A DNA stretch of 64,000 nt from Desulfatiglandales bacterium. Its GTDB lineage: Bacteria; Desulfobacterota; DSM-4660; Desulfatiglandales; Desulfatiglandaceae. Below are positions 1 through 64,000 of this stretch, in pieces. Location of the stretch: contig OY759599.1 of assembly GCA_963662465.1 (NCBI GenBank), positions 6,720,001-6,784,000 on the forward strand. The letters are read 5' to 3'. The notes below the pieces were generated by a model that worked only from the letters and a program-made list of their open reading frames with translations, did no database searches and was not told the origin of the DNA. Each line of letters begins with the position of its first letter. Within the stretch, counting starts at the first letter, position 1. The translations under genes and the position numbers were made by a program.

Positions 1-345
1 TTTAAGCTTGCAGAGGCGGATGACCTGTTTTAAAAAACTGCCTTTTTTTGAATTGGGTTCCAGGAGAAAAAATTTCATTTCCGGTTTGCAAATCTTCAGT
101 GGAATGGCCGGAAAACCTGCTCCTGAGCCCACATCAAGAAGTAATCCTTTATCAGGAAGATATGTTGCCGGCATGAGAGAATCCGCTACCAGCTCATCGA
201 TAATGCGTTGGGTGGATGACAGGCCCGTCAGGTTCATGTGTTGATTCCAGGCTGTCAACTCCTCTATATAAACAACGAGAAGTTCCTTTTGTTTTGACGA
301 AAGGGTGATGTCGAGTCCGTCGAAACGCAATTCAGAGTCCTTCAT
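1..345 (-). CDS. rsmG: 16S rRNA m7G527 methyltransferase (5' part; runs off the window)
   Basis: Manual translation MKDSELRF...WNQHMNLTGL...DSL...LLDVGSGAGFPAIPLKI is the GidB/RsmG signature. Confidence 0.9.
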   Translation of the reverse strand, partial: MKDSELRFDGLDITLSSKQKELLVVYIEELTAWNQHMNLTGLSSTQRIIDELVADSLMPATYLPDKGLLLDVGSGAGFPAIPLKICKPEMKFFLLEPNSKKGSFLKQVIRLCKLK

Positions 346-470
346 TTCCTTATCGGCACTTCGTGCCTTATTTCCTAAAAGCCTGTCACAAAAAACAAGA
401 AATTCATTGACGGAACAACTTAAAACTTAAAACCTAAAACTTAAAACTTTTAGAACTGCGGCTTGCCGCG

Positions 471-1124
471 TTAGATGACAACGCGTCTCTTGATGATGGC
501 GACGGCTTCTTCGGGCGAATCCACCAGGCGAAAAATATCAAGATCCGATTCCGAAATGGTTTTTTCCCTGACCAATACCTCTTTAATCCAGTTCAACAGT
601 CCCCCCCAGTAGTCCGACCCCACCAGGATCACGGGAAAATGGCGAATTCTTTTGGTTTGGATGAGGGTCAAGGATTCAAAGAGCTCGTCAAGGGTGCCAA
701 ATCCGCCCGGCATGATAATATAAGCAACGGCATATTTTACAAACATGACCTTTCGAATGAAAAAGTACTTGAAGCTCAACCGAACATTGGCGTATTTGTT
801 GGGCTGTTGTTCATTGGGAAGCTCAATGTGAAGACCCACCGACTTTCCGTTTGCCTTGGCCGCTCCTAGGTTGGCGGCTTCCATAACGCCGGGCCCCCCG
901 CCTGAAATCACGTTAAAACCGCTTTCCACCAGGAGGCGAGCCGCTGTGACAGTGTCTTTGTACACGTCGCTGTCAGGTGGTGTTTTTGAAGAGCCGAAAA
1001 TACTGACGGCGGGATAGGCTTCCGGCATTTCTTCAAATCCCCGTACAAACTCTGCCATGATCTGGAATATCCGCCAGGAATCTTTCAAGTTCAGATCATC
1101 AACGATATATTGATTATTCTTCAT
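471..1124 (-). CDS. LOG family Rossmann-fold protein (TIGR00730-like)
   Basis: SGGGPGVMEAAN, FFIRKVMF and PGGFGTLDE motifs; start placed at MKNNQY. Confidence 0.9.
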   Translation of the reverse strand: MKNNQYIVDDLNLKDSWRIFQIMAEFVRGFEEMPEAYPAVSIFGSSKTPPDSDVYKDTVTAARLLVESGFNVISGGGPGVMEAANLGAAKANGKSVGLHIELPNEQQPNKYANVRLSFKYFFIRKVMFVKYAVAYIIMPGGFGTLDELFESLTLIQTKRIRHFPVILVGSDYWGGLLNWIKEVLVREKTISESDLDIFRLVDSPEEAVAIIKRRVVI

Positions 1125-1337
1125 GGTAAATATCCTTTCACCTTGGTTAAATCTACAAAAAAACCATTGCTTTTTATCATCGCATACTTTAGCTTTTAGC
1201 TTTAACCGACATGGAATAATAGGGCGATGGCGGATGGGTGTCAAGGGATAGATGGAATTATAGGCCTGTAGCGTCAATGATGGCGTTAAAGGAATGGGTA
1301 TCTTTAACCAGAAAACAAACAGTAAGGAGGTCGGCTA

Positions 1338-1544
1338 TTGGATCGAGTTGCGCGTGTCACTGAAATTATCGGCGCCTCTCCCGTGAGTTTTGATGAGGCA
1401 ATCAAAACCGGTTTTGAAAGGGCCAGAAAAACATTGAGGGGGATCACCGGTCTAAGGGTTCTCGAGCAAAGAGTCGCAGTCGAGGATGATACGATACGCG
1501 AATATCGGGTCAGAATGGAAGTTATATTTATTCTCGAAACGTAA
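1338..1544 (+). CDS. Dodecin family protein
   Basis: 68 aa, VTEIIGASPVSFDEAI...EYRVRMEVIF; AAGGAGG RBS upstream of a TTG start. Confidence 0.8.
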   Translation: MDRVARVTEIIGASPVSFDEAIKTGFERARKTLRGITGLRVLEQRVAVEDDTIREYRVRMEVIFILET

Positions 1545-1563
1545 ATTGAACGACCTAGAGGAA

Positions 1564-2268
1564 ATGATTATGGAAGAAGAGAATCGTCGGGGAAATACCC
1601 ATGATGCGGACCAGGATTTCTTGACGGACATCAGCAGTCAGTTTAGTGGAAAAGACCAAGAGGAAGATTTTTTGAATAGTATTGGTTCCTCTCCACGGGA
1701 AGATGTTCAGGTCAATGTGGGGGAACGAGTCAGACAGGTGAGGGAAGAACGGGAACTGACGCTGACGGATATTTCTCAGAGAACAGACCTGGATGTTGCA
1801 TTCCTGGAGCAGATCGAAAATGGTAGTGTGGCGCCGCCTCTTGGCACCGTTATTAAGCTGGCCAAGGCCCTGGATCTCAAAATGGGTTATTTTATATCGG
1901 GTGAGGAAAATATGCCCTATACCGTTGTGCGGAAAAACGACCGAAAAGTTATCTCACGTTACAGCGGCAAAAAGGGCAAATATTATGGATACGGCTATGA
2001 GTCATTGGCCCCCCATAAAAAAGATCGGCATATGGAACCCTTTCTCATTTCCCTTGAACCTTCCAAGACCGATGAAGAACGATCCGCACATGATGGGCAG
2101 GAATTTATTTATGTTTTGGAGGGCGCTATGGAAGTTAGACTCGGTGAAGCGGTTTACATTCTTGAAGCGGGTGATTCCATATACTATGACTCCACGGTTC
2201 CCCATCTTGTCAAGAATCATGGCGGTGATGTCGCCAGGATTTTGGCGGTTCTCTATTCGGAGGGATGA
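1564..2268 (+). CDS. XRE-family HTH regulator with C-terminal cupin
   Basis: VGERVRQVR...LEQIENG HTH; HDGQEFIYVLEG...GDSIYYDSTVPH cupin. Confidence 0.85.
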   Translation: MIMEEENRRGNTHDADQDFLTDISSQFSGKDQEEDFLNSIGSSPREDVQVNVGERVRQVREERELTLTDISQRTDLDVAFLEQIENGSVAPPLGTVIKLAKALDLKMGYFISGEENMPYTVVRKNDRKVISRYSGKKGKYYGYGYESLAPHKKDRHMEPFLISLEPSKTDEERSAHDGQEFIYVLEGAMEVRLGEAVYILEAGDSIYYDSTVPHLVKNHGGDVARILAVLYSEG

Positions 2269-2275
2269 ATCTTAA

Positions 2276-2698
2276 ATGATTGTGTTTGACTTGGAGTGTT
2301 CTCAGGGACACCTTTTCGAAGGCTGGTTCGACAGTCTGGAGTCCTTTGAGGAACAGAATTCTGAAGATCTTGTGCGGTGTCCTTATTGTGATGAGGCCAA
2401 TGTCAGGAAGGTCCTTTCGCCTGTGGCGCTAAGAATGTCATCACCGCAAGAGACCGACCATTCGACGGCCATCAATTATCAGCGTCTGGCAAGAGAGGTC
2501 GTTGAGTATATTAATAAAAATTCTGAAGATGTCGGCGCCCGATTCGCTGCCGAGGCTTTAAAAATCCATTACGGCGTTACTGAAAAAAGAAGCATTCGCG
2601 GATCGGCAACCGAGGAAGAGGAAAAGACGTTGAAAGAAGAGGGGGTGGCGTTTTTAAAGGTCCCTTTGCCCGTATCCGTCTCCGACAAAAAGAATTGA
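2276..2698 (+). CDS. DUF1178 family protein
   Basis: MIVFDLECSQGHLFEGWF...CPYC...FAAEALKIHYG...IRG. Confidence 0.85.
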   Translation: MIVFDLECSQGHLFEGWFDSLESFEEQNSEDLVRCPYCDEANVRKVLSPVALRMSSPQETDHSTAINYQRLAREVVEYINKNSEDVGARFAAEALKIHYGVTEKRSIRGSATEEEEKTLKEEGVAFLKVPLPVSVSDKKN

Positions 2699-2756
2699 AT
2701 GGATAAAGGCACGGACGCAGCGTAGAATTTCCGCCTATTAATGAGGAGTGGTATGT

Positions 2757-3353
2757 ATGAGTAAGATAAAAAGAGCGATCATCAGCGTTACCGACAAAAC
2801 GGGGATTGTGGATTTTGCATTATCCCTGAGCAAATTCCATGTGGAGATACTGTCAACGGGGGGGACGGCCAAAGCCTTGCGTGAGGGCGGTGTTTCCGTG
2901 ACGGATATTTCAGCGTATACCGGTTTTCCGGAAATGATGGACGGTCGCGTCAAAACGCTTCATCCGAAGGTGCATGGCGGGCTTCTGGGCTTGCGCGATA
3001 ACCCCGATCATGTCAAAGTGATGGCGGAGCATGGGATCAAAGGGATCGACCTGCTGGTGGTGAATCTGTACCAGTTTGAAAAGACCGTATCCAAAAAAGG
3101 CGTGACGTTGGCGGAGGCCATCGAGAATATCGATATTGGAGGGCCCTCCATGCTTCGATCCGCCGCGAAGAATTTTAAGGATGTTACGGTCGTTGTTGAT
3201 CCTGACGATTATCCTGGGGTTTTGGCGGAGATGAACGCTACGGCCGGGGAGACACAGCTCTCCACAAGGTTTCGATTGGCCAAAAAGGTGTTCCGTTTGA
3301 CCCATGAATACGATGGCGCCATAAGCCGGTATCTGGAAATAACGGAATTATAA
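2757..3353 (+). CDS. purH: Stand-alone IMP cyclohydrolase (PurH N-terminal domain)
   Basis: [39 protein letters not shown]; the AICAR transformylase half is absent. Confidence 0.85.
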
Positions 3354-3387
3354 AGGGGTTTGTCCGGCAAAAAAACTTCTGTTCTGC

Positions 3388-4269
3388 TCAGGGGTAAACC
3401 GCCCTGATATTTCGCTGGATTCTTCGAAGACCGGGGCGGGCAAGGGCCGTTTTGCCAAATTGATTGTCAAATTCTTCATTGTCCATTTGCAGAAACGCCT
3501 CGATAGAGGGAAGCGAGGCCGTTTTGGCTTTTTTAACTTGATTGAACGGGCATACTTCCTGGCAAATATCACACCCCAGGAAACATTGACCCATCTTTTT
3601 CCCTGTTTCACGACCAAATTCGCCATCATATTCAATGGTGAGGTACGAAAGGCATTTGGACGCATCCAGGTGGTAAGGACCTTCAAGAGCGCCGGTGGGG
3701 CAGGCATCCAGGCAGCGTGTGCAGGGACCGCAACGGTTTTTCATGGGTTGGACTTCATGACAAGGCAGGGAAGCCGTGGTTAGAATTTCAGCCAGAAAAA
3801 CATAGGAACCCTCACCGGGAACAATCAGCATGTTATTTTTCCCCAAAAAACCCATTCCGGATTTATAGGCAAAACTCCGTTCAAGGATTGGCGCCGAATC
3901 GACGCAAACCCTGGTTTTGGCATTCGGGTATGATTCCCTGAGCTGCAAAGCGAGGTCCTTGGCTTTTTTTCGAAGCCGACGGTGATAGTCCTCCTTTTGG
4001 GGCTCGCTGTATCTGGCCATGGCAAACCCTTCAGGCGTACAGGGTTTTGTGGGAGAATAGGGGTAGGCCAGGCTGATGATGGTTCGGCATTCCGGAAGGA
4101 GCATCTCCGGGTTTTCTCTCAAATCCCGATGCCTTTTGAGCCATGCCATCCGCCCCAATTTTCCGGCCTCAACCCATGTGCAAAATTCGTCGAAAAACAG
4201 AGGCTTCAGGGGTCGAGAGAACCCTATCGCAACAAAACCCAATGCTTTGGCCTGGTCAACAATATCCAT
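3388..4269 (-). CDS. queG: Epoxyqueuosine reductase
   Basis: DYH, VDSAPILER, GKN, CGPCTRCLDACPTGA, GCDICQEVCPFN. Confidence 0.9.
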   Translation of the reverse strand: MDIVDQAKALGFVAIGFSRPLKPLFFDEFCTWVEAGKLGRMAWLKRHRDLRENPEMLLPECRTIISLAYPYSPTKPCTPEGFAMARYSEPQKEDYHRRLRKKAKDLALQLRESYPNAKTRVCVDSAPILERSFAYKSGMGFLGKNNMLIVPGEGSYVFLAEILTTASLPCHEVQPMKNRCGPCTRCLDACPTGALEGPYHLDASKCLSYLTIEYDGEFGRETGKKMGQCFLGCDICQEVCPFNQVKKAKTASLPSIEAFLQMDNEEFDNQFGKTALARPGLRRIQRNIRAVYP

Positions 4270-4283
4270 GATTTTCCGTAGGG

Positions 4284-5177
4284 TTATTCGACGGAAAAGG
4301 GGGTGAGGCTTTCAACGCCATCCTCCGTAACAAGCAAGCTTTGTTCAAACTGCGCGGAAAGCGCCCCATCCAGCGTGACCGCTGTCCAGTTGTCGTCCAG
4401 CACGCGGAGATCCTTTTTGCCCAGGTTGATCATGGGTTCAATGGTGAAAACCATTCCCGGAATCAGCGCGATGCCTTCCCCGCAACGCCCATGGTGAGGC
4501 ACCTGGGGCGGTTCGTGAAAATCAAGGCCAACGCCATGACCTACAAATTCCCTTACGACCGAGCAGCCTTGACTTTCCGCATAGGACTGAATCGCAAAGC
4601 CGATGTCGCCGATACGATTTCCGGGGCGGACCATCATCATGCCCCGTTTGAGACATTCACGCGCCACGGCCACAATTTTTTGGGCGTTTGAATCCGGGGC
4701 GCCCACAAAAAACGTTTTATTGACATCGGCGTAATATCCATCCAGGATGGGTGTAACATCCACATTGACGATATCGCCATCCGCCAGGATTCTGTCGCCG
4801 GGGATGCCGTGGCAAATGACCTCGTTTACGGAAACGCAAACGCTTTTTGGAAAGCCCCGGTAACCCAGCGGCGCCGGTATGGCGCCATGTTTAAGGGTGT
4901 ACTCGTGAACGATGGTGTTGACGTCGTCCGTGGTCATCCCGGATTGAATGGATGATTCCACCAGATCAAGGGTGGCGAGAGCAAGACGTCCTGCTTTTTT
5001 TATCCCCTGGATGTCCCTTGAGTCCTTGATCCGAATGCCATGTTTTTGAAGGTATAGATTTTTGTTGCTGTTTTTGGGCTGTAAACTTTCTTTGTGAAGA
5101 CAGCATTTCTTGTATTTCAGACCGCTTCCACAGGGGCAGGGGTCGTTGCGATGTATCTTCACCCTTTTGTTTTTCAT
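4284..5177 (-). CDS. map: Type I methionine aminopeptidase with N-terminal SEC-C motif
   Basis: [43 protein letters not shown]. Confidence 0.92.
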   Translation of the reverse strand: MKNKRVKIHRNDPCPCGSGLKYKKCCLHKESLQPKNSNKNLYLQKHGIRIKDSRDIQGIKKAGRLALATLDLVESSIQSGMTTDDVNTIVHEYTLKHGAIPAPLGYRGFPKSVCVSVNEVICHGIPGDRILADGDIVNVDVTPILDGYYADVNKTFFVGAPDSNAQKIVAVARECLKRGMMMVRPGNRIGDIGFAIQSYAESQGCSVVREFVGHGVGLDFHEPPQVPHHGRCGEGIALIPGMVFTIEPMINLGKKDLRVLDDNWTAVTLDGALSAQFEQSLLVTEDGVESLTPFSVE

Positions 5178-5356
5178 TAAAAATTTTTCAACCTCTGGTT
5201 TAGAATTTACAATTCCATAAAATTCAGAGGCCCTTAAACCTTGAATCGGGCATCCCTGGATGTTATAAGAAGCGCCACTATAACAGGGCGTGGTTTTCAG
5301 GTCAATGGCTTGAAAGTATGTTCATCAAGCGCCAATGATATCAAAGGTCTAAAAAC

Positions 5357-6325
5357 ATGAAAAAAACAGCTTTAATTCTGGGCGTTTCCGGTCAGGACGG
5401 GTCGTATCTGGCAAAATTTCTTCTGGCAAAGGGCTACCGGGTTGTGGGTTCTTCACGGGATGCTCAAATGTCTTCTTTTTCCAATTTGAAGCGTTTGCGC
5501 GTTTATGACGCGATAGAACTTGAATCCGTATCCTTGAACGATTTTCGAAGCGTGCTGCAGGTTCTCAAAAAAGTGCGACCGAATGAAGTCTATAATCTTG
5601 CCGGACAGACTTCCGTGGGGTTATCTTTTGAGCAACCGGTTGAGTCGTTTGAAAGCATTAGCATCGGCACTTTGAACCTGTTGGAATCCATTCGGTTTTT
5701 AAATATTCCGACCCGCCTCTATAATGCGGGTTCCAGTGAATGCTTTGGCAATACGGAAGGCGTTTCGGCCAATGAGGATACACCCTTTCGACCCAGGAGT
5801 CCATATGCCGTGGCAAAGGCGGCCGCTTTCTGGCATATGGCCAATTACCGGGAAGCCTATGGGCTTTTTGCTTGTTCAGGTCTGCTGTTTAATCATGAGT
5901 CCCCACTGAGGCCGGAACGGTTCGTGACCCGCAAAATTGTGAATGCGGTTTGCCGTATCGCGAGGGGAAGCGCCGAGGTTTTGGAGCTTGGAAATATTGC
6001 AGTCGAGCGAGATTGGGGATGGGCCCCTGAATACATCGAGGCCATGTGGCTCATGCTTCAGCAGGAAAACCCGGAGGACTACGTCATCGCCACCGGCGAA
6101 ACCCACAAACTGGAAGATTTTGTTTGTGACGCCTTTAATGCGGTGGGTTTGAATTGGAACGATCATGTGAAGACAAATCGGTCTCTATTTCGGCCGACGG
6201 ATATTTTAACCGTCAAGGCAAATCCGGACAAAGCCTTTAGAAAATTGGGATGGAAGGCCCGATATAAAATGAAGGATGTGGCCGGGAAGATGGTGGCTGA
6301 AGAGCTTAAGCTTTTGGAAAAATAG
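5357..6325 (+). CDS. gmd: GDP-mannose 4,6-dehydratase family protein
   Basis: GVSGQDGSYLA, PRSPYAVAK, NHESPLRPERFVTRK, RDWGWAPEY. Confidence 0.85.
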   Translation: MKKTALILGVSGQDGSYLAKFLLAKGYRVVGSSRDAQMSSFSNLKRLRVYDAIELESVSLNDFRSVLQVLKKVRPNEVYNLAGQTSVGLSFEQPVESFESISIGTLNLLESIRFLNIPTRLYNAGSSECFGNTEGVSANEDTPFRPRSPYAVAKAAAFWHMANYREAYGLFACSGLLFNHESPLRPERFVTRKIVNAVCRIARGSAEVLELGNIAVERDWGWAPEYIEAMWLMLQQENPEDYVIATGETHKLEDFVCDAFNAVGLNWNDHVKTNRSLFRPTDILTVKANPDKAFRKLGWKARYKMKDVAGKMVAEELKLLEK

Positions 6326-6446
6326 AGGTCGGACATCAGAAGTCAGGAGACGGAGTTCTTAGCAAAACCAAATGTTTTGCCACAGAGAGCCTTATTCTTT
6401 TGACGGAGTTTATGGCATAAGGACCTAAAATATTCGGAGAAAATCT

Positions 6447-7532
6447 ATGAAAAGAGCACTGATAACCGGAATTACCGGGCAGGATGGGGCCTATTTGGCT
6501 GAGCTGATGTTAAAGAAGGATTATGAGGTTCACGGTATTAAGCGCAGGGCTTCCCAGTTTAATACGGACCGAATCGATCACCTTTACCAGGATCCCCATG
6601 AATCCGACAGACGGTTTGTGCTTCACTACGGAGATATGACCGATTCCACTAATCTTATCCGTATTGTTCAGCAGGTGCAACCTGATGAAATTTACAACCT
6701 TGCTGCCCAGAGTCACGTTCAAGTGTCTTTTGAAACCCCTGAGTATACCGCGAATGCGGATGCCCTGGGTACACTTCGGATTCTCGAGGCCGTTCGTATC
6801 CTGGGGCTTGAAAAGAAAACAAAATTCTATCAGGCGTCTACCTCCGAACTTTACGGACTGGTTCAGGAGACGCCGCAAACCGAAAAAACCCCTTTCTATC
6901 CGCGTTCTCCCTATGCGGCGGCAAAGCTCTATGCCTATTGGATTACCGTCAATTACAGAGAGGCTTACGGTATTTTCGGGTGCAACGGCATCCTGTTTAA
7001 TCACGAATCACCCATACGGGGTGAAACCTTTGTGACCCGGAAAATTACAAGAGGTTTGGCGCGGATCAAGTTGGGATTTCAGGATTGTATTTATTTGGGG
7101 AACCTTGATGGAAAACGAGACTGGGGGCATGCTCGGGACTATGTGGAATTGATGTGGCTGATGCTCCAGCAAAAAGAACCAAAGGATTATGTGATTGCCA
7201 CGGGGATACAGCACTCGGTTAGGGATTTCGTCAACATCGCGGGTAGGGAGGTCGGTTTTGACATGCGCTGGGAAGGTGAAGGCGTTCTGGAAAAGGGATA
7301 TGACCGAAATACCGGAAAATGCATTGTGGCCGTCGACCCCAGATACTATCGTCCTACGGAGGTTGATGCCCTTCTGGGGGATGCAAGTCTTGCACGGGAA
7401 GCGCTGGGCTGGACGCCCAAGACCTCATTTGAGGAGATGGTGACGGAAATGGTTGCTCAGGATCTTAAGGAAACCAGCCGTGATCTGCTTTGCAGCAACG
7501 AAGGGTTCTCCGTCAAAAATTATTTCGAGTGA
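6447..7532 (+). CDS. gmd: GDP-mannose 4,6-dehydratase
   Basis: [45 protein letters not shown]. Confidence 0.95.
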
Positions 7533-7709
7533 TACCTCTTATGTGAATGGGCAGAAGAAACTTATTGACAGGGAACCACTTCGCTGATATTAATTTATGT
7601 TTTCAATTTTAGAACGGCTCCTTGTCCCTCAATGCTTATGGATTTGCCATGCAAGAGCAGGGACCGAAGAAATCCTGGAAAAGGAAATGCCCGAAGGGAG
7701 AAAAAGAGT

Positions 7710-8144
7710 ATGCGATATTATGAAACCCTGTATATCATCAACCCTAGTTTGGCGGAAGAAGATTACCGTGCTGTTGTCGCCAAATTTACAGATGCCGTGG
7801 GTAAAAACAAAGGCGTTGTAACCAAAGTAGATGAATGGGGCAAGAAAACATTAGCTTATGACATCAAAAAATTTGATAAGGGCTATTATGTGCTTCTGCA
7901 GTATTGTGGGGAAGCGGGTTTGACTGCGGAACTGAAAAGAGAAATGAGTCTGGATGACAGAATCCTTAAATATCAGATCATCAAATTGAGTGATAATGCT
8001 GATCTTGAAGAACTGATGCCAAAGCCTGTTGCAAGCGAAGTCGAAGCTGAAGCTAAGGTCGCTGAAGCCGAAGTACCCGAAGGCGAAGCAGTCAAAAAAG
8101 AGGAAACAATTACGGAAGGCGAGGGTGAAAAAGATGGCTTTTAA
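7710..8144 (+). CDS. rpsF: 30S ribosomal protein S6
   Basis: [12 protein letters not shown]...[12 protein letters not shown]; acidic C-terminal tail. Confidence 0.95.
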
Positions 8145-8421
8145 TAGATCTTTTAACAAAAGTAGTGGCGATAATCGAAACAAGGGCAAGTTCAGGAAAA
8201 CATTCCACAGACGAAAAGTGTGCAAATTCTGTGCGGACAGCAGCCTTCCCATTGATTATAAAGACGTTAAGGTTCTCAGGTATTTCACGACCGAACGAGG
8301 TAAAATTACGCCGCGTAGGATTTCCGGGAACTGTGCCAAGCACCAGCGCATTCTAACCGTGGCCATCAAGCGGGCACGGAACATTGCCCTTTTGCCATAT
8401 ACAACGTCTATCATCCGATAA
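8134..8421 (+). CDS. rpsR: 30S ribosomal protein S18
   Basis: RRKVCKFC...IDYKDV...[23 protein letters not shown]. Confidence 0.95.
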
Positions 8422-8435
8422 TCCCAAATTCTTTA

Positions 8436-8477
8436 AAAACACTCTGGAGCCTCTTCAGAGTGTTTGGGGCTTTTTTG
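8436..8477 (+). terminator. Probable intrinsic terminator/hairpin after rpsR
   Basis: AAACACTCTG-GAG...TTCAGAGTGTTT stem followed by a T run. Confidence 0.5.
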
Positions 8478-8493
8478 CCATTCCTGAAATTCG

Positions 8494-9432
8494 ATGAAAA
8501 CGACAGATGTGCTAGGGTGTGTGGGTGGGGCCGCGTTTCTTCTTCTGGCTTCCGCTTGGATTCCTTTTATAGGCCCTTTTTTCAGTCTCCTGACACCATT
8601 GCCGTTTCTCTGTTACGCAACCCGCCTGGGTCTCCGCCAGGGGATAAAGCTTGGAGCGGTAGCCGTCTTTATCATCGGACTCCTTGCCAACTTTATGGGA
8701 CAGCCGCAGATTGTACTTTTTGTTCTTGAGTTCAGCATTATTGGCGTGGGTTTATCTGAGCTTTTCAGACGGGAGCTGGCCCTGGGTAAAATGTTGTTTC
8801 TGGCAACGGTTTTTATGCTTTTGCTGGGTTTTGTGTTGCTTTTTTTCATCGCTCTTTCAGAAAATATGGGTCCCATTGAGATGATTCTTGCCTATATGGC
8901 GGAACACCTGAATGCTACCGTTGCGGCCTATAAGGATGTGAATGTGGAAGGCGCCAATTCTCTGGATTTAGAGACTTACGCAAAGGCATTCATGTTGGTC
9001 ATTTCGAAAATATACCCTTCCCTTATGATTATCGGTACGGGGTTTGCGCTCTGGCTGAATATTGTAATTGCCAAACCGCTCTTCAGTTTGTGGGGCCTGA
9101 AATATCCCCATTTTGAACCGATGGACTGCTGGCAGTCCTCTGAATCGCTGGTGTGGGGGGTCATCATTTCCGGTTTTGCATTATTTTTGTCATCAGGGAG
9201 TGTTGAATTTCTGGCCATAAACGCCCTGATTGTTATTGTGGCCATCTATCTTTTTCACGGGCTATCGATCGTGCTGTTCTTCTTGAATAAATATAAGGTT
9301 CCCACTTGGATCAGAGTTGGCGTGTATTTTTTGATCATGATTCAGCAGCTCTTTTTTGTTGTGCTGATACTTGCCGGTTTGTTTGATCAGTGGGCTGATT
9401 TCAGGAGAATACATCGAAGATCCGATAGCTGA
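8494..9432 (+). CDS. YybS/DUF2232 family membrane protein
   Basis: Polytopic hydrophobic protein ending GLFDQWADFR, in the conserved rpsR-rplI position. Confidence 0.85.
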   Translation: MKTTDVLGCVGGAAFLLLASAWIPFIGPFFSLLTPLPFLCYATRLGLRQGIKLGAVAVFIIGLLANFMGQPQIVLFVLEFSIIGVGLSELFRRELALGKMLFLATVFMLLLGFVLLFFIALSENMGPIEMILAYMAEHLNATVAAYKDVNVEGANSLDLETYAKAFMLVISKIYPSLMIIGTGFALWLNIVIAKPLFSLWGLKYPHFEPMDCWQSSESLVWGVIISGFALFLSSGSVEFLAINALIVIVAIYLFHGLSIVLFFLNKYKVPTWIRVGVYFLIMIQQLFFVVLILAGLFDQWADFRRIHRRSDS

Positions 9433-9453
9433 TGCAGTATGGAGGACAACCGA

Positions 9454-9915
9454 ATGGAAGTAATTTTGAGACAGGATGTAGATGAGTTAGGCCTCGAAGG
9501 AGACGTTGTCAAAGTGGCCAAGGGGTATGCCCGAAACTATCTGATACCGCAGTCTATGGCCCTGGAAGCCTCGGAGCATAATAGAAAGGCCCTTGAACTT
9601 CAGCGAAAGAAAATTCAGTTGAAACGCTTGAGGGTTAAAGAAGAGGCGGAAAAAGTTAAAACCGAAATGGAAGCGGTTGTGATTACTTTTTCACAAAAGG
9701 CGGGTGAAGAGGGAAAACTTTATGGTTCTGTGACGTCCATGGACATTGCTTTACAGCTGAAAAACCAGGGTATCGACATTGACAGAAGAAAAATTGTGAT
9801 GGAAAAGCCCATTAAGACCGTAGGCGAATTTGAGGTAGAGCTTAAGCTTTATCCCGGGGTCAGCGCGACCATGAAAGTTGTGGTAAAAGCGGATGCGGAA
9901 GCGGCTCAAGAATAA
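9454..9915 (+). CDS. rplI: 50S ribosomal protein L9
   Basis: MEVILRQDVDELG..GDVVKVAKGYARNYLIP; GKLYGSVT. Confidence 0.95.
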   Translation: MEVILRQDVDELGLEGDVVKVAKGYARNYLIPQSMALEASEHNRKALELQRKKIQLKRLRVKEEAEKVKTEMEAVVITFSQKAGEEGKLYGSVTSMDIALQLKNQGIDIDRRKIVMEKPIKTVGEFEVELKLYPGVSATMKVVVKADAEAAQE

Positions 9916-9981
9916 TATGTATGATTTTTTGGGTTTGACCCTGCCTCGTTTATAATGCGTAGATCATACGGTGATTCATTC

Positions 9982-11346
9982 ATGCCTGGAAACAAAGATC
10001 GAGCTGCCCGTATTTCTCCGAAAGTTCCGCCTCGCAATATGGAGGCGGAACAGGCTGTGTTGGGAGGGATACTGATTAACAATGATGCCATGAATCAACT
10101 CATGGATATCCTTTCTCCTGATGATTTTTATCGGGAGGCCCACGCTGCTATTTTTGAAGGAATGGCTTCTCTGTATAATGATGGAGAACCCATTGACATT
10201 ATAACGCTTTCAGAAGCTCTTCTTAAAAAAAACCGGCTGGAAAAGGTGGGCGGCGCCGACTATCTGGGCGTTCTGGTTCAGGCGGTTTCCACTTCCGCGG
10301 GGATCGTTTATCATGCGGAAATTATCAGGCATGCCTCGGTACGGAGGCGGTTGATTGCTGAGTGTTCCGCTATTTCAGAATTATGCTTTCAGGAACAGGA
10401 GGATACCGATGATCTTCTTGAGAAAGCTGAACAGTCGATCTTCAATATCGCTGAATCGCAGGTCAAGGACGGATTCGAGAGCCTGAAACAGGTTATCAGG
10501 GGCAGTTTCAAAAAGGTGGAGAAAGCGGGGGAGACCCAGGGGTCCGTGACGGGCGTCACCACCGGGTTTGAACATTTTGACCGCCTTACCGCCGGCCTTC
10601 AGCCATCGGACCTGATTATCGTGGCCGGCAGACCCAGCATGGGGAAAACAGCATTGGCCCTTAACATGGGATATAACGCGGCCAAAGCGAGCGGAACGGC
10701 CGTGGCTGTGTTTTCCCTTGAAATGTCCAAGCAACAGTTGGGTATCCGGTTGCTTGGCTTTGAATCCAGAATTGATGCGACCCGATTGAGAACCGGAAGG
10801 CTTAAAAAACATGAATGGCAGGACCTTATTGATTCGGCCGATCGCCTTTCCGAAATCCCCATCTTCATAGATGACAGTTCTGCCATCAGCGTGTTGGAAA
10901 TGAAGGCGAAATGCCGAAGATTAAAAAAAAGAGGCGGATTGGGCCTTGTGATTGTGGATTACATGCAGTTAATCTACGGTCGAAAATCCGCGGAATCCCG
11001 GCAGTTGGAGATGTCGGAAATATCCAGATCCCTGAAGGGGTTGGCCAAAGATCTCGACATACCTGTGGTGGCGCTATCCCAGCTTAACCGAAAAGTTGAG
11101 GATCGGCCGAATAAAAGGCCGCAGCTGGCTGACTTGAGAGAAAGCGGCGCCATAGAACAGGATGCTGATGTGATTGTTTTTATTTACAGAGACGAGGTTT
11201 ACAATCCTCAGTCGGAAGAGAGCCGGAATATTGCGGAAATTATCATCGGAAAGCAGCGAAACGGTCCAACGGGTTCCGTCAAGCTGACCTTCCTGAAGGA
11301 ATTGACGCGGTTTGAGAATTTTATTCAGGAAGATGTACCCATGTAA
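9982..11346 (+). CDS. dnaB: Replicative DNA helicase
   Basis: PPRNMEAEQAVLG, AGRPSMGKT, SQLNRKVE, DLRESGAIEQDAD, KQRNGPTG. Confidence 0.97.
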   Translation: MPGNKDRAARISPKVPPRNMEAEQAVLGGILINNDAMNQLMDILSPDDFYREAHAAIFEGMASLYNDGEPIDIITLSEALLKKNRLEKVGGADYLGVLVQAVSTSAGIVYHAEIIRHASVRRRLIAECSAISELCFQEQEDTDDLLEKAEQSIFNIAESQVKDGFESLKQVIRGSFKKVEKAGETQGSVTGVTTGFEHFDRLTAGLQPSDLIIVAGRPSMGKTALALNMGYNAAKASGTAVAVFSLEMSKQQLGIRLLGFESRIDATRLRTGRLKKHEWQDLIDSADRLSEIPIFIDDSSAISVLEMKAKCRRLKKRGGLGLVIVDYMQLIYGRKSAESRQLEMSEISRSLKGLAKDLDIPVVALSQLNRKVEDRPNKRPQLADLRESGAIEQDADVIVFIYRDEVYNPQSEESRNIAEIIIGKQRNGPTGSVKLTFLKELTRFENFIQEDVPM

Positions 11347-11562
11347 GGATGTTTTTTGAGAGAGTCAGTGTTCAGCGCCTTTGGTTGTCGGAAGGGCTTA
11401 AAAGGGGCCTTAAAAAAGCGAATAACGAATATCGAACGCTGAATGTCGAAGGAAAATATTCTACTGAGCGGTACTAATCCTAAAAAAAGCTATAACGCAG
11501 CGATTCCATCCTTCGTAATTCTGCGGTTCAATATTCGTAATTCTGCGGTTCTCTTTTCAACC

Positions 11563-12681
11563 TTAAGATCTTTCTGTGGCAACGCTTCCGACGCTTTTCC
11601 ATCCTGCCGAATGCAGTTTTCTGTTCCCCTTTTCCACCACCAGGCACTCACATTTCGGTAAGGCATTCACAAATCGAATGCCGCGTTCCGGCTGCATCAC
11701 AAACACACTGGTGGACAGGGCGTCTGCATCCATGGCTGTTTTCGCTAAAACAGATACACTGGTGCTGGCATTGGGAGAAAATCCGGAGCGTGGATTCACA
11801 ATGTGGTGGAACATCTTTTCCCGGTCGAAATAGACTTCATAATTTCCGGATGTCGCAATGGCGCCGTCCATCATATGGATTTTATCCGGATACTGTTGAT
11901 TTTTAAAGGGATCCTGTACCGCAACGGTCCAAGGCTTGCCATTCTGTTTGCGCCCCATGGTCCGGATGTCCCCCCCCGCATTGATCAGGTAGTTTTCGAT
12001 GTGATGTTTGGAAAGGACATTGGATGCCATATCCACAATATATCCCTTTGCAATGCCGTCCAGTGTAATGCCCATGCCCGGTTTCTTAAAGACAATGGCG
12101 TTTCCCGTCAATTGAATATTGGATGCATCCACCAAAAGAAGGGCTTCTCGCATTTCTCTTTGCGTGGGAGGCGTGGGGTTTTTCTCAGAAAATTTATCCT
12201 TAAACAGGTCTACCACCGGTTTGACCGAAATGTCAAAGGCGCCGTTGCTGATGTTGTAATACGACAGAGACTGCCTTACAACCCTTAGGGTGTCGGGGGG
12301 GACGTCTTTTAATCGTCCTTCTCGGTTGAGTTGGGCAACGGCTGTGGTCCGATTGAAGCGGTTCATGTCCTGGCTTAATCGGTCGATTTCTTCAAAGGCC
12401 GCGCCAATGGCTTTCTCTGCTTGATCCCGTGATGTATGCAAAAGCGTCATGGACACAAAAGTCCCCATGGCCATCCTGGTTTCGGAAACCTTATATAATT
12501 TGCGATCAAATTTAACGGCTTCAGCCGAAGCGGGAATTGCCGCGGCTGTGGCGAGGCCGACGCCGAGGATTCCGGATAGCTTCAAAAAGTCCCTTCGATC
12601 AATGCCGTATGATGTTGGTTGTGCGCCTTTTTCCATTATTGTTTCCTCCATTTTCTTGCCGCCAATGGTATTGTCGATCAA
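11563..12681 (-). CDS. apbE: FAD:protein FMN transferase (ApbE family) with Tat signal
   Basis: DRRDFLK twin-arginine; GIAKGY, NAGGDI, ATSGNYE, ADALST; start uncertain. Confidence 0.88.
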   Translation of the reverse strand: MIDNTIGGKKMEETIMEKGAQPTSYGIDRRDFLKLSGILGVGLATAAAIPASAEAVKFDRKLYKVSETRMAMGTFVSMTLLHTSRDQAEKAIGAAFEEIDRLSQDMNRFNRTTAVAQLNREGRLKDVPPDTLRVVRQSLSYYNISNGAFDISVKPVVDLFKDKFSEKNPTPPTQREMREALLLVDASNIQLTGNAIVFKKPGMGITLDGIAKGYIVDMASNVLSKHHIENYLINAGGDIRTMGRKQNGKPWTVAVQDPFKNQQYPDKIHMMDGAIATSGNYEVYFDREKMFHHIVNPRSGFSPNASTSVSVLAKTAMDADALSTSVFVMQPERGIRFVNALPKCECLVVEKGNRKLHSAGWKSVGSVATERS

Positions 12682-13619
12682 GTGTGATCCCTTTGTAGAT
12701 TCAGCATTTCTGTAGTCCGGGAAATATCCCGCTTTATTTGCTCAACCAAATCTTCAAGGGATTCAAAGGTTTTTTCATCTCTCAGCCGCTCGATAAACTT
12801 AACTCGGATCTGTCTTCCCAACAGGTCTTCCTGGAAATTAAGGATGTGGGTCTCAACTGAAAAAACCCCATCCCCAAAAGTCGGATTGTAACCGATGTTG
12901 GTCAGGCCGTCATATGTCCGATCCTCAACAAGGGCCTTTACCATATAAACGCCCCTTTTGGGAACCAATTCGTCAATTAATGCAAGATTTGCCGTGGGAA
13001 ATCCTAGAAGCCTGCCACCCCTGTTCTTACCTTTCACTACCGTTCCCCCAACCTGATAATCGCGTCCCAGGAGTTGTTTGGCCTCGTGGAGTTTTCCTTC
13101 CTGGATCAGGTTGCGGATGGATGTGCTTGAAACAAGGATGTTTTCAACATAGACCGGTGGCACCACATGAACCCGGAAATCGAACTCTTTTCCCATGCTC
13201 TGAAGAAGCTCAATGCCCCCTTCACGTCCTGAACCGAAGGTGTAATCGTAGCCGACCACAATTTCTTTAATTCCGATTTTGTTGACCAGTACGTTTTGCA
13301 CAAAATCACGGGCCGAGATTGAAGCAAACTGCCGGGTGAAGGGAATGCAGAAAATGATATCAATATTGGCGTCCGCGATCAATTCCAGCTTTTGTTGGGT
13401 CAGTGTAATGAGAGGAGGACCATTGCCTGGTTTCATGACCTTAATGGGATGGGGGTCAAAGGTTATTAACGCGGACTGGCCGTTAATGGCTGCGGCCCTT
13501 TGTTTTACCAGGTCGAAGAGGCTCAAATGCCCTTTGTGGACACCGTCAAAATTCCCAATGGTCAGTACTGGATTGCGAAGCGTTTGGTTAAACTGTTCCA
13601 AATTTGAGATAACAGACAT
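12678..13619 (-). CDS. ribF: Bifunctional riboflavin kinase/FAD synthetase
   Basis: IGNFDGVHKGH, VSSTSIR, LGFPTAN, NIGYNPTF, VETHI. Confidence 0.95.
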   Translation of the reverse strand: MSVISNLEQFNQTLRNPVLTIGNFDGVHKGHLSLFDLVKQRAAAINGQSALITFDPHPIKVMKPGNGPPLITLTQQKLELIADANIDIIFCIPFTRQFASISARDFVQNVLVNKIGIKEIVVGYDYTFGSGREGGIELLQSMGKEFDFRVHVVPPVYVENILVSSTSIRNLIQEGKLHEAKQLLGRDYQVGGTVVKGKNRGGRLLGFPTANLALIDELVPKRGVYMVKALVEDRTYDGLTNIGYNPTFGDGVFSVETHILNFQEDLLGRQIRVKFIERLRDEKTFESLEDLVEQIKRDISRTTEMLNLQRDHT

Positions 13620-13711
13620 TGCTGATTTAATACTCTCCAGAAAATGGCGGGCGCTCATGAAAAAAAGCGCACGCCCCCTGTACTCAGGGAATGATTTTCC
13701 AATAAAATAGG

Positions 13712-13740
13712 TTGACAAATATAACCCAAAAGTATACTTT
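13712..13740 (+). promoter_or_regulatory. Sigma70-type promoter for tRNA-Leu
   Basis: TTGACA at 13712 and TATACT/TACTTT at 13733-13740, about 30 nt upstream of the tRNA. Confidence 0.55.
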
Positions 13741-13770
13741 CTTCATCACGAAATATCAACTTCTTTTCGA

Positions 13771-13857
13771 GCCGAAGTGGCGGAACTGGTAGACGCGCTA
13801 GGTTCAGGGTCTAGTGAGCGAATGCTTGTGCGAGTTCGAGTCTCGCCTTCGGCACCA
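13771..13857 (+). tRNA. tRNA-Leu(CAG)
   Basis: GCCGAAG acceptor stem, GGTAGAC D-loop, anticodon loop TTCAGGG, long variable arm, GTTCGAGTC, 3' CCA. Confidence 0.97.
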
Positions 13858-13866
13858 AACAAAAAC

Positions 13867-13902
13867 AGGGACTTAGGCCAACTGGTTTGAGTCCCTTTTT
13901 TT
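13867..13902 (+). terminator. Intrinsic terminator after tRNA-Leu
   Basis: AGGGACTTAGGCC...GGTTTGAGTCCCT stem followed by a T run. Confidence 0.75.
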
Positions 13903-13996
13903 ATTAGTTCGTGTTCAGGGTAACATTTCGGAAAAACACCTCAAGGTTTTTAACAGTCTGGTGAGTATCGTCCATATCAACTGTGTTGGTGCCCCT

Positions 13997-14269
13997 ATGA
14001 AAATTGTTAGCGTAAACCAGTTTCGCTCAAAGATGAAGAACTTTGTTGAACAGGCGGCCAGTGCGCACGTGCCACTTAAAGTAACTCGCCGTAGTGGGGG
14101 CGATTTTATTGTAATGAGTGCGGAAGATTGGGAGCGTGATCAGGAAACCCTTTATATTCTCCAAAATTCCAGCCTGATGAAGCAAATTTCCGAATCTGCT
14201 TGCACGCATGTAGAGCGTTCCGGTTACACACCAACGGATGGAGAAATAAATGAGATCCTTGGTGTTTGA
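13997..14269 (+). CDS. Phd/YefM-family antitoxin
   Basis: MKIVSVNQFRSKMK..V..A...HVPLKVTRR..DFIVMSAEDWE..QETLYIL. Confidence 0.85.
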   Translation: MKIVSVNQFRSKMKNFVEQAASAHVPLKVTRRSGGDFIVMSAEDWERDQETLYILQNSSLMKQISESACTHVERSGYTPTDGEINEILGV

Positions 14270-14271
14270 AG
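14250..14271 (+). pseudogene. Truncated start of a Txe/YoeB-type toxin
   Basis: ATG overlapping the antitoxin 3' end reads MRSLVFE, then the sequence switches abruptly to group II intron sequence. Confidence 0.55.
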
Positions 14272-14663
14272 AGTTGATCCAATGGATGACTTAGGTGCGC
14301 CCTCTACGCCGGTGGTACAACAGTTCCGTGCAGGCAGTTGACAGACCTGCAACCTGACCATATCCGCTGACACTGGGCAGCGGCATAAGACCTATTAATC
14401 TTCGTAGGTCCTTCGCTTGTGATCGACGCTTAAAGACATTCAGATACCTTCACCATATCATCCGACCCTGGCCCTTAACCGGGGAGGATTCCCGGAGGGG
14501 TTTTCCTGTCACCATTCAAACCCAATTCGGTACGTTGTCCGCAGGGCTTCACACCCCGTCATCAGCGCAACGGCAGCATGCCTGCGTAGGGTCCGGTAGG
14601 AACATACCGGGTACTACATGTAACTACATGAATACACTCAAACTATGCGACTTCGTGTCGCAA
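14272..14663 (-). mobile_element. 5' fragment (domain I) of a CL-type group II intron inserted in attC R'
   Basis: Begins TTGCGACACGAAGTCG; near-identical to 31940-32326. Confidence 0.8.
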
Positions 14664-14666
14664 TAT

Positions 14667-14744
14667 AACGACAAGCTCACCAGCGCCTCCTCCGGCCCCC
14701 GCTGGGACCGCCGAAGTATCAGGCGTCTGGTGGAGCGTTTGGTT
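14667..14744 (-). repeat. attC site (host family)
   Basis: AAC-GACAAGCTCACCAGCGCCT...AGGCGTCTGGTGGAGCGTTTG-GTT imperfect palindrome with extrahelical bases. Confidence 0.88.
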
Positions 14745-15102
14745 CGCAGCAATAATTCTATCTGCTGCTAAATTCCTTACGAAGCGACCGCACAACCTTG
14801 TAGTTGGCTGACGCATGGCTATATTGACTCGCTTTGTGTCAGTGGCCTTAAATTTGAACAATTCCTATTTTGAAATTAAAAACGGCGTTATAGGGTCGAA
14901 AATGAGCCCTTTTCAAACACAAAAGTTTTTAGTTCTAGCCAGTTAGCGTAGGTGAACCAGATTCAGCCGATTCAAATTGGGAATCTGAAACGAATCTCTA
15001 TTTTATTTTTCTTTGGTCAAGGTGGTGTCCCACCTTATATTATCGGTAGGCAATTCGGTGCTTATGTTCATTTCCTTCCCACTGTTAAGGTTTTCTCCAT
15101 CA

Positions 15103-17108
15103 CGCATAAGTCTAAATGTTGTGGGGTTTACTCTAACATATTGAAATTATTTCATCTGTTAAACGGTTCCGAATCAATATCCTAATCAAAGCGCATTTCG
15201 TGAGGCCAAACATTTTTTCCTGAATTCGCCTTAGCGGAAAAAAGTTAGGGACTTTTTTTGATAAGTGTGCATAATCATAGTGCAACAGTCTATGTTAAAT
15301 TAGAGAGGTTGCACATGATTAATAATATTAAGAGAGCTTTGACAATGTTGGACAAAGCTCAAAACAGACTTGCAAGACAATGTTATTACGATCCAAAACA
15401 GTATCCTGAGATTTTCTTTGAAATTGAGAAATGCATTAATGCCATCAGATCATGGATCAATGAAAGGGAGATGTTTCAATCATTGCAATATTTTTATGTA
15501 ACATTGTCTGCTCTTATTGATGAACTTGGTAGGTTAATAAGTCAATTATGGGATATTTGTAAGCCAATAAAAGGGAAAAAAAGCATTCCAAAAACACAAC
15601 GGGATCGACAGAAAATTAGAATCTTTTATTCAATTCGTTCAATGATAAGTAATATTACTAAAAAATTGAATAATGTAAAAAGTCGTGATAGTACAATCAG
15701 TATTGCATTTGAGATAGGGATGTTAAAATCTTTTGATAAATCCATAATCGAAAATGTAAAAAAGAAAATGGAAGACCTTGTTTCTAAACGAGGAAATCAA
15801 ACATATATCTTTCCTTATAATAACACCGAAAGCTATCATGCTCTCGTAAAAGATAGTAAGAAGTTTCGCATTGAAGTATTAGATAAACTCGATAAATATG
15901 ATCACCACACAGGCCATAATTCAACATGTTCTGGACCTAAAGAATATGTTTTATCTGGTTTCCACGGGAATCCTCGAAAAACAATAATGAATGGAGGAGA
16001 ACAACAGACATTCCCAATCCGCATGATACAATGCCGGAAGTGCAAACAAAAGTTCTCTCTTGTTCCCAGCTTTCTCCCAAGGGAAAAGAATTTTGGTATA
16101 GAGATTATTGGGCACGTATTTCGGAATATGTACCGTTTTAATGCGAGCATTCAAGGAGCCATCGAAAGCCTTAAAATTATTGGCAAAAAAAGTGTCAAAA
16201 GCAAACAAACCATCTTGAACTGGAATCGATGGGCAGGAACACTTCATCCTGCAACAATACTAACAAGAGCAGGAGTGAAAGGCTCAGGATATCTACAGGA
16301 AGATGAGGGCTTTGAAAAAGAACCAAATTTAAGAACTTATTCTGTAGTTATGGTCGATCCTGAAAATTTATTAGTATGGCACTCCGATTATGTTGATCAT
16401 GTTGATGAAGAAAACCTGTGCGGTTCATTTGAGGATTTTTTGCAAAAAATCGACTTCAAAATCCTTGGTGTAACAAAAGATAAGTGGAAAGCCTCAACCA
16501 ATGCTATCAAGACCGTATTCCATAACATTTGGGTCGGATATTGCCATCGTCATTGTTTGAAAAACTTCTACGATGCACTATCAAAATATCAAAAAGAATC
16601 AAAATGTACCGACCAAGAAGTGGACAAGTTTTATAAAAAATTTAAGAAAGTTTTGAAAACATCCACATCTAAAGTTAACTTGGAAGTAAAGATTAAGGCA
16701 TTAGATGACGATGCATTTTCTCATCCATTACTAAAAAAGAGGGTAGTAGAATTAAAAGAAAATGCCACTCATTATACCTCTCATAAAAATAGAAATGGGA
16801 TAAAACAAACAACCTCCATTGTTGACAATTATTTAAAAGGAATCAAACGTAAACTAAAACAAATTGAGAGTTTTCGAGATAAGAAATGGGCAAGTCTTTT
16901 CTTTCGAGCACATGCGACTATCAGGAATTTTGTCCCATTTTTACCTGGCGCAAAAAATGCTCATAAAAGTCCCTTTGAATTAGCCAACGGCCAAACATTT
17001 GACTTACCTTGGATTCAAGTTATGAATGTTCATAATGCATTCTTGTTTACCGAAAACGCCTTTTAATTTTGATGGGTTATACAACCCCACAACATTTAGA
17101 CTTATGCG
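15103..17108 (+). mobile_element. Insertion sequence, 26-bp perfect IRs, 8-bp TSD CTCCATCA
   Basis: CGCATAAGTCTAAATGTTGTGGGGTT at both ends (inverted); the empty site is present near 41880. Confidence 0.92.
15258..17066 (+). CDS. DDE transposase, Mutator/IS256-like (family uncertain)
   Basis: CRKC zinc ribbon, QEDEGF, TKDKW, CHRH (CxxH); lies between the IRs; start uncertain. Confidence 0.7.
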   Translation: MISVHNHSATVYVKLERLHMINNIKRALTMLDKAQNRLARQCYYDPKQYPEIFFEIEKCINAIRSWINEREMFQSLQYFYVTLSALIDELGRLISQLWDICKPIKGKKSIPKTQRDRQKIRIFYSIRSMISNITKKLNNVKSRDSTISIAFEIGMLKSFDKSIIENVKKKMEDLVSKRGNQTYIFPYNNTESYHALVKDSKKFRIEVLDKLDKYDHHTGHNSTCSGPKEYVLSGFHGNPRKTIMNGGEQQTFPIRMIQCRKCKQKFSLVPSFLPREKNFGIEIIGHVFRNMYRFNASIQGAIESLKIIGKKSVKSKQTILNWNRWAGTLHPATILTRAGVKGSGYLQEDEGFEKEPNLRTYSVVMVDPENLLVWHSDYVDHVDEENLCGSFEDFLQKIDFKILGVTKDKWKASTNAIKTVFHNIWVGYCHRHCLKNFYDALSKYQKESKCTDQEVDKFYKKFKKVLKTSTSKVNLEVKIKALDDDAFSHPLLKKRVVELKENATHYTSHKNRNGIKQTTSIVDNYLKGIKRKLKQIESFRDKKWASLFFRAHATIRNFVPFLPGAKNAHKSPFELANGQTFDLPWIQVMNVHNAFLFTENAF

Positions 17109-17654
17109 CTCCATCACTTCGAATAAAACCAGCACGTGTATTGAACTTAATTTCAGCTATCTCGGCCCCTTTTAAGGTCCCTCGAATCATTTCATAGGTC
17201 TCGACCGGGTAATTCCCGTTTTGTAAACTGCCCATAACGAGGTCCCCTTCCTGAGTTATAGCTATGGTTCCATTAAAAGTCTTTCCGCAAGAACTCTTTG
17301 TAACAGCGTGCCACATACCGGATAGGTTATAGACTAATGCTCCATTTGGAAGTTTAACCGTATTCGGCATATCAGCATTTAGTCTTACTCCATCCCGCAT
17401 GGCGGAATTGCAGGCAACACCACATAATAAGATGAAGAAACCCATGACAAACCATTTTTTCATTTTAGACATGCTCCTTTCAGCTAAGACTGGGATCGAA
17501 AAACAATTCTACCATTCAAAATATCTCATTAGAATTTTATTGACAAAAATATTGTAAGAGAGAGCGGGGAAAGGTAGATCACCCCCCGCCGCCGCCTCTC
17601 TTTTTAAAACCGGAAAACTCTTCAACAAGGTCACTTCAGAACCGCAAATTAAAA

Positions 17655-18227
17655 TCACTTTCCAGGCAGGCTATAGGTTGCCGTAACCTCCACAAGAGCA
17701 TCACCTTTGCTTTCTCCGGCGAAGGGTTTGAGCATCCTGACCTTAAAGGTATTCTTTCCCTGAATGCCTTTGAACCGGCCCGTTCCGCAAATATATTTCC
17801 CCGTCCCATGTCCGGCTGGAAGTTTGCCTTCTTTGAGCTTTGTCATAACCCCTTCTACTTTTACCAGAGCCGTAGATCCATCTTTAAAGATAAGCTGGGA
17901 ATATCCCTGAAAGGTTCCCAGTCCCCGAACTATATCAAAGGTACATCTCAGAAGTTGCTTGGCTTTCTCGCCGTCTTCATATTCCACATCGCCTTGGCGC
18001 TCATAAAAACCGATGACCCGGCCCGGTGAATCCGGTATGGGTATGGCCTGCATCTTGGTAATCCAGTTATTGACCTTGAAATTACGGGTTACTTCGCCAG
18101 CCTGCACGACGGATGTCAACACACACAGTGAAATGACGAGGGTCATGAAGCACAGTGCCCATGGATTCAGAATTCCCCTGCCGCTGTTTCTACCTGTAAT
18201 GTTCATGCTAGTTTCTCCTTTTCCCAT
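17655..18227 (-). CDS. Secreted hypothetical protein (cassette)
   Basis: Signal peptide ...SVVQA; G.G.Y..GTGRFKGI.G motif; identical to 42426-42998. Confidence 0.7.
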   Translation of the reverse strand: MGKGETSMNITGRNSGRGILNPWALCFMTLVISLCVLTSVVQAGEVTRNFKVNNWITKMQAIPIPDSPGRVIGFYERQGDVEYEDGEKAKQLLRCTFDIVRGLGTFQGYSQLIFKDGSTALVKVEGVMTKLKEGKLPAGHGTGKYICGTGRFKGIQGKNTFKVRMLKPFAGESKGDALVEVTATYSLPGK

Positions 18228-18408
18228 TTTTCAATTGTGGTTTAACATTTTCTGAGCCGCATGATCGAATTTCCTTTTTCATCACCTCCCTTTTCCTATG
18301 AATTCTCAAAAATCTGCGAAAATATTACCCATGGCGCAGTCTTGTTGACGGGTCTGACCGTCAACATTTTTTGGTTTCGCGAAAATGCTACTATCACCGC
18401 GAACGTTT

Positions 18409-18487
18409 AACGACAAGCTCACCAGCGCCTCCCACCGGCCCCCGCCAGGACCGCCCAAGTATCAGGCGTCTGGTGCAGCGTTTGGTT
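18409..18487 (-). repeat. attC site (host family)
   Basis: Same repeat family; R'' GCACAAC matches R' GTTGTGC at 20374-20380. Confidence 0.88.
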
Positions 18488-18707
18488 GTGCTGCGGCCAG
18501 TTTCCCTAGATGCACTGTAGATAGTGAGTTCGAAAAAGCTATAAACATTGTATTTTCTTTGGCTTGGCGTATTAAAACAGTTTTCCACGCTACCAATTGG
18601 GACAACCCACAAAAATCATTTTTTGGATGGACTTGGCATTTCACCAAGCCCATCCTTGTCAAATTGACGTCTATCTGCCTATTAAAGCGGGAGAAACTGC
18701 GTTGCAG

Positions 18708-20036
18708 CTACTCAACAATTGCCGCATTTACAGCGTTATTTACCTTATAACCCCATGGTAAACCTGCTCGTGGAATCTGCGACATGAACATTACCACTGT
18801 CTCATCGACGGGATCATTGAACCAAAGCGTACTCCAAAAACCTCGCCAGCCATAAGCACCTTTACCGCCGTAGCAATCGTTAAGGGCATTCATCTTTTCG
18901 TTTTTCTGTATATCCACACAATATCCCCATCGATTGTTTGTAAAATAATTTCGGAATTCATGACCCTCTGGCACTTGAATAGTAGTCATAAGTTTGACTG
19001 CTTGTCGGCTCAAAATGCGCACCCCGTCCAGTTCCCCCATATTCAACAACATTTGGGAGAATCTGTAGAAACCATAGGTGGTGCCATGCAAACCGCCTCC
19101 TGCTGCAAAGTAGGCCTTGTTTTTACCAAATGTGTAAAGCGATCCCAAAGCTACCGGTCCCATGGACCATTCTTTTGTTGCTTTCACAAGCGTACCAGGT
19201 TTGAGAAAAATAGCTGGAATTCTCGGAAAAACATTTTCTGGAGGATAAAACCAGAAATCTTTTATCTTCAATGGGGTAAAAATGTTCATTTCCATGTATT
19301 GATCAAGGGGTTTCCCGGAAAGTATTTCAACCAGATAGCCCATAACATCTGCGGCACCCTGGCTATATCCCCATCCTTCTCCCGGCTGAAAGACAAGGGG
19401 GCATTTGGCGAGAGCTTTAACATTCTTCTCCAGATTCTTAGTATAGGTCTCGCTTAACATATCCTGAACGCCTTCTTTGACAAAGCATTTTCCTACGTAG
19501 GCATGAAGGGGGCTCATGCGCATCAGCATGGTCGCTGAAATACCGCTTGTAAAGCTCAATAAATCCTGAATCCGAATTTCACGCTTTGCGGGCACCAGTT
19601 TGATCTCGCCTTCCGCATCCATCTCTGCCACTTTCATACTTTTGAATTCGGGAACATATTTTGAGACCGGATCTTTGAGCTGAAACATTCCCTGATCCCA
19701 CAATTGCATCAAGGCGACTGCTGTAATGGTTTTGGTCATAGAAGCCAATCGGAATATGGCATCCGTTTCCATGGATTTTCCTTCTTCTGCTTCACCAAAG
19801 GGTTTGAAGTAACAAATTTTGCCATGTCGGGCTACCAAAACCACTGCTCCTTTAAAAAACTTCTGCTCAAGTCCTTTTTTGACCACCTTGTCTACATTTT
19901 CGAGCATTGCACTTGATATGCCCACAGTTTCAGGGGTTACAACCTTTATCTCCTGAGCGAATGCTATTGTGGTTGAAATCAGCAGACTAAGTAAAAATAC
20001 AACTATTATTCGGGTCATTTCTTTGAGTCGTTTCAT
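18708..20036 (-). CDS. Secreted serine hydrolase (class C beta-lactamase/esterase family)
   Basis: Signal peptide, FRLASMTK (SxxK), LLSFTSG, PGEGWGYS, GGGL. Confidence 0.88.
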   Translation of the reverse strand: MKRLKEMTRIIVVFLLSLLISTTIAFAQEIKVVTPETVGISSAMLENVDKVVKKGLEQKFFKGAVVLVARHGKICYFKPFGEAEEGKSMETDAIFRLASMTKTITAVALMQLWDQGMFQLKDPVSKYVPEFKSMKVAEMDAEGEIKLVPAKREIRIQDLLSFTSGISATMLMRMSPLHAYVGKCFVKEGVQDMLSETYTKNLEKNVKALAKCPLVFQPGEGWGYSQGAADVMGYLVEILSGKPLDQYMEMNIFTPLKIKDFWFYPPENVFPRIPAIFLKPGTLVKATKEWSMGPVALGSLYTFGKNKAYFAAGGGLHGTTYGFYRFSQMLLNMGELDGVRILSRQAVKLMTTIQVPEGHEFRNYFTNNRWGYCVDIQKNEKMNALNDCYGGKGAYGWRGFWSTLWFNDPVDETVVMFMSQIPRAGLPWGYKVNNAVNAAIVE

Positions 20037-20377
20037 ACAAATTCTCCTTAATGATTTCTTTTAGGTTTTCTTAAGGTTGGACCTGTCCCGTTTCATGTAT
20101 ATGGGCACAGTTACCATGATAGTGGAGATGTTTAGAAAATATTTTATTCCATTGTCACCTCCTTTCCATTTCAAATTCGTACAGAAATAGAACAAAGATG
20201 CAACCTCATTTTTGTTTACGAAAAAAGCTGTAGAAATTAACAAAAGTAGAGGTGATCCCTATGCCCCCCTAATGAAACAACCCACAATCTTGGGGTTGAC
20301 ATATGCTGAACTGTCGTTCATTACATCTGTTCTCCATACGCCGTTTTGCTGCCTTACTTCTTTTTCGGAGGGGGCAC

Positions 20378-20455
20378 AACGACAAGCTCAGCGGCCCCTC
20401 CACCGGCCCCCGCCGGAACCGCCAGACTTCCAGGGGTCCGCTGAAGCGCCTGGTT
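20378..20455 (-). repeat. attC site (host family, subtype B)
   Basis: GCTCAGCGGCCCCT...AGGGGTCCGCTGAAGC, with compensatory changes relative to subtype A. Confidence 0.88.
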
Positions 20456-20480
20456 CGCCAACCCCGGTTTTCTTAAAAGT

Positions 20481-20693
20481 TCAGCCAGTTGCAGCAATTT
20501 TTTCAGACTGTTCATCTAAAGCTCTGAGCGTTTCTTGGATAGCTATTACTTCCGTCTCATCAAAATAGGTCTCACCGCATTGGCTGCATACCCAAGCAGG
20601 AATTCTATCCATAGTGAGATGGTATCCCTTCCGATCAACATGAAAAGGAGCAATGCCTTTTTCCATCTTTCCTTGACAGTAAATGCAGTTCAT
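20481..20693 (-). CDS. YgiT/MqsA-type zinc-finger protein
   Basis: MNCIYCQG...IPAWVCSQCGETYF. Confidence 0.8.
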   Translation of the reverse strand: MNCIYCQGKMEKGIAPFHVDRKGYHLTMDRIPAWVCSQCGETYFDETEVIAIQETLRALDEQSEKIAATG

Positions 20694-21019
20694 GATCGTT
20701 TCCTCTTTTTGAAATCTGATTCCCATTCGCGGGGATTGGGAATATACGCTGTAATGATGGCCAGGTAATCAGTTTTAGGCGAGCAAACGATGTGTATTGA
20801 GCGACCGTCTACACCCTGCCCCAAAATCAGGCAGCTATGCCCTCGCGAATCCCCCGGATAATCCTCAACCAATTCACCTTGCTCCACTGCCTTTCTAACA
20901 TCAAGGGGACTTATCATTCTGTCCGGTCTGGACATCTGCCGCACAGCATGCGGGAGGTAAATGATCCTCTTCCCCGCACTCTCTCGGGCTGACTTTATGG
21001 TATCAGAAACTTCATTCAT
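20690..21019 (-). CDS. DUF4258 protein (putative toxin)
   Basis: HAVRQM, EDYPGDSRGHSCLILG, IHIVC, IITAYIP; coupled to the zinc-finger gene. Confidence 0.8.
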   Translation of the reverse strand: MNEVSDTIKSARESAGKRIIYLPHAVRQMSRPDRMISPLDVRKAVEQGELVEDYPGDSRGHSCLILGQGVDGRSIHIVCSPKTDYLAIITAYIPNPREWESDFKKRKRS

Positions 21020-21186
21020 AACAGACTCTCAAGAAATTAGTGGCGCGAGATAAAATCTGGATCCAGTTTTCCAATTTTGATATTAAATTGGGCATCCCAA
21101 TCCTTCTGAGTATAGACTTAAACGTATGCCATTGGGCGATAATGAAGGATGAAAGGATGCAATAATGTCAGCACGCACCATGCTTC

Positions 21187-23100
21187 TCATTTCAATCCTG
21201 CTTTGTGAAGACCCACTGTTAACTGTTTCCGGATAGCCTCATCTTTATAAGATGCAACAAGATGGCTGATACACGCGAAAGAAAAATCTGGATTTATTTC
21301 TATCACTTTCGACACTTCAAAACGAGTGCCGTCTTCGTCTCCCAAAATCGCATAAACAAAAGCAAGAAATATGTGACCATATAAAAATTTTGGTGCAATT
21401 TGAATTGCACTTTCAAACGCAGAAATCGCTTCATCATACCTGCCGAGTCTCGTATAAGCCCTTCCAAGAACGGTAAAATACCAGGGAGGAGGTAAAGGAT
21501 TTAATCGAAGTGCTTTTTTCAGTGATGTTAGTGCTTCATTAAATTGGCCAATTTTGAATAGATAATAGCACCGAATTACGTAAATGTCCGGCCAATTGGG
21601 ATCCATTTTGATGGCCTTATCGAACTGTTCTAAAGCTTTCTCATCCTTTCCCACAAAAGTATAAACAGCGCCCATTGTTTCGTGAGCAAAAGGACAGGAG
21701 TTATTTACGGTTAGAGCTTTTTGGGCGAGTTCAAATGCTTTTCCGATTGATTCCTTCGGAGTTTTACTCACGCACATTCCCACTTCGGCCAAATAGCCCC
21801 AAGCGAGATAGGCATATGCTGCCCCATAGTTTGGATCTAGTTCGATGGCTTCCTGGCATTTTTGCATGGATAATTTGTTTCCCTCCACATCCCCCTGCCA
21901 ACCGTAATACATAGCCTCAATGAACTTTAAATAAGCACCAACATTATTTGTTCCTCTCGCGCAAGGACCTACACCGATGCCACCAATTATCTTGATATGA
22001 AGAGATTGCGATATTTTTAATGCAATTTCATCTTGTAGGTCGAATATATCGTTAATATTGCGGTCATAAGTCTCCGCCCAAAGATGATTGCCATTCTTAG
22101 TATCAATGAACTGGGCCGTCACACGTATCCGATCCCCAGATTTCTGAATGCTTCCTTCAAGTACATAATGAACATTTAGTTGCTGTCCCAATTCTTTAAT
22201 ATTTACGGGCTTGCCCTTAAAGGTAAAGGTCGTGTTACGGGCGGTAACGGAAAGGTCTGGAATTTTGGCAAGTACAGTAATGATATGCTCTGTGAAACCA
22301 TCGCAAAGATATTGTTGTTTTGGATCGCCAACCATATTGGTGAAAGGCAGAACAGCGATAGAATTCTTCTCAGACATTGGGTTCAGCGGTTTTTTCGCCG
22401 AATCAGACGAAATGCTTTTGAGGGGTGATTTAGCGTCTGTTGGAAGTGAGTTTTGGTTTGGATAAAGACGCCAAAATGCAAGAGCAGCTCCGAGGATTAC
22501 AAGAACAACCATCACCACGACTTTTTTTCTCCCCAATTTCAATTTTCTTTCCGGTTCTGCAGCATCCTCGTGATCTAAGGATATCTTGTAAACCTTTATC
22601 GGTTTAGCGATATTCTTTACTGTGTGCTTACCAATAAAATGAAATCCTAATTCCAACTTGTTTTCGATTTGCTCATAACCGCTTCCAGAAATACAGATTC
22701 CACCACCATCAGCCAATGATTCGATCCTAGCAGCAATGTTTACTCCGTCACCGTAAATGCGATCAGCATCTTGAATAACATCGCCAAGGTTTATGCCCAT
22801 TCTGAAAATCATCCTGCGATTTTCAGGCAGTTCCTCATTCTTGTCCTTCAGAGCTTTCTGGATTTCAACCGCACACTGGACAGCATCCACTACACTGGCG
22901 AATTCAGAAAGAATATTGTCACCGGGAGAATCCACCACACGCCCGCTGTGCCTTTGGACGATTGCAGAGAAAATTTCGCGGTATTCAGTAATGGTTTTGA
23001 CCGTGGCAATCTCATCGTCGCCCATGAGGCGACTATAGCCTTGAACATCTGCGCTAAGTATGGCTCTGAGTTTTCTTACAACTCTATTTGGTTCCATCAC
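21187..23100 (-). CDS. Class III adenylate/guanylate cyclase with TolB-like and TPR domains
   Basis: ILSADVQGYSRLM, GD, FRMGINLGD, YGDGVNIAARIE, SIAVLPF, TPR repeats. Confidence 0.9.
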   Translation of the reverse strand: MMEPNRVVRKLRAILSADVQGYSRLMGDDEIATVKTITEYREIFSAIVQRHSGRVVDSPGDNILSEFASVVDAVQCAVEIQKALKDKNEELPENRRMIFRMGINLGDVIQDADRIYGDGVNIAARIESLADGGGICISGSGYEQIENKLELGFHFIGKHTVKNIAKPIKVYKISLDHEDAAEPERKLKLGRKKVVVMVVLVILGAALAFWRLYPNQNSLPTDAKSPLKSISSDSAKKPLNPMSEKNSIAVLPFTNMVGDPKQQYLCDGFTEHIITVLAKIPDLSVTARNTTFTFKGKPVNIKELGQQLNVHYVLEGSIQKSGDRIRVTAQFIDTKNGNHLWAETYDRNINDIFDLQDEIALKISQSLHIKIIGGIGVGPCARGTNNVGAYLKFIEAMYYGWQGDVEGNKLSMQKCQEAIELDPNYGAAYAYLAWGYLAEVGMCVSKTPKESIGKAFELAQKALTVNNSCPFAHETMGAVYTFVGKDEKALEQFDKAIKMDPNWPDIYVIRCYYLFKIGQFNEALTSLKKALRLNPLPPPWYFTVLGRAYTRLGRYDEAISAFESAIQIAPKFLYGHIFLAFVYAILGDEDGTRFEVSKVIEINPDFSFACISHLVASYKDEAIRKQLTVGLHKAGLK

Positions 23101-23229
23101 CGGCCTCCAAGATAATTGAGACTGAAAAAAAGACTATGAGCAGGGCTGTACATATGGATTGTATCTATAATACGAAACGAATCTATAAATGCCAAATACC
23201 AAATTTGGGGGTTCTACGTCTTTGAAGGC

Positions 23230-25353
23230 TCTCACGGTAGGAACGCCGGTCACCCAGCGCCCCCCGCACAGTCCCGGACGTGCGGTTTTCCCGCATCCGG
23301 TTCCTCGGTTGTACTCGCTTTCGCGCAAAGCATCAGCATTAGCAAAACACCTTTCGTGGCCGGGGTGCCGTCGGTAGCTTCGGTTTGGCGATCCCCAGGC
23401 GATTTATGGCCCGGTTGAAAGCCTTCCAGGTGAAACTTCTCCGCTTACCCCCTCTTCGGTTCAGCCACTTAAACGCACAATCACTCGCCCATCGGTAAAA
23501 ACGCCATAACGAATTGGCGTTCCCCACCACGCTGTAATAGTTGTAATGTCCGCGCAGTTTGCGGTTGAGCGTCTTTATGAACGCAATCCCCTTCAAATGT
23601 CGGTTTTCCTTCACCCATTCCTTGATGCGCCTGCAGGCACCCTGCAGCTTTTTACGGCCGGTGCGCTGCATGACTCTCACCTTTCCCTGTTTGTCATAGG
23701 TCCAGTAGGTCTCAAAACCCAAAAAGACAATCCGCCTGCGCATGCTCGGATCAAAACGACTGAATCGCATCATGGCGGTTTTATCAGGCGCTACACTGAG
23801 GCCAAACTTCAAAAGCCTTTCGGGCAGCACGTGGAAAAACCCTTTTGCCTCTTTTTTGTACTGAAAAGCACAGACAAAATCATCTGCGTACCGAATGATC
23901 ATGGCGGCCCCTTTACAGTGGGGCTTCACCACCTTTTCAAACCATAAGTCAAGGGCAAAATGCAGGTAGACATTGGCCAAAACCGGCGATACAATCCCCC
24001 CTTGGGGAGTACCGCTGTCCGGATGGATAATTTTGCCATCCGTATCCAGAATGCCGGCTTTAAGCCATTTTTGGATCAGATTTAAAAACGGCGCATCATC
24101 AACTCTTTCCATGAGCATTCGCATCAGCCAATCATGGTCCATATGGTCGAAAAAGCCTTTGATATCGGCCTCGACGACATATCCATATGATCCAAACTGA
24201 AGTTCAAAACGCAAATCATTGACAGCGTCTTTTGCGCTTCGGTTGGGCCTGTAACCATAGCTGACATTCAGAAAGTCAGCTTCGAATATGGCTGTCAGGA
24301 GTTTGGCACATGCCAATTGCACCAACCGGTCTTCAAGGGCCGGAATGCCCAAGGGGCGTTGTTTGCCGTTTTCTTTGGGGATGTAACTTCTGCGTACCAG
24401 TTTGGCACGGTAACGTCTGGTTTTCAATCGCTCCGCCAATGACGCGATATTGGCCTCAAGATTTCCTTCGTAGGCCTCGGCCGTCACTTTGTCCACACCA
24501 CTGGCTGCATCCTTATTCAGGTCTTTCCAGCAGGCACGGAGAAACGGCGCGTTCAGACACCGGTAAAGGTCTTGAAAGCGGTGTTTTCCATCAACTTTTG
24601 CCTTAATGGCTATTCCCTGCAGTGAGGTTGGCTCGTATTGTTCCAGCCCTACATTGTCCGGTGCGAGTTTCCTTTGCAGACTGCGTACTTCCGTCAGGTC
24701 CTTCCCCATGTGGTGGGCTTTCCCCACCGCTGAGTAGTATGCCTGATAAGACACCCCATTGGCGTATAGAGGGCCATCGGAGGTCCGATTTTCCTCCCAC
24801 CCGGTTGTTCCTTTCAGCATTTCGGCTGTGTAGTGAACCACTGTTACTTTACCTCACCGTCAGTGTGAAATAAACTCCCTGGAGCCTTTGGGGCTTCCCG
24901 AGTTCTACGGCGCATCTCTTCCTGCATGCCACGGCCTGAGGACTCCGGCGGACCTCCACATCCTCGCCATAAACGGATGCTTCCGTGTTGCCTTCGGTGA
25001 ACGTTCAAACCCTCGGCGTCCGCAATTGCTATTTCGAAGCTGTACCAGCACTTCAGGGTGCGCGATCACCCCTGCGGCCTACAGGATACTCTGCCTACGC
25101 TTAACCCATCTTGTTCGCTGCTTCCACCGTTAGGTGGGGTGAGTCCATCCGCCTATTTGCTCATCCCTGAGCGCGGCTCGTTTCCAACCAGCATATGAAT
25201 GCCGATGTCCTACACCTGACAGACTGAACAACTCCGCCATGGGTCCAAGGCTCGATACGGGTGGGTGGCTAACCCTTACAGAAAGCCATTACTGATTTTC
25301 CTCCCGACAGGGACTTTCACCCTGCAAGATACGCCGAGCTTTCCTCGGCGCGA
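23230..25353 (-). mobile_element. Group II intron (class E-like) inserted in attC R'
   Basis: 5' end TCGCGCCGAGGAAAGCTCGGCG; DV GAGGAACCGGATGCGGGAAAACCGCACGTCCGGGACTG; 3' CCTACCGTGAGA; removal restores GTTCGCC; ends accurate to +/-1 nt. Confidence 0.82.
23339..24841 (-). CDS. Group II intron reverse transcriptase/maturase (no endonuclease domain)
   Basis: RPLGIP, DIKGFFD, GTPQGG, RYADD, LRGHYNYY; the true start is probably later than 24841. Confidence 0.92.
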   Translation of the reverse strand: MVHYTAEMLKGTTGWEENRTSDGPLYANGVSYQAYYSAVGKAHHMGKDLTEVRSLQRKLAPDNVGLEQYEPTSLQGIAIKAKVDGKHRFQDLYRCLNAPFLRACWKDLNKDAASGVDKVTAEAYEGNLEANIASLAERLKTRRYRAKLVRRSYIPKENGKQRPLGIPALEDRLVQLACAKLLTAIFEADFLNVSYGYRPNRSAKDAVNDLRFELQFGSYGYVVEADIKGFFDHMDHDWLMRMLMERVDDAPFLNLIQKWLKAGILDTDGKIIHPDSGTPQGGIVSPVLANVYLHFALDLWFEKVVKPHCKGAAMIIRYADDFVCAFQYKKEAKGFFHVLPERLLKFGLSVAPDKTAMMRFSRFDPSMRRRIVFLGFETYWTYDKQGKVRVMQRTGRKKLQGACRRIKEWVKENRHLKGIAFIKTLNRKLRGHYNYYSVVGNANSLWRFYRWASDCAFKWLNRRGGKRRSFTWKAFNRAINRLGIAKPKLPTAPRPRKVFC

Positions 25354-25354
25354 G

Positions 25355-25478
25355 AACGTTTTAGTTAACAGGCGAACGGGCAAGAAAGAAATATGCGACC
25401 AATCCACCCGGAAGCGTGATACGGAAAAATCAATTTCAATTTGCTCCAATGACCAGTTTGCCTGTTCAACGGCTGGTT
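25355..25478 (-). repeat. attC site (divergent, long)
   Basis: AAC-GTTTTA-GTTAACAGGCGAAC...GTTTGCCTGTTCAAC-GGCTG-GTT. Confidence 0.75.
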
Positions 25479-26985
25479 GGACAGACCCGCGGGTCACACG
25501 CACATAGGTTAATGGGAGCAGGATCGCCGCTATGGAGATTAAACGATCTTTGCAGCTACCGCATGACTTCTTTTTGACCCATCATTCCGGCCTAAGCCAG
25601 TTAAAAATGATAAAATTTCTTTTTTTGATCGCATGGTCCCGCTAAAAATGCCAAAATATCGTGTTATTAGGCAGTTTACCAAACACCTCGACATCAAAAA
25701 CCTTTCACTCGACTAAAGACCTTTCGACTGCGCATGCTTAATCTATGCTGCTTGGGCGTGTATCATGTCCTGGACTTTATTGAACCTCGGAAGCTCTCTT
25801 AACTTTTTGACCGGCGTCAATATTTCCAGAGTTATGAGGCGTTTCCCGCAAACAGGGCAACAATCCGGTCGCTCGTCGCTTCGCTGTTGCCAGAGACTCT
25901 GCCAATCCAGGAATCCCAGACTTTCAAGAGGCGGTTGACCCAGTATTTCCCGGCAGAGTGCCAGTTCTTCTTTTGAGCTGTGATGATAGAGTTCGTATGA
26001 ACGCACCATCACGGTATTTGCTAGGGGGACGTGTTGCAGATAGCGGCTGATAAAGGTTTGAATCGGCAGGGAGATGAGTTTTACCTTCTCACGACCGTAA
26101 TTGAAGGTCACGTTCCCGTTTTCAATGCTGTAGATGCGTTTGTTTGAAATTGCTCCGCCTCTCAAGTAACGCGCCAGGTAAATCAACACGCCTTCACCGT
26201 ATGAATAGGTCTCTTTGAGCTTGACGTTCCATTTTTTGCGGCGGCCCAGTTTATTGAAGAGGTTCCGGGCCTGCTGAGGCCCCATACCCTCGGGCAGAAC
26301 CAGTTCGTTCCGATCCAGGGCTTTTCTCAAATAGTAGAGGTACTTGCCTCGAAATACCGCCCGGACGATGCCAAAGGGCAAAAGGAATTTTTTTGATGAA
26401 GCGATCCACTCGCCGGCGATCAGCCCACCGGCCGTTACCAGACAATGCAGATGCGGATGAAAGTCCAGTTTTCGGCTCCAGGTATGCAGTGAGGCGATGA
26501 TGCCGACTTTGCCCCCCAAATGCTTCGGATCTCCAAGGAGTTCGGAAAGGGTTTCAGTGGCGCTTTTGAACAGCAGATTGCCCATAAGCTTGCGGTTCAA
26601 CCGCCATAAGTCGTGCAATTCATCGGAGATGGTGAAAATAACATGGAAATGTTCGGTGTTTAAGATGCGAGCCTTTTGTTTTGCCAGCCAACGTTCCACC
26701 TGGGTAAAAGCGCAGAGGGGGCACATGCGATGTTTACACGAGTTGTACCAGTGCCTTTTGAAGTGACCGTCCGGGCACGCCTGCACGTGACCCCCCAGAG
26801 CAGATGTGCGGCAACTCATCAGACGGTGTGCCGCTTCACGAATATGTTCCGGAAGAAGATGGGTCTGATCATAGAGGGCATAGCCTATAAGAAAGATGCT
26901 CTGAATCGTCGCTTCCACTGAAACCTCCTTTATTTACTGGGAGTTACGACGTTAGTTCCCCCGCTGTCCAGCGGGTCTGTCCAAC
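25476..26985 (-). mobile_element. IS91-like element/cassette bounded by a 15-bp inverted repeat GTTGGACAGACCCGC
   Basis: IR at 25476-25490 and 26971-26985, coinciding with attC R boxes. Confidence 0.75.
25743..26918 (-). CDS. IS91-family (Y2 HUH) rolling-circle transposase
   Basis: CRT..LGG, NSCKHRMCPLC zinc domain, HVIFTI, LHTW, HPHLH, YLARY. Confidence 0.92.
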   Translation of the reverse strand: MEATIQSIFLIGYALYDQTHLLPEHIREAAHRLMSCRTSALGGHVQACPDGHFKRHWYNSCKHRMCPLCAFTQVERWLAKQKARILNTEHFHVIFTISDELHDLWRLNRKLMGNLLFKSATETLSELLGDPKHLGGKVGIIASLHTWSRKLDFHPHLHCLVTAGGLIAGEWIASSKKFLLPFGIVRAVFRGKYLYYLRKALDRNELVLPEGMGPQQARNLFNKLGRRKKWNVKLKETYSYGEGVLIYLARYLRGGAISNKRIYSIENGNVTFNYGREKVKLISLPIQTFISRYLQHVPLANTVMVRSYELYHHSSKEELALCREILGQPPLESLGFLDWQSLWQQRSDERPDCCPVCGKRLITLEILTPVKKLRELPRFNKVQDMIHAQAA

Positions 26986-27060
26986 GACAAGCTCAGCGGT
27001 CCCTCCACCGGCCCCCGCCAGAACCGCAAGACTTCCAGGGGTCCGCTGAAGCGTTTGGTT
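26983..27060 (-). repeat. attC site (host family, subtype B)
   Basis: Repeat family match; R'' GCCAAC matches R' GTTGGC at 32327-32332. Confidence 0.88.
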
Positions 27061-27239
27061 GGCGCTCATAAACCTATCTAAACGCACGATATTGATAAAT
27101 AAACAGCCAGCACCTGATTGCATAAATGCCTTCTTACTTTGATGTCACGCAAGTAAAAGGTTGTTGGGTTCCCCAAAGTGTCATTGGGCAACTGGAACTT
27201 CGAAACCCCTGCCTAAAAATAATTCATATTCCTTATTCA

Positions 27240-27761
27240 TCAGAATTGCAGTGAATTTATATATTCATGTGCCTCTTTTAAACTCATTCCTGTTGCTATG
27301 TGCATAAACTTAATTGCAGCAACCTTTCTATCAGCAGCGAGAAGTTCACGACTTTTTGCATCTAAATCTTCTTTCGAAAGTCTTTCAGAGGAGTCTTCAC
27401 CTAATATATTATTTATCGAATTTTCTTTATCCTGTTTGTCAATATAATCCTTTGCTTCTTGCAAACTCATTGTCGTGTTTTGATGCATAAACGCAATTGC
27501 ATCAATTTTTTTTTCTTGTACGCCAAATTGGCGGGCTTTGTTTGAGATGTTTTTTTGTAGCATTCCATGATTTGGTTGGCTTGTAATATCTGCATTCTTT
27601 CTGTCTGGTATACTTTCATTCGCAGGTAAGGTAGATTGATGTAATTGTTCTGCGTATTCTTTGGCGCGTTTTAATCCCCAGCCGGTTTCTGATATTATTA
27701 ACTTGATGGCTTGAATTTTTTTGTCTTCAGACAATAAAGATCTTATTTTCTTATCATCCAT
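27240..27761 (-). CDS. Protein with three ribosomal L7/L12 C-terminal-like repeats
   Basis: KIQAIK..SETGWGLKRAKEY, KIDAIAF..TTMSLQEAKDY, KVAAIKF..ATGMSLKEAHEY. Confidence 0.65.
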   Translation of the reverse strand: MDDKKIRSLLSEDKKIQAIKLIISETGWGLKRAKEYAEQLHQSTLPANESIPDRKNADITSQPNHGMLQKNISNKARQFGVQEKKIDAIAFMHQNTTMSLQEAKDYIDKQDKENSINNILGEDSSERLSKEDLDAKSRELLAADRKVAAIKFMHIATGMSLKEAHEYINSLQF

Positions 27762-27958
27762 TTTAATGTTCCTTCCAAGGGAAAGGGAATATGTAAATGG
27801 CCTTTTGGCTCTGAATTTGCCAACCATTTAATATAGAGGTCTTCCTTAGCAAGGTTTCCGGATACTTCCCATTGTCCTAAAATTTCCTTCATTGCCTTTC
27901 GTTGGTGATGTGACTGAGGGTCCATGGTTATGCCATTTTGATGGTCCTTAGAACGACA

Positions 27959-28246
27959 TTATCGAATTTCAGCTTTAAAATCCTTCAACAATCTTTCCGC
28001 CTTCTCCTTACCGTAATTCCTTACCATTTCATCCCATACAGGTGAATTCCGAATTCGCTTTTGATATTCTTTTGTCATTTGTTTTAATTGTTCTGAAGAA
28101 GGAGCAGAGCTCGGTGAAACAAAATGGATTCCATCATCGTCGGCCCAGGAAATCGACTGATTCAAGGACTGTTTGTGAAGACAACATTTTTTGTATTTTT
28201 GCCCGCTTCCGCATGGACAGGGGTCATTCCTTCTAATTTTTTTCAT
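27959..28246 (-). CDS. SEC-C motif protein
   Basis: [17 protein letters not shown]. Confidence 0.8.
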
Positions 28247-28388
28247 TTATCATCACCCTATTCTCCTATGGGTATGGTAGTTGATGTTACCCATCAACTT
28301 GGAGCTCTCTTTTTCGTAGATACCACAGATGTCCTCCTGCCGGGTAGCCGGGGGATGTTGCCATCCCCGAGCCCCCTCAGAACCACTA

Positions 28389-28775
28389 TATAATGCCCAT
28401 CAAAACCAGTTTATAACTTGGGTATATTACCCATTTCACCCAAGAACCGGTGAAGAAATTTATGTGGTAGGTACCAGAAACCATCGTGGAGAAACTTGTT
28501 TTGTAACAAAGAAACCTGATGGTCGCCATGAATTGATACCTGCGTGGATGACCAATCCAAAGTATGAAAAGATATCCCTCGGCTCAAAACCCGCTATCGA
28601 AATCAGGGCGCTTAAGAATTTATATTGCTTAATAGTGAATAGAAAAATACCGTTTCCTCCTGATGAAGTCAATTCGAAAACAAGGAGGAAAGATGACGAA
28701 ACAAAAATATCATCAACTTCGGCTTTGGGATTATTTACCATCACCGATCGAAATTCCAATAGAAACACGAAATAG
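28389..28775 (+). CDS. DUF5372 (Y4bD/Y4pK)-like accessory protein
   Basis: VYYPFHPRTG...PDG...IPAWMT motif typical of ORFs upstream of this recombinase type; start codon unclear. Confidence 0.55.
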   Translation, partial: YNAHQNQFITWVYYPFHPRTGEEIYVVGTRNHRGETCFVTKKPDGRHELIPAWMTNPKYEKISLGSKPAIEIRALKNLYCLIVNRKIPFPPDEVNSKTRRKDDETKISSTSALGLFTITDRNSNRNTK

Positions 28776-29053
28776 ATTGATTGATTTCCTTGCAGAGCTT
28801 CTGTCAGGTTTCTGGCAAAATTCTGAGGGTAACAGAAATAGAAAAGAGAAGTAGTTTCACTAACGTAAAATCGCGGTCTGATATTGGAAGCAGTCAAGAG
28901 ACTGGAGTTGTTGAAGCAAGCAGCTTAATCCGACTCAGAAAAATCGTAACTATAAATCATAAATAGCTTATTTTCCGATAGAAATAGGTGTTTAATTGAA
29001 AAACGTACGCGGTATTCAAAAATATTGGACGAATTTGAAGGTGAAAAGGAGCG

Positions 29054-29260
29054 ATGAAAATGAGAGGTGGGAGTCGAAAAGGCGCTGGTCGAAAAAGGAG
29101 TCCTGAACATCTGAGGCGTATCCCCGTCACGATTCGGTTACGGAAGTGGATGGTTTCACAGATCAAAATGAAAGGCGAGATAGGGTATTTGATTGAACTC
29201 GAATTAGCGACGAAAAAGGGTTTTCTCGACTTACCAGATGATTATCTGGTCGGAAGCTGA
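29054..29260 (+). CDS. Small basic hypothetical protein (RGG.RKGAGRK motif)
   Basis: AGGAG RBS; basic N-terminus then a possible ribbon-helix-helix. Confidence 0.5.
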   Translation: MKMRGGSRKGAGRKRSPEHLRRIPVTIRLRKWMVSQIKMKGEIGYLIELELATKKGFLDLPDDYLVGS

Positions 29261-29416
29261 CTAAGGTGCGGTTATGGTCGCTCTTTTAATGGATATTTCG
29301 GCAGGAGCCACCGGAGCCTTCTATGACCTCGTCGCAGCTTACAATTACTCATATGGGGGTCAAAATTCGGTTGTCGCAAGAGGTCAATTTTCGGTTGACA
29401 TTTCGAGAAAAGAAAG

Positions 29417-31510
29417 GTGGAAATGAGCATGAGCAATAAAATCAATGCTGAACATATTAGTCGGGAAGCATGTATATATATCCGTCAGTCAACACCGGGC
29501 CAAGTTCTACAGCATCGTGAAAGCCAACTTTTACAATATGGCTTGGTAGAAAGGGCAAAAGAATTAGGATGGAACGAGAAAAACATATGGATGATAGATA
29601 GTGATTTGGGAATAACTGCATCGGGATGCGTTGACAGAAAAGGATTCCAGAATCTTCTTTCATCTGTGTGTGAAGGAAGAATAGGGGGTATTTTCTCGAT
29701 TGAATCATCGAGGTTGGCCCGCAACGGTCGAGAGTGGCATACGTTGCTTGAGATCTGTGCACTTAAAAAAACGGTTCTTGTAGATCAAGGAGCTGTTTAT
29801 GACCTAAACGTGTCAAATGATCGTTTGCTCCTGGGCTTAAAGGGAGAAATGAGTGCAATGGAATTGAGCCTATTAAAGGAGCGTTCTCAGGCGGCAATAC
29901 AACAAAAAGCGAAGCGGGGAGAATTATATCTTACTGTACCGGCAGCCTATATAAAGACTAGGGATAATAAGCTGAAAAAGAATCCTGACAAACGAATTCA
30001 AGAAGTCATTGATTTGGTATTCACGAAATTCAAGGAATATGGTACTCTTCGTCGGGTGTATCATTGGTTTTTAGATGAACAGATTGAGATTGCTGTTGTT
30101 TCCAGCGGTAAAGGGGAACGTAGGATAGAGTGGAAACTACCGTCTGCTCATACCTTGTCGCATATAGTGAACAACCCAATTTACGCCGGCGCCTACGTCT
30201 ATGGCCGGACTAAAACAGAGGTAACTTTTGAAAATGGGCGCAAGCGACTGAGGAAGGGTATTCGTAAGGAACAAAAGGATTGGGACGTTTTAATATTGGA
30301 TCACCATGAAGGTTACATCACATGGGAAGAGTACCAGTATAACATGGAGATACTAACTCAAAATACAAATAAGAAAAGGCCGGTGGTGAGAGGAGCTGTT
30401 CGCGGAGGAAAGGCATTGCTTGGAGGTTTGTTAAGATGCGGTCATTGCGGTAGAAAGTTAATTGTACGATACCAAGGCCGTAATGGAACTCATAAACGTT
30501 ATGAGTGTAGCCGCAAACGAGGTAACGAGACAGGAAAGGCGTGTATATCATTTGGTGGATTCCGTGTTGACCGGGCTGTTACGGATTTTCTTTTGAAAGT
30601 ATTATCACCGATAGGATTAGAAGCTTCTTTAGAGGCGATAAAGAAAATCAACCATGAATCGGATTCAGTGAAACGGCAACGGGAACTGGAGTTGGAACAA
30701 GCGCGTTATGAAGCTTTACGGGCAAAACGTCAATACAATGCAGTAGACCCTGATAATCGTTTGGTAGCATCTACATTGGAGAAGGATTGGAATGACGCTC
30801 TTGTTAAGGTAGCAAGATTGGAGAATGAGGTTGACGCCATGGGATCGAACACCCCTTCGCTTTCCCCTGAGGAGGAGACTGAGATCAGAGATCTATCAAA
30901 AGATTTACCTCGTGTATGGAATGATCCGTTTTGCTCTTTGGATTTAAAGAAGCGTATAATCCGGACGGTTATCAAAGAGATCGTTGTTTATTTGGAAGAT
31001 CAAAAGATCAAATTAATCATTCACTGGGAAGGGGGTGAGCATACGGAATTGGAGGTATTGAAGAATAAGTCTTCCAGTTACCCATTGAAAACCGATGTTG
31101 ATACAAAAAAGATAATATCCGATTTGGCTAGAATTATGCCTGATAAACACATCGTGGCCTTTCTCAACCGTGTGGGTACAAAGACTACAAAGGGATATAC
31201 CTGGAATCCGGTAAGGTTGCGTTCATTTCGAAATAGGCATAATATCCCTGTATATCATGAAGGAGAGAGGCAGCGACGAGAAGAATATACGGTAGCTGAA
31301 GCAAGCGAAAGGCTGGGTATTGGCAGCACCAAAGTTTGGAGACTTATACAACATGAGATTCTACCCGCCAAGCGAGTATGTTCCGGTGCTCCATGGATCA
31401 TTTCAAAAAAGGACCTTGAATCTGAAGTGATAAAAAAGGCAGCTCATTCCGGGCTTCCAAAGAGCCCGCTTTCAAGAAACTCAAAACAACAAGTCTTTAA
31501 TTTTCAATAA
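29417..31510 (+). CDS. Large serine recombinase
   Basis: YIRQST catalytic Ser, SRLARN, NPIYAG recombinase domain, LLGGLLRCGHCG zinc ribbon, C-terminal HTH. Confidence 0.93.
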   Translation: MEMSMSNKINAEHISREACIYIRQSTPGQVLQHRESQLLQYGLVERAKELGWNEKNIWMIDSDLGITASGCVDRKGFQNLLSSVCEGRIGGIFSIESSRLARNGREWHTLLEICALKKTVLVDQGAVYDLNVSNDRLLLGLKGEMSAMELSLLKERSQAAIQQKAKRGELYLTVPAAYIKTRDNKLKKNPDKRIQEVIDLVFTKFKEYGTLRRVYHWFLDEQIEIAVVSSGKGERRIEWKLPSAHTLSHIVNNPIYAGAYVYGRTKTEVTFENGRKRLRKGIRKEQKDWDVLILDHHEGYITWEEYQYNMEILTQNTNKKRPVVRGAVRGGKALLGGLLRCGHCGRKLIVRYQGRNGTHKRYECSRKRGNETGKACISFGGFRVDRAVTDFLLKVLSPIGLEASLEAIKKINHESDSVKRQRELELEQARYEALRAKRQYNAVDPDNRLVASTLEKDWNDALVKVARLENEVDAMGSNTPSLSPEEETEIRDLSKDLPRVWNDPFCSLDLKKRIIRTVIKEIVVYLEDQKIKLIIHWEGGEHTELEVLKNKSSSYPLKTDVDTKKIISDLARIMPDKHIVAFLNRVGTKTTKGYTWNPVRLRSFRNRHNIPVYHEGERQRREEYTVAEASERLGIGSTKVWRLIQHEILPAKRVCSGAPWIISKKDLESEVIKKAAHSGLPKSPLSRNSKQQVFNFQ

Positions 31511-32329
31511 CGTACGGAGGTGTGTATTATGCCGCTATTACCCTCAGAACCACGCATGAGACTTTCACCTCACGTGGCTCAAGCCCCCGAAAAGGTTTCC
31601 CTGGTGGGGATTCCCGCAGATTTGCATCCACTTCACGTTACAGGCCGGCTGTCAGAATAGCCAAAGGCGCACGGGGCGCACCAGCCTCAAGGGCCGTCAT
31701 TCGCCCGTTTCACTGGCTGCTTTCCCCGCTTTCATCTGATTCCTCCGGTGTTCACGTGATCGGGCACCGCGCTGAACGTCTGCCTCCTTACGGAGCCGGG
31801 AATGTTTCACCCGGTATCCGGGCCATTACAGCCCGGCATTCGCTTCTTTCAGCCTCCTATTCCGGCCCGCCAACAGCATGCCTTGCGGTTAGCCTGCCCC
31901 CAAAAGGGGCGACGGGACCGGGTTTCCACGTTCCGCATAGTTGATCCAATGGATGACTTAGGTGCGCCCTCTACGCCGGTGGTACAACAGTTCCGTGCAG
32001 GCAGTTAGCAGACCTGCAACCTGACCACATCCGCTGACACTGGGCAGCGGCATAAGACCTATTAATCCTCGTAGGCCCTTCGCTTGTAATCGACGCTTAA
32101 AGACATTCAGATACCTTCACCATATCATCCGACCCTAGCCCTTAACCGGGGAGGATTCCCGGAGGGGTTCTCCTGTCACCATTTGAACCCAATTCGGTAC
32201 GTTGTCCGCAGGGCTTCACACCCCGTCATCAGCGCAACGGCAGCATGCCTGCGTAGGGTCCGGTAGGAACATACCGGGTACTATAACTACTTGAATACAC
32301 TCAAACTATGCGACATCGTGTCGCAAGCC

Positions 32330-32407
32330 AACGACAAGCTCACCAGCGCCTCCTCCGGCCCCCGCTGGGACCGCTCAAGTATCAGGCGTCTGGTGGAGCG
32401 TTTGGTT
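32330..32407 (-). repeat. attC site (host family)
   Basis: Repeat family match; R'' GGCCAAC matches R' GTTGGCC at 33506-33512. Confidence 0.88.
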
Positions 32408-32645
32408 GGCCGCACTCAGACCGCGCTAATAGCTCAGCACCGCATAGAAACTGGAGTGGCACTTTGCCTCATAGATAACGCCTTATTGCATTTGAAGATT
32501 CACCAGCAATTTCGCGTTATTGAATAATTTCATAGGCTCAACTAAACGTCGCATAGCTCACCCTAAAAAGAACTTTTTCCTTATTCGTTCTTCCCATTAC
32601 TTCCGCTTTGGCGCCACCCCACCCCAGAATCGCAGAAAGGACTTC

Positions 32646-33071
32646 TCATCCTCCGTGGTTTTCCCCATAACGAGCCACAAACGATTCAGGAGGATAAATA
32701 TCCAGATCAGATTGTTTAAAGTCGGCTCCATTCCTGGTGACAATGATTGAAATGTTCGCCTGCTTTGCCGCCCCTTCCTGAACAGCATCCTCAAAATCAG
32801 GCAAACCAGAATGAAGTGCATGAAGGATGACAGCTTTATCAACCGACACCACCTCGACGCATTGGAGCAAATCTTCGATCAAGGTCAATGTTTGGGCATG
32901 CCCTTTTCCTTTTCGAGCAATGTAATACAGATCCGTAATCGTTGTCGCAGACATAAACAGGTCAATGTCCGAATTTTTTGCAACTTCAAAAACCTGTTCT
33001 GCAGGCCCAACAAACGGCTCCCGCTCCAGCATCACGTCCAGTAAGACATTGGTATCGATCAAAACGTTCAT
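32646..33071 (-). CDS. PIN-domain toxin
   Basis: VLIDTNVLLD, DLYY, DFEDAVQ, IVTRN. Confidence 0.88.
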   Translation of the reverse strand: MNVLIDTNVLLDVMLEREPFVGPAEQVFEVAKNSDIDLFMSATTITDLYYIARKGKGHAQTLTLIEDLLQCVEVVSVDKAVILHALHSGLPDFEDAVQEGAAKQANISIIVTRNGADFKQSDLDIYPPESFVARYGENHGG

Positions 33072-33385
33072 TGGTATTTTTCCCGCAAATATTCGTATTT
33101 TTCGGCATCAGCATCTATACCTTTCAGAGAACCTTTCCACTTCACGAGAAAGGTATCAATCGCTTTTGCTTTCGAAATATTCTGTTGCTTTGAAAGGTTG
33201 TTCTCTTGCCGTTGAAAAACTTGTTCTCTAGGGTAGGAATCTTCCAATTCCAGATCGCGCACAAGAACCTGAATCAAGTGATATTTCTCTTGACGAGAAA
33301 GTGTATGGATTTGTGTCTTTAATTTTGCCGTGAGCATTTCAGCACCTCTCTTTATGTCTGTTCCTCGGTAAGTTGCCAAGGACAT
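33068..33385 (-). CDS. Putative antitoxin of the PIN toxin
   Basis: Overlaps the toxin start by 4 nt; C-terminal WKGSLKG...YEYLREKY; start may be 33337. Confidence 0.6.
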   Translation of the reverse strand: MSLATYRGTDIKRGAEMLTAKLKTQIHTLSRQEKYHLIQVLVRDLELEDSYPREQVFQRQENNLSKQQNISKAKAIDTFLVKWKGSLKGIDADAEKYEYLREKYQ

Positions 33386-33509
33386 ATCCCGTCAGATATT
33401 ATCATTATCCCGAGAAATGAGGATACATACAGGTGCGTTTTTCGTCAACTCTTTTGGTGATGGCATACCCTTCATTCCAATTCGCCGGGGCGCATGATGG
33501 GCTTTGGCC

Positions 33510-33620
33510 AACACCATTATAAGCGGGCGTTACACCAAACTTGAGTTTACGGTGAATTTGCCAAAATCGACAAATCTGAAATCGGCAACGGCTTATAGCG
33601 CTCCGCTTGATAAATTTGTT
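33510..33620 (-). repeat. attC site (divergent)
   Basis: AAC-ACCATT-ATAAGCGG...CCGCTTGAT-AAATTT-GTT; R'' overlaps the stop of the 33619-34125 gene. Confidence 0.75.
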
Positions 33621-34125
33621 ATGTATCTGAATTTAAATCTAATCTCATCTCTTTTGTAATTTGTAAAAATAAAGTTCGAAAACTCTCATATGCTTTTTCA
33701 GATGGTTCTTTATACTTTGCAGTAGGATCCGGGCTCTGTACCGTAGTGAATACTTGATCTCTGATTTTTTCTCGTTTTGGTGATGCTTTATGATGAAGAC
33801 TTGCCCATTCATCAAGAGCGATGCAAGTTTCTCCATACCATTCTGAGATATTTTGAGATGCAAGTATATGAACTTGTGCATTCATTTTGCTAAATTCATT
33901 GCCTAGATTTGCCCCGTCGATTTTGGTAGTCTCACGAACTGCTAACTCCAGCAATTCATATATCGTAGTGTACAGGACTTTCTTTTCATCTCTTCTTTCT
34001 TTATCAATCGAGAACCTTTGACCAGCCATGTCTGTTGCTTTTTTTAGCCTCCATGCAACGATTGCTGAAATTAAAGCAAACAATCCTGCAACTATAGCTG
34101 ATATAATACTAATGTAATCTTTCAT
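33619..34125 (-). CDS. Hypothetical protein with N-terminal transmembrane helix (compact cassette)
   Basis: Fills the space between two attC sites; R' GTTATGT matches R'' ACATAAC. Confidence 0.75.
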   Translation of the reverse strand: MKDYISIISAIVAGLFALISAIVAWRLKKATDMAGQRFSIDKERRDEKKVLYTTIYELLELAVRETTKIDGANLGNEFSKMNAQVHILASQNISEWYGETCIALDEWASLHHKASPKREKIRDQVFTTVQSPDPTAKYKEPSEKAYESFRTLFLQITKEMRLDLNSDT

Positions 34126-34136
34126 ATTTTATACAT

Positions 34137-34188
34137 AACGCCGCTAATCAGCCGCGCGGCTTTTTGCGTCGGTTGCATTAGCCTTGTT
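34137..34188 (-). repeat. attC site (short, classical type)
   Basis: AAC-GCCGCTAATCAGCCG...CGGTTGCATTAGCCTT-GTT. Confidence 0.85.
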
Positions 34189-34501
34189 AGCTATATAAAT
34201 TAGTAATCGTAACCAAGAGAACGAGGATTCATAATTTTTTAATGATTATTCTTTGCTTATTAGGGCTTCCTATTGATCACGGTTGCACACTGACCCCCTC
34301 CCTGAAACCATAAAGGTATTCATTGCTGAAAAACCTGGGAACTGTTCGCAAACAAAATTAATTTCTCAAAATTATGACGTAAATGAACACATGCCTTGCA
34401 ACATAGCTGCTTCTTAATCCCATAAGCCAGGTTTTGTGAATTCCCCGAAATATCACATGCATTGAATTTCGCCGACCGCCATTTTCAATGCCAGTTTTTT
34501 A

Positions 34502-35095
34502 TCATGCAATATTGTTTGATTTTTTCCTATTACATTCTTCACATAAAAGTTCAATATTTCTTGCGGTATTGCTACCACCTTCTGAAAATGGAATGATATG
34601 GTCATACTCAAGGTTTCTTCTACTTCCACAATTTACACATCTTCCCTTGTCCCTTCTCCACACTTCTCTTCTGACGCAGGATGGTATGTGTCTTGAACTT
34701 TTCTTTCTAGTATTTTCCAGATCAGTTCTTAGATATTCAATACTTTTGTTCTTTTCCCTTTCTTCGATGAATCTTTCAATATTAAGATCCATCTGCCTTT
34801 CAAGCTGTTCTTTTGTTGCGCATTTCAATGTTTTTACTGAGACGGTTTTTGAATTATAATCCCTTGAAGCCTTCCTTAGCTTACGCTCAATAACAAGACC
34901 GCTTTGCAACCTCTCTCTTATAATACCGTTCGCATTAAATTGTTCTACCTGCTCCCCGCACTCCTTACGTCGCCTTTCCTCCTCTTTTTTCCTATCTATA
35001 TTCGTTCCTTCTTCAGACTTCTTTCTAGATAGCCTTCCCTTTTCTTTCTCAAATACTTGCTTTTTTAGTTTTTTTAAGTAATTCTCAACATTCAT
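34502..35095 (-). CDS. HNH endonuclease
   Basis: RREVWRRDKGRCVNCG...EYDHIIPFSEGGSN..NIELLCEECN. Confidence 0.88.
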   Translation of the reverse strand: MNVENYLKKLKKQVFEKEKGRLSRKKSEEGTNIDRKKEEERRRKECGEQVEQFNANGIIRERLQSGLVIERKLRKASRDYNSKTVSVKTLKCATKEQLERQMDLNIERFIEEREKNKSIEYLRTDLENTRKKSSRHIPSCVRREVWRRDKGRCVNCGSRRNLEYDHIIPFSEGGSNTARNIELLCEECNRKKSNNIA

Positions 35096-35109
35096 AATAA
35101 GGACTCATA

Positions 35110-35237
35110 AAGGGTGTTAAAACAATCAAAAATATTGGCAATAAAAACAGCATGTTGGGTTGAATTTGGACCAAAATCAATATGCAATGTAACCTGTTGA
35201 ATTTATAGCGGAAAACGCATATTGTTTTAACACCCTT
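35110..35237. mobile_element. 128-bp MITE, 17-bp IRs, 5-bp TSD TCATA
   Basis: AAGGGTGTTAAAACAAT...ATTGTTTTAACACCCTT flanked by TCATA on both sides. Confidence 0.75.
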
Positions 35238-35650
35238 TCATAGCGACGGATTGGAGTGTCCCGAACACATTGCACTATTTGCTCAGAATTACATCTGATA
35301 CACATATAGAAAGCAGCGCAGGGCCTGGCATCATATTTGAGAGATTATTTCATTTGGGGCTTCGTCCCCATTTGCAGCTTGCCACAGAATGTTACCCGAG
35401 CAAATTGACCTTGCATAGTTCAACTTTAAAATGATCTTCTTGCCTTATTTTGTGGTTCCTGTTACTTCCGTTTACAGGCAAATATACACTAAAACTCTTC
35501 ATTTCGATCAGCCGGTACTCGTAGTGGCACGGTGAATTTGTTCTAACGCTAATCCATTGATTTGTTTGAATTGATGTGTCCTTCATAAGGTTTTGATATC
35601 AAAGGTTTACAAATAGAACAAATTTGCCCTGCTCGTAGTGGGCTTCGTCC

Positions 35651-35728
35651 AACGATAAGCTCACCAGCCCCTCTGACTCACTCCGCCAGGACCGCCAAAG
35701 TATCAGGGGTCTGGTGGAGCGCTGGGTT
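35651..35728 (-). repeat. attC site (host family variant)
   Basis: AACGATAAGCTCACCAGCCCCT...AGGGGTCTGGTGGAGCGCTGGGTT. Confidence 0.85.
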
Positions 35729-35895
35729 AGCGACCTGTGTCTCATTTGAAGCTGATTTCCCTCTCCTTGTTTTCAACCATTTTGCCTATACTGGACGACG
35801 TCGTATTCTTGTGTTGGCCAATGGTTTTTCAACTCCTTGTTTTGTAGGGAGGGGATGGTTAGTGATGCTACTTCCTTCCTACCCGGATTCCGCAT

Positions 35896-38800
35896 CTACT
35901 TGCTCATCTTTACCACCGAACCCTCCCGAGCTTCAACTTTGCTCTTGACCACGATATTGCGCGACTTGAATGTGACTCGCGCACCCTTTTCAATGACCAC
36001 GGCGGGGCCGATGGTAAGAGACTGGTCGCCGGTACAGGTGCAGTCCGTACCCGCCGTAAAAGTTACATCGTGAACAATCGGGTTCACACCGGAGCAATCC
36101 GAGCATCCTGTGGTGGTGAGTGTCTTGAAGGATCGGTTTTCTCCGTAGGCTGTGCCAGCACTGTTTGCAGCCCATGCCCTGGCATAATAGGTGGTGTCCT
36201 GGATGAGGCCGGTAATGTGGCAGGTGAAACTACCTACTCCCGCGCCAGATACTGTCGAATGATCAGCAATGGTAGGTTCAGCGGTAGTATTCCAGCAGAT
36301 TCCCCGGGCCGTGATCTCGGGACCGCCGTCAGAGGTTACACTGCCACCCCCAGTAGCGGAGGTGGAACTGATGTCAGTGGGGACGACAGTGGAGACCGTC
36401 AGCTGTAAGGAAGGAATGGAATCTGGGTCCAAAGGATCGGAACCAGCCTGAATTTCAGCGTAGTCGTTGTAGGTATCGCCGTCCGAGTCCTGGACCAGGG
36501 GATTCGTGTTGTAGGATGCTTCATCGCCGTCGTTCAGACCGTCCCCGTCCGAATCGGGGTTGTCCGGGTTTGTGCCGCCTGTAGACTCCTCCTCGTCCGT
36601 CAGACTGTCATGGTCCCGGTCGTTGTTCTGCACCAGGTTTGAAAAGAAGCTCTCCGTGTCGTCGGTTTTTATGGCTGTTACCGCATATGTCATGGCTGTG
36701 GTGGAAGCGTCCGAGTTCCAGATATCGGCAGTATCATAGGATGTAGTTTCGGAAGCCACGGTGGCCACCCTTGAAAAATAAGGTTCCAGATCGCCCACGG
36801 AATAGATATTGTAACCCGTGACGTCCGCTTCCCCGGTGGACGACCAGTTGACCCGGGTCTTTTGGGTAGCGCCGGAGGTATAGAGATCGGCTCGCAGGTT
36901 GGTTGGCGCCATGGCAGGCAGGGTAACAGTGATCCTGGGTGTTGCCGAGGGATTGACCAATATGGTAAAGGTCTGGGTGGAAGACGGGCGGAAACCCTGA
37001 AAATTGTAAGACTCCGTGACGTCATCATCCATGTAGCCGATATCGAGATGAAAATCCCTTTGGGCTCCACCAAAGTATGTGATTTGGTACTTACCACTCT
37101 CGGGGTTTTCAACAGCCGTTCCGCCGCCGCCGGCATCAAAGGTGCATTTGGAAGCAGGAATCTGTTTCACGGGGAGGCCCGTATCGGGATCCATACCTGT
37201 TTTTCTAGTCTGGGGATCCGTAACGAGGACCCGCATATCCCCCCGGATCGAAACATAGAGTTGGGCAGCAGTCATTGCCTCGGCACTAGCCCTCGTCGGA
37301 GTCAATTGGAAGTCAGGATCCAAAAACGCTTTGATCTCATCAACAAAATCGCCGACCAGCTCAATGTGTTTCACCTTTGACATTTCCGTGTCCAGCATCG
37401 CCCACTCTTCCCCTGCCTCACTTGGAAATGTTGCGCTGTCATAGGGGACGGTGCCGTCCCCTTTCCCCCATTCCACATTGGAATCCTTCGGCTTTTCATT
37501 TTTTGGGATGCCATCCTCATACAATTCATTAGTGGCTCCCGAGACCCCCTTTTCGCGTGCAGTTAGCACCCATCTGATGGTTTCATCCTCCTTGTCGCCC
37601 ACAAATAATCTGGCCTCAACCTTTGTGCCGTCGGACCCGTCCTTGCTCATTACCGATGCGGGTGCATTGTACTTATCCGACCCCTGATTCAACTCCTTAA
37701 GCCAGGCGTTGATATTGCCAGTTGTTTCGACACCCCATGGAGAGCCTTCCTTTTTGAGAAAATTTTCGGTGTACATTAACTCCCGAAGGGATTGGGCCTT
37801 ATCGCGAATAAACGAACGAATTTTATCATGGTTACCCTTTTTTTTCCAACCCTTCTTATCGTATGTGACCTGCCACAGTCTCTCTATTGTCTCCATATAG
37901 GCGTTCAACAATGACTTCACCCCTTCATTTGTAATTTTATCAACGGTATTGGGATCGCCCCCTTCCCACATGTAATAGGGGTTGCATGATCCCAGATGGG
38001 GGGTGCCCACAAAGGCTACCTTATCAATATCACCTTTGTACCCGTCGATGGGGTCTTTGCTCTGAATGTAGGCACGCACCAGAAGCCCGCCCATGCTGTG
38101 GGCAACGATATGCACTTTGCCTGTTTTGGACTTTTTGAGGGCTTCCTTAATTCCGGCTCTAAGATATTTTTTGAAAGCTTTGTCGCATACCATCCGCCAA
38201 TCCCAGGGACATTCAACCACTGTAAAACCCAGAGCCTTCAAATCCTCTTCAAGGATTTGAAATCCCGTTGTTTTCTTTAGATGGATTTGGAGGTCTGATG
38301 GCTCGGGCACGTCCGCAGGCAATGTTGGAACATAAAACCGCAGATTCCAATCCGAAGATGATCCCATCATTCCCGGAACGAGAACAACCGGGGTGTCCTT
38401 TGTGCCGCAGTTGAGTGGGAGCAGGATATCATAAGCTGTAGATGGAAAAACATTGCCGACCACTTTCCAAACATTGACTTTTTCCTCCCCATCTTTCTCT
38501 ACCCTGATTTCGTATTTTCCACATTGCAGAGACCAGAACTCGAAGAAGCCCTGCGCATCGGATGCTATGTTTTGTTCTGGAACCGGGTTCCCCTCCACAT
38601 CATAGAGGCTGACCGTCGCTTGAGAAACCGCGTTTCCCTTGCAGTCAACAACTTTTCCCATTATGCCTGAAGTACAAGGGGTTGGGCCTGTCACATTGAA
38701 AGCGTTGCTGTTGCCGTCGGCACCGTACCCGTTGCAGGTGAGACGGTTCTTTCCAGAATTTTTAACCCGGACTGGAACTGTGGCCTGACCATTCACCAGA

Positions 38801-40209
38801 ACGACCTCTATTGGATCAACCGCGCCCAGTATGCTCCAAAGGCTGACAGCGCCGTTAAGCAGCAGTCGGTGGTTATTGGCATCAAATGCCGTGATGGTGA
38901 CATTGAACCGTGTGCCGACGGTCTGAGATGAAATATACGAAAATTCAAAATGAGCCAACCCATCGCCTTCACACACACAGCGGGCGTAATAGCTGGAAGC
39001 AACCTTATCGGCATAACCCACCGATCCGCTCTCGAAGTCCACATACCATGCCTGCCCCGAACTGTTTGAATAAGAGGTACTCGACCAGGTGTTCACCGAA
39101 CCGTAACCAAAGACCCCATCCACGGCGGCGTCATAGCGGTTTTCGTCCACAAGGCTTTCCAGTTCACGGATGCTGGGCAGACGCCAGTTGTTGACGCCCC
39201 CTTTTTCCAGTTTCGCGCAATAATCAAGCGCCGCCTGCCAGGGGAGGGGATCGCTGCCATCCACGCCTCTTACCTGCTCCCACACGAGACCGGTCACCGT
39301 GTCCGTCACCGTGCCGTCGCTGTTGTCCTGGAATTGTTTGGGGGGGGATATCCCTGTCGGACCACCCCGAACACAACGGGCATAATGGCCGGAACCTTCT
39401 TTATCGGCATATGCCACAGATCCGCTCTCGAACCCCACGTACCACGCTTGAGTTCGACTGGTTGAACAAGTGGTGTTCGACCAGGTGTCCAACGAACCGT
39501 AACCGAAAACACCATCGACGGCAGGGTCATAGCGGTCTTCGTCCACAAGGCTTTCCAGTTCGCGGATGCCGGGCAGACGCCAGTCGGTCACGCCGCTATG
39601 GTCCAGATTTGCGCAATAATCAAGCCCTTCTTCCCAGCTCACCTCGCCGCTGCCATTCTCACCCCTCACCTGCTCCCACATGAGACCCGTCTCAGTGTCC
39701 GTGACCGTACCGTCACCGTTGTCCTGGAACTGTTTCGGGGGGAGTGTCCCTGTGGGGCCACCCCGAACACAACGGGCATAATGGCCGGAACCTTCTTTAT
39801 TTGCATAACCCACAGACCCGCCTTCGAATCCCACGTACCATGCCTGAGTCCGGCTGTTCGAATACGTGGTACTCGACCAGATGTTCAGCGAACCGTAACC
39901 AAACGCTCCATCAACAGCGGGGTCATAACGGTCCTCGTCAACAAGGCTTTCCAGTTCACGGATGCTGGGCAGACGCCAGTCGGCCATGCCCCCACGTTCC
40001 AGGTCCTCGCAATAAGCAAGGCCATCCTCCCAGGTTACCTCGCCGCTGCCGTTCTCCCCTTCCACCTGTTCCCACACAAGACCTGTATCACTGTCCGTGA
40101 CCGTACCGTCGCCGTTGTTCTGGAACCAAGCCGCCGCAGGACCCCCGCCTAAAAACAAAATGATCGCGAAAAATATGCAAACACCGACCAGAATTCTTGT
40201 TTTTTTCAT
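35896..40209 (-). CDS. Large secreted protein: 3x Lcl/DUF1566, carboxypeptidase-regulatory-like, lipase/acyltransferase, FN3-like and Ca-binding repeats
   Basis: Signal peptide; DNGDGTVTD..TGL.W and WRLP..EL x3; LVPGMMGS, AHSMGG, GTPHLGS, GDGTVP; DSDGDGL.D. Confidence 0.85.
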   Translation of the reverse strand: MKKTRILVGVCIFFAIILFLGGGPAAAWFQNNGDGTVTDSDTGLVWEQVEGENGSGEVTWEDGLAYCEDLERGGMADWRLPSIRELESLVDEDRYDPAVDGAFGYGSLNIWSSTTYSNSRTQAWYVGFEGGSVGYANKEGSGHYARCVRGGPTGTLPPKQFQDNGDGTVTDTETGLMWEQVRGENGSGEVSWEEGLDYCANLDHSGVTDWRLPGIRELESLVDEDRYDPAVDGVFGYGSLDTWSNTTCSTSRTQAWYVGFESGSVAYADKEGSGHYARCVRGGPTGISPPKQFQDNSDGTVTDTVTGLVWEQVRGVDGSDPLPWQAALDYCAKLEKGGVNNWRLPSIRELESLVDENRYDAAVDGVFGYGSVNTWSSTSYSNSSGQAWYVDFESGSVGYADKVASSYYARCVCEGDGLAHFEFSYISSQTVGTRFNVTITAFDANNHRLLLNGAVSLWSILGAVDPIEVVLVNGQATVPVRVKNSGKNRLTCNGYGADGNSNAFNVTGPTPCTSGIMGKVVDCKGNAVSQATVSLYDVEGNPVPEQNIASDAQGFFEFWSLQCGKYEIRVEKDGEEKVNVWKVVGNVFPSTAYDILLPLNCGTKDTPVVLVPGMMGSSSDWNLRFYVPTLPADVPEPSDLQIHLKKTTGFQILEEDLKALGFTVVECPWDWRMVCDKAFKKYLRAGIKEALKKSKTGKVHIVAHSMGGLLVRAYIQSKDPIDGYKGDIDKVAFVGTPHLGSCNPYYMWEGGDPNTVDKITNEGVKSLLNAYMETIERLWQVTYDKKGWKKKGNHDKIRSFIRDKAQSLRELMYTENFLKKEGSPWGVETTGNINAWLKELNQGSDKYNAPASVMSKDGSDGTKVEARLFVGDKEDETIRWVLTAREKGVSGATNELYEDGIPKNEKPKDSNVEWGKGDGTVPYDSATFPSEAGEEWAMLDTEMSKVKHIELVGDFVDEIKAFLDPDFQLTPTRASAEAMTAAQLYVSIRGDMRVLVTDPQTRKTGMDPDTGLPVKQIPASKCTFDAGGGGTAVENPESGKYQITYFGGAQRDFHLDIGYMDDDVTESYNFQGFRPSSTQTFTILVNPSATPRITVTLPAMAPTNLRADLYTSGATQKTRVNWSSTGEADVTGYNIYSVGDLEPYFSRVATVASETTSYDTADIWNSDASTTAMTYAVTAIKTDDTESFFSNLVQNNDRDHDSLTDEEESTGGTNPDNPDSDGDGLNDGDEASYNTNPLVQDSDGDTYNDYAEIQAGSDPLDPDSIPSLQLTVSTVVPTDISSTSATGGGSVTSDGGPEITARGICWNTTAEPTIADHSTVSGAGVGSFTCHITGLIQDTTYYARAWAANSAGTAYGENRSFKTLTTTGCSDCSGVNPIVHDVTFTAGTDCTCTGDQSLTIGPAVVIEKGARVTFKSRNIVVKSKVEAREGSVVKMSK
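38975..40125 (-). repeat. Three tandem intragenic Lcl-domain repeats, 396-bp period
   Basis: Equivalent motif at 39301, 39697 and 40093. Confidence 0.85.
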
Positions 40210-40354
40210 GATGCCCTCTTTTTCATCCGGGTAAACCCACCCGGTTACGCGCGGTCGTTGCAAATTTGTTCATCCAGTCCCTATCCGGTTACTTTCGACT
40301 TTCCGCCATCCCAAATAACCCAAATAACCAGGCGTAAAAAATCTGGCCCCAACC

Positions 40355-40942
40355 TCAATATCCGGCACGTACACAACGGACGCGGCAGCGTTCGTTAGCG
40401 TAGAGGTAGCTGTTCTTATTGGCAGGTCTCACTGTGCCGGTGCTGAAATTGACGCACCACGCGTGACCCGTTTCGTATATGGCGTTACTACTCGACCAGT
40501 AATCGTCTAAGTGACAGCCCGGGAAATACGTCTCATCAATGGCAGCAGCATTCGAATGATACCCATAATCCACAATAGAGAAGAGTTCACCTCGGGTAGG
40601 TATGCGCCAATCCGACTGGTTTGCCAGACTGAGTTCGTCGCAGTGGACATTGGCATCATTCCAATAGAGGTCAGAACTATTTCCTTGCTCCCACATCAGC
40701 CCGGTGTTCAAATCCGTCACAGTGCCGTCGCCGTTGTCCTGGAATGCGGGCTGAGGCCCGGCATGCTGAGCGTCCTGCCCGTAAAACGCCTCCCCGGGAT
40801 CAGGACACCGTGTTTCCGTTGAATTGTCATAGCACCTGTTCTGCCCCGTATCCGGAAGCTTGTAGTCCCCTGCAACCGCGTTACCCGGCAGTCCCCACAA
40901 CAACACCAGCCAATATCCCATCGCCACCATAACCCTTTTCAT
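40355..40942 (-). CDS. Secreted Lcl/DUF1566 domain protein
   Basis: LPDTGQ..CY, FQDNGDGTVTDLNTGLMW, DWRIPT, YWSSS, VRCVR. Confidence 0.85.
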   Translation of the reverse strand: MKRVMVAMGYWLVLLWGLPGNAVAGDYKLPDTGQNRCYDNSTETRCPDPGEAFYGQDAQHAGPQPAFQDNGDGTVTDLNTGLMWEQGNSSDLYWNDANVHCDELSLANQSDWRIPTRGELFSIVDYGYHSNAAAIDETYFPGCHLDDYWSSSNAIYETGHAWCVNFSTGTVRPANKNSYLYANERCRVRCVRAGY

Positions 40943-41426
40943 CGCACACCTCCTGTTTCCCGTCCTGTACCACTTCTGTGTGAGTGGCGTCTCTCCACGA
41001 TGTTCCTTATTCCCGTTACAAGGGCTCCGAACCCCGATGGTCGAGGCTGAAACCCTCTCTCACAAGAAAGACAAAAGACGGTTTCATTGTTCTTATTCTC
41101 AACATATTCTGTGTGTTACTCCAAAGGCATGCAACGTGGAATCAGCTTTTGGGGCTCGGAAAAAAATAATTATACATCTGGCTTTTCCTTGGCTGATCTA
41201 TTGCGTTGCATCCACCTGGGCCGGTACATATCTACCAATATGCACTGGCGTATTCGCCCTGCATACGAAACAAGATATGATAGAATCTTAAAGATTTATT
41301 TCTTACTGAAACCATAAGTTCTTGATAGTTCTTGAGTGATGTTTTCTTGAACTTTGAGGATTCCATTTGTCGCATTCCTCCAACTGGAAATAACCACTGA
41401 GGTGACCAGCAAAGTTTTTGCAAGCT

Positions 41427-41504
41427 AACGACAAGCTCACCAGCGCCTCCTCCGGCCCCCGCTGGGACCGCCGAAGTATCAGGCGTCTGGTGGAGCGTTT
41501 GGTT
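41427..41504 (-). repeat. attC site (host family)
   Basis: Identical to 14667-14744. Confidence 0.88.
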
Positions 41505-41757
41505 CGCAGCAATAATTCTATCTGCTGCTAAATTCCTTACGAAGCGACCGCACAACCTTGTAGTTGGCTGACGCATGGCTATATTGACTCGCTTTGTGTC
41601 AGTGGCCTTAAATTTGAACAATTCCTATTTTGAAATTAAAAACGGCGTTATAGGGTCGAAAATGAGCCCTTTTCAAACACAAAAGTTTTTAGTTCTAGCC
41701 AGTTAGCGTAGGTGAACCAGATTCAGCCGATTCAAATTGGGAATCTGAAACGAATCT

Positions 41758-42243
41758 CTATTTTATTTTTCTTTGGTCACGAATCTCTATTTTATTTTTC
41801 GTCAAGGTGGTGTCCCACCTTATATTATCGGTAGGCAATTCGGTGCTTATGTTCATTTCCTTCCCACTGTTAAGGTTTTCTCCATCACTTCGAATAAAAC
41901 CAGCACGTGTATTGAACTTAATTTCAGCTATCTCGGCCCCTTTTAAGGTCCCTCGAATCATTTCATAGGTCTCGACCGGGTAATTCCCGTTTTGTAAACT
42001 GCCCATAACGAGGTCCCCTTCCTGAGTTATAGCTATGGTTCCATTAAAAGTCTTTCCGCAAGAACTCTTTGTAACAGCGTGCCACATACCGGATAGGTTA
42101 TAGACTAATGCTCCATTTGGAAGTTTAACCGTATTCGGCATATCAGCATTTAGTCTTACTCCATCCCGCATGGCGGAATTGCAGGCAACACCACATAATA
42201 AGATGAAGAAACCCATGACAAACCATTTTTTCATTTTAGACAT
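41758..42243 (-). CDS. Putative lipoprotein (cassette)
   Basis: MSKMKK...GVAC lipobox-like signal. Confidence 0.7.
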   Translation of the reverse strand: MSKMKKWFVMGFFILLCGVACNSAMRDGVRLNADMPNTVKLPNGALVYNLSGMWHAVTKSSCGKTFNGTIAITQEGDLVMGSLQNGNYPVETYEMIRGTLKGAEIAEIKFNTRAGFIRSDGENLNSGKEMNISTELPTDNIRWDTTLTKNKIEIRDQRKIK

Positions 42244-42425
42244 GCTCCTTTCAGCTAAGACTGGGATCGAAAAACAATTCTACCATTCAAAATATCTCAT
42301 TAGAATTTTATTGACAAAAATATTGTAAGAGAGAGCGGGGAAAGGTAGATCACCCCCCGCCGCCGCCTCTCTTTTTAAAACCGGAAAACTCTTCAACAAG
42401 GTCACTTCAGAACCGCAAATTAAAA

Positions 42426-42998
42426 TCACTTTCCAGGCAGGCTATAGGTTGCCGTAACCTCCACAAGAGCATCACCTTTGCTTTCTCCGGCGAAGGGTTT
42501 GAGCATCCTGACCTTAAAGGTATTCTTTCCCTGAATGCCTTTGAACCGGCCCGTTCCGCAAATATATTTCCCCGTCCCATGTCCGGCTGGAAGTTTGCCT
42601 TCTTTGAGCTTTGTCATAACCCCTTCTACTTTTACCAGAGCCGTAGATCCATCTTTAAAGATAAGCTGGGAATATCCCTGAAAGGTTCCCAGTCCCCGAA
42701 CTATATCAAAGGTACATCTCAGAAGTTGCTTGGCTTTCTCGCCGTCTTCATATTCCACATCGCCTTGGCGCTCATAAAAACCGATGACCCGGCCCGGTGA
42801 ATCCGGTATGGGTATGGCCTGCATCTTGGTAATCCAGTTATTGACCTTGAAATTACGGGTTACTTCGCCAGCCTGCACGACGGATGTCAACACACACAGT
42901 GAAATGACGAGGGTCATGAAGCACAGTGCCCATGGATTCAGAATTCCCCTGCCGCTGTTTCTACCTGTAATGTTCATGCTAGTTTCTCCTTTTCCCAT
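42426..42998 (-). CDS. Secreted hypothetical protein (duplicate of 17655-18227)
   Basis: Identical translation. Confidence 0.7.
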   Translation of the reverse strand: MGKGETSMNITGRNSGRGILNPWALCFMTLVISLCVLTSVVQAGEVTRNFKVNNWITKMQAIPIPDSPGRVIGFYERQGDVEYEDGEKAKQLLRCTFDIVRGLGTFQGYSQLIFKDGSTALVKVEGVMTKLKEGKLPAGHGTGKYICGTGRFKGIQGKNTFKVRMLKPFAGESKGDALVEVTATYSLPGK

Positions 42999-43172
42999 TT
43001 TTCAATTGTGGTTTAACATTTTCTGAGCCGCATGATCGAATTTCCTTTTTCATCACCTCCCTTTTCCTATGAATTCTCAAAAATCTGCGAAAATATTACC
43101 CATGGCGCAGTCTTGTTGACGGGTCTGACCGTCAACATTTTTTGGTTTCGCGAAAATGCTACTATCACCGCG

Positions 43173-43250
43173 AACGATAAGCTCACCAGCGCCTCCTCCG
43201 GCCCCCGCTGGAACCGCCCAAGTATCAGGCGTCTGGTGCAGCGTTTGGTT
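43173..43250 (-). repeat. attC site (host family)
   Basis: Repeat family match; R'' CGGTTAAC matches R' GTTAACCG at 45340-45347. Confidence 0.88.
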
Positions 43251-43451
43251 AACCGATTGAGATTACGTTCTAAAAGCATTCAACTTCTACACTCATAGTG
43301 GCTTATTACGTTTGGAAGTTCGATAGGACTCCAGCGTACATTACACAATGGCATAGGTCTGAATGAATTTCACACAGCTTTGCATAACTGACAGAGTATT
43401 GAGCGTAAATTTGGATGCTTATTTCAAATAGCATGTGGTTTTTGCCACATC

Positions 43452-43775
43452 TTATGCGTTTACCAGTATTCCCTCTCGTCGTGCAGCTTCGATAATTGTA
43501 CTTTCATCGTCCGTTTCCCACCGCTGAAGACCTACGGGGACCGGTTCTATCCGGTTGTCTGTACGGGCTGCGGTCCGCCAAAGCATATTGACATCTTCCC
43601 GATTGTAAGATTCATCATATCGAGGTGACACTACCAGTAAGTCTATGTCACTCCATCTGTTTGTGTCTTTGCGAGCGTGGGAACCAAACAAAATTCCGAA
43701 TTTGACCGGAACGCCGAGCCGTTGAAGTTCTTTCAGATATTTCCTGATTGAGTTTATAATTGATTCTTCAGCCAT
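43452..43775 (-). CDS. Minimal nucleotidyltransferase (MNT antitoxin)
   Basis: LFGSHAR....WSDIDLLVV. Confidence 0.88.
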   Translation of the reverse strand: MAEESIINSIRKYLKELQRLGVPVKFGILFGSHARKDTNRWSDIDLLVVSPRYDESYNREDVNMLWRTAARTDNRIEPVPVGLQRWETDDESTIIEAARREGILVNA

Positions 43776-44134
43776 TCGAATATCCCTCTCGTTTTTTGCA
43801 GCAGCATGTCTGCTTCTTCACGGGACGGAACAGGTCCCCACATTTCGGGATAGCGCCCCTCAATGTTGAATGGATTCATTTCTGAAAGAAAATCAGAATC
43901 TTCCTGCCTAAAGGCAATTCCAGACAATTCTGCAAGCCTTGCAAGATTGTGTAGCCTCGGAGCAATATCCCTGCTGTTGCGGCAAACATGGGCTTTGAGA
44001 ACTTTCTCAAGTGTTAAATGAAGAAAGAAAAGTCCGTGACGGATTCTGTTGGACCTGATGAGTTGATCCGCCACTTCAAAATCTTCTTCCGCCCCGTTTT
44101 TCCAATACGAAACATGTTTCTCAATATTTACCAT
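43754..44134 (-). CDS. HEPN domain protein
   Basis: FFLHLTLEKVLKA, PRLHNL..L, IEGRYP. Confidence 0.88.
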   Translation of the reverse strand: MVNIEKHVSYWKNGAEEDFEVADQLIRSNRIRHGLFFLHLTLEKVLKAHVCRNSRDIAPRLHNLARLAELSGIAFRQEDSDFLSEMNPFNIEGRYPEMWGPVPSREEADMLLQKTRGIFEWLKNQL

Positions 44135-44181
44135 CTATTTTCGGCCTGTAGATATGGATATTTATAACACTCGCGACGTCC

Positions 44182-45327
44182 CTATTTGGTAGCCACGGCG
44201 ATCCAGTTGTAGCCAATGTCTTGGTCCGGTGTGTCACTTGTCGGTAACCTGATCGGTCTTCCACTATGTTCATATTCAAGGACCGTTGAAGGCAACGTGT
44301 CGACTCCGTTAAGAACATCATCCAGTAACTTTTCTTTGCCTGGAAAATTTGAGTCATCATAGATTGTAATTTTTGAAAAGCCTGCATTACTCAGAATATT
44401 GAACATAGTCTCTTTTGTTCTACAGTTCAGGCCCCAGCTTTTCATTGGGCTGGCCTTTGATCCAATGTGCTGAATAAGAAAACTGCCCAAAGGGGCTCTT
44501 GATTTCATGTTTTCATTGGAGGATGATAAAACTAAGACACCACCTTCATTCAGCTGCCTGTAGTCACTGCTAATCAAAGTTTGGGCTACAGCATCCTGAA
44601 GGCCACATATTACACCAATTTTCACAATAATGTCTGCGCGCTCACTGCTCTTGGTAAAACTATTTTGAACAAACTGAACCTTATCAGTTTCAATTTGTTT
44701 CTTCGCTTCCATATGGGAAGCAATTTGCTGACCTAAAGCTAAGGCCTCTGAGTTTGTTTCGTAATTCAGTAAAGCCGAAATCCTGCCATCCACCTTCGAT
44801 GCAGCATGCAAAGTATCCAATCCAACGCCAGAGCCAAGATTTTTCATGACTATGGGTCGATTCATTCGTGCGGACACGTCATTGACCACCATTGGAAGAA
44901 TGGCGTGGGACAAGGCAATATGACGCTTCCTTAAGGAATCACCCATTTCCATGGCCACAGCCATTTCCTCTACTTCCAAATTATGAGCAAGAATAGGGGC
45001 TCCAAAGTTAAAATCGTGTGTGTAATACAAAAGGGGCATACAATAGCCGGAATGCTCATTCCTCACTTCAGCGAAAATCTTTGTTTGTGACACAATCTTT
45101 TCCTGCGCACGAAAAACAACATCAGGATTGTCAGATAACAGATCCCTCAAGTCTACTCTTGCCAATTCCTGAAACAACTTGAAATCTTCTCGTTCCAGAT
45201 ATTCTTCCGGATTTTTGTCAAACCAGGAAGTATCAACCTGTGCAAAAATATCGGGGGGGGGGGGGGGGGGTAGATTTAGCAGCCATTCTAATTCTCCTTT
45301 CAACTCTTTTTTGCCTTCATAGACCAT
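44182..45327 (-). CDS. Putative SAM-dependent methyltransferase-like protein
   Basis: NLGSGVG motif I-like; L..GGVLV; ILSNAGF; C18 tract near the 5' end. Confidence 0.55.
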   Translation of the reverse strand: MVYEGKKELKGELEWLLNLPPPPPPDIFAQVDTSWFDKNPEEYLEREDFKLFQELARVDLRDLLSDNPDVVFRAQEKIVSQTKIFAEVRNEHSGYCMPLLYYTHDFNFGAPILAHNLEVEEMAVAMEMGDSLRKRHIALSHAILPMVVNDVSARMNRPIVMKNLGSGVGLDTLHAASKVDGRISALLNYETNSEALALGQQIASHMEAKKQIETDKVQFVQNSFTKSSERADIIVKIGVICGLQDAVAQTLISSDYRQLNEGGVLVLSSSNENMKSRAPLGSFLIQHIGSKASPMKSWGLNCRTKETMFNILSNAGFSKITIYDDSNFPGKEKLLDDVLNGVDTLPSTVLEYEHSGRPIRLPTSDTPDQDIGYNWIAVATK

Positions 45328-45344
45328 ACTGACGCTGCGCGGTT

Positions 45345-45423
45345 AACGACAAGCTCACCGGCCCCCTGCACCGGGCTTTGCGATTACCCCGCCGCGTCCA
45401 GGGGTCCGGTGAAGCGTTTTGTT
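45345..45423 (-). repeat. attC site (host family variant), R'' split by a IIC intron
   Basis: AACGACAAGCTCACCGGCCCC...GGGGTCCGGTGAAGCGTTTTGTT; continues as AACCG at 46253. Confidence 0.85.
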
Positions 45424-46252
45424 GTGTGCCGGGCACGGCACGTGTTCTTAAGGGTGCGCGTAATGTACCATGCTTCCGATATTTTACGCAAGTCCCAGAC
45501 CCAGCCAGGTAGTGGCGAAGGGTGTAGCGGTATCACAACTGGGTACCCGGTAACGGGCCTGGAGAGGCAGTGGCCTTGCCGCAGCAGGGCACCGCAAACG
45601 CACGGGGCGACGAACAGAAATCGAGTGAGGCGGGTCTGGTGGGACGAGTTCGCAACACAGAACAAAGTCCTCTAACTACTATAGGCCAGGCACGTATACT
45701 CGGCGCTCGTGTGCGGAAAGACACGTGTTTACCCCGGGAGGCCCGTTGCGTCTCGTAGGGAACTGCAACTGAAATCCACCGGAATATAAGGGAAAACCGG
45801 TAAAACAAAACCCTGGCGTCAGGAACATTTCGAGTCATAGCCCTGACGAGCCCGGCCTATTGGTCGGGAAACACAAACAAATGGACTCGACAGATTGCGG
45901 AAACCACGAGTGAGCGAACCGCAAGGGGAGCCCACCGCGTAACGGGAGTCAGCAGAGGGCATATTAAGCCGGAGAAACGAGCCCTGAATAAAGGGAAGCC
46001 TCACTCCGGTGAAGGCCCGAACGGTCCCACCTGCCGAATGGCAGGGGTAAATGGTCGTGGTTGTCAAAGAACGTGTACTTGTTGGCTTAATGCAGCAGTA
46101 GCTGAAAGGTCGATAACGTCGCATTCTGGAAAACCCGGTAGGGCGGAACCTGTTTTATCCGTGCCTGCTCTGACCAGCCGAATCGCCGTATACGGACCCG
46201 TATGTACGGTGGTGTGGGAGGGGGGAGCTGTGAGGCTCCTCCCTATCCCCAT
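45424..46252 (+). mobile_element. ORF-less group IIC-attC intron
   Basis: Inserted after TTGTT on the attC bottom strand; 5' GTGTGCCGGGCACGGCAC; IIC DV ATCGCCGTATACGGACCCGTATGTACGGTGGT; 3' CCCTATCCCCAT; no RT ORF. Confidence 0.85.
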
Positions 46253-47354
46253 AACCGCATTCTGATTTTCCTAATTGCACGGAATTGGTGAGTAAGGACG
46301 CGCACTTTGCTTTATACCTGGTGTATTAATCCGTTTCCAGGTTGGAGCCCATACTTAGCGCATCTCTAGATTTCAACTGATGAAATCGACGTCACACATG
46401 ACCCTTTTTAAAGGGTATTCTTCCTTATATGTTTTTCCAATGACTTTCGGTTAGGTAGTGCTCTCCGCAGCGTCACTCCGTTGCGGCAGAAAGGACTGCT
46501 GGTTAATTGCCCGCCAATATTTCATTATTGAGAAACCACTTTGAAATTCGGCTGTAGCTTCAAAGTCCCACCTCCTGATGCAAGTGGATTGTAAATTTCG
46601 CTAACTCCGTAATGTTCCGAGAAAGAGTTATTCCAACCACCGCTGATGGTAATAGTTCCCGCCTTTTTCCAGTTCGGTGACTCTAGAAAAGTATCGGCAT
46701 CGACCTTGATGAGCGAGCCATCTTGCGCCGCTTCCAGGGCAAGCTGAATCGTCTCATAACAAGGTTCTTGGCCACATTGCCCATCTGCATCTACATATAA
46801 AGTGGATGAATAAGAGGTAGTAAATGAGATATCATCGCCATAACCTGTTCCTGCTGAATTAGTTGCATAAGCCCTTAAATGATATGCGGTGCCAGGGGCT
46901 AAACCAGTAACCGAACTTACAAAACTGTCGGTCCCCGAACCTTCATTCGTTTTTGTAGTTAAAGCAACCGTGGGGTTTGGCGATGTGCTCCAACAAACGC
47001 CCTTTTGCGTTACAGATAATCCTCCATTTGATGAAATGTTGCCATCCGATATAGCACTGCTATCCGTTATGGAGGATATTGGAACCGTATTGACTGTAGG
47101 CACGTCATAAATAGTTATAAGTCCCTGGGAGGTCTGTTTTGAGGTATCATTAAGAGGTTCAATCTTGATAACAGAATTTACTGAGGCTGGTCCTGTCACT
47201 TTCCATTCATAAAAACCATCATTTTCTGTGGATGCAATGACGGTCTCAAAAGAATTGTTTTTTCCACCTTCCCTGGAAATTGATATCTTAACGTTTCCTG
47301 AAATGCTTTTAGTATCCCATTCCACGTTCATTTGGTTTCCGACTTTCCACCTAG

Positions 47355-49323
47355 CCTGAGTTTACGAATTAGCAAAAGTCAATCTTGTAACTTGCTGTTA
47401 TGTCTAAAAAATTTCACCACCATTTGTACCCCCTAACTTAGCAAATATTGTTCCATTTTGAATAGATCGAAAAGCCGTTTTTGGACTTCATCCATCTTGG
47501 AAACAACCGATTGCGCTGGCTGTTTATTTTTTCGTTTCGGAAATACATTGAGAACTTCTCGTATTCCGAAAAGTTTATTATGTAGTCTATTTATGGACAT
47601 AGGCATTGATGCTTCCTGAGTCCTTTTCATTATCAAGGCTCGAAGAAGCAAGGATAATGAACAATATAGTCCATGAACCTTTATCTTCTGGTCTGTCCAA
47701 TGAAACATGGGCCACCAGGTTCCAGTTTTTCTGTCTTTCATTTGTTTAAAAACGTTCTCAATAACATACTGGCTTCGATAAGTAACTATAATATCTTCTG
47801 TCGACCAGCTATGGTTGTCTGTTATGATGATATTTTTCCCCAAATATGTATCGGAAAGCTCAGCATAAGAGTTGGTGTCTAAATTATAGGCAAGAACCGG
47901 AATACCATTATGTTCAGTAACAGTTGTTTTGATTAAAGTCTTCATATGTTGACCGGAAAGAGTTGATGCTACTTGTTTTTTTATGGATTCCTTGGTCGGT
48001 GTTTTTCCTTTGGTGATTCTTCCCGCAACACGGTCTTCTAATTTGGTAGAAATAACTAAAAGTTTGCCAAGACATTTATTTATTTCATTATTAATGGATT
48101 TTATTTGTGAAGTATAAAGATTGTTGTTGAAGGAAACCACAACAGTCAGGTCTTTTCCATATATTTTTTTCTGTGTGCGAAATGCCTTAACCTGATCCAA
48201 TTTGGGATGTGAGAGGGGAACAAGACATTTATCGTTATTGGAAATTAAAGCTAAATCCTTATGATCATCCGGCTTGACTGAACCGACAAAATGAAAACCG
48301 GAGTCCCCTACGAATTTATTTAGGTTTTCTTGAGAGTTATTGCCTTTATCAAATACGATTGTTAAGCCATCGTTATTTGGTTTCCTATCTTTAAAGGCAC
48401 GGAAAAAGTTTTCAATTACTATTCCAAACTCTTTCGAATCATGCGTGTTGCCTTCAAACACATCAAAGTATAATGGAAAATGGTCCTTGCGTGTGCAAAA
48501 CAATGCATAATTGATTTGTCTGAGGTTACCGCGCCCCTGTTTATTTTTTCCTCTTTTTGCAAGAGAGCAACGTGTATTGAAAGATCCAATGAAAGAATAG
48601 AAATTAGTTCCATCATAAGATGCGCAAGACAAATCAATATCTTCTCGATCCAAGATTGAATTTACAAGTTTTAACCATGTTATTATTATTTTATCCTCCT
48701 TAATGGAAGACATGTTATCCCAAAAACGTTGGGAACTCAGAGACGTTTTATCCGCTTCAGGAAATACTCGAAAAAGAATAGTATCCTGAAACCATTTCCA
48801 CATAGAACGTTTACTAACAGCCTCTATTCCACGGTTTATCGCAGCCAAAGTCAAATAGAACCCAACAGATAATCCTTGATTTCGTTTAGATAAAACACTA
48901 TCAAGAATCGAGATCATATTGATTTCTTCAGCAATGTTTAAATAGGCTGCGGGACCACCAAGCTGAAATATCTCTGCATATGTCGGTTTTGGAGGTATTC
49001 CCTCTACGGCTGCAATTATTTTCGGTAAAGATCCTAAATATTTTTGCCATTTTCGTCGAGGCTTCCCATCTACCCGCTCACTTTCCTCAGCGTAATAATA
49101 GGTGATGCCTTTGATCTGTTTGCGAGTAATATATGCCATAAAACATGTATTCCCCCTCAAAGAATGCATTATTAGGGGGTACAAATATCACAAAAAACAC
49201 GTTTATGTCAAGCTATACCTGCATTTCATGGTTCATTAAAGTTAGGGGGTACACTTTAAATCTGTAACTATCAAAAAATACACGATTTATTTGATTAAGG
49301 TGCGGTTATTTCGTAAACTCACG
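47355..49323 (-). mobile_element. IS1634-family insertion sequence, TSD CTAG
   Basis: IR C(C/G)TGAGTTTACGAA; CTAG at 47351-47354 and 49324-49327. Confidence 0.88.
47433..49139 (-). CDS. IS1634-family transposase
   Basis: MAYITRKQIKG..YYY, YDGTN, VFDKG, YRSQYVIENVFKQMK. Confidence 0.88.
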   Translation of the reverse strand: MAYITRKQIKGITYYYAEESERVDGKPRRKWQKYLGSLPKIIAAVEGIPPKPTYAEIFQLGGPAAYLNIAEEINMISILDSVLSKRNQGLSVGFYLTLAAINRGIEAVSKRSMWKWFQDTILFRVFPEADKTSLSSQRFWDNMSSIKEDKIIITWLKLVNSILDREDIDLSCASYDGTNFYSFIGSFNTRCSLAKRGKNKQGRGNLRQINYALFCTRKDHFPLYFDVFEGNTHDSKEFGIVIENFFRAFKDRKPNNDGLTIVFDKGNNSQENLNKFVGDSGFHFVGSVKPDDHKDLALISNNDKCLVPLSHPKLDQVKAFRTQKKIYGKDLTVVVSFNNNLYTSQIKSINNEINKCLGKLLVISTKLEDRVAGRITKGKTPTKESIKKQVASTLSGQHMKTLIKTTVTEHNGIPVLAYNLDTNSYAELSDTYLGKNIIITDNHSWSTEDIIVTYRSQYVIENVFKQMKDRKTGTWWPMFHWTDQKIKVHGLYCSLSLLLRALIMKRTQEASMPMSINRLHNKLFGIREVLNVFPKRKNKQPAQSVVSKMDEVQKRLFDLFKMEQYLLS

Positions 49324-51015
49324 CTAGAAGCCTGTGTTGGAAAAAGGATTTCAAGGTGCCCGGAAATAGTATTTTGCCCTCCTCTCACACAACGGATACA
49401 ATATTGATTTGCCTTTGACCTGCTATAGTCTAAGCCATCGCTAAAATAAACAGTGGATTCATTTGTAGGTTCTGATGTTCTTGTGGTTGAAGACCAATAA
49501 TGTGCTAACTCTGTTTCAGGAAAATAGTCTGTATCGATTGACGGATCGATTGACGTGTAATCTACAAGAGAATGAAATTCCTTAACAGCTGGCAATCGCC
49601 AATCATCATAACCTGCAAGATAACTATTTTCACATGTGGATAGAGCATCCTCGCCATTCAGGATACAGCTTTCAGTGCCTTTTTGCCACATCAGCCCGGC
49701 AGAAGTATCTGTGATCGTATCGTCCCCATTATCAACAAAATGACCGGATTTTTGAATCTGCTTTCCTCTTACTGCAAGCACGTAGTAGCTATCGGCCATC
49801 CTAGCAGTTTCGATGTCCCCATTTTCAAAGTTGACACCCAATGCATATCCGGCATTACCTGCGTCAAGAGTGAAAGACCAATAGAAAGAAGGCTCCATAT
49901 TGGAAAAGAAAATACTGTTTGCGGCAGGGTTTGTTTGCTCCCAATTGACAATTGAAAGCAATTCTGTGATTTTGGGAAGCCTCCAGTCGGAATATCCTCC
50001 AAACTGATTTGAATTGAGATTGGAGATCAAGCCATCTCCATAGTAAGAATCATATCCGGAGTATAGATTGTCCTTGTCGTGGATTGAATCGTCGTTTGTC
50101 TTTTTTTCCCAAATAAGCCCTGTGACATTGTCCTTTATCATTGCCCACGAAGCAGCTGAGTCTGGAAGAATAGCCCCATTTTCATCCATTTTGGTGTATG
50201 ATGGTGAATTAATTATATAACTGGCATCTTGGCCAAAAAACGCAGTGCCTGATTGGGGACATTCAATTTCGGTTGAATTGTCGTAACAGGTTGTCTGACC
50301 GGTATCTGGTATTGGAATTGAAAAAACTGGCTCTTCAAGAGTGATTTGATGCAAATATCTGTCATCATGAATATTCGCGAACCTAAATTCGCCGGCGGGG
50401 TCTTGAGTCCTCCATACATCAGATTTGAGGGCGCCAGCGGCGGCTTTAAGTGTAAAATTTCCGGTAGACTTTCCTGTTCGGATTTTTACTATGACTTGGA
50501 CATCTTCATTACCGCAATCGCTTTCAGACCCAATTCCCACCCAGATTTTGCAATTCTCCTCGGGGACATAAAGAGATTCGTATTCGGTATTTCTTTCAAG
50601 CGTGTAGGCTCCATAACCAGAAGCGATAGCCTCCAAAACCTCCCATTCGACAGGTATTTGGAGTACAAGACCGTAAACAGTAATATCGCATTCAGTCCCT
50701 TCAGAGTAACCAGCGATACGGACGCTGATTTCGTCATTGGTTAAAAAACAAAATGGGCCTGTAAAGCTATCTATAGTTAACTTGCAACTTGTTAAGACAA
50801 GCATAATTAAACACAAAATTAGGCAACATAAATTTTTCATATTAGAAAAATCTCCGATTAGAAATGAACAATAGCAGCCATTCTTGTCATCATGGGCCGT
50901 CTGATAAGAACCCTGAAAAACTTCGAATAGGATGCTTAACCTGCTTTTTTCTATTCTGTAGTCAAACGATATGCTCTATTTTTTCCTATATTTTCATGAC
51001 GCCTCCCGCCCGGTT

Positions 51016-51093
51016 AACGACAAGCTCACCAGCGCCTCCACTGGCCCCCGCCGGGACCGCCCAAGTATCAGGCGTCTGGTGCAGCGTTTGGTT
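51016..51093 (-). repeat. attC site (host family)
   Basis: Repeat family match; R' GTTAACCG matches the reconstructed R'' at 45421-45423 plus 46253-46257. Confidence 0.88.
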
Positions 51094-51577
51094 GGCAGCA
51101 CATAGTTCACTTAATAGCACGAAATTGCGGAGAAAATAAGAATCTCCTGACCGTTTTTCACTCGCCTTTTCACACATTGGGATTCCTAATATATCGGCAA
51201 AAGCCATCTCGCTGTTTAGGTAGAACCTTTCGGGTCGCACGGGTGTAGCCCGAGGTTTAATTAATGGGAAATAACTAAATCATCTTTACGCTAAAATATA
51301 ACCGATTATGGGTATTTAATGCTTTTGAATTTAGAATCTGCCATTGACCATAATAACTGAATGAACCCACCTTTTAATACCTCCAAATCATAAGCTTCAT
51401 CGTTGTATTTATATTTGAGCGGAATCATTTCTGTTGGCAAATTGTATTTCTTAATAAACGCACGCACAGAATTCGCTGGTATGCAATCCTGAGGAATACC
51501 AGAGTTATGATCCGAAATACTTATTTGATATTCATTTCTTGCTTTCCATAAGATACTGCTGCTTTGATAAATATTAA

Positions 51578-54312
51578 CTTATCGTTCGCGTTTTAAAAAT
51601 AAGTTCTGCAAATTTTGCCGAGGAGGCAGGCAGCACTTACTTGGCGGAACAACATCTCCACGATAAAATACGATATCAGAGGCATTGGTAGTACATCCCC
51701 GGTAAGGATACAGGCCCATAAGGGGAACAGGAACGAGCGCCTTGATAGATTGATTCGAAATTGTCGTAATTCATAGCTATTATTATTTTTTAATGGATTC
51801 AAAAACAATACGATAACATGCTGGAATAACGATGGACATTCACAGCTGTTTGTATTATATTAGTTTCCCAACATTACAACCACTTGAAATAACAGGGGAA
51901 CTATATGAACCGACATGTGACGCATGTGTTCATTTTCGCATCAGTGTGTTTTTTGGTTTGGTTTTGCAGTTTTTCAAAGGTGCAGGCATCACCTGTTTCA
52001 GCAGGTACTGGAAATAATATAAATGCCGGTGCATCATCAAATCAACAAACTGGTCAATCTGAAAATCAACCCAGACCTTTCGGTCAGAAGAATGATCGGC
52101 AGAAAATCCCAAAGCTTGAACGAAACAGGCTGGAAGAAGGTAAAAAATCAGCACCTGTAAGGAAACGAAAAAAAAAGAAAAAATCAAATAAAACGAAAAC
52201 TGCCAAGAAAAAGCGTGAGGGAACTCTATCATCGGATGATGATGCCTCTCACATTGCAAACAAAAGGAAAAAGGTCAAAAAGATTAACGTTACAGCAGAA
52301 AGAGTTGACGATATACCCCTATTGATAAAGGCCATGGTGAAAATGGGTATACAAGAAGCTATAGACCAACACATCCCAGTTCAAAAGAACCAAAGAGATT
52401 TGAGCTGGGGATGGACGGCTGTTATATGGTTGGCATATATGTTATCGGAGGGAGACCATCGCAAAGTAGTCGTCCGGGAATATGTATCTGGAATGCGGCA
52501 TACCTTAATCGAATTAACAGGATTGATAATCTCCGAAAATGATTTCACAGACGATCGTTTAGCGAATCTTGCCAGGTATTTAAGCGATAACGATATTTGG
52601 AGCAAAGTTGAAGAGAGAATAAGTGGCAATACGATTGAAGCATATGAGTTGCCGGAAGAAACTGTCAGGGTTGATGCTACGACTGTATCCGGCTACCACA
52701 AAACAGTTGAAGGTGGGATATTCCAATTTGGTGTTAGTAAAGACGACCCCAATAGACCGCAAATAAAAATCATGACGGGTTCGCTGGATCCTCTTGGGAT
52801 GCCGTTAGCCACGGATGTTGTTCCAGGGCAAATGGCCGATGACAAATTGTATGCACCTATCATAAGTCGCATTCACTCTATGCTCCAGAAACAAGGTGTC
52901 CTTTATGTGGGCGATTGCAAACTGAGTTCTCTTGAAAATCGTTTACACATTAAGGAAAAAGCGGAAGGACATTACTTATGTCCATTGCCTAATACTGGGA
53001 AAACCCCAGAATATATGGAGAAATGGATAGATGAAGGAAATTTGAAAGACAAAAAGAACGAGTTGATAAAGTACATCGTCCAAGACGATAAAGGTCAAGA
53101 GGAACTGAAAGCAAAAGGGTATGAGATAGAGCGTAACCAATCTGGTGAAATAAATGGAAAAGTGCTGAAATGGAAGGAACGCGTATTGATTGTAAAATCA
53201 CCAGCGTATGAAAAGCAAAAAGAACTGGGATTGGAACGACGGCTTAAAAGCGCCGAGGAAAAATTATATGCTCTGACACCACCAAGAGGCCCGGGGAAAA
53301 GGCAGATCAAAGAAAGAGAAAAATTAATAGAATCAGCAAAATCGATTTTGAAAAAACATAGGGTGAAAGATTTCCTTAAATATGAATATGTGCGGGAAGT
53401 AGAAAGTAAAACGAAATATATTGGTAAAGGTAGAGGGAGTGTCAAAAGAGAGAAAAAGGTTGAAGAAAGAATACGTTATCAAATAACAAAAGTGACACGG
53501 ATTAAGGAAGCAATAGATGCGGAGAAGAAGAAGTATGGGTGGAAGGCCTATGTTACAGATGTATCAAAGGAGCGACTTGATTTTATTGATGTAGTTAGGT
53601 CTTATCGAAAACAATACCGGGTTGAACGAATATTTAACCGACTGAAAAGTAGGCTAAACATCGCTCCATTTTACGTAAAAAGGGAAGATCAAGTTAAAGG
53701 AATAACGCATCTTCTGATGATAGGAGTCAGGGTAATTACTCTGGTTGAATTTGTTGTTCGCCGCTCATTAGCAAGAAGCGACGAAAAGCTTGTTGGATTG
53801 CACCTGGGAAATCCCAAGAAAGCTACGAACAATCCAATGTGTGAGAAGCTATTAAATGCTTTCAGCAAAATTACATTAACGATAATTGAAACAGGAGATA
53901 GTGTGATAAGACATCTAACCCCACTTTCTCAATTGCAACGTGAAATTCTAAAACACTTTGGACTTAGCACTTCTATATACGATAATTTAGAAGTTATGCA
54001 ATAGTAAAATATTATCGTCATAGTCCTTACAGGTTGTCACAATTGAAATACAGATTTTACGACAATTTATATGATTGTTGGAGATATGGAACGATGGTGT
54101 TTTACGCACGATCCATTCCATTTTCTGCCCTATTGTGTTGTTCCAATATTCGACGTGTGTTGTTTTTCAGGCTTTACTAACCCATGGATGCATGTTGCTC
54201 AAAAAGACTCCTGGTAGGCTTTCCGGAAATAACTTTTCCCCCTGCCAAGAGAGGTACCCTCTACCAGATTTCGAAATTAATCGAAGTGCAAATTTAAAAC
54301 GCGAACGATAAG
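51578..54312 (+). mobile_element. IS1634-family insertion sequence, 20-bp IRs, 6-bp TSD TATTAA
   Basis: CTTATCGTTCGCGTTTTAAA inverted at both ends; TATTAA at 51572-51577 and 54313-54318. Confidence 0.88.
51905..54004 (+). CDS. IS1634-family DDE transposase with an N-terminal extension
   Basis: ERVDDIPLL, VRVDAT, YVGDCK, YRKQYRVERIFNRLK. Confidence 0.85.
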   Translation: MNRHVTHVFIFASVCFLVWFCSFSKVQASPVSAGTGNNINAGASSNQQTGQSENQPRPFGQKNDRQKIPKLERNRLEEGKKSAPVRKRKKKKKSNKTKTAKKKREGTLSSDDDASHIANKRKKVKKINVTAERVDDIPLLIKAMVKMGIQEAIDQHIPVQKNQRDLSWGWTAVIWLAYMLSEGDHRKVVVREYVSGMRHTLIELTGLIISENDFTDDRLANLARYLSDNDIWSKVEERISGNTIEAYELPEETVRVDATTVSGYHKTVEGGIFQFGVSKDDPNRPQIKIMTGSLDPLGMPLATDVVPGQMADDKLYAPIISRIHSMLQKQGVLYVGDCKLSSLENRLHIKEKAEGHYLCPLPNTGKTPEYMEKWIDEGNLKDKKNELIKYIVQDDKGQEELKAKGYEIERNQSGEINGKVLKWKERVLIVKSPAYEKQKELGLERRLKSAEEKLYALTPPRGPGKRQIKEREKLIESAKSILKKHRVKDFLKYEYVREVESKTKYIGKGRGSVKREKKVEERIRYQITKVTRIKEAIDAEKKKYGWKAYVTDVSKERLDFIDVVRSYRKQYRVERIFNRLKSRLNIAPFYVKREDQVKGITHLLMIGVRVITLVEFVVRRSLARSDEKLVGLHLGNPKKATNNPMCEKLLNAFSKITLTIIETGDSVIRHLTPLSQLQREILKHFGLSTSIYDNLEVMQ

Positions 54313-55165
54313 TATTAAATACATCAATATAATCGCTTAATATTTCGCGTTCATTATTTGTAAGCTTCATATCTTTTAAAATCAAAATTTCGGTTTTCAG
54401 ATTTTTAATAAGTTGTTCAAATCGTCCATAATTAATTCCGAGGCTTGTTTCACTCTGAATGGTTTTTAAAATCTTATATGATTCCTGAAATTTTTTTTTA
54501 TCCACTCTCAAATATTGATAATAAATAAAAATAGCTACAACTAGAAAAAAAATCCCACCAAAAATTATAAAAAAACGCATCGATAAAAATCTATGCAAAA
54601 ACAAAGTTTTAGATTTGTGAATGTCATCGGTTTCAAATTCTTGATTTCTATCTTTCCTACCTCTTTTGGCTATTTGATGTGTAAAGGCAGATTTTTTGGG
54701 TTTATTATTCGCTTTTTTTATCTCCTTTTCAGTCTTATTCTTTTTAAATCTCTCTTCGCCATCTTTCTTTGTTTTTTTTGAATGGAATTCTTCCCATTTT
54801 TTGAATATAATTCCGCATTTGGGACATTCTGTATTTTGTTTATCACTCTCAAAACCACAATTTGGGCAAGTCTTCATGTTGTCTTCCTAAATTGAAAAAA
54901 TGAGAAAGTTGTTAAATCAATGGTCACAGTACTTTCGAATGAATATTTGGCCTTGATCATCGTTTCGGCCATTAATCAATTTTTTCCTTCCCACAGCCTT
55001 CTGCGCCAAAGCCTGTGTGGAGATAACATCTTGATTATTCATACGACTTGTCCCCCTTATTTAAGAGGAGAGGCCAGTTGGGAATAAGCGGTGGCCGAAA
55101 CGATGATCAAGGCCGAATATTTTAAAAGCGGAAGTGTAAATTGCGCAGATGTAACTCCCACACTT

Positions 55166-55879
55166 TTATGACTGGGCGGATGCGAGTCGGTGGCCGATGG
55201 ATTTAAAATATTCATTCGAAATTCCTTGTACTGCGGGATGTTTACAGATGATGTAGCTCGTTTCGCCGGTTTGTGCAATGTTGTATCCGCCGGGATCTGA
55301 TTTAAAAACAGCTTTTGAAATACTTTTCCAGTAGTGTGAATAAGATGTTCCGTAGAAGACAATACTCGCTGGTTTGTGCGATGCAATGGCTGCTGAAATC
55401 CGTGACGTTCGTACTGTCTCGAATTTACTTTGATATTTCTTTCGGGATTTGAAATCTGGACTGTCTGTCCATTTACCATAGTTCCATTGGTCGACTGATT
55501 TTGAAGGCAACGGAAAAAGTGGTGTTAGGCGATGACCACAGTCTAGGCGACCGAGTCTGGTGCGCTGAAACTCGCGAACAGACTCCGTATCTATTGGTCG
55601 ATCTTTAATGGCTAGAAGAATTCTTATTGAGGCAGCCCATGTTTTCTGAATCTTTGGATGGGAATCGAACCAGTGGCCGAGTCCGATTTCACGGCAATAC
55701 TCCTGTGCATCCTCAAGTTCCTGTCGGCCACGACTAAGCCAAGTAGACACACGTTTGGCAATCTCGTTTTTTGTATCACCGCCTCCCTCTTCCATACTGA
55801 TGAACCATCTGGATGCCGAGATGTCGCCATATCCATAAAAGTTTTCGCAAAAATCTTTTAACTGTAGAGAATCAAACAT
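55166..55879 (-). CDS. Hypothetical protein, possibly uracil-DNA-glycosylase-like fold
   Basis: FYGYG..W.ISMEEGG near the N-terminus and ICKHP near the C-terminus; AAGGA RBS before MFDS. Confidence 0.5.
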   Translation of the reverse strand: MFDSLQLKDFCENFYGYGDISASRWFISMEEGGGDTKNEIAKRVSTWLSRGRQELEDAQEYCREIGLGHWFDSHPKIQKTWAASIRILLAIKDRPIDTESVREFQRTRLGRLDCGHRLTPLFPLPSKSVDQWNYGKWTDSPDFKSRKKYQSKFETVRTSRISAAIASHKPASIVFYGTSYSHYWKSISKAVFKSDPGGYNIAQTGETSYIICKHPAVQGISNEYFKSIGHRLASAQS

Positions 55880-55909
55880 ATTTAGTCCTTTCAACGCCAA
55901 GCCCACTAG

Positions 55910-56269
55910 TATCCCGTCCCAAAAGTTTTGACCACATATTTGGCAATGCATCTTCCAATAAGATGCCTCAACTTTAAACCCATATTCAATGGCATTCAGC
56001 AGGAAAAATTTTAATATTTTAAATGGTTATAAATTTTTTGTTTCACAAAATGGGTTCAAAGCAATGACATGCCCAAGGAGTTTGTGAAGACTTCAAACAA
56101 CACAAAAATAGAAACAACTTGTTTACTTTCATACCCTGATATCATCAGCAAAAGAATATGTATAGTAAAAATTAACCTCTTGTTGGATACTAAAGTTGCC
56201 AAATATTTTGAAATACAGATTGAAAACTTGAATTGCCGGAAAACAGGTCAGAACTTTTGGGACGGAGTA
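55910..56269. mobile_element. 360-bp non-autonomous element (MITE), 24-bp imperfect IRs, CTAG target duplication
   Basis: TATCCCGTCCCAAAAGTTTTGACC...GGTCAGAACTTTTGGGACGGAGTA flanked by CTAG. Confidence 0.78.
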
Positions 56270-56398
56270 CTAGCACTCTCATTGACGTTCCCATTACCTT
56301 GTGATCAAATATCTGGTTCCCAGCATCCTACCTAGTAAAACCGAGAGAGATTTTCAAGAAAAAGGAATTGACAAGCTTGGCAAAAAAACAGACAAGCC

Positions 56399-56478
56399 AA
56401 CGCTTGCCATAACCGGCAGCTAAAAGCATAGCGACAATAGGAGCGATGCTTTTAGCTGTCCGAGTTGATGGGATTGTT
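56399..56478 (-). repeat. attC site (divergent)
   Basis: AACGCTTGCCATAACCGGCAGCTAAAAGCAT...ATGCTTTTAGCTGTCCGAGTTGATGGGATTGTT; overlaps the HNH stop; R'' CCCTAAC matches R' GTTAGGG at 57320-57326. Confidence 0.85.
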
Positions 56479-57306
56479 AGGGAATTTTTTATACATATTT
56501 CTTTTTAACACACGTTTTAATTCGACTTCTGCCCATCTTTGTATATCAGCAAGCTTATTCAATTTAGATTCAATAATCAAAGCTGTTGAACCTGACTCAC
56601 TAAGAAACTCTCCTAAACCTTTGGTACCCTTCATAAGGTTACAAGTTCTACAAAGAAGGATCGTGTTATCCAAACTCAAAGCACCTCCTTTGGCAAACGA
56701 CTTCATATGATCGATATGAAGAGGTTCAGCGTATTTCTCCATACTCTCATCATGTGAAATATTGCAAATAAAGCATTTATCAGAAAATGCTAATCGTGTT
56801 ACAAGATATTGAAAAAGATCAAATTCATTATCTGCCACATTTCTCTTAATATTACGATCCAAGTTGCAGTCATTGCACCATGAAAAATACACCTTTTCTG
56901 GATCTTGTAACTTTGCAAAGCAATTTAAGTCTTTTACTTTCTTACAGTTGGGGCAATATTTTTCTTTAAGCTGTAAATTGAATCCATCTATTGGGGGAAT
57001 GCCGTGCTCAAGTTTCATGTGGTTTATAACAGCAGACCACTTAAACACCCTATTGCATATTGGGCACTTCCTATTAGCTCCCCCAGGTTTCATGCACTCA
57101 ATGCACTGAGTTCTGTAACCGTAATTATTGCTTTTATCAGACAAAAAGTTCGTTATCGGTAATGAAAGTTTGCATTTGCTGCAGAACTTTTCAGCAGTAG
57201 GGTGGTTAGCAAAATAGGAAATAGGATCTGTAGAATGGGCGGTTTTTAAGTGCTCTAACAAATCCCTGTTAGACTTAAGAATATTTCCACAAACTTCGCA
57301 TTTCAT
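56452..57306 (-). CDS. Multi-zinc-finger HNH endonuclease
   Basis: C2H2 and CxxC repeats; HIDHMKSFAKGG....N...LCRTCN. Confidence 0.82.
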   Translation of the reverse strand: MKCEVCGNILKSNRDLLEHLKTAHSTDPISYFANHPTAEKFCSKCKLSLPITNFLSDKSNNYGYRTQCIECMKPGGANRKCPICNRVFKWSAVINHMKLEHGIPPIDGFNLQLKEKYCPNCKKVKDLNCFAKLQDPEKVYFSWCNDCNLDRNIKRNVADNEFDLFQYLVTRLAFSDKCFICNISHDESMEKYAEPLHIDHMKSFAKGGALSLDNTILLCRTCNLMKGTKGLGEFLSESGSTALIIESKLNKLADIQRWAEVELKRVLKRNMYKKFPNNPINSDS

Positions 57307-57323
57307 GATTATTTATGACCCCT

Positions 57324-57403
57324 AACGACAAGCTCACCAGCGCCGTGCACGGACTACCCTTGGAAATCCGCATGGCATACGGCGTCTGGTGAAGTGTTTG
57401 GTT
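57324..57403 (-). repeat. attC site (host family variant)
   Basis: AACGACAAGCTCACCAGCGCCGT...ACGGCGTCTGGTGAAGTGTTTGGTT; R'' CGCGAAC matches the reconstructed R' GTTCGCG. Confidence 0.85.
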
Positions 57404-57521
57404 CGCGACTTCACAGCTTAATTTGAATAATGCCGATTTTGGTAGCAAAATGACATTATAGGATTGTAAACAGGTAGAAGTTCCATGTCCTATATGACGG
57501 AAAAACGGTAACCATTTAGCG

Positions 57522-60500
57522 TTATTGTTTTATTTTTAGAAAACAGCCATTTTCAATAATTGCACCACTTTTTACATTAACTTTTGGTGCTTTCAAGATA
57601 ACTTTGGCCCCGTTTTGGATTCTTGTTCCAGAGTCGATGGTGATGGATTTTTCGGCGGTGACTTCACAATTCGTTTCTGAATTAAATCTAATGTTCTTGT
57701 AGACTGGATTATCAGAGAGAGAATAGTAAGGAGATTGGCCTTTTGATAATCGAAACACAGTTGTCGCGCATGGATAAATCTGAACGACTCTTTCTGCAAC
57801 AAGGGTTTCACCTGAAAAAAACTTGAGTGTTACATCTTCCAAAAAAGCTTTCTCATTTAATCCGTTCAATCTGTAAGCAATCCCCCAATTACAGTTTGGA
57901 GAAGAATAGCTAAAATCCCTATCACGAAAAGTAAACACAGCATAATCTGGATGCTTAAAAAGATCGTACCAAAATAACGATTCAGGATTAATACCGAAAT
58001 TTCCGCAGTACTCCAAACTTGTTTCAATTCTTGTAATATTACCATAGCCAGAATCCCGACAGTCAACAATCAAACCACCACGACTTAGATCAACACCGGA
58101 TTCCGAATATACAACATGGTAAGTATCGTGGTACGTGTACCCGGTCTCCCTGGGAAATTCATCTTCAATTTCCATTGAAATAAGTGCGTCTTTCCCAACA
58201 GGAGTAGGCTCATTGCCAACAAATTTCGATATAAGCTCCGCAACCCTAGAGTCATATCGCATTTCATCATGGTCTATATACATCAGCCACAGGGGAACAC
58301 GAAGTCCTTCCGTGTTTAATGGTAGCAGGCTTGCGCTACTTATGGATACCACCCCATCGTCATGATTAGGAGCTTCGTTATGCGCTACTCCCGCCCAGAT
58401 ATATGTTTTCGTGCCGGCAACAACACGAGCGGCAATTTCGCTTGGAAATTCTTTGCCAACCATCTCTAGTAAATTTGGGCTGCCTGGGGTGAGTTCTTCG
58501 TAAATTGGTGCATGGGGATCCAAGTGGGTCCAGAGTCTCTGCGCCACAGCAAACGTATCATCCTCATAAATCCTTTGTGCACTGTATGACCCATGGTGCG
58601 GGGGACCAAACATGATTATCTTTCCAATATTAATGCTTGCCTCATCCGCATGGTCTATGCAATACTTTCTAACAATAACACCTCCATAGCTGTGAGTTGC
58701 AACGTTAAATTTCCTGCCGGGATAGAATCTCCCTACGTCCTTTATAGCAGACCTGAAAAGTTCAGAACAGGCTACTATGGTTTCTGTCCCTCGGTAATTG
58801 AATACCCAGGTGTTCTCAGTAGACTCTTTCTTCCTCAGATTGGACACGTTGTCTTCCCAATACCCAGACTGACCATTAATACCATGCACGATTAAGGTAG
58901 GCTCTTTAATGCCATCATATATCTTGTCCTGATTTCCTGAATTAGCGTTGTAAGGGGCCTCTAAGACGTAATTTCGGAGATCTCTATGGTTGGGGCTATA
59001 ACATTTCTGCCCATCAAGGGATAGATTTTCGGACCAGTCACTATCTTTCAAAACCCTAACATTTTGAATAATTGGTATTTTTATTTTGGAATTGTAATCG
59101 ATTGCTCTGTAATGCAAAGTCCACCAGGTAACCGAATTTTCATAGCCTGGATCGGTAGGGTAGAAAAAAAGATATCTTGTTTCATCGAGATTAAGGTGTT
59201 CGGTTTTTTCCCAAAAAAATGAATCGTTTCGCTTAAAGTCTTCCAAATCGGTGATATCCAGCGTAAGCCTGCCATTGGAAACATTGAAAGATTTCAAAAC
59301 ATAGCCTATCAATGTGGCTGGTTCAAAAATAAAAGCATAAGATAGGTCGCTGAAATAAGGGTAAAAATAAGTTTTTGGGTCAAGAACGCTTGATAAACTA
59401 GGAGGTGGGAGTTTCACATAAAGTTTCCCATTCAGCTTTTCATCATTTTCACCTTTGATATTAATTATGATATCTTTACTTACTTGTGGAGGTTCAACAG
59501 ATCCGTCCCGGACAGGCCAAACATAGTAATGGGTTGATTTGATATTATCATCAAGTTTTCCAGTGCGAACGTAGAGAATCGTTGCCCAATTGTGGTCTGT
59601 GGGGTGTGTACTCGACGACCAATAATATGGGTCTGACCCAAGATTTACAAAAGGATGTTCAAGGGGTAACGAGGGATGGTCTTGGGAAAAATCCGCTAGG
59701 GTTTGAAGTTCTTTTCTATTTGGTAGCCGCCAATCACCATAAGTTCCGGTATAGCCACTACAGGTGTAGTTTGAAGGGTTTGAATTTAGACCACTTACCG
59801 CATCCAATGCTTCTTGCCAAGTTTTGGTTCCAAAACAGTTGGCGTCTAGGAGCCAAATAAGTCCAGTCAGATTATCTTTAACCGTACCATCTCCGTTGTT
59901 TGAAAACCTCGGCTCAGGCCAATGTGCTCCCCGCTCTAAGTCACCATCGTCACCAGCTGCATAGCTTACTTTTTGACCAGTTTGCCACACCTGGGCAGGA
60001 GGCGTACTTAATCTTCGAACTGGCCAAGGATAGTAAGTAATAGACTTCTTTTGATAATGAGTGTGGCCATTAGGCATTTCCATCCCCCAAGCTACATCTT
60101 CACCGTTGGTTGAAGACCAATAATTGGACGATTTTACATCCTTAAATCCTTGACTATTAAGCCATACGGCTGAATCCGTTTCTCCCGGATTGGCCAAACT
60201 TTCCAGCTCATGGATATTGGGGAGGACCCAATCGCCATATGTCGCTGTATATCCACCGCAAGAATACTTTCCGGGATTTGCGTTAAGGTCGGCCACTGAA
60301 CCCAACGCCTCCACCCAATTTTTGGTTTGGAAGCAATTGCCGCTTTTGAGCCACATAAGGCCTGTCAAGTGGTCCACCACCGTTCCATCACCGTTATCCG
60401 AGAATCTTGGGTCTGGCCACACAACTCCTGCCCGGATGTCTCCATCCTGTCCGGTCCCCACGCAAGAAATTACGTTCCCAGTAGAATCATAGCAAATTTT

Positions 60501-60620
60501 CTGACCAGTTTCAGGAAGATCAACCGTATTTGCATATGACAGCTCTGAATATATTGAAGTCGATAATACCATACCAATTAAGAATACTATCATGGAAATC
60601 AAGATTTCATTTCTCATCAT
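57522..60620 (-). CDS. Secreted 2x Lcl/DUF1566 plus alpha/beta-hydrolase (lipase-like) protein
   Basis: Start MMRNEIL after GGAAGGAG; LPETGQ, WRLPN..EL, IVHGING, THSYGG, GPPHHGS, DGVV. Confidence 0.85.
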   Translation of the reverse strand: MMRNEILISMIVFLIGMVLSTSIYSELSYANTVDLPETGQKICYDSTGNVISCVGTGQDGDIRAGVVWPDPRFSDNGDGTVVDHLTGLMWLKSGNCFQTKNWVEALGSVADLNANPGKYSCGGYTATYGDWVLPNIHELESLANPGETDSAVWLNSQGFKDVKSSNYWSSTNGEDVAWGMEMPNGHTHYQKKSITYYPWPVRRLSTPPAQVWQTGQKVSYAAGDDGDLERGAHWPEPRFSNNGDGTVKDNLTGLIWLLDANCFGTKTWQEALDAVSGLNSNPSNYTCSGYTGTYGDWRLPNRKELQTLADFSQDHPSLPLEHPFVNLGSDPYYWSSSTHPTDHNWATILYVRTGKLDDNIKSTHYYVWPVRDGSVEPPQVSKDIIINIKGENDEKLNGKLYVKLPPPSLSSVLDPKTYFYPYFSDLSYAFIFEPATLIGYVLKSFNVSNGRLTLDITDLEDFKRNDSFFWEKTEHLNLDETRYLFFYPTDPGYENSVTWWTLHYRAIDYNSKIKIPIIQNVRVLKDSDWSENLSLDGQKCYSPNHRDLRNYVLEAPYNANSGNQDKIYDGIKEPTLIVHGINGQSGYWEDNVSNLRKKESTENTWVFNYRGTETIVACSELFRSAIKDVGRFYPGRKFNVATHSYGGVIVRKYCIDHADEASINIGKIIMFGPPHHGSYSAQRIYEDDTFAVAQRLWTHLDPHAPIYEELTPGSPNLLEMVGKEFPSEIAARVVAGTKTYIWAGVAHNEAPNHDDGVVSISSASLLPLNTEGLRVPLWLMYIDHDEMRYDSRVAELISKFVGNEPTPVGKDALISMEIEDEFPRETGYTYHDTYHVVYSESGVDLSRGGLIVDCRDSGYGNITRIETSLEYCGNFGINPESLFWYDLFKHPDYAVFTFRDRDFSYSSPNCNWGIAYRLNGLNEKAFLEDVTLKFFSGETLVAERVVQIYPCATTVFRLSKGQSPYYSLSDNPVYKNIRFNSETNCEVTAEKSITIDSGTRIQNGAKVILKAPKVNVKSGAIIENGCFLKIKQ

Positions 60621-60713
60621 GTGAGGTTCTCCTTCCTTAACGGCTGCTATTTCCCGAATACGCTTGAGCACATGAAGGCAACGGGCCAAACCGAGCACCG
60701 TCATGTATCGCAC

Positions 60714-62939
60714 GTCGAGTAGCCAGGGGATGTTGCCATCCCCCAGCCCTCTAAGAACCGTGCGTGCGCCGTTAAACGCACACGGCTCAAGCATTCCAAA
60801 GGCAAGCCCTTTCGGGGCTACCCGGTTGTGACGTTTTATGCTCTTTACGCCTGTCTGCCTTCTGCTGACTGCGTTGGGCATATCGTTTCCTGAAATAGTG
60901 TTCATATTTCGGATCGAAGGGGTTCGCATCCCCTCGAATTTTGACATGGCGTTTTATCTTGACGTCGTAAGCTTTCTCAAGTTCAATTCTAGCGGATTTC
61001 GCATAGCCGTCCTTGATCACCGCTGAAAAGGACCACGGACGAGATCCTTTTGACCAGTATTTATCCACCAGCCAACTCTTACTCTTGCCCGAATGTTTCC
61101 TCCTCATCCATTGCCAAATATAGCTGTAGATACGGTGATCTACAAGCCCGAAAGTTCTACCGGAAACCACATGCCTGTGGTAATTGGCCCATCCCCTGAT
61201 TTTGGGATTGAGCACTTTAATCAGGGTGTCGGCTCTTGATGCCGCATGCTTTCGGATCGTTTGCCGGATATTGCCTAAGAAGGCTTTCACGTTTTTACGA
61301 GAGGGCTTTATCAAGAGCTTCCCCTGGTATTTGCGTGGATTCTGTCCGAGAAAATCAAATCCTTCTTCTATCCTTGTGATCAACGTCTTTTCCGCTGAAA
61401 GCGAAAGTCCTCTTCGCTCCATAAATGCTTCAATTTCCAGCTTGATCTCATTTAGCATCTCTCTGGAATTCCCGGTGATGATGAAATCATCAGCGTAACG
61501 GATTACGTTTATCTTGGACCGTATATTGCCCTGGATTCTTATCGGGGCGGTACTTTTGGCTGCCGCTTCCAGACCATCCAGGACCATATTAGCCAATGTT
61601 GGAGAGATAATCCCGCCTTGCGGGGTTCCTCTGTAAGTCGGATAGAGCTTGCCTCCTTCCACATAACCGGATTTCAGCCATTTCTGAAGCGTCCGTTTAT
61701 CCATGGGGATATTTTCGAGCATCCATTGATGGCTGATTTCGTCAAAACAGGCCTTTATGTCTCCCTCCAAAATCCATGCGGGTGAGTAGCTCTTGGCCAG
61801 AGAAATAAAACAATGACCGATGGCATCCGCACATCCTCGATAGGCTCTGAACCCATAAGAGTTCGGATCGGCGGTGGTTTCCGCCACCGGATCAAGGGCC
61901 AGTTTGTGCAACGCCTGCATGGCTCTGTCTTTCATGGTGGGAATGCCCAATGGGCGTTTCTTGCCGTTTTTCTTGGGTATGTAAATTCGGCGCAGCGGTT
62001 TGGGTCGGTAAGTTCTTCGGTGCAGGTCTTTTGCCGCCTGCATTTTGTCAATGTGGGTGGACCATATAACTTTATCCACTCCCGGCGTGCGTTTACCTCG
62101 GTTGGAAGTAACGCGCTTGATGGCCAACAACTTGGCATAAAACGAATGGGTCAAAAGCCATTGTATTGCCTTAACCTTTCCCCATCGCTTTTCCTTCACA
62201 GCCTTTGCGATACGCACCTGCAGTCTTCTAACGTGCTCGCCGGCGGTTCTCCAGTTTATGGATTTCCACCAGTTTGTTCCGTCCAAAGGTGCACCAGTCG
62301 CCAAAATGGCCACCGTCATTTGCTTTCCCCTGTTTGAAGATTCTACAAATTATCTCGCAATGGAACACCGGTCAGAAGTCTGCTCTCTTTCGAGCCGGAT
62401 CATGTAGGTGATTACACCGTCAATCCGTATCCCCATCATTACAACGGGGCATTTGCTTTTTTCTGACATCCTTTACCCGCAACCCCATGGGCTCACCTTG
62501 CGGTTCGCTTTCCCCGTGGGGAGGATTACGGGCTTACCATGTTCCGCGTAAGTACCCGAGCAGGTTAGGTTCCGCCCGTACGCCGGTGGCACGACATCCG
62601 CGATGGAGGAGTTCGCAGCCCCCATACCTGGCCACATACCGTTTGGTCCAAGCCTTTCAGCATCTTAGGCTTGTTCTCGTGACGACGCTGCAGCGATTCA
62701 CATGTGTTAACCATACTGCTCAATTCTAGCTCCCTTACCGCATGATGCTTGCAGAGTTGAGGTCTCCTCACGGTTCCCTCTCCCGGAAGATTCCGCGGGC
62801 TTCATTGTCCCGAGAGCTTCACACCCCCGGATTACTCCGGACGCATGTCCCGGTAGAATACCTGTTGCAGAAAACAGGGTTTTGTTATATGGTTTATATC
62901 AATATACAAAACAGCTACTTACGCGACATCACGTCGCAC
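60714..62939 (-). mobile_element. Complete CL-type group II intron inserted in attC R'
   Basis: 5' GTGCGACGTGATGTCG; DV GAGCCGTGTGCGTTTAACGGCGCACGCACGGTTC; 3' CTACTCGAC; removal restores GTTCGCG. Confidence 0.9.
60787..62319 (-). CDS. Group II intron reverse transcriptase/maturase (CL lineage, no HNH domain)
   Basis: RVT_N (VRRLQVRIAKA), RPLGIPT, GTPQGG, RYADD, IRGWANYH. Confidence 0.93.
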   Translation of the reverse strand: MTVAILATGAPLDGTNWWKSINWRTAGEHVRRLQVRIAKAVKEKRWGKVKAIQWLLTHSFYAKLLAIKRVTSNRGKRTPGVDKVIWSTHIDKMQAAKDLHRRTYRPKPLRRIYIPKKNGKKRPLGIPTMKDRAMQALHKLALDPVAETTADPNSYGFRAYRGCADAIGHCFISLAKSYSPAWILEGDIKACFDEISHQWMLENIPMDKRTLQKWLKSGYVEGGKLYPTYRGTPQGGIISPTLANMVLDGLEAAAKSTAPIRIQGNIRSKINVIRYADDFIITGNSREMLNEIKLEIEAFMERRGLSLSAEKTLITRIEEGFDFLGQNPRKYQGKLLIKPSRKNVKAFLGNIRQTIRKHAASRADTLIKVLNPKIRGWANYHRHVVSGRTFGLVDHRIYSYIWQWMRRKHSGKSKSWLVDKYWSKGSRPWSFSAVIKDGYAKSARIELEKAYDVKIKRHVKIRGDANPFDPKYEHYFRKRYAQRSQQKADRRKEHKTSQPGSPERACLWNA

Positions 62940-62942
62940 GCG

Positions 62943-63020
62943 AACGACAAGCTCAGCGGCCCCTCCACCGGCCCCCGCCGGAACCGCCAGACTTCCAGGG
63001 GTCCGCTGAAGCGCCTGGTT
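62943..63020 (-). repeat. attC site (host family, subtype B)
   Basis: Identical to 20378-20455. Confidence 0.88.
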
Positions 63021-63045
63021 CGCCAACCCCGGTTTTCTTAAAAGT

Positions 63046-63258
63046 TCAGCCAGTTGCAGCAATTTTTTCAGACTGTTCATCTAAAGCTCTGAGCGTTTCT
63101 TGGATAGCTATTACTTCCGTCTCATCAAAATAGGTCTCACCGCATTGGCTGCATACCCAAGCAGGAATTCTATCCATAGTGAGATGGTATCCCTTCCGAT
63201 CAACATGAAAAGGAGCAATGCCTTTTTCCATCTTTCCTTGACAGTAAATGCAGTTCAT
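63046..63258 (-). CDS. YgiT/MqsA-type zinc-finger protein (duplicate)
   Basis: Identical to 20481-20693. Confidence 0.8.
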   Translation of the reverse strand: MNCIYCQGKMEKGIAPFHVDRKGYHLTMDRIPAWVCSQCGETYFDETEVIAIQETLRALDEQSEKIAATG

Positions 63259-63584
63259 GATCGTTTCCTCTTTTTGAAATCTGATTCCCATTCGCGGGGA
63301 TTGGGAATATACGCTGTAATGATGGCCAGGTAATCAGTTTTAGGCGAGCAAACGATGTGTATTGAGCGACCGTCTACACCCTGCCCCAAAATCAGGCAGC
63401 TATGCCCTCGCGAATCCCCCGGATAATCCTCAACCAATTCACCTTGCTCCACTGCCTTTCTAACATCAAGGGGACTTATCATTCTGTCCGGTCTGGACAT
63501 CTGCCGCACAGCATGCGGGAGGTAAATGATCCTCTTCCCCGCACTCTCTCGGGCTGACTTTATGGTATCAGAAACTTCATTCAT
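63255..63584 (-). CDS. DUF4258 protein (duplicate)
   Basis: Identical to 20690-21019. Confidence 0.8.
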   Translation of the reverse strand: MNEVSDTIKSARESAGKRIIYLPHAVRQMSRPDRMISPLDVRKAVEQGELVEDYPGDSRGHSCLILGQGVDGRSIHIVCSPKTDYLAIITAYIPNPREWESDFKKRKRS

Positions 63585-63751
63585 AACAGACTCTCAAGAA
63601 ATTAGTGGCGCGAGATAAAATCTGGATCCAGTTTTCCAATTTTGATATTAAATTGGGCATCCCAATCCTTCTGAGTATAGACTTAAACGTATGCCATTGG
63701 GCGATAATGAAGGATGAAAGGATGCAATAATGTCAGCACGCACCATGCTTC

Positions 63752-64000
63752 TCATTTCAATCCTGCTTTGTGAAGACCCACTGTTAACTGTTTCCGGATA
63801 GCCTCATCTTTATAAGATGCAACAAGATGGCTGATACACGCGAAAGAAAAATCTGGATTTATTTCTATCACTTTCGACACTTCAAAACGAGTGCCGTCTT
63901 CGTCTCCCAAAATCGCATAAACAAAAGCAAGAAATATGTGACCATATAAAAATTTTGGTGCAATTTGAATTGCACTTTCAAACGCAGAAATCGCTTCATC
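63752..64000 (-). CDS. 3' end of the adenylate cyclase-TPR gene (duplicate, runs off the window)
   Basis: Matches 21187-21435. Confidence 0.8.
   Translation of the reverse strand, partial: DEAISAFESAIQIAPKFLYGHIFLAFVYAILGDEDGTRFEVSKVIEINPDFSFACISHLVASYKDEAIRKQLTVGLHKAGLK

What the first reader, a model, noticed from the sequence alone, without database searches (positions are those of the whole stretch)
14272..62945. CL-type group II introns repeatedly insert at one fixed register in attC R' (GTT+3, cassette-sense strand)
Seen: three junctions share one geometry on the minus strand: GAGCTTGTC-GTT-ATA|TTGCG (14663), -GTT-GGC|TTGCG (32326) and -GTT-CGC|GTGCG (62939). For the latter two, removing the intron restores an R' box complementary to the next cassette's R''. 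Two distinct ribozymes are involved, and the intact one encodes a CL-lineage RT without an endonuclease. Established: the well-characterised attC-targeting introns are class IIC, which insert in the opposite (bottom) strand by recognising the hairpin. Inference: these look like a separate attC-specialised group that targets by base pairing. The putative EBS2 is ACAAGC in the ORF-less intron, a perfect complement of the attC GCTTGT at -13..-8, and ACGAG in the intact one. The putative EBS1 loops (AUUAA, GCUGA) could tolerate the variable GTTRRR through wobble pairs. Inserting just inside the cassette start makes the intron part of a mobile cassette.
Basis: partly seen in the sequence, partly recalled or inferred. 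Interest (0 to 1): 0.85.

Follow-up and report, generated by a model that had tools for sequence, protein, structure and literature searches.

The report
Group IIB introns homing to integron attC
A family of self-splicing mobile introns has made the recombination sites of a giant bacterial integron its landing pad, always six bases into the core motif and in the reading direction of the gene cassettes, because two loops of the intron RNA base-pair with that site.

Summary
Three minus-strand junctions read GAGCTTGTC-GTT-NNN|intron (intron starts 62939, 32326, 14663). In the whole genome, 21 of 28 copies of this intron family sit at GTT+3. So do 8 of 12 copies in congeners and 2 copies in another genus with a different attC family.

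The reverse transcriptase (RT) is CL1-like: 568 bits to the T.el4h RT against 109-114 bits to IIC RTs, and no endonuclease domain. Targeting by base pairing is supported by covariation, not by experiment.

- EBS1 is not in the AUUAA/GCUGA loops. It is 5'-NNNAAC-3' (GCGAAC, GCUAAC, GUCAAC) in a later hairpin loop and pairs with R' GTTNNN.
- The "ORF-less" intron does not end at 31512. A 3.2-kb serine-recombinase element sits behind domain V, and the intron ends at 28339.
- Related Desulfamplus introns use other registers inside attC, so the register follows each intron's EBS sequences.

One IIB1/CL1 intron next to an attC is in print (UHB.I2, Sonbol and Siam 2021), so I class this as a new variant of a known kind. 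This scan found the same lineage before on other DNA of this genome. Splicing, mobility and cassette hitch-hiking remain untested.

The parts
62940..63024 (-). attC of the DUF4258 cassette: R'' GGCGAAC at 63024-63018, R' GTTCGC at 62945-62940. This is the 5' exon of the intact intron (IBS1 = GTTCGC, IBS2 = CTTGT at 62951-62947).
   Evidence: An identical attC without an intron lies at 20378.
60714..62939 (-). Intact group IIB1/CL1 intron ('type A', 2226 nt), 5' GTGCG ... CTACTCGAC 3'. EBS2 ACGAG at 62680-62676. EBS1 GCGAAC at 62616-62611 in the loop of hairpin 62623-62605. Domain V at 60788-60755.
   Evidence: Rfam RF02012 122.5 bits and RF00029 55 bits. Sequence, coordinates. Two further copies 100% identical over 2225 nt lie at other attC sites.
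60790..62319 (-). Intron-encoded reverse transcriptase/maturase, 510 aa, with a YADD motif and no endonuclease domain.
   Evidence: Pfam RVT_N, RVT_1 and GIIM, no HNH hit. Best solved relative is the T.el4h RT 6me0_C, E 1.7e-169, 568 bits; LtrA scores 144 bits and IIC RTs 109-114 bits. T.el4h is named IIB1/CL1 in PMC8643678.
32327..32411 (-). attC: R'' GGCCAAC at 32411-32405, R' GTTGGC at 32332-32327. This is the 5' exon of the middle intron (IBS2 GCTTGT at 32339-32334).
28339..32326 (-). ORF-less IIB intron ('type C') carrying a cargo element, 3988 nt in all. 5' TTGCG. EBS2 ACAAGC at 32087-32082. EBS1 GCTAAC at 32009-32004. Domain V at 31580-31547. True domain VI and 3' end at 28373-28339 (...GGCTACCCGGC).
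   Evidence: RF02012 79.3 bits. The same unit, bounded at exactly these ends, lies at about 99% identity at 3 other sites with different flanks. Copies without the cargo show the normal domain VI. Sequence.
28374..31540 (+). Inserted element of about 3.17 kb between domain V and domain VI, flanked by the 13-nt repeat GTGGTTCTGAGGG (31553-31541 and 28386-28374). It encodes a 697-aa large serine recombinase (29417-31507, + strand).
   Evidence: Pfam Resolvase, Recombinase and Zn_ribbon_recom. Repeats. Copies. The Rfam 'domain VI' at 31541-31512 is the element's end, not intron sequence.
14664..14748 (-). Last attC of the array: R'' TGCGAAC at 14748-14742, R' GTTATA at 14669-14664. This is the 5' exon of the truncated copy.
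14272..14663 (-). 5' fragment (392 nt, domain I only) of a type C intron. EBS2 ACAAGC at 14420-14415. EBS1 GTCAAC at 14342-14337, which pairs with only 3 of 6 positions of GTTATA.
   Evidence: RF02012 79.7 bits. 95.9% identical to the middle copy over 392 nt. Its end is set and the pairing.

Best explanation
The window is part of a chromosomal integron cassette array of about 110 kb, read on the minus strand. Its attI-like site and an IS-interrupted intI lie 60 kb beyond the window.

Three members of a CL1-type, endonuclease-less group IIB intron family are inserted in the cassette-sense (top) strand, six bases into the R' core (GTTNNN|). They are one intact copy, one ORF-less copy with cargo, and one 5' fragment.

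The register is set by ordinary IIB target recognition. EBS1, 5'-NNNAAC-3' in the terminal loop of a distal hairpin of domain I, pairs with GTTNNN; its AAC reads the invariant GTT. EBS2 (ACGAG or ACAAGC, unpaired in the multibranched loop of subdomain ID) pairs with CTTGT / GCTTGT at -12/-13..-8. That is the conserved stretch just before R' in this host's attC repeat family. The homing site is therefore the integron's own repeated recombination site.

ORF-less copies are presumably moved in trans by the RT of intact copies.

The 5' exon survives an insertion, so the site can be hit again, which gives tandem introns. The intron lies 5 nt behind the G|TT crossover, so it belongs to the downstream cassette and can be carried along by the integrase.

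Shown here: the anatomy, the copy distribution and the covariation. Inferred: retrohoming, trans-mobilisation, splicing from cassette transcripts, and hitch-hiking.
For: 1. Distribution.
- 28 RF02012 copies in the genome: 21 at GTT+3 (18 behind attC, 2 behind attI-like sites, 1 behind an unverified GTT), 3 directly behind another intron, 4 irregular.
- In 61 related genomes, 6 had matches, counting the window's own. Of the 12 loci in the other five, 8 are at attC GTT+3.
- Two ORF-less type-A-like copies in a Desulfobacterium MAG sit at GTT+3 of an unrelated attC family.

2. Independence of the insertions. NNN differs between copies (CGC, GGC, AGC, ATA, GTG, GGA, CTC ...) and so do the 3' exons. 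Homology stops exactly at the intron ends. Three type A copies are 100% identical at three different attC sites.

3. EBS1.
- GCGAAC pairs with GTTCGC; GCUAAC with GTTAGC or GTTGGC; GUCAAC with GTTGGC.
- Compensatory cases: CCUAAC with GTTGGG (L039), UUUAAC with GTTAGA (L053), CUUAAC with GTTAAT (L052).
- Over 26 junctions, 61 of 78 variable positions pair, against 49.0 +/- 3.0 after shuffling; 1 of 10,000 shuffles reached 61. In 13 of 26 junctions all six positions pair.
- The stem of this hairpin covaries.

4. Site choice. Of 99 sites with the conserved attC 3' motif, 18 are occupied. 12 of the 18 read xGC at -3..-1, against 10 of the 81 empty sites; Fisher p = 6.5e-6.

5. EBS2. It is unpaired in the RNAalifold consensus. 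In the Desulfamplus relatives the same segment reads AAGCGA opposite TCGCTT, and one copy has AACGA opposite TCGTT, which is compensatory.

6. Class. The RT scores 568 bits to the CL1 RT of T.el4h, against 144 bits (ML) and 109-114 bits (IIC). There is no HNH domain.
Against: - No experiment and no spliced exon junction. RNA-library contigs cover the intron but show no joint.
- Some junctions pair badly: GTTATA in the window pairs at 3 of 6 positions, GTTCTC at 4 of 6.
- EBS2 does not change where IBS2 varies (GCTTAT, GCTTAA, GCTAGA), so mismatches at -8/-9 are simply tolerated.
- The copies are kin, so the shuffle test overstates independence.
- 5 of 7 attI-like sites carry an intron or an intron stub although they have no IBS2. 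That is a higher share than at attC (18 of 99). Pairing alone does not explain it.
- EBS3 and EBS2a were not assigned.
- By GC skew the targeted strand is the leading-strand template in most arrays. This is not the bias that I recall, without a call to back it, for endonuclease-less introns.
- No RT tree against reference classes was built. The class rests on similarity to one solved CL1 RT.
Confidence: 0.85

Rival explanations
1. One or a few ancestral insertions, then spread by the integron. The integrase shuffles and duplicates cassettes that begin with TTNNN-intron, so the repeated geometry reflects cassette mobility and not repeated intron homing.
For: - The intron lies inside the cassette, 5 nt behind G|TT.
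- Copies stand behind attI-like sites that lack IBS2: 4 RF02012 copies plus one 9-nt stub, on 7 such sites.
- Some junctions are shared between genomes: GTTGTG| in G000 and L042, GTTGGA| in G000 and L038.
- Cassettes are duplicated within the window.
Against: - Cassette transfer keeps TTNNN with the intron, yet NNN takes at least 9 values.
- 3' exons differ between copies, and homology ends at the intron ends, not at cassette ends.
- Tandem introns occur at one site, A-A-C at genome position 3329531.
- Occupied sites are enriched for NNN that pairs with EBS1.
- This likely contributes to some copies but cannot be the sole cause.
Confidence: 0.08
2. Structure-guided insertion, as in class IIC. 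The RNP recognises the folded attC hairpin of the top strand and inserts at a fixed distance behind it, with only a short IBS1.
For: - attC is an imperfect palindrome, so the top strand can also fold (a point raised by Sonbol and Siam).
- The geometry 'hairpin, then GTT, then a few bases' mirrors the IIC-attC site on the other strand. An intron at 45424-46252 on the + strand shows this in the window.
Against: - The RT and ribozyme are CL1/IIB-like, not IIC.
- A 5-6 nt EBS2 is present and covaries in relatives.
- In the folded hairpin, R' would be paired with R'' and so hidden from EBS1.
- Relatives insert inside the 5' arm of attC, or at a non-attC site with perfect IBS1 AAGCGG (L048), as their EBS sequences predict.
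- Copies also stand behind attI-like sites that have no attC hairpin.
Confidence: 0.05
3. Coincidence or mis-set intron boundaries.
Against: The 5' boundaries are fixed by 28 aligned copies. GTT stands at -6..-4 in 21 of 28 copies, against about 1 in 64 expected by chance.
Confidence: 0.01

Closest known systems
UHB.I2, an integron-associated group IIB1 intron with a CL1 RT from a soda-lake metagenome (Sonbol and Siam 2021, PMC7923331; I read the abstract, sections 7 and 10, and passages)
   Same: IIB1/CL1 and without an endonuclease. Same orientation as the cassettes. Directly behind an attC. 5' end UUGCG, as in types B and C here.
   Different: UHB.I2 is a single copy on a contig edge. Its authors report poor exon conservation among homologues, no register, and no link between EBS and attC, and they speculate about the hairpin. 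Here there are dozens of copies, a defined register, EBS1/EBS2 assigned with covariation, and tandem and attI-adjacent copies. Sequence relatedness to UHB.I2 was not tested because its sequence was not on hand. Its supplementary figures S5 and S7 were not read.
Group IIC-attC introns such as S.ma.I2 (PMC3001079 passages; PMC7923331 background; PMC4424553 passages)
   Same: They use integron attC sites as insertion sites and sit next to the conserved GTT/AAC core.
   Different: IIC-attC introns have a class C RT, lie in the bottom strand antisense to the cassettes at R'' (TTGT/T), recognise the hairpin, have no EBS2, and cannot be spliced from cassette transcripts. The introns here are CL1/IIB, lie in the top strand at R' GTT+3, and have both EBS1 and EBS2. 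Both kinds occur in this window: a IIC-attC-like copy lies at 45424-46252 on the + strand.
T.el4h (Th.e.I3) and EcI5, IIB1 introns with CL1 RTs (PMC8643678 passages; PDB 6me0)
   Same: The RT is the closest solved relative (568 bits). The recognition scheme is the same: EBS1/IBS1 at -1..-6 and EBS2 in the multibranched loop of subdomain ID. From memory, with no call behind it: T. elongatus also has ORF-less copies moved by driver RTs.
   Different: Those introns home to ordinary gene or intron sites. Here the target is a repeated recombination site of another mobile system. The EBS2a-IBS2a pair described for them could not be assigned here.
Desulfamplus MAG introns (L047-L050, RT 50% identical)
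   Same: Same RF02012 ribozyme type and sense-strand insertion in attC. EBS1 and EBS2 lie in the same structural places.
   Different: Other registers: inside the 5' arm of attC (..TTCGCTCCAGGGG|ACGCC..), one at GT|T of R', and one outside attC. EBS1 is CCGCUU and EBS2 is AAGCGA.

Membership tests
Group IIB1 intron with CL1 reverse transcriptase | RT groups with the chloroplast-like 1 lineage | tested here: inconclusive
   No tree was built. Similarity to the CL1 RT of T.el4h is 568 bits over residues 8-485, against 144 bits (LtrA, ML) and 109-114 bits (IIC). CL1 is the label that PMC8643678 gives T.el4h. Plasmid-borne ltrA genes are 54-56% identical but carry no class label. This is strong but is not a phylogeny.
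Group IIB1 intron with CL1 reverse transcriptase | Ribozyme with domains I-VI, a 34-nt domain V with the AGC triad, and a bulged A in domain VI | tested here: met
   RF02012 and RF00029 are above gathering score. Domain V GAGCCGTGTGCG...GGTTC is 34 nt, and domain VI reads ..GGCTA*CTCGAC.
Group IIB1 intron with CL1 reverse transcriptase | EBS1 (6 nt, terminal loop) pairs with -1..-6, and EBS2 (5-6 nt, unpaired in subdomain ID) pairs with about -8..-13 | tested here: met
   61 of 78 variable EBS1 positions are paired, compensatory changes occur in L039, L052, L053 and L049, and both segments are single-stranded in the consensus fold.
Group IIB1 intron with CL1 reverse transcriptase | Consensus ends 5' GUGYG ... 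AY 3' | tested here: met
   Met by the intact intron: GUGCG...GAC. Types B and C start UUGCG, and type C ends GGC or GAU. UHB.I2 also deviates, with UUGCG..GU.
Group IIB1 intron with CL1 reverse transcriptase | EBS3-IBS3 pair at +1, and the EBS2a-IBS2a pair | tested here: inconclusive
   The +1 base of type A 3' exons is C in 5 of 10, otherwise T, G or A. I could not assign EBS3 or EBS2a.
Group IIC-attC introns | Class C RT and IIC ribozyme without EBS2 | tested here: not met
   IIC RTs score 109-114 bits against 568 bits for CL1. EBS2 is present.
Group IIC-attC introns | Inserted in the attC bottom strand at R'' (TTGT/T), antisense to the cassettes | tested here: not met
   All three copies lie in the top strand at R' GTT+3, on the same strand as the cassette ORFs. 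The definition comes from PMC3001079 and PMC7923331.
Integron-associated IIB1/CL1 introns of the UHB.I2 kind | CL1 RT without endonuclease, sense to the cassettes, directly behind an attC | tested here: met
Integron-associated IIB1/CL1 introns of the UHB.I2 kind | Sequence relatedness to UHB.I2 itself | not testable with these tools

The most novel reading that the evidence does not exclude
CL1 group IIB introns of sulfate-reducing Desulfobacteria have repeatedly re-tuned EBS1 and EBS2 to the conserved attC repeats of their hosts' giant integrons, using different registers in different hosts. That would make attC a second, base-pairing route of intron-integron symbiosis, beside the IIC-attC route.

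These introns sit 5 nt behind the integrase crossover and leave the upstream hairpin and six of the seven bases of R' intact. They would therefore ride as part of cassettes: 5 of 7 attI-like sites carry one or a stub. They can be spliced out of cassette transcripts, can stack in tandem, and can even carry a 3.2-kb recombinase element as cargo while still spreading.
Probability: 0.45. Interest if true: 0.75.

Novelty: new variant of a known kind. Interest (0 to 1): 0.62.

Why it matters
The 2015 review of group II intron evolution lists three target specificities: homing sites, terminators, and attC. It ties attC to class C introns, which recognise structure.

Here a CL1/IIB lineage reaches the same integron sites by plain base pairing, on the other strand and at the other end of the site. 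So two intron classes converge on one recombination site by different mechanisms, and both are present in this one window.

Sense-strand introns can be spliced from cassette transcripts and leave the G|TT crossover intact. They should therefore be nearly neutral passengers that the integrase can move. That is a testable case of one mobile system hitch-hiking on another.

IIB1/CL1 introns can be retargeted through their EBS sequences. A natural attC-targeting set gives ready-made specificities for marking or probing integron arrays.

Tried and rejected
Rejected: the loop is conserved in introns with unrelated 5' exons.
- Intron end at 31512. Rejected: all 'full' type C copies shared 70 nt of identical '3' exon'. 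That led to the inserted element and to the true end at 28339.
- Spliced exons in RNA. One run search and one laying of 4 metatranscriptome runs gave contigs over the intron and the attC, but no joint and no cover of the 3' exon. This gives no verdict on splicing. Loose ends at 60714 only agree with the 3' boundary.
- The search for related loci with the RT in genome contigs returned only 9 loci. L051 (an archaeon, 32% identity) was not examined.
- A script with a bad end pattern failed and was redone.
- Type B junctions (GTTCG|, GTTCGAG|, and one behind another intron lacking its first T) could not be brought to one register.
- EBS2a/IBS2a and EBS3 could not be assigned.
- The replication-strand test is rough. 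Two DnaA-like genes and a shallow skew leave the origin somewhere between 4.8 and 5.8 Mb.
- Not used: structure prediction, complex prediction and the protein database searches. The question did not need them.
- Literature searches. Searches ('group II intron' + attC + integron: 28 papers; attC / 'group IIB' / 'top strand') found only PMC7923331 for IIB introns at attC. Subscription journals are not covered.
Full report
**Setting.**
Rfam finds five group II intron ribozymes in the window:
- three RF02012 matches on the minus strand (62730-62879, 32138-32278, 14471-14611);
- one RF02001 on the plus strand (45544-45728);
- one RF02005 on the minus strand (24933-25146).

The minus strand carries a cassette array. 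Twelve copies of a conserved attC repeat of about 80 nt end in GAGCTTGTCGTT, and most ORFs between them are on the same strand. They are typical cassette cargo: toxin-antitoxin genes, HEPN/nucleotidyltransferase, and proteins of unknown function.

The window is bases 6,720,001-6,784,000 of a single 8.16-Mb contig. The array runs from an attI-like site at genome position 6,844,194 down to the truncated intron at window 14272. A divergent integrase gene, interrupted by a DDE_5 transposase gene, lies beyond the attI-like site. The genome holds at least six to seven such attI-like platforms and one intact intI.

**The observation.**
The three junctions are exactly as described:
- ...GAGCTTGTCGTT-CGC|GTGCGAC (intron starts 62939)
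- -GGC|TTGCGAC (32326)
- -ATA|TTGCGAC (14663)

The geometry is general. Of the 28 RF02012 copies in the genome:
- 21 have the form GTTNNN|intron: 18 behind attC, 2 behind attI-like sites, 1 behind an unverified GTT;
- 3 follow the 3' end of another intron directly, including an A-A-C triple at one attC;
- 4 are irregular (GTT+2, +4, +4, +0).

In 61 related genomes, 6 had matches, counting the window's own. Of the 12 loci in the other five, 8 are at attC GTT+3, 1 is at a contig edge and 3 are elsewhere.

**What the introns are.**
The right-hand copy (62939 to 60714, 2226 nt) is intact:
- It starts GUGCG, has a 34-nt domain V with the AGC triad, and has a domain VI with a bulged A.
- It holds a 510-aa ORF with RVT_N, RVT_1 (YADD) and GIIM, and no HNH domain.
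- Its closest solved relative is the T.el4h RT (E 1.7e-169, 568 bits). LtrA scores 144 bits and the IIC RTs 109-114 bits. PMC8643678 calls T.el4h a IIB1 intron with a CL1 RT.
- Two further copies are 100% identical over 2225 nt at other attC sites, which argues for recent movement.

I built no tree against reference classes, so 'CL1' rests on this similarity.

The other two copies belong to a second sequence type (C). A third type (B) exists elsewhere in the genome.

**Correction of the middle intron.**
All type C copies that looked complete shared an identical '3' exon', which real exons should not do. A genome-wide comparison shows a unit that starts at the intron's first base and ends at window 28339. 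It is present at about 99% identity at three other sites with different flanks.

At 28386-28339 the sequence reads GTGGTTCTGAGGG-GGCTCGGGGATGGCAACATCCCCCGGCTACCCGGC. This is the end of domain V plus a normal domain VI, as seen in the shorter type C copies.

A 3.17-kb element is inserted between domain V and domain VI. It encodes a 697-aa large serine recombinase on the other strand and is flanked by the 13-nt repeat GTGGTTCTGAGGG. The Rfam 'domain VI' at 31541-31512 is the element's end. The intron is therefore 32326 to 28339.

The left copy is a 392-nt 5' fragment that ends at 14272.

**How the register is set: EBS1.**
Aligning all copies and more distant relatives shows a hairpin with a covarying stem late in domain I. 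Its 9-11-nt loop holds:
- GCGAAC in type A, the exact complement of GTTCGC;
- GCUAAC, GUCAAC or CUCAAC in type C.

The loop changes with the exon:
- CCUAAC opposite GTTGGG (L039)
- UUUAAC opposite GTTAGA (L053)
- CUUAAC opposite GTTAAT (L052)

The last two stand in an attC family with a quite different sequence, in a Desulfobacterium MAG.

Over 26 junctions with GTT and a readable loop, 61 of 78 variable positions pair. Shuffling gives 49.0 +/- 3.0, and 1 of 10,000 shuffles reached 61. In 13 of 26 junctions all six positions pair. The copies are kin, so this overstates independence.

A second line of evidence is site choice. Of 99 sites with the conserved attC 3' motif, 18 are occupied. Of those, 12 read xGC at -3..-1, against 10 of the 81 empty sites (Fisher p = 6.5e-6).

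**How the register is set: EBS2.**
The segment between GUCG and that constant hairpin is unpaired in the RNAalifold consensus.
- In type C it reads ACAAGC, which pairs with GCTTGT at -13..-8.
- In type A it reads ACGAG, which pairs with CUUGU at -12..-8 with one G-U pair.

In Desulfamplus relatives (RT 50% identical) the same segment reads AAGCGA opposite TCGCTT. One copy has AACGA opposite TCGTT, which is a compensatory change.

Within this genome EBS2 does not follow the small IBS2 variants (GCTTAT, GCTTAA, GCTAGA). These are simply tolerated.

**Other registers.**
The Desulfamplus introns also sit in the sense strand of attC, but elsewhere:
- three inside the 5' arm (R''..TTCGCTCCAGGGG|ACGCC...GTT);
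- one at GT|T of R';
- one at a non-attC site with perfect IBS1.

Copies from a Trueperaceae MAG (54% identity) are not in attC. The register follows the EBS sequences, which speaks for pairing and against hairpin recognition.

**Cassette hitch-hiking.**
The integrase crossover is G|TT, so TTNNN plus the intron belongs to the downstream cassette. The upstream hairpin and six of the seven R' positions stay intact.

Four RF02012 copies and one 9-nt stub stand behind 5 of 7 attI-like sites (..ATAATCACTGGTTNNN|). These sites have no IBS2. Arrival with a cassette explains this best. However, the share is higher than at attC (18 of 99), and I cannot exclude direct insertion by EBS1 alone.

Cassette shuffling alone cannot explain the family: NNN and the 3' exons vary, and homology ends at the intron ends.

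One IS91-like cassette shows both states. Fifteen intron-less copies start GTTGGAC-AGACCC, and two intron-bearing copies (one type A, one type C) read GTTGGC|intron|CAGACCC. The -1 base is the one that pairs with EBS1.

**Against and open.**
- There is no experimental evidence.
- RNA-library contigs cover the intron but give no spliced joint.
- The fragment at 14663 pairs with only 3 of 6 positions.
- EBS3 and EBS2a are unassigned.
- By cumulative GC skew (minimum 5.5 Mb, maximum 1.75 Mb; DnaA-like genes at 4.83 and 5.77 Mb) the targeted strand is the leading-strand template in most arrays.

**Comparison with what is known.**
IIC-attC introns insert in the bottom strand at R'' (TTGT/T), antisense to the cassettes, using the hairpin and no EBS2. 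The introns here fail each of these features.

The closest report is UHB.I2: one IIB1/CL1 intron, sense, directly behind an attC, 5' UUGCG. No register or EBS-attC link was given for it, and exon conservation among its homologues was described as poor.

My literature searches found no other paper on IIB introns at attC.

This scan had already noted the same lineage, and the recombinase element, on other DNA of this genome. I reached my reading before looking (notes), and the earlier notes agree with it.

**Verdict.**
It is wrong on EBS1, on one boundary, and on the generality of one register. I class it as a new variant of a known kind.

Noticed in passing
window 28374-31553 (recombinase ORF 29417-31507, + strand): A 3.17-kb element with a large serine recombinase is inserted between domain V and domain VI of the type C intron, flanked by the 13-nt repeat GTGGTTCTGAGGG. 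The same element lies in other type C copies and in a type B intron (genome position 4984138). It therefore seems to target the intron core, and the intron-plus-element unit has still spread to 4 sites.
   Followed up: partly
window 45424-46252 (+), attC 45345-45423 plus 46253-46256: An ORF-less intron (RF02001 and RF00029) lies in the bottom strand directly behind the GTT of the R'' complement (..GCGTTTTGTT|GTGTGCC ... CCCCAT|AACC), antisense to the cassettes. This is the IIC-attC arrangement. The reverse complement of its 5' end recurs in front of several other attC sites in the genome. Its class was not tested.
   Followed up: partly
window about 23340-25300 (-): A third kind of intron: RF02005 domains I-IV at 24933-25146 and a 500-aa RT (23342-24841). 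The RT is about equally distant from IIC, CL1 and ML RTs (140, 137 and 135 bits). It is preceded by the hairpin GCGCCGAG-GAAA-CTCGGCGT. Its insertion site was not analysed.
   Followed up: no
window 60713-60700 (-): The 3' exon of the intact intron begins GTGCGATACATG, which looks like the first 6 nt of a type A intron. A 9-nt stub GTGCGACGT stands behind the attI-like site at genome position 3200399. It may be what is left of an older tandem copy.
   Followed up: no
window 20378-20470 vs 62943-63035; 17658-18227 vs 42429-42998; 14670-14860 vs 41430-41620: Cassettes are duplicated within the array. The attC upstream of the intact intron recurs identically at 20378 with a different, intron-less continuation (GTTGTGCCCC). 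This shows that TTNNN belongs to the next cassette.
   Followed up: partly
genome positions 452640, 2362641, 3200399, 4983378, 5886487, 6844194, 622945: Seven attI-like sites share about 110-280 nt and end in ..ACTGGTT. Five carry an intron or an intron stub at GTT+2..4. Only one has an intact intI next to it. The window's own intI is split by a DDE_5 transposase gene.
   Followed up: partly
genome positions 4412980-4425229 and window 25746-26985: An IS91-type (Y2_Tnp) transposase is packaged as a cassette starting GTTGGAC-AGACCCGCTGG. Eight tandem copies with a 1609-nt period lie near 4.42 Mb, and one copy is in the window.
   Followed up: no
whole genome; window array: By cumulative GC skew (minimum about 5.5 Mb, maximum about 1.75 Mb), cassette genes of the large arrays are head-on to replication. 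That puts the attC bottom strand on the lagging-strand template. As far as I recall, and no call backs this, that is the opposite of what is described for sedentary chromosomal integrons.
   Followed up: partly
window 18711-20036 (-): One cassette encodes a 442-aa protein of the Pfam Beta-lactamase family (PF00144, E 2e-56). This family also holds many esterases and penicillin-binding proteins. Its function was not examined.
   Followed up: no
genome positions 3337135 and 3345271: Two type A copies start ATGCG instead of GTGCG, both behind GTTGGC, but with different 3' exons. I cannot explain how a copy with a changed first base came to stand at two sites.
   Followed up: no

Follow-up and report, generated by a model that had tools for sequence, protein, structure and literature searches.

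IS91 inserts only bottom-strand single-stranded circles (PMC13181058; here and below, papers are cited for the accessible parts of their text), and the attC sites of integrons recombine as folded bottom strands (PMC4792948). Mobile elements resident in cassette arrays include the IS1111-attC elements and group II introns, which have their own enzymes, insert into or beside an existing attC and bring no attC with them (PMC9229058, PMC7923331). An IS91-family transposase can itself occupy a cassette: gcISKpn22, so named in INTEGRALL, is the fourth cassette of the class 1 integron In722 (PMC6262049), and no mechanism for it is given in the accessible text of PMC6262049 or PMC12772345. The design has been catalogued in gcISKpn22 and, in passing, in ISShvi3, and it is widespread; as far as we searched, its mechanism is undescribed. 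ISShvi3 is presumably of a two-gene type that combines a tyrosine recombinase with an IS91 transposase, and we take such elements to be a subgroup in ISfinder. It lies beside an attC (PMC9229058). Nothing on the element described below was found in the accessible text of PMC5737581, PMC7923331 or PMC8876359, and no mechanistic account was found in the searchable literature, a scope outside which lie ISfinder, INTEGRALL, subscription papers and supplements.

A transposase gene in a cassette with its own attC

The window, by which we mean the whole 64,000-nt stretch analyzed, contains an intact open reading frame for an IS91-family HUH/Y2 transposase (Table 1). It lies between two attC sites, as the initial annotation had described, the upstream one belonging to the host family and the downstream one to another family. 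The gene starts with GTG, preceded by an AAGGAGG motif. Its product has the Pfam domains Zn_Tnp_IS91 and Y2_Tnp, scores 347 bits against NCBIfam NF033538 (IS91 family transposase; cut-off, 125) and carries motifs that align with those of IS91 and IS1294; the solved structures compared with it gave no match. H154, H156, H158, Y247 and Y251 did not vary among the homologs that reach 340 aa (114 of 114, from a list of 120), and dN/dS between the transposase subfamilies of this genome was 0.03 to 0.10. By these measures the catalytic motifs are under purifying selection, across the clade of solo forms (see below) too.

Only 67 nt separate the crossover from the transposase start codon, which leaves no room for an upstream tyrosine recombinase gene as in the two-gene elements, and no promoter-like or terminator-like site was found for the cassette. 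The downstream attC, which had been judged foreign to the host family, measures 124 nt from AAC to GTT (25478-25355), has canonical L boxes and is absent from the 46 host-family sites. Folded in place with the neighbor's R' box, this attC gave no significant structure (z = −1.07); a related B-type attC joined to its own left end, as in a natural tandem junction, folded with a z score of −3.84, the inverted repeat (IR) extending the attC stem.

Table 1. Features of the transposase cassette and its surroundings, in window coordinates unless stated otherwise
Feature	Position	Strand	Remarks
IS91-family HUH/Y2 transposase gene	25743..26918	(-)	391 aa; HPHLH at 154-158, YLARY at 247-251
Mobile unit (transposase + own attC)	25358..26985	(-)	1,628-bp cassette, G|TT to G|TT; boundaries equal in genome copies with other flanks
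Left IR arm	26971..26985	(-)	R' box after G|TT crossover + 8 nt
Right IR arm	25476..25490	(-)	ends in R'' box (GTCCAAC) of own attC
Own attC	25351..25482	(-)	R'' 25476-25482, L'' 25464-25470, L' 25364-25369, R' 25351-25357; extrahelical base
Upstream host-family attC of preceding cassette (insertion site)	26979..27064	(-)	among 46 host-family sites
terIS-like subterminal hairpin	26960..26975	(-)	starts 3 nt after GGAC
terIS-type tetranucleotide GTCC	26979-26982	(+)	within left IR arm
oriIS-like core motif TTAATCTCCATAG	25530..25542	(-)	~200 nt past stop codon, 55 nt before end of R''
Group II intron	23339..25353	(-)	RT ORF 23339-24841; in start of next cassette, outside element; 5' end approximate
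Duplicated 6,684-bp block	20378-27061 and G000:C1:6782943-6789626		

The unit has the sequence hallmarks of an integron gene cassette, namely, R'', L'', L' and R' boxes with an extrahelical base, G|TT boundaries and an attC that travels with the gene. It resembles ordinary gene cassettes in its promoterless gene, its R/L-box attC with the extrahelical base, its G|TT crossover and its occurrence first at attI, but it differs from them in having a mobility enzyme with conserved end signals as its cargo, in the extension of the R stem to 15 bp and in its high copy number. Unlike the IS1111-attC elements and group II introns, with which it shares residence in cassette arrays, it brings its own attC. 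The likeness to gcISKpn22 is considerable: there, too, a solo IS91-family transposase (37.7% identity) lies between the attC of aadA2 and an attC of its own, the ends read G|TTGAAC...GTTCAAC, the extrahelical base is present, and the protein falls in the solo group of our tree. gcISKpn22 differs in its 9-bp IR, weak left hairpin and degenerate ori-like motif and in being a single copy in its record.

The inverted repeat and the end signals

The initial annotation had taken a 15-bp IR to be the terminal repeat of the element. The repeat is indeed perfect, but it is internal on the right, where its arm is the R'' box and is followed by an attC that forms part of the mobile unit. Each subfamily keeps its attC while the flanks change; this attC moves with the unit although it lies outside the IR, and we rejected the terminal-IR model. 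No target duplication was seen beyond the shared GTT. Among the genome cassettes scored, positions 8 to 15 of the repeat matched at 7 or 8 of 8 in all 10 transposase cassettes versus 0 to 5 of 8 in all 7 other single cassettes, a baseline that is small because introns interrupt many cassette starts. The 15-bp IR was common to the window subclade and most two-gene forms. It shrinks to 7 to 9 bp in other solo lineages, so 15 bp is no family requirement, and we rejected it as a family trait.

The hairpin noted just inside the upstream end was also found, folding as CCCGCT/AGCGGG (z = −2.8). Across the family the left end is laid out as G(A/G)AC, 3 nt and a hairpin; the fetched records of IS1294 and IS91 begin with GAAC-CAC-hairpin and CGAG-TAG-hairpin, respectively, and this terIS layout has been described for the IS91 family (PMC13181058). 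In sequence geometry, the window element thus has the tetranucleotide beside a subterminal palindrome that characterizes terIS. A stem of at least 4 bp starting at position 11 was present in 30 of 39 family loci versus 5 of 43 control cassette starts, and 13 different stem sequences occurred at this fixed position, as expected of compensatory stems; the other 9 of the 39 left ends lacked the fixed hairpin. Because the left end has terIS geometry, the predicted HUH cut (GTCC|AAC on the bottom strand, between 26982 and 26983) would fall inside R', 2 nt from the predicted IntI crossover between 26984 and 26985 (IntI crosses over in attC at A/C; PMC4792948). The terIS-type tetranucleotide is positions 4 to 7 of R', which lends indirect support to the idea that the HUH enzyme may cut at R boxes.

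At the other end, the core motif TTAATCTCCATAG resembles IS91 TAAATTCCTATCG and the right end of IS1294. Such an oriIS-like motif was present in 31 of 34 family right ends versus 4 of 46 host attC controls, a count that is partly circular in that the right ends were located partly by this motif. It lies 19 to 63 nt from R'' in the family, versus 4 to 5 nt from the cut in IS91, and in the window it is ~180 nt from the boundary instead of directly at the right end beside CTTG, GTTC or GTCC. The 34 right ends had no conserved hairpin (median z, +0.26), and we therefore rejected the idea that both ends are terIS copies. Canonical GTYC target choice was rejected as well, as it was seen at 0 of 8 right flanks.

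The element shares with IS91, IS801 and IS1294 its protein family and catalytic motifs, the tetranucleotide, 3 nt and hairpin at the left end, the ori core motif downstream of tnp and apparently, the shared GTT aside, the lack of target duplication. It differs from them in the attC placed between the ori motif and the right boundary, in insertion at G|TT instead of next to CTTG/GTTC, in its short IR, in the absence of orf121 and in being only 22 to 28% identical. Judged on sequence, then, it is an IS91 element in protein and end signals, yet it departs from IS91 in its ori end and target and is built as a gene cassette. A conventional IS91-type element is also present in this genome (e.g., G000 C1:380988-382094), in ~10 copies that are 22% identical and have flanks of the CTTG/GTTC type; its ATAGGAA motif precedes the gene, the reverse of the arrangement in IS91. 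One solo subgroup (L109-L112, L123 and L129) seems to have a further, short reading frame after the left hairpin and ahead of the transposase; it recalls orf121.

Copies, relatives and junctions

The genome holds 17 copies of the element at 10 loci (79 to 100% identity), all in an integron context. Intact copies run from G|TTGGAC to the G|TT of their own attC and measure 1,601 to 1,628 bp. At three loci the element is first at attI beside an intact intI, at one it follows a similar attI-like site with no intI within 4 kb, at four it follows a forward attC, and at two a group II intron sits in its left end. It is oriented with the array directly after attI or attC at 8 of 10 loci, the other 2 being those interrupted by introns. 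The left GTT is invariant across copies; right flanks vary immediately after the G, with one G|AT, and 0 of 8 read GTT-GRAC. The same array has a second copy, 99.7% identical, of a 6,684-bp block with G|TT ends that comprises the transposase cassette and the next one with its intron, and this co-movement of a downstream cassette fits IntI excision and not IS91-type one-ended transposition.

Group II introns are a recurrent feature of these arrays (window positions 23339-25353 and 60714-62879, and other arrays); they have cassette orientation and lie 4 to 7 nt past the G|TT crossover of many cassettes.

Relatives of the transposase split into solo forms and two-gene forms, the latter with a tyrosine recombinase upstream of the transposase. 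A quick maximum-likelihood tree was built from 90 rows, with duplicates and matches shorter than 250 residues excluded and only 6 of 51 near-identical soil loci kept; it has long branches at gcISKpn22 and L100 and an unsure root. A branch in this tree separated the 31 solo rows (SH-aLRT, 92) from the two-gene rows (97), both groups lying far from IS91 and IS1294. The two-gene sister group has the same left end, the ori-like motif, a 13- to 15-bp IR, a right-end hairpin closed by GTT and insertion at GTT. Its XerD-like recombinases lack the IntI insertion and score below the IntI cut-off, and its hairpins are free of bulges: an attC-type L stem with a base bulged at position 4 was found at 19 of 19 solo right ends and at 0 of 12 two-gene ends, which comprised 9 near-perfect stems and 3 of poor fit. 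One genome, G136 (L176-L185 and L193-L195), gave 29 matches to the left-end pattern; those fetched were two-gene recombinase-IS91 elements at GTT, some of them backwards at the R'' of an attC.

The proposed association of transposase homologs with attC was borne out for the solo forms. A forward attC scoring 8 or 9 of 9 was found at 14 of 29 solo left flanks, at 0 of 36 two-gene left flanks and at 2 of 400 random GTT sites, counts that are not independent in that many loci are close kin. The remaining solo flanks were attI beside intI (4), attI-like by eye (6), attC-like by eye with a score of 6 (3) and unclassified (2); one further detail is that the intI upstream of the solo form L111 is on the opposite strand. 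Such a difference between solo and two-gene flanks would be expected of elements that rely on host IntI, having lost (or never had) a recombinase of their own. Lacking the XerD-like recombinase of its sister group, the solo form is likely to depend on IntI.

The initial annotation had left two routes of mobility side by side. One, borrowing of IntI, is supported by the G|TT junctions, the position first at attI, the attC with its extrahelical base and the co-movement of the downstream cassette, and we infer it from those junctions. The other, targeting of attC by both ends, found no support for this solo form: on the right the boundary falls at the R' crossover in the element's own attC rather than at the IR, whose right arm lacks a conserved hairpin. 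An HUH enzyme that both excised and inserted the element at R boxes, without IntI, would by an NNNN|AAC cut in donor and target yield the same GTT junctions as IntI, and among 25 left flanks of two-gene relatives, from three related genomes, 6 do place the element at the R'' of an attC in reverse orientation. The G|AT right flank, together with G|TA, G|GT and G|CT in the two-gene relatives, places the crossover right after the G, however; in addition, the extrahelical base read by IntI is kept in solo forms, attI is a frequent target, and the downstream cassette moved along with the element. We therefore regard action by the HUH enzyme alone as highly improbable.

A possible mechanism and the question of cassette genesis

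A single copy is the commonest state, at 9 of 10 loci. At the remaining locus, eight head-to-tail units of 1,609 bp form an array at attI; they differ neither from one another nor from the single copy in a different integron. No array of this kind was seen for any other cassette in a listing of 11 tandem repeats, five of them judged by their first bases only. IntI alone can duplicate cassettes, and tandem copies can also arise by homologous recombination. Head-to-tail junctions were also present in L024, L028 and L110 and in the two-gene L119; where they lie on short contigs, such junctions may reflect collapsed repeats or circles. X1 and X2, which are one sample and so may not be independent, showed a B-type head-to-tail loose end. 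The contigs of four runs held no circle joint of the window (A-type) subfamily; a 25353-26982 joint in those runs may come from other host-attC/intron sites.

Our favored reading, which we consider fairly probable on the basis of sequence, is that the element is an IS91-derived cassette copied out by its HUH enzyme as a bottom-strand single-stranded circle and pasted in by host IntI. With no promoter-like site of its own, the transposase would depend for its expression on a first position at attI and would be expressed mainly there. On the ori side, the enzyme would nick the R' box in the bottom strand, and attC, ori and tnp would be displaced by replication. Termination at hairpin-N3-GTCC|AAC would allow closure of a circle identical to an IntI-excised cassette and leave the donor intact. 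Because IS91 circles and folded attC sites are both bottom single strands, the product of the first enzyme would be the substrate of the second, and IntI would recombine the folded attC, its R stem extended to 15 bp by the IR, with attI or attC. The circle junction would read ori-like motif, spacer, attC, GTT and terIS, in effect the circle junction of an IS91 with an attC inside it, and tandem arrays would stem from repeated rounds at attI or from rolling-circle concatemers.

Some observations count against copying out. The ori-side bases are variable, being supplied by the next cassette, so initiation would break the tetranucleotide rule of IS91, and the ori-like motif is farther from R'' than the IS91 motif is from its cut. 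The first of these, the nonconserved ori-side cut site, is what a passive cassette would show, one moved only by IntI with an HUH enzyme and end signals that serve another purpose or were carried over from a two-gene ancestor. IntI explains every junction seen, and the missing circle joint points the same way. Against passivity stand the purifying selection seen throughout the solo clade, with its invariant catalytic residues, the left hairpin that holds its position through 13 different stem sequences and the eight-unit array with no counterpart among the other cassettes in the tandem repeats listed, and we regard it as unlikely. It is quite unlikely, in our estimation, that the enzyme acts solely as a plasmid-like replicase on IntI-excised circles, nicking a restored GTCC|AAC and producing concatemers for integration by IntI. 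A circle or a tandem junction re-creates the terIS-type tetranucleotide beside attC, so the variable right flanks would pose no problem, and eight identical tandem units at attI would follow naturally. IntI would be required for both steps, however, the distance of the ori-like motif from the cut would be explained no better than by copying out and IntI paste-in, and nine loci in ten carry a single copy.

If copying out by the HUH enzyme and pasting in by IntI did take place, integrons would be home to a selfish cassette, one that provides the single-stranded substrate itself and is copied with the help of the host integrase. Such a two-enzyme route, absent from the searchable papers, would join two separately known systems of gene mobility, and a member of the group is present in the clinical class 1 integron In722. 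With a defined enzyme and a predicted cut 2 nt from that of IntI, a link between HUH enzymes and attC, including any part in cassette genesis, is directly testable.

A general role in cassette genesis, which the initial annotation had raised, found no support, because ordinary cassettes start without the signal: GTTGRAC opened only 2 of 43. A more specific form of the idea is that the transposase cuts in R boxes and that slipped termination, or joining to another attC, attaches an attC to new DNA, which would make it a cassette-creating enzyme; elements with a recombinase, an HUH enzyme and attC-like hairpins would then be living relatives of an IntI/attC ancestor. Close relatives differ by an exchange of the attC at R'' (74 nt in L001 and 119 nt in L022, at 88% protein identity), with an attC identity of 0.45 versus 0.83 just upstream, and L003, L028 and L029 have three attC types. 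On the strength of this replacement we retain the idea of cassette creation, as a very doubtful one. A search for the L001-type attC as a host repeat in G197, a genome that is 80% complete, matched only the element's own copy.

Gene-less units that keep the left-end signal of the element and an attC were also found; they count in favor of the copying-out reading and are a further hint of cassette creation. Two mini-cassettes of ~205 bp (G000:C1:2362639-2362843 and 4723456-4723660) are 93% alike and have an attC, the left end and an ori-like motif in degenerate form; related ones of ~280 bp lie at 3208415 and 3355706 of the same contig, the latter within the attC of a transposase copy, inside the L'' box. 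These mini-cassettes are candidate nonautonomous derivatives. A gene-less unit of a few hundred bases at G000:C1:139292, on the (-) strand, has, on either side, an end like those of the two-gene elements in G136 and G198. Elsewhere in the window, from 35653 down to ~35100 on the (-) strand, the cassette start GTTGGACGAAGCC resembles the two-gene left end and is followed by an HNH gene. A MITE-like insert of 104 bp, which has a 10-bp direct repeat and matches 14 other places in the genome, interrupts this cassette start.

Follow-up and report, generated by a model that had tools for sequence, protein, structure and literature searches.

In the 64,000-nucleotide stretch of the Desulfatiglandales genome analysed here (the window; the genome is labelled G000), a small recombinase-bearing element interrupts a group II intron. 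A 13-bp direct repeat, CCCTCAGAACCAC, at positions 28374 and 31541 sets the unit length at 3,167 bp, which bears out the unit of about 3.17 kb between 13-bp repeats described in a first-pass annotation. By chance, about 3e-4 occurrences would be expected within the pair of junction windows, and 0.24 over the whole genome; the genome holds 13, namely 11 at element ends and two in empty sister introns. On the plus strand, the element begins with the crossover dinucleotide of attL (28376–28377), placed by the core register shared between loci, and a start-less DUF5372 gene body (28377–28775), which encodes a small SH3/KOW-like barrel with a helix and is a predicted recombinase-binding cofactor. 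These are followed by a conserved 53-aa ORF2 (28693–28854), which stands directly before the recombinase in relatives and has a Q-L-x-L-F-like N-terminal motif in many of them, a 562-bp extra segment (28855–29416) and the recombinase gene (29417–31510). A Shine-Dalgarno sequence with an ATG at 31529 (31516–31531) occupies the right end and forms the DUF5372 gene start in the circle ORF. The crossover dinucleotide of attR (31543–31544), CT on the plus strand and AG in the intron sense, lies two bases 3' of intron domain V (DV).

The 562-bp segment, delimited by BLAST gaps against L002, L016, L018 and L025, is missing from the usual 2.6-kb relatives and, among the loci examined, occurs only in the copies of this genome and in G528. 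Its 68-aa ORF (29054–29260) gave weak ribbon-helix-helix leads in the Atlas. None of the viral contigs searched matched the element, and none of its four scanned ORFs matched a relaxase family, which separates it from the Tn4451-type IME.

The 697-aa protein scored above the Pfam cut-offs for Resolvase, Recombinase, Zn_ribbon_recom and HTH_17, and the matches to PF00239, PF07508 and PF13408 identify it as a large serine recombinase. It consists of a catalytic domain, a recombinase domain, a zinc ribbon with coiled coil and a C-terminal HTH_17 domain. R23-Q24-S25 is invariant, S25 being the same in all 54 aligned sequences; C341, C344, C364 and C376 are conserved, and the C-terminus carries a Q-x-x-(L/F)-x-F motif. 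Against the named NCBIfam recombinases (XisF, CcrA/B/C), the best score was 113.5 bits, compared with a cut-off of 375.

The host is an ORF-less group II intron on the minus strand. Its 5' part, DI to DV, lies at 31545–32326 (Rfam D1D4-7 at 32138–32278; sister introns), and the displaced domain VI (DVI), which includes the bulged branch A and ends the intron on its 3' side, lies at 28339–28375, as indicated by its fold and by the same end in the empty sisters. DV itself (31547–31580; fold and Rfam Intron_gpII, 45.8 bits) is whole. The 3' arm of DV is the B' arm of attR, and DVI is the B arm of attL. Rfam matches and folds together recover DI, DV with its AGC triad and DVI with its bulged A; the contiguity of DV and DVI is absent from the window copy, with 3,167 bp in between. 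Removal of the element rebuilds a whole intron of 821 nt, which is ORF-less and 96% identical over its full length to an uninterrupted copy at G000 3333982–3334806; the sister introns, both empty and occupied, are 96–98% identical. The earlier claim that the insertion breaks DV did not stand: the hairpin is complete and folds while the element is integrated, and the crossover falls just 3' of it, so the target is the DV-DVI junction and not the DV interior. What the insertion shifts, by 3.17 kb, is DVI together with its branch point and the 3' splice site.

The 5' exon of the intron is an attC-like repeat (32329–32410, minus strand; repeat families D1–D3), and the intron start, TTGCG, sits just behind the attC core. 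On the 3' exon side, the downstream cassette carries a SEC-C motif gene (27959–28246, minus strand). The suggested nesting of recombinase element within intron within integron is supported by attC-like repeats, which recur throughout the window, and by an integron integrase above cut-off at G000 6792755, 8.7 kb beyond the window end. The intron has the orientation of the cassettes and not the bottom-strand placement of IIC-attC introns; the parts of PMC7923331 consulted describe the IIB1 intron UHB.I2 as likewise in cassette orientation behind an attC core.

Element copies and their insertion sites

The genome contains seven copies of the element (A to G), 99.1–100% identical to one another, and two sequencing runs from a single sample gave the element a read depth 6.4–6.7 times that of the unique flank. 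The left ends abut DVI in all seven copies and the right ends abut DV in six, in three intron types; the right end of copy F is joined to a non-DV site at the crossover. The stretch shared by the two ends is just 11 bp in copy C and 7 bp in copy F, so the 13-bp repeat, as judged from the copies, is shared att identity around the 2-bp crossover and no target duplication. Intron and element divergences are incongruent (3.54% vs 0.22% for A-B, 2.43% vs 0.19% for D-G, 1.36% vs 1.08% for D-E; Spearman -0.36 over 10 pairs, p 0.31), indicating that the insertions were largely independent. Copy C, which lies in a different intron, has only 8–11 base differences from copies A and B, and the exons differ among the copies.

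Five of the seven copies lie in one intron family, which has five occupied and three empty members here, the latter with whole DV; three introns with the preferred core are empty. The Fisher test on occupancy (6/9 vs 0/11, p 0.002) overstates the difference, since the copies are kin. The intron near 60750, previously put forward as a second target, is a poor candidate for this recombinase: it has the same central dinucleotide, but both sides differ and 0 of 11 copies of its type in this genome are occupied. Introns of this type are occupied in the relatives L019, L020 and L022.

We considered whether the element is a tolerated passenger, with the intron splicing over it, either through docking of DVI across 3 kb or with the help of a substitute DVI, and retrohoming with it. 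The whole DV, the above-threshold Rfam Intron_gpII match at 31512–31582 that spans DV and the element end, and the occupancy of most copies of the host intron family (five vs three empty) are consistent with this reading. The element end cannot, however, be taken as a substitute DVI, as it has no DVI fold (z +0.61) and its CCTCC is a Shine-Dalgarno complement. Element and intron distances do not track each other, and the DV-DVI linker of group II introns is a few bases long and positions the branch A. On balance, we regard the passenger reading as improbable.

In a clade of 46 homologous loci, the right flank was DV in 19 of 23 testable loci and the left flank DVI in 21 of 28; outside the clade, relatives gave DV in 0/26 right flanks and DVI in 0/25 left flanks, and their targets include IstB, IS66, ISAzo13 and ATPase motifs. 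These calls were made with nhmmer profiles built from 17 DV-DVI types found in this genome; regular-expression checks gave 15/23 vs 0/26 for DV and performed poorly for DVI (10/28 in the clade, 3/25 outside). An independent Rfam scan of flanks found a DV-type match beside the recombinase stop in 15 of 21 right-flank loci among 40 scanned, seven above the gathering score. In a quick tree of 83 rows (excluding L003 and L056, which have stops, L015 and N-truncated rows), a single branch (SH-aLRT 94) sets the 38 DV-labelled rows apart from the rest, with labels assigned by eye and loci partly non-independent. The idea of a conserved, multicopy intron site serving as attB is thus supported by the clade flanks, and the test in which homologues at unrelated sites would have told against it upheld the targeting. 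The four non-DV right flanks in the clade (L023; L033, L034 and L053, the last three being one sequence), like that of copy F, are joined at the crossover, pointing to secondary sites or deletions, which evidently occur; the left flank of L016 is not DVI.

Among other genomes, G528 has the element at a fourth DVI type, empty sister introns are present in G000, G523 and G528, and the same intron is empty in same-genus genomes (L110, L111, L113 and L115). Empty attB sites and independent insertions at the same site mark the element as site-specific. Carriers are few, at 7/401 in the phylum sample and 4/209 in the class sample, G000 included, counts in which multicopy elements are often unassembled.

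Junction counts were taken from 95 loci, excluding L009, L011, L013 and L014 (minus-strand matches) and L006 and L007 (no usable hit). The crossover occupies a 2-bp core located two bases beyond DV, and the element is antisense to the intron. One register is identical at both ends in 29/35 loci, compared with 10/35 and 22/35 for the neighbouring registers; a crossover one base further right was dropped on these counts. Such a shared central dinucleotide is that of a large serine recombinase. Unlike cores at the two ends (6/35 loci) reflect either assembly chimeras or a tolerance of mismatches. In L027, whose core is palindromic, the joint has the inverted orientation. The joined element ends carry an inverted motif at a distance of 12 bases on each side of the core. 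Within the one register, 25 of 28 B arms and 16 of 18 B' arms are distinct. Taken together, the joints show repeated recombination at the 2-bp core past DV, involving three intron types in this genome and many different introns in others.

These data bear directly on a chance insertion, in which a low-specificity transposon generated a 13-bp target duplication and was later copied with the intron or by segmental duplication. The location of five of seven copies in one intron family and the few off-site junctions (F, L023, L033) would fit such an event. Against it stand the three intron types here and the fourth DVI in G528, the distinct arms in one register, the shared stretches as short as 11 and 7 bp, the incongruent divergences with differing exons, and the homologue flanks, which already refute it. 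We therefore consider chance insertion extremely unlikely.

The divided DUF5372 gene and its predicted partner

The Pfam match of the gene body to DUF5372 is weak (E 5e-4, below cut-off), and its Atlas neighbours carry DUF5372. Its start codon lies at the far end of the element and is in frame only across the circle junction, where the window copy forms an ORF of 137 aa. The frame is open into DUF5372 in 35/35 two-ended loci and is kept even where recombinase identity falls to 46% and where the targets are unrelated. A Shine-Dalgarno-like motif was found at 48 of 55 right ends and was missing by the test used in the other 7. No in-frame start precedes the invariant YxxHP motif in the window copy or in 49/60 loci. 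An in-frame GTG or TTG does so in 11/60, and in the window copy a flank ATG lies 15 codons upstream, with no obvious Shine-Dalgarno sequence; leaky DUF5372 translation is therefore possible while the element is integrated. Inspection of the circle junction for a sigma-70 promoter, by eye only, showed a TATAAT but no -35 box. The joined ends show a DUF5372 gene that is split by the att site and would be whole only on the excised circle.

Fold searches with DUF5372 returned only generic SH3/KOW proteins (best Z 5.0, rmsd 2.0, 48 aligned), and Foldseek returned none at E<=0.001. We modelled the protein with the recombinase and obtained a docking score of 0.69, compared with 0.00 for the best of three controls; runs agreed in at least 85% of contacts and the partner pLDDT was at least 71. 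The model passes the mark used to judge such complexes, which 116/157 solved and 2/215 mismatched pairs reached, a calibration that applies roughly. The modelled contacts fall at recombinase residues 337–347, 395–408 and 480–544, away from the coil tip, and the invariant DUF5372 residues H21, P22 and L82 lie within the interface. The model thus places the DUF5372 protein at the zinc-domain/coiled-coil base of the recombinase. For verified RDFs, the predicted binding site is the DBD2-CC junction (PMC12286644; PMC11722253).

Alternatively, the Shine-Dalgarno sequence, ATG and DUF5372 frame could be incidental, with the recombinase alone sufficing as in TnpX or TndX, which catalyse both directions without an RDF according to sections of PMC5704250. 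The right ends that lack the Shine-Dalgarno-like motif (7/55) would agree with this. We nevertheless consider it quite improbable, even slightly more so than the passenger reading, given the retention of the frame in every two-ended locus down to 46% recombinase identity and at unrelated targets, and the invariant residues in the predicted interface.

Proposed mechanism and related systems

We consider it likely that, as a whole, the locus is explained by a minimal, IS-sized element whose large serine recombinase uses a short conserved sequence at the DV-DVI junction as attB. The element would move via a circle, which would make DUF5372 as a directionality cofactor, and integration would switch this synthesis off. 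An occupied intron probably cannot branch or retrohome, and precise excision would restore it. Introns would offer a harmless, self-multiplying landing pad, and sister clades would use conserved IS-gene motifs likewise. That DUF5372 is a directionality cofactor whose synthesis stops on integration is somewhat favoured, whether it promotes integration or acts as a classical excision factor.

For excision itself, contigs, in which rare forms are dropped, were examined for 4 of the 22 listed runs and contained no circle junction. Joints that skip 3,167 bp occurred at single-copy depth (34 and 48), for which the empty sister intron is the best explanation; a skip of 3,166 bp with depth 3–5 and one at depth 3 in X6 are indistinguishable from variants. 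No skip joint was counted as excision.

A classical excision factor would involve the same targeting and differ in cofactor direction only: rare excision would yield a circle whose RDF excises other copies in a burst and delays re-integration, as a bistable switch. The predicted binding site is the known RDF site, and the joined ends have ordinary symmetric attP arms. On the other hand, with neither a replication nor a transfer gene on the element, a circle blocking its own integration would be at risk of loss, and known RDFs are made before excision. We hold this version to be a genuine possibility, although short of even. A more tentative and rather doubtful reading is that of a widespread, previously undescribed family of IS-sized serine-recombinase hyperparasites, with clades each tuned to a conserved motif of another mobile element, the present clade to the DV-DVI junction of the ribozyme, and with direction governed by a recombination-assembled cofactor gene; in its boldest form, covered by the same doubt, the recombinase would excise unaided and circle-only DUF5372 would license integration and then be switched off. 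If the hyperparasite reading is true, the element would in addition turn intron splicing off and on reversibly.

Under the preferred reading of the DV-DVI junction as attB, a selfish element takes as its DNA address the part of the group II ribozyme that is conserved best. Such an element could plausibly slow the spread of introns and may be one origin of the fragmented introns of bacteria, and DUF5372 gains a testable function. The compact system of recombinase, base-pair att sites and candidate cofactor suits the study of direction control in serine-recombinase transposons without phage genes, and the related recombinases, with dozens of readable, different targets, offer a natural series for the study and engineering of specificity.

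The clostridial transposons Tn4451/Tn4453 (TnpX) and Tn5397 (TndX) likewise combine a large serine recombinase, a 2-bp crossover and a circular intermediate, as outlined in portions of PMC5704250. The element shares junction-dependent expression with the Tn4451/Tn5397 type. In that type a promoter forms at the circle joint and acts as the switch. Those transposons have low target specificity, no cofactor, and resistance and mobilisation genes, whereas the present element has a fixed ribozyme site and DV-DVI register, a split cofactor gene and no transfer genes. The phage pairs of large serine integrase and RDF, SPbeta SprA/SprB and phiC31/gp3, share the predicted partner site at the zinc-domain/coiled-coil junction. 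The RDF genes for SprB and gp3 are intact in the integrated state, unlike the DUF5372 candidate, which is without a start codon until the circle forms.

Serine-integrase IMEs and prophages, and IME_oriT, are also site-specific and disrupt a dispensable conserved target, sometimes a multicopy one in another mobile element; IME_oriT uses a tyrosine integrase and targets the oriT of ICEs (these points from excerpts of PMC5704250). In contrast, elements of the present kind, at 2.6–3.2 kb, have no relaxase, capsid or conjugation genes, and the site used here joins two domains of a non-coding RNA, so that a survey of target genes would miss it. The literature passages and supplements searched do not name group II introns as targets. 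Passages of Durrant 2023 give magnesium chelatase as a common integrase target, and L089 lies at a magnesium chelatase-like motif (by eye). In the literature searched, which took in few subscription journals and neither ISfinder nor the group II intron database, no intron-targeting recombinase element was found.

Relatives were found in 459 plasmid records, mostly rhizobial. A unit on pNGR234a (NGR_RS29820-29835) has the same order of DUF5372 gene, small ORFs and recombinase, the latter 35% identical, and adjoins an ISNCY transposase gene, not an intron. The unit also goes by the names y4bA-D and NGRRS-1. The literature search found no paper describing its att sites; an older account of the NGR234 repeat could bear on novelty. 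Read by eye, the plasmid relatives L097 and L098 terminate in a Walker A sequence of the IstB type.

The element and its host intron

The first-pass annotation described a 3.17-kb unit between 13-bp direct repeats, and the element is real. It spans 3,167 bp, is bounded by 13-bp repeats at 28374 and 31541, and contains a weak DUF5372 ORF, ORF2 (53 aa), an extra 562-bp segment with a 68-aa ORF, and a large serine recombinase of 697 aa. Removing it in silico rebuilt the host intron, as had been proposed: the flanks join into an 821-nt ORF-less group II intron that is 96% identical to an uninterrupted copy at another place in the source genome (G000). The proposed nesting of element within intron within integron was also borne out: an attC-like repeat of an integron array precedes the host intron, and the array's integrase lies 8.7 kb beyond the window end. 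The 13-mer occurred 13 times in G000 (0.24 expected), and every occurrence was either at an element end or in an empty sister intron.

The 562-bp cargo (28855-29416) is lineage-specific, its 68-aa ORF possibly encodes a ribbon-helix-helix protein, and a different G000 repeat, present in three copies, contains a stretch 73% identical to it. The ORF-less intron family runs in cassette orientation, unlike IIC-attC introns but like UHB.I2 (excerpts of PMC7923331), and its members lie a few bases past the GTT core of attC or attI-like sites. The flanks of its insertion sites vary (window 32326 and G000 sisters), and one member was inserted directly behind the 3' end of another intron. A 5'-half copy of the host intron (14272-14663), truncated after about 390 nt, adjoins a Phd-like antitoxin ORF near a tRNA at 13771, the array's end. 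Whole cassettes are duplicated in the array at about 100% identity (17109-18250 and 41880-43021; 20378 and 62943).

In working mode the element resembles TnpX/TndX elements and site-specific serine-integrase IMEs (excerpts of PMC5704250), but it shows neither the mobilisation genes nor the low specificity that define them. It groups with the DUF5372-recombinase unit of pNGR234a and with relatives in 459 plasmid records. No account of intron targeting or DUF5372 was found in the titles and abstract openings searched, or by term search in the main text and eight supplements of Durrant 2023 (PMC10083194).

Targets of the homologues and the crossover site

A protein search gave 7,999 matches among 8,000 candidates scored; the top ones lay on short contigs, where repeats are expected to end up. 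We fetched 95 loci and analysed 87 outside G000: 46 in the query clade (52-84% identity) and 41 outside it. Flanks were scored with profiles trained on G000's types of DV-DVI, the last two intron domains. The results showed DV in 19/23 testable right flanks and DVI in 21/28 left flanks of the clade, versus 0/26 and 0/25 outside it, establishing at the sequence level that the clade targets introns rather than unrelated sites, as the first-pass annotation had anticipated. The Rfam scan it suggested, run on 40 loci, found DV-type matches next to the stop codon of the recombinase gene in 15 of the 21 that had a right flank. The targeted DVs were diverse (16 distinct B' arms, the att arms formed by DV, among 18). 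In a quick tree, a single branch (SH-aLRT 94) separated the DV rows, labelled by eye, from all others. The insertions of more distant relatives fall in IstB (at its Walker A motif), in AAA_16 ATPases, and in transposases of the IS66 and ISAzo13 types. Of 16 flank frames from these loci, Pfam identified 13, 12 of them as families of these kinds. Exceptions were L023 and L033/L034/L053, with DVI on the left where testable and a different site on the right, and L016, whose left flank was other than DVI. The distantly related locus L010 (37%) is a separate intron-targeting lineage: what flanks it is the RT coding sequence of a group II intron, not DV.

To judge from the aligned ends, a single dinucleotide register marks the crossover, being identical at both ends in 29/35 loci (10 and 22 for neighbouring registers). 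In the window this dinucleotide occupies 28376-28377 and 31543-31544; read in intron sense, it comes two bases after the 3' end of DV. The occupied intron therefore keeps a complete DV, which folds, and has its DVI displaced. Thus, of the claimed insertion into DV, the targeting of the intron site stood and the interruption of DV did not. On folding, the element end did not form a substitute DVI. The joined element ends were symmetric about the crossover core. One homologue locus, L027, had a palindromic core and was flanked by DV at both ends, in inverted orientation, an arrangement that serine recombination permits with such a core.

Copies in the source genome

G000 carries seven copies (A-G), 99.1-100% identical, in agreement with a read depth of 6.4-6.7x the unique flank (two runs, one sample). 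DVI adjoins the left ends of all seven, and DV the right ends of six. Five copies lie in the ORF-less intron family at five different exon pairs, copy C lies in a different intron, and the left end of copy F lies at the DVI of a third intron type. The right end of copy F is joined to an IS91-like ORF within a base of the crossover, most simply by a deletion of about 2.8 kb. An RT-encoding group II intron stands beside an IS91-like (Y2_Tnp) cassette at window 23134-26918, and again at G000 6785796-6789551; at its own site, copy F appears to have taken the place of the sequence between intron and cassette.

Element and intron distances were 0.22% vs 3.54% for A-B, 0.19% vs 2.43% for D-G, and 1.08% vs 1.36% for D-E. 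Because they do not track, the element inserted several times into introns that were already there. Among G000 DVs with the preferred context, six were occupied and three empty; none of the 11 introns of the type intact near window 60750, and none of 13 of another type, was occupied. Same-genus genomes had the intron, empty. In genome G528, an element end lies at yet another DVI, and this element (L109, contig G528:C7) is cut short at 813 bp by a transposase-like insertion. The copy G recombinase is split by a 2.85-kb two-ORF insertion (G000 3315892-3318743), a fourth nesting layer, also found at G000 2503315 and, fragmented, near 3.58 Mb. Chimeric intron ends at G000 289006 and 2366487 and in the same-genus locus L110 combine DV, or its start, of one intron family with DVI of another, possibly through recombination at or near the DV-DVI junction.

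The split DUF5372 gene and the proposed cycle

In the sequence, the DUF5372 gene is split by integration: its Shine-Dalgarno sequence and ATG (31529) lie at the right end, five codons short of that crossover, and its body starts at the left crossover. When the ends were joined as in a circle, the frame was open over 137 aa in the window and likewise open in 35/35 loci with both ends. This is a conserved-register test and not 35 independent one-in-three chances, the left anchor being set relative to the DUF motif. No in-frame start preceded the invariant YxxHP motif in 49/60 loci.

DUF5372 was predicted to form a small SH3/KOW-like barrel plus a helix (pLDDT 74), and fold searches with this model returned generic matches only. 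Modelling predicted that it binds recombinase residues 325-697 (score 0.69; best of three controls 0.00), with runs agreeing in at least 85% of contacts and a partner pLDDT of at least 71; the score mark, reached by 116/157 solved and 2/215 mismatched pairs, applies roughly here. Recall of a similar complex by the modelling is unlikely, because the sole PDB sequence relative found covers the catalytic domain only. The predicted contacts fall on the zinc ribbon and coiled-coil base (coil limits by our reading), where recombination directionality factors bind according to excerpts of PMC11722253 and PMC12286644, the latter reporting false positives too.

Most likely, the element would excise as a circle that makes DUF5372, and the recombinase would integrate the circle at another DV-DVI junction, splitting the gene again. 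We infer such a circle, the direction of the cofactor's action, and the loss and restoration of splicing; contigs of four runs yielded no circle.

Many recombinase C-termini and ORF2s carry motifs resembling the Q-L-x-L-F beta-clamp consensus (excerpt of PMC4549789). In the window these are the recombinase C-terminus (31489-31510; Q691 invariant, F696 near-invariant) and the ORF2 N-terminus (28693-28730), which offer only a lead towards replication-linked copy gain.
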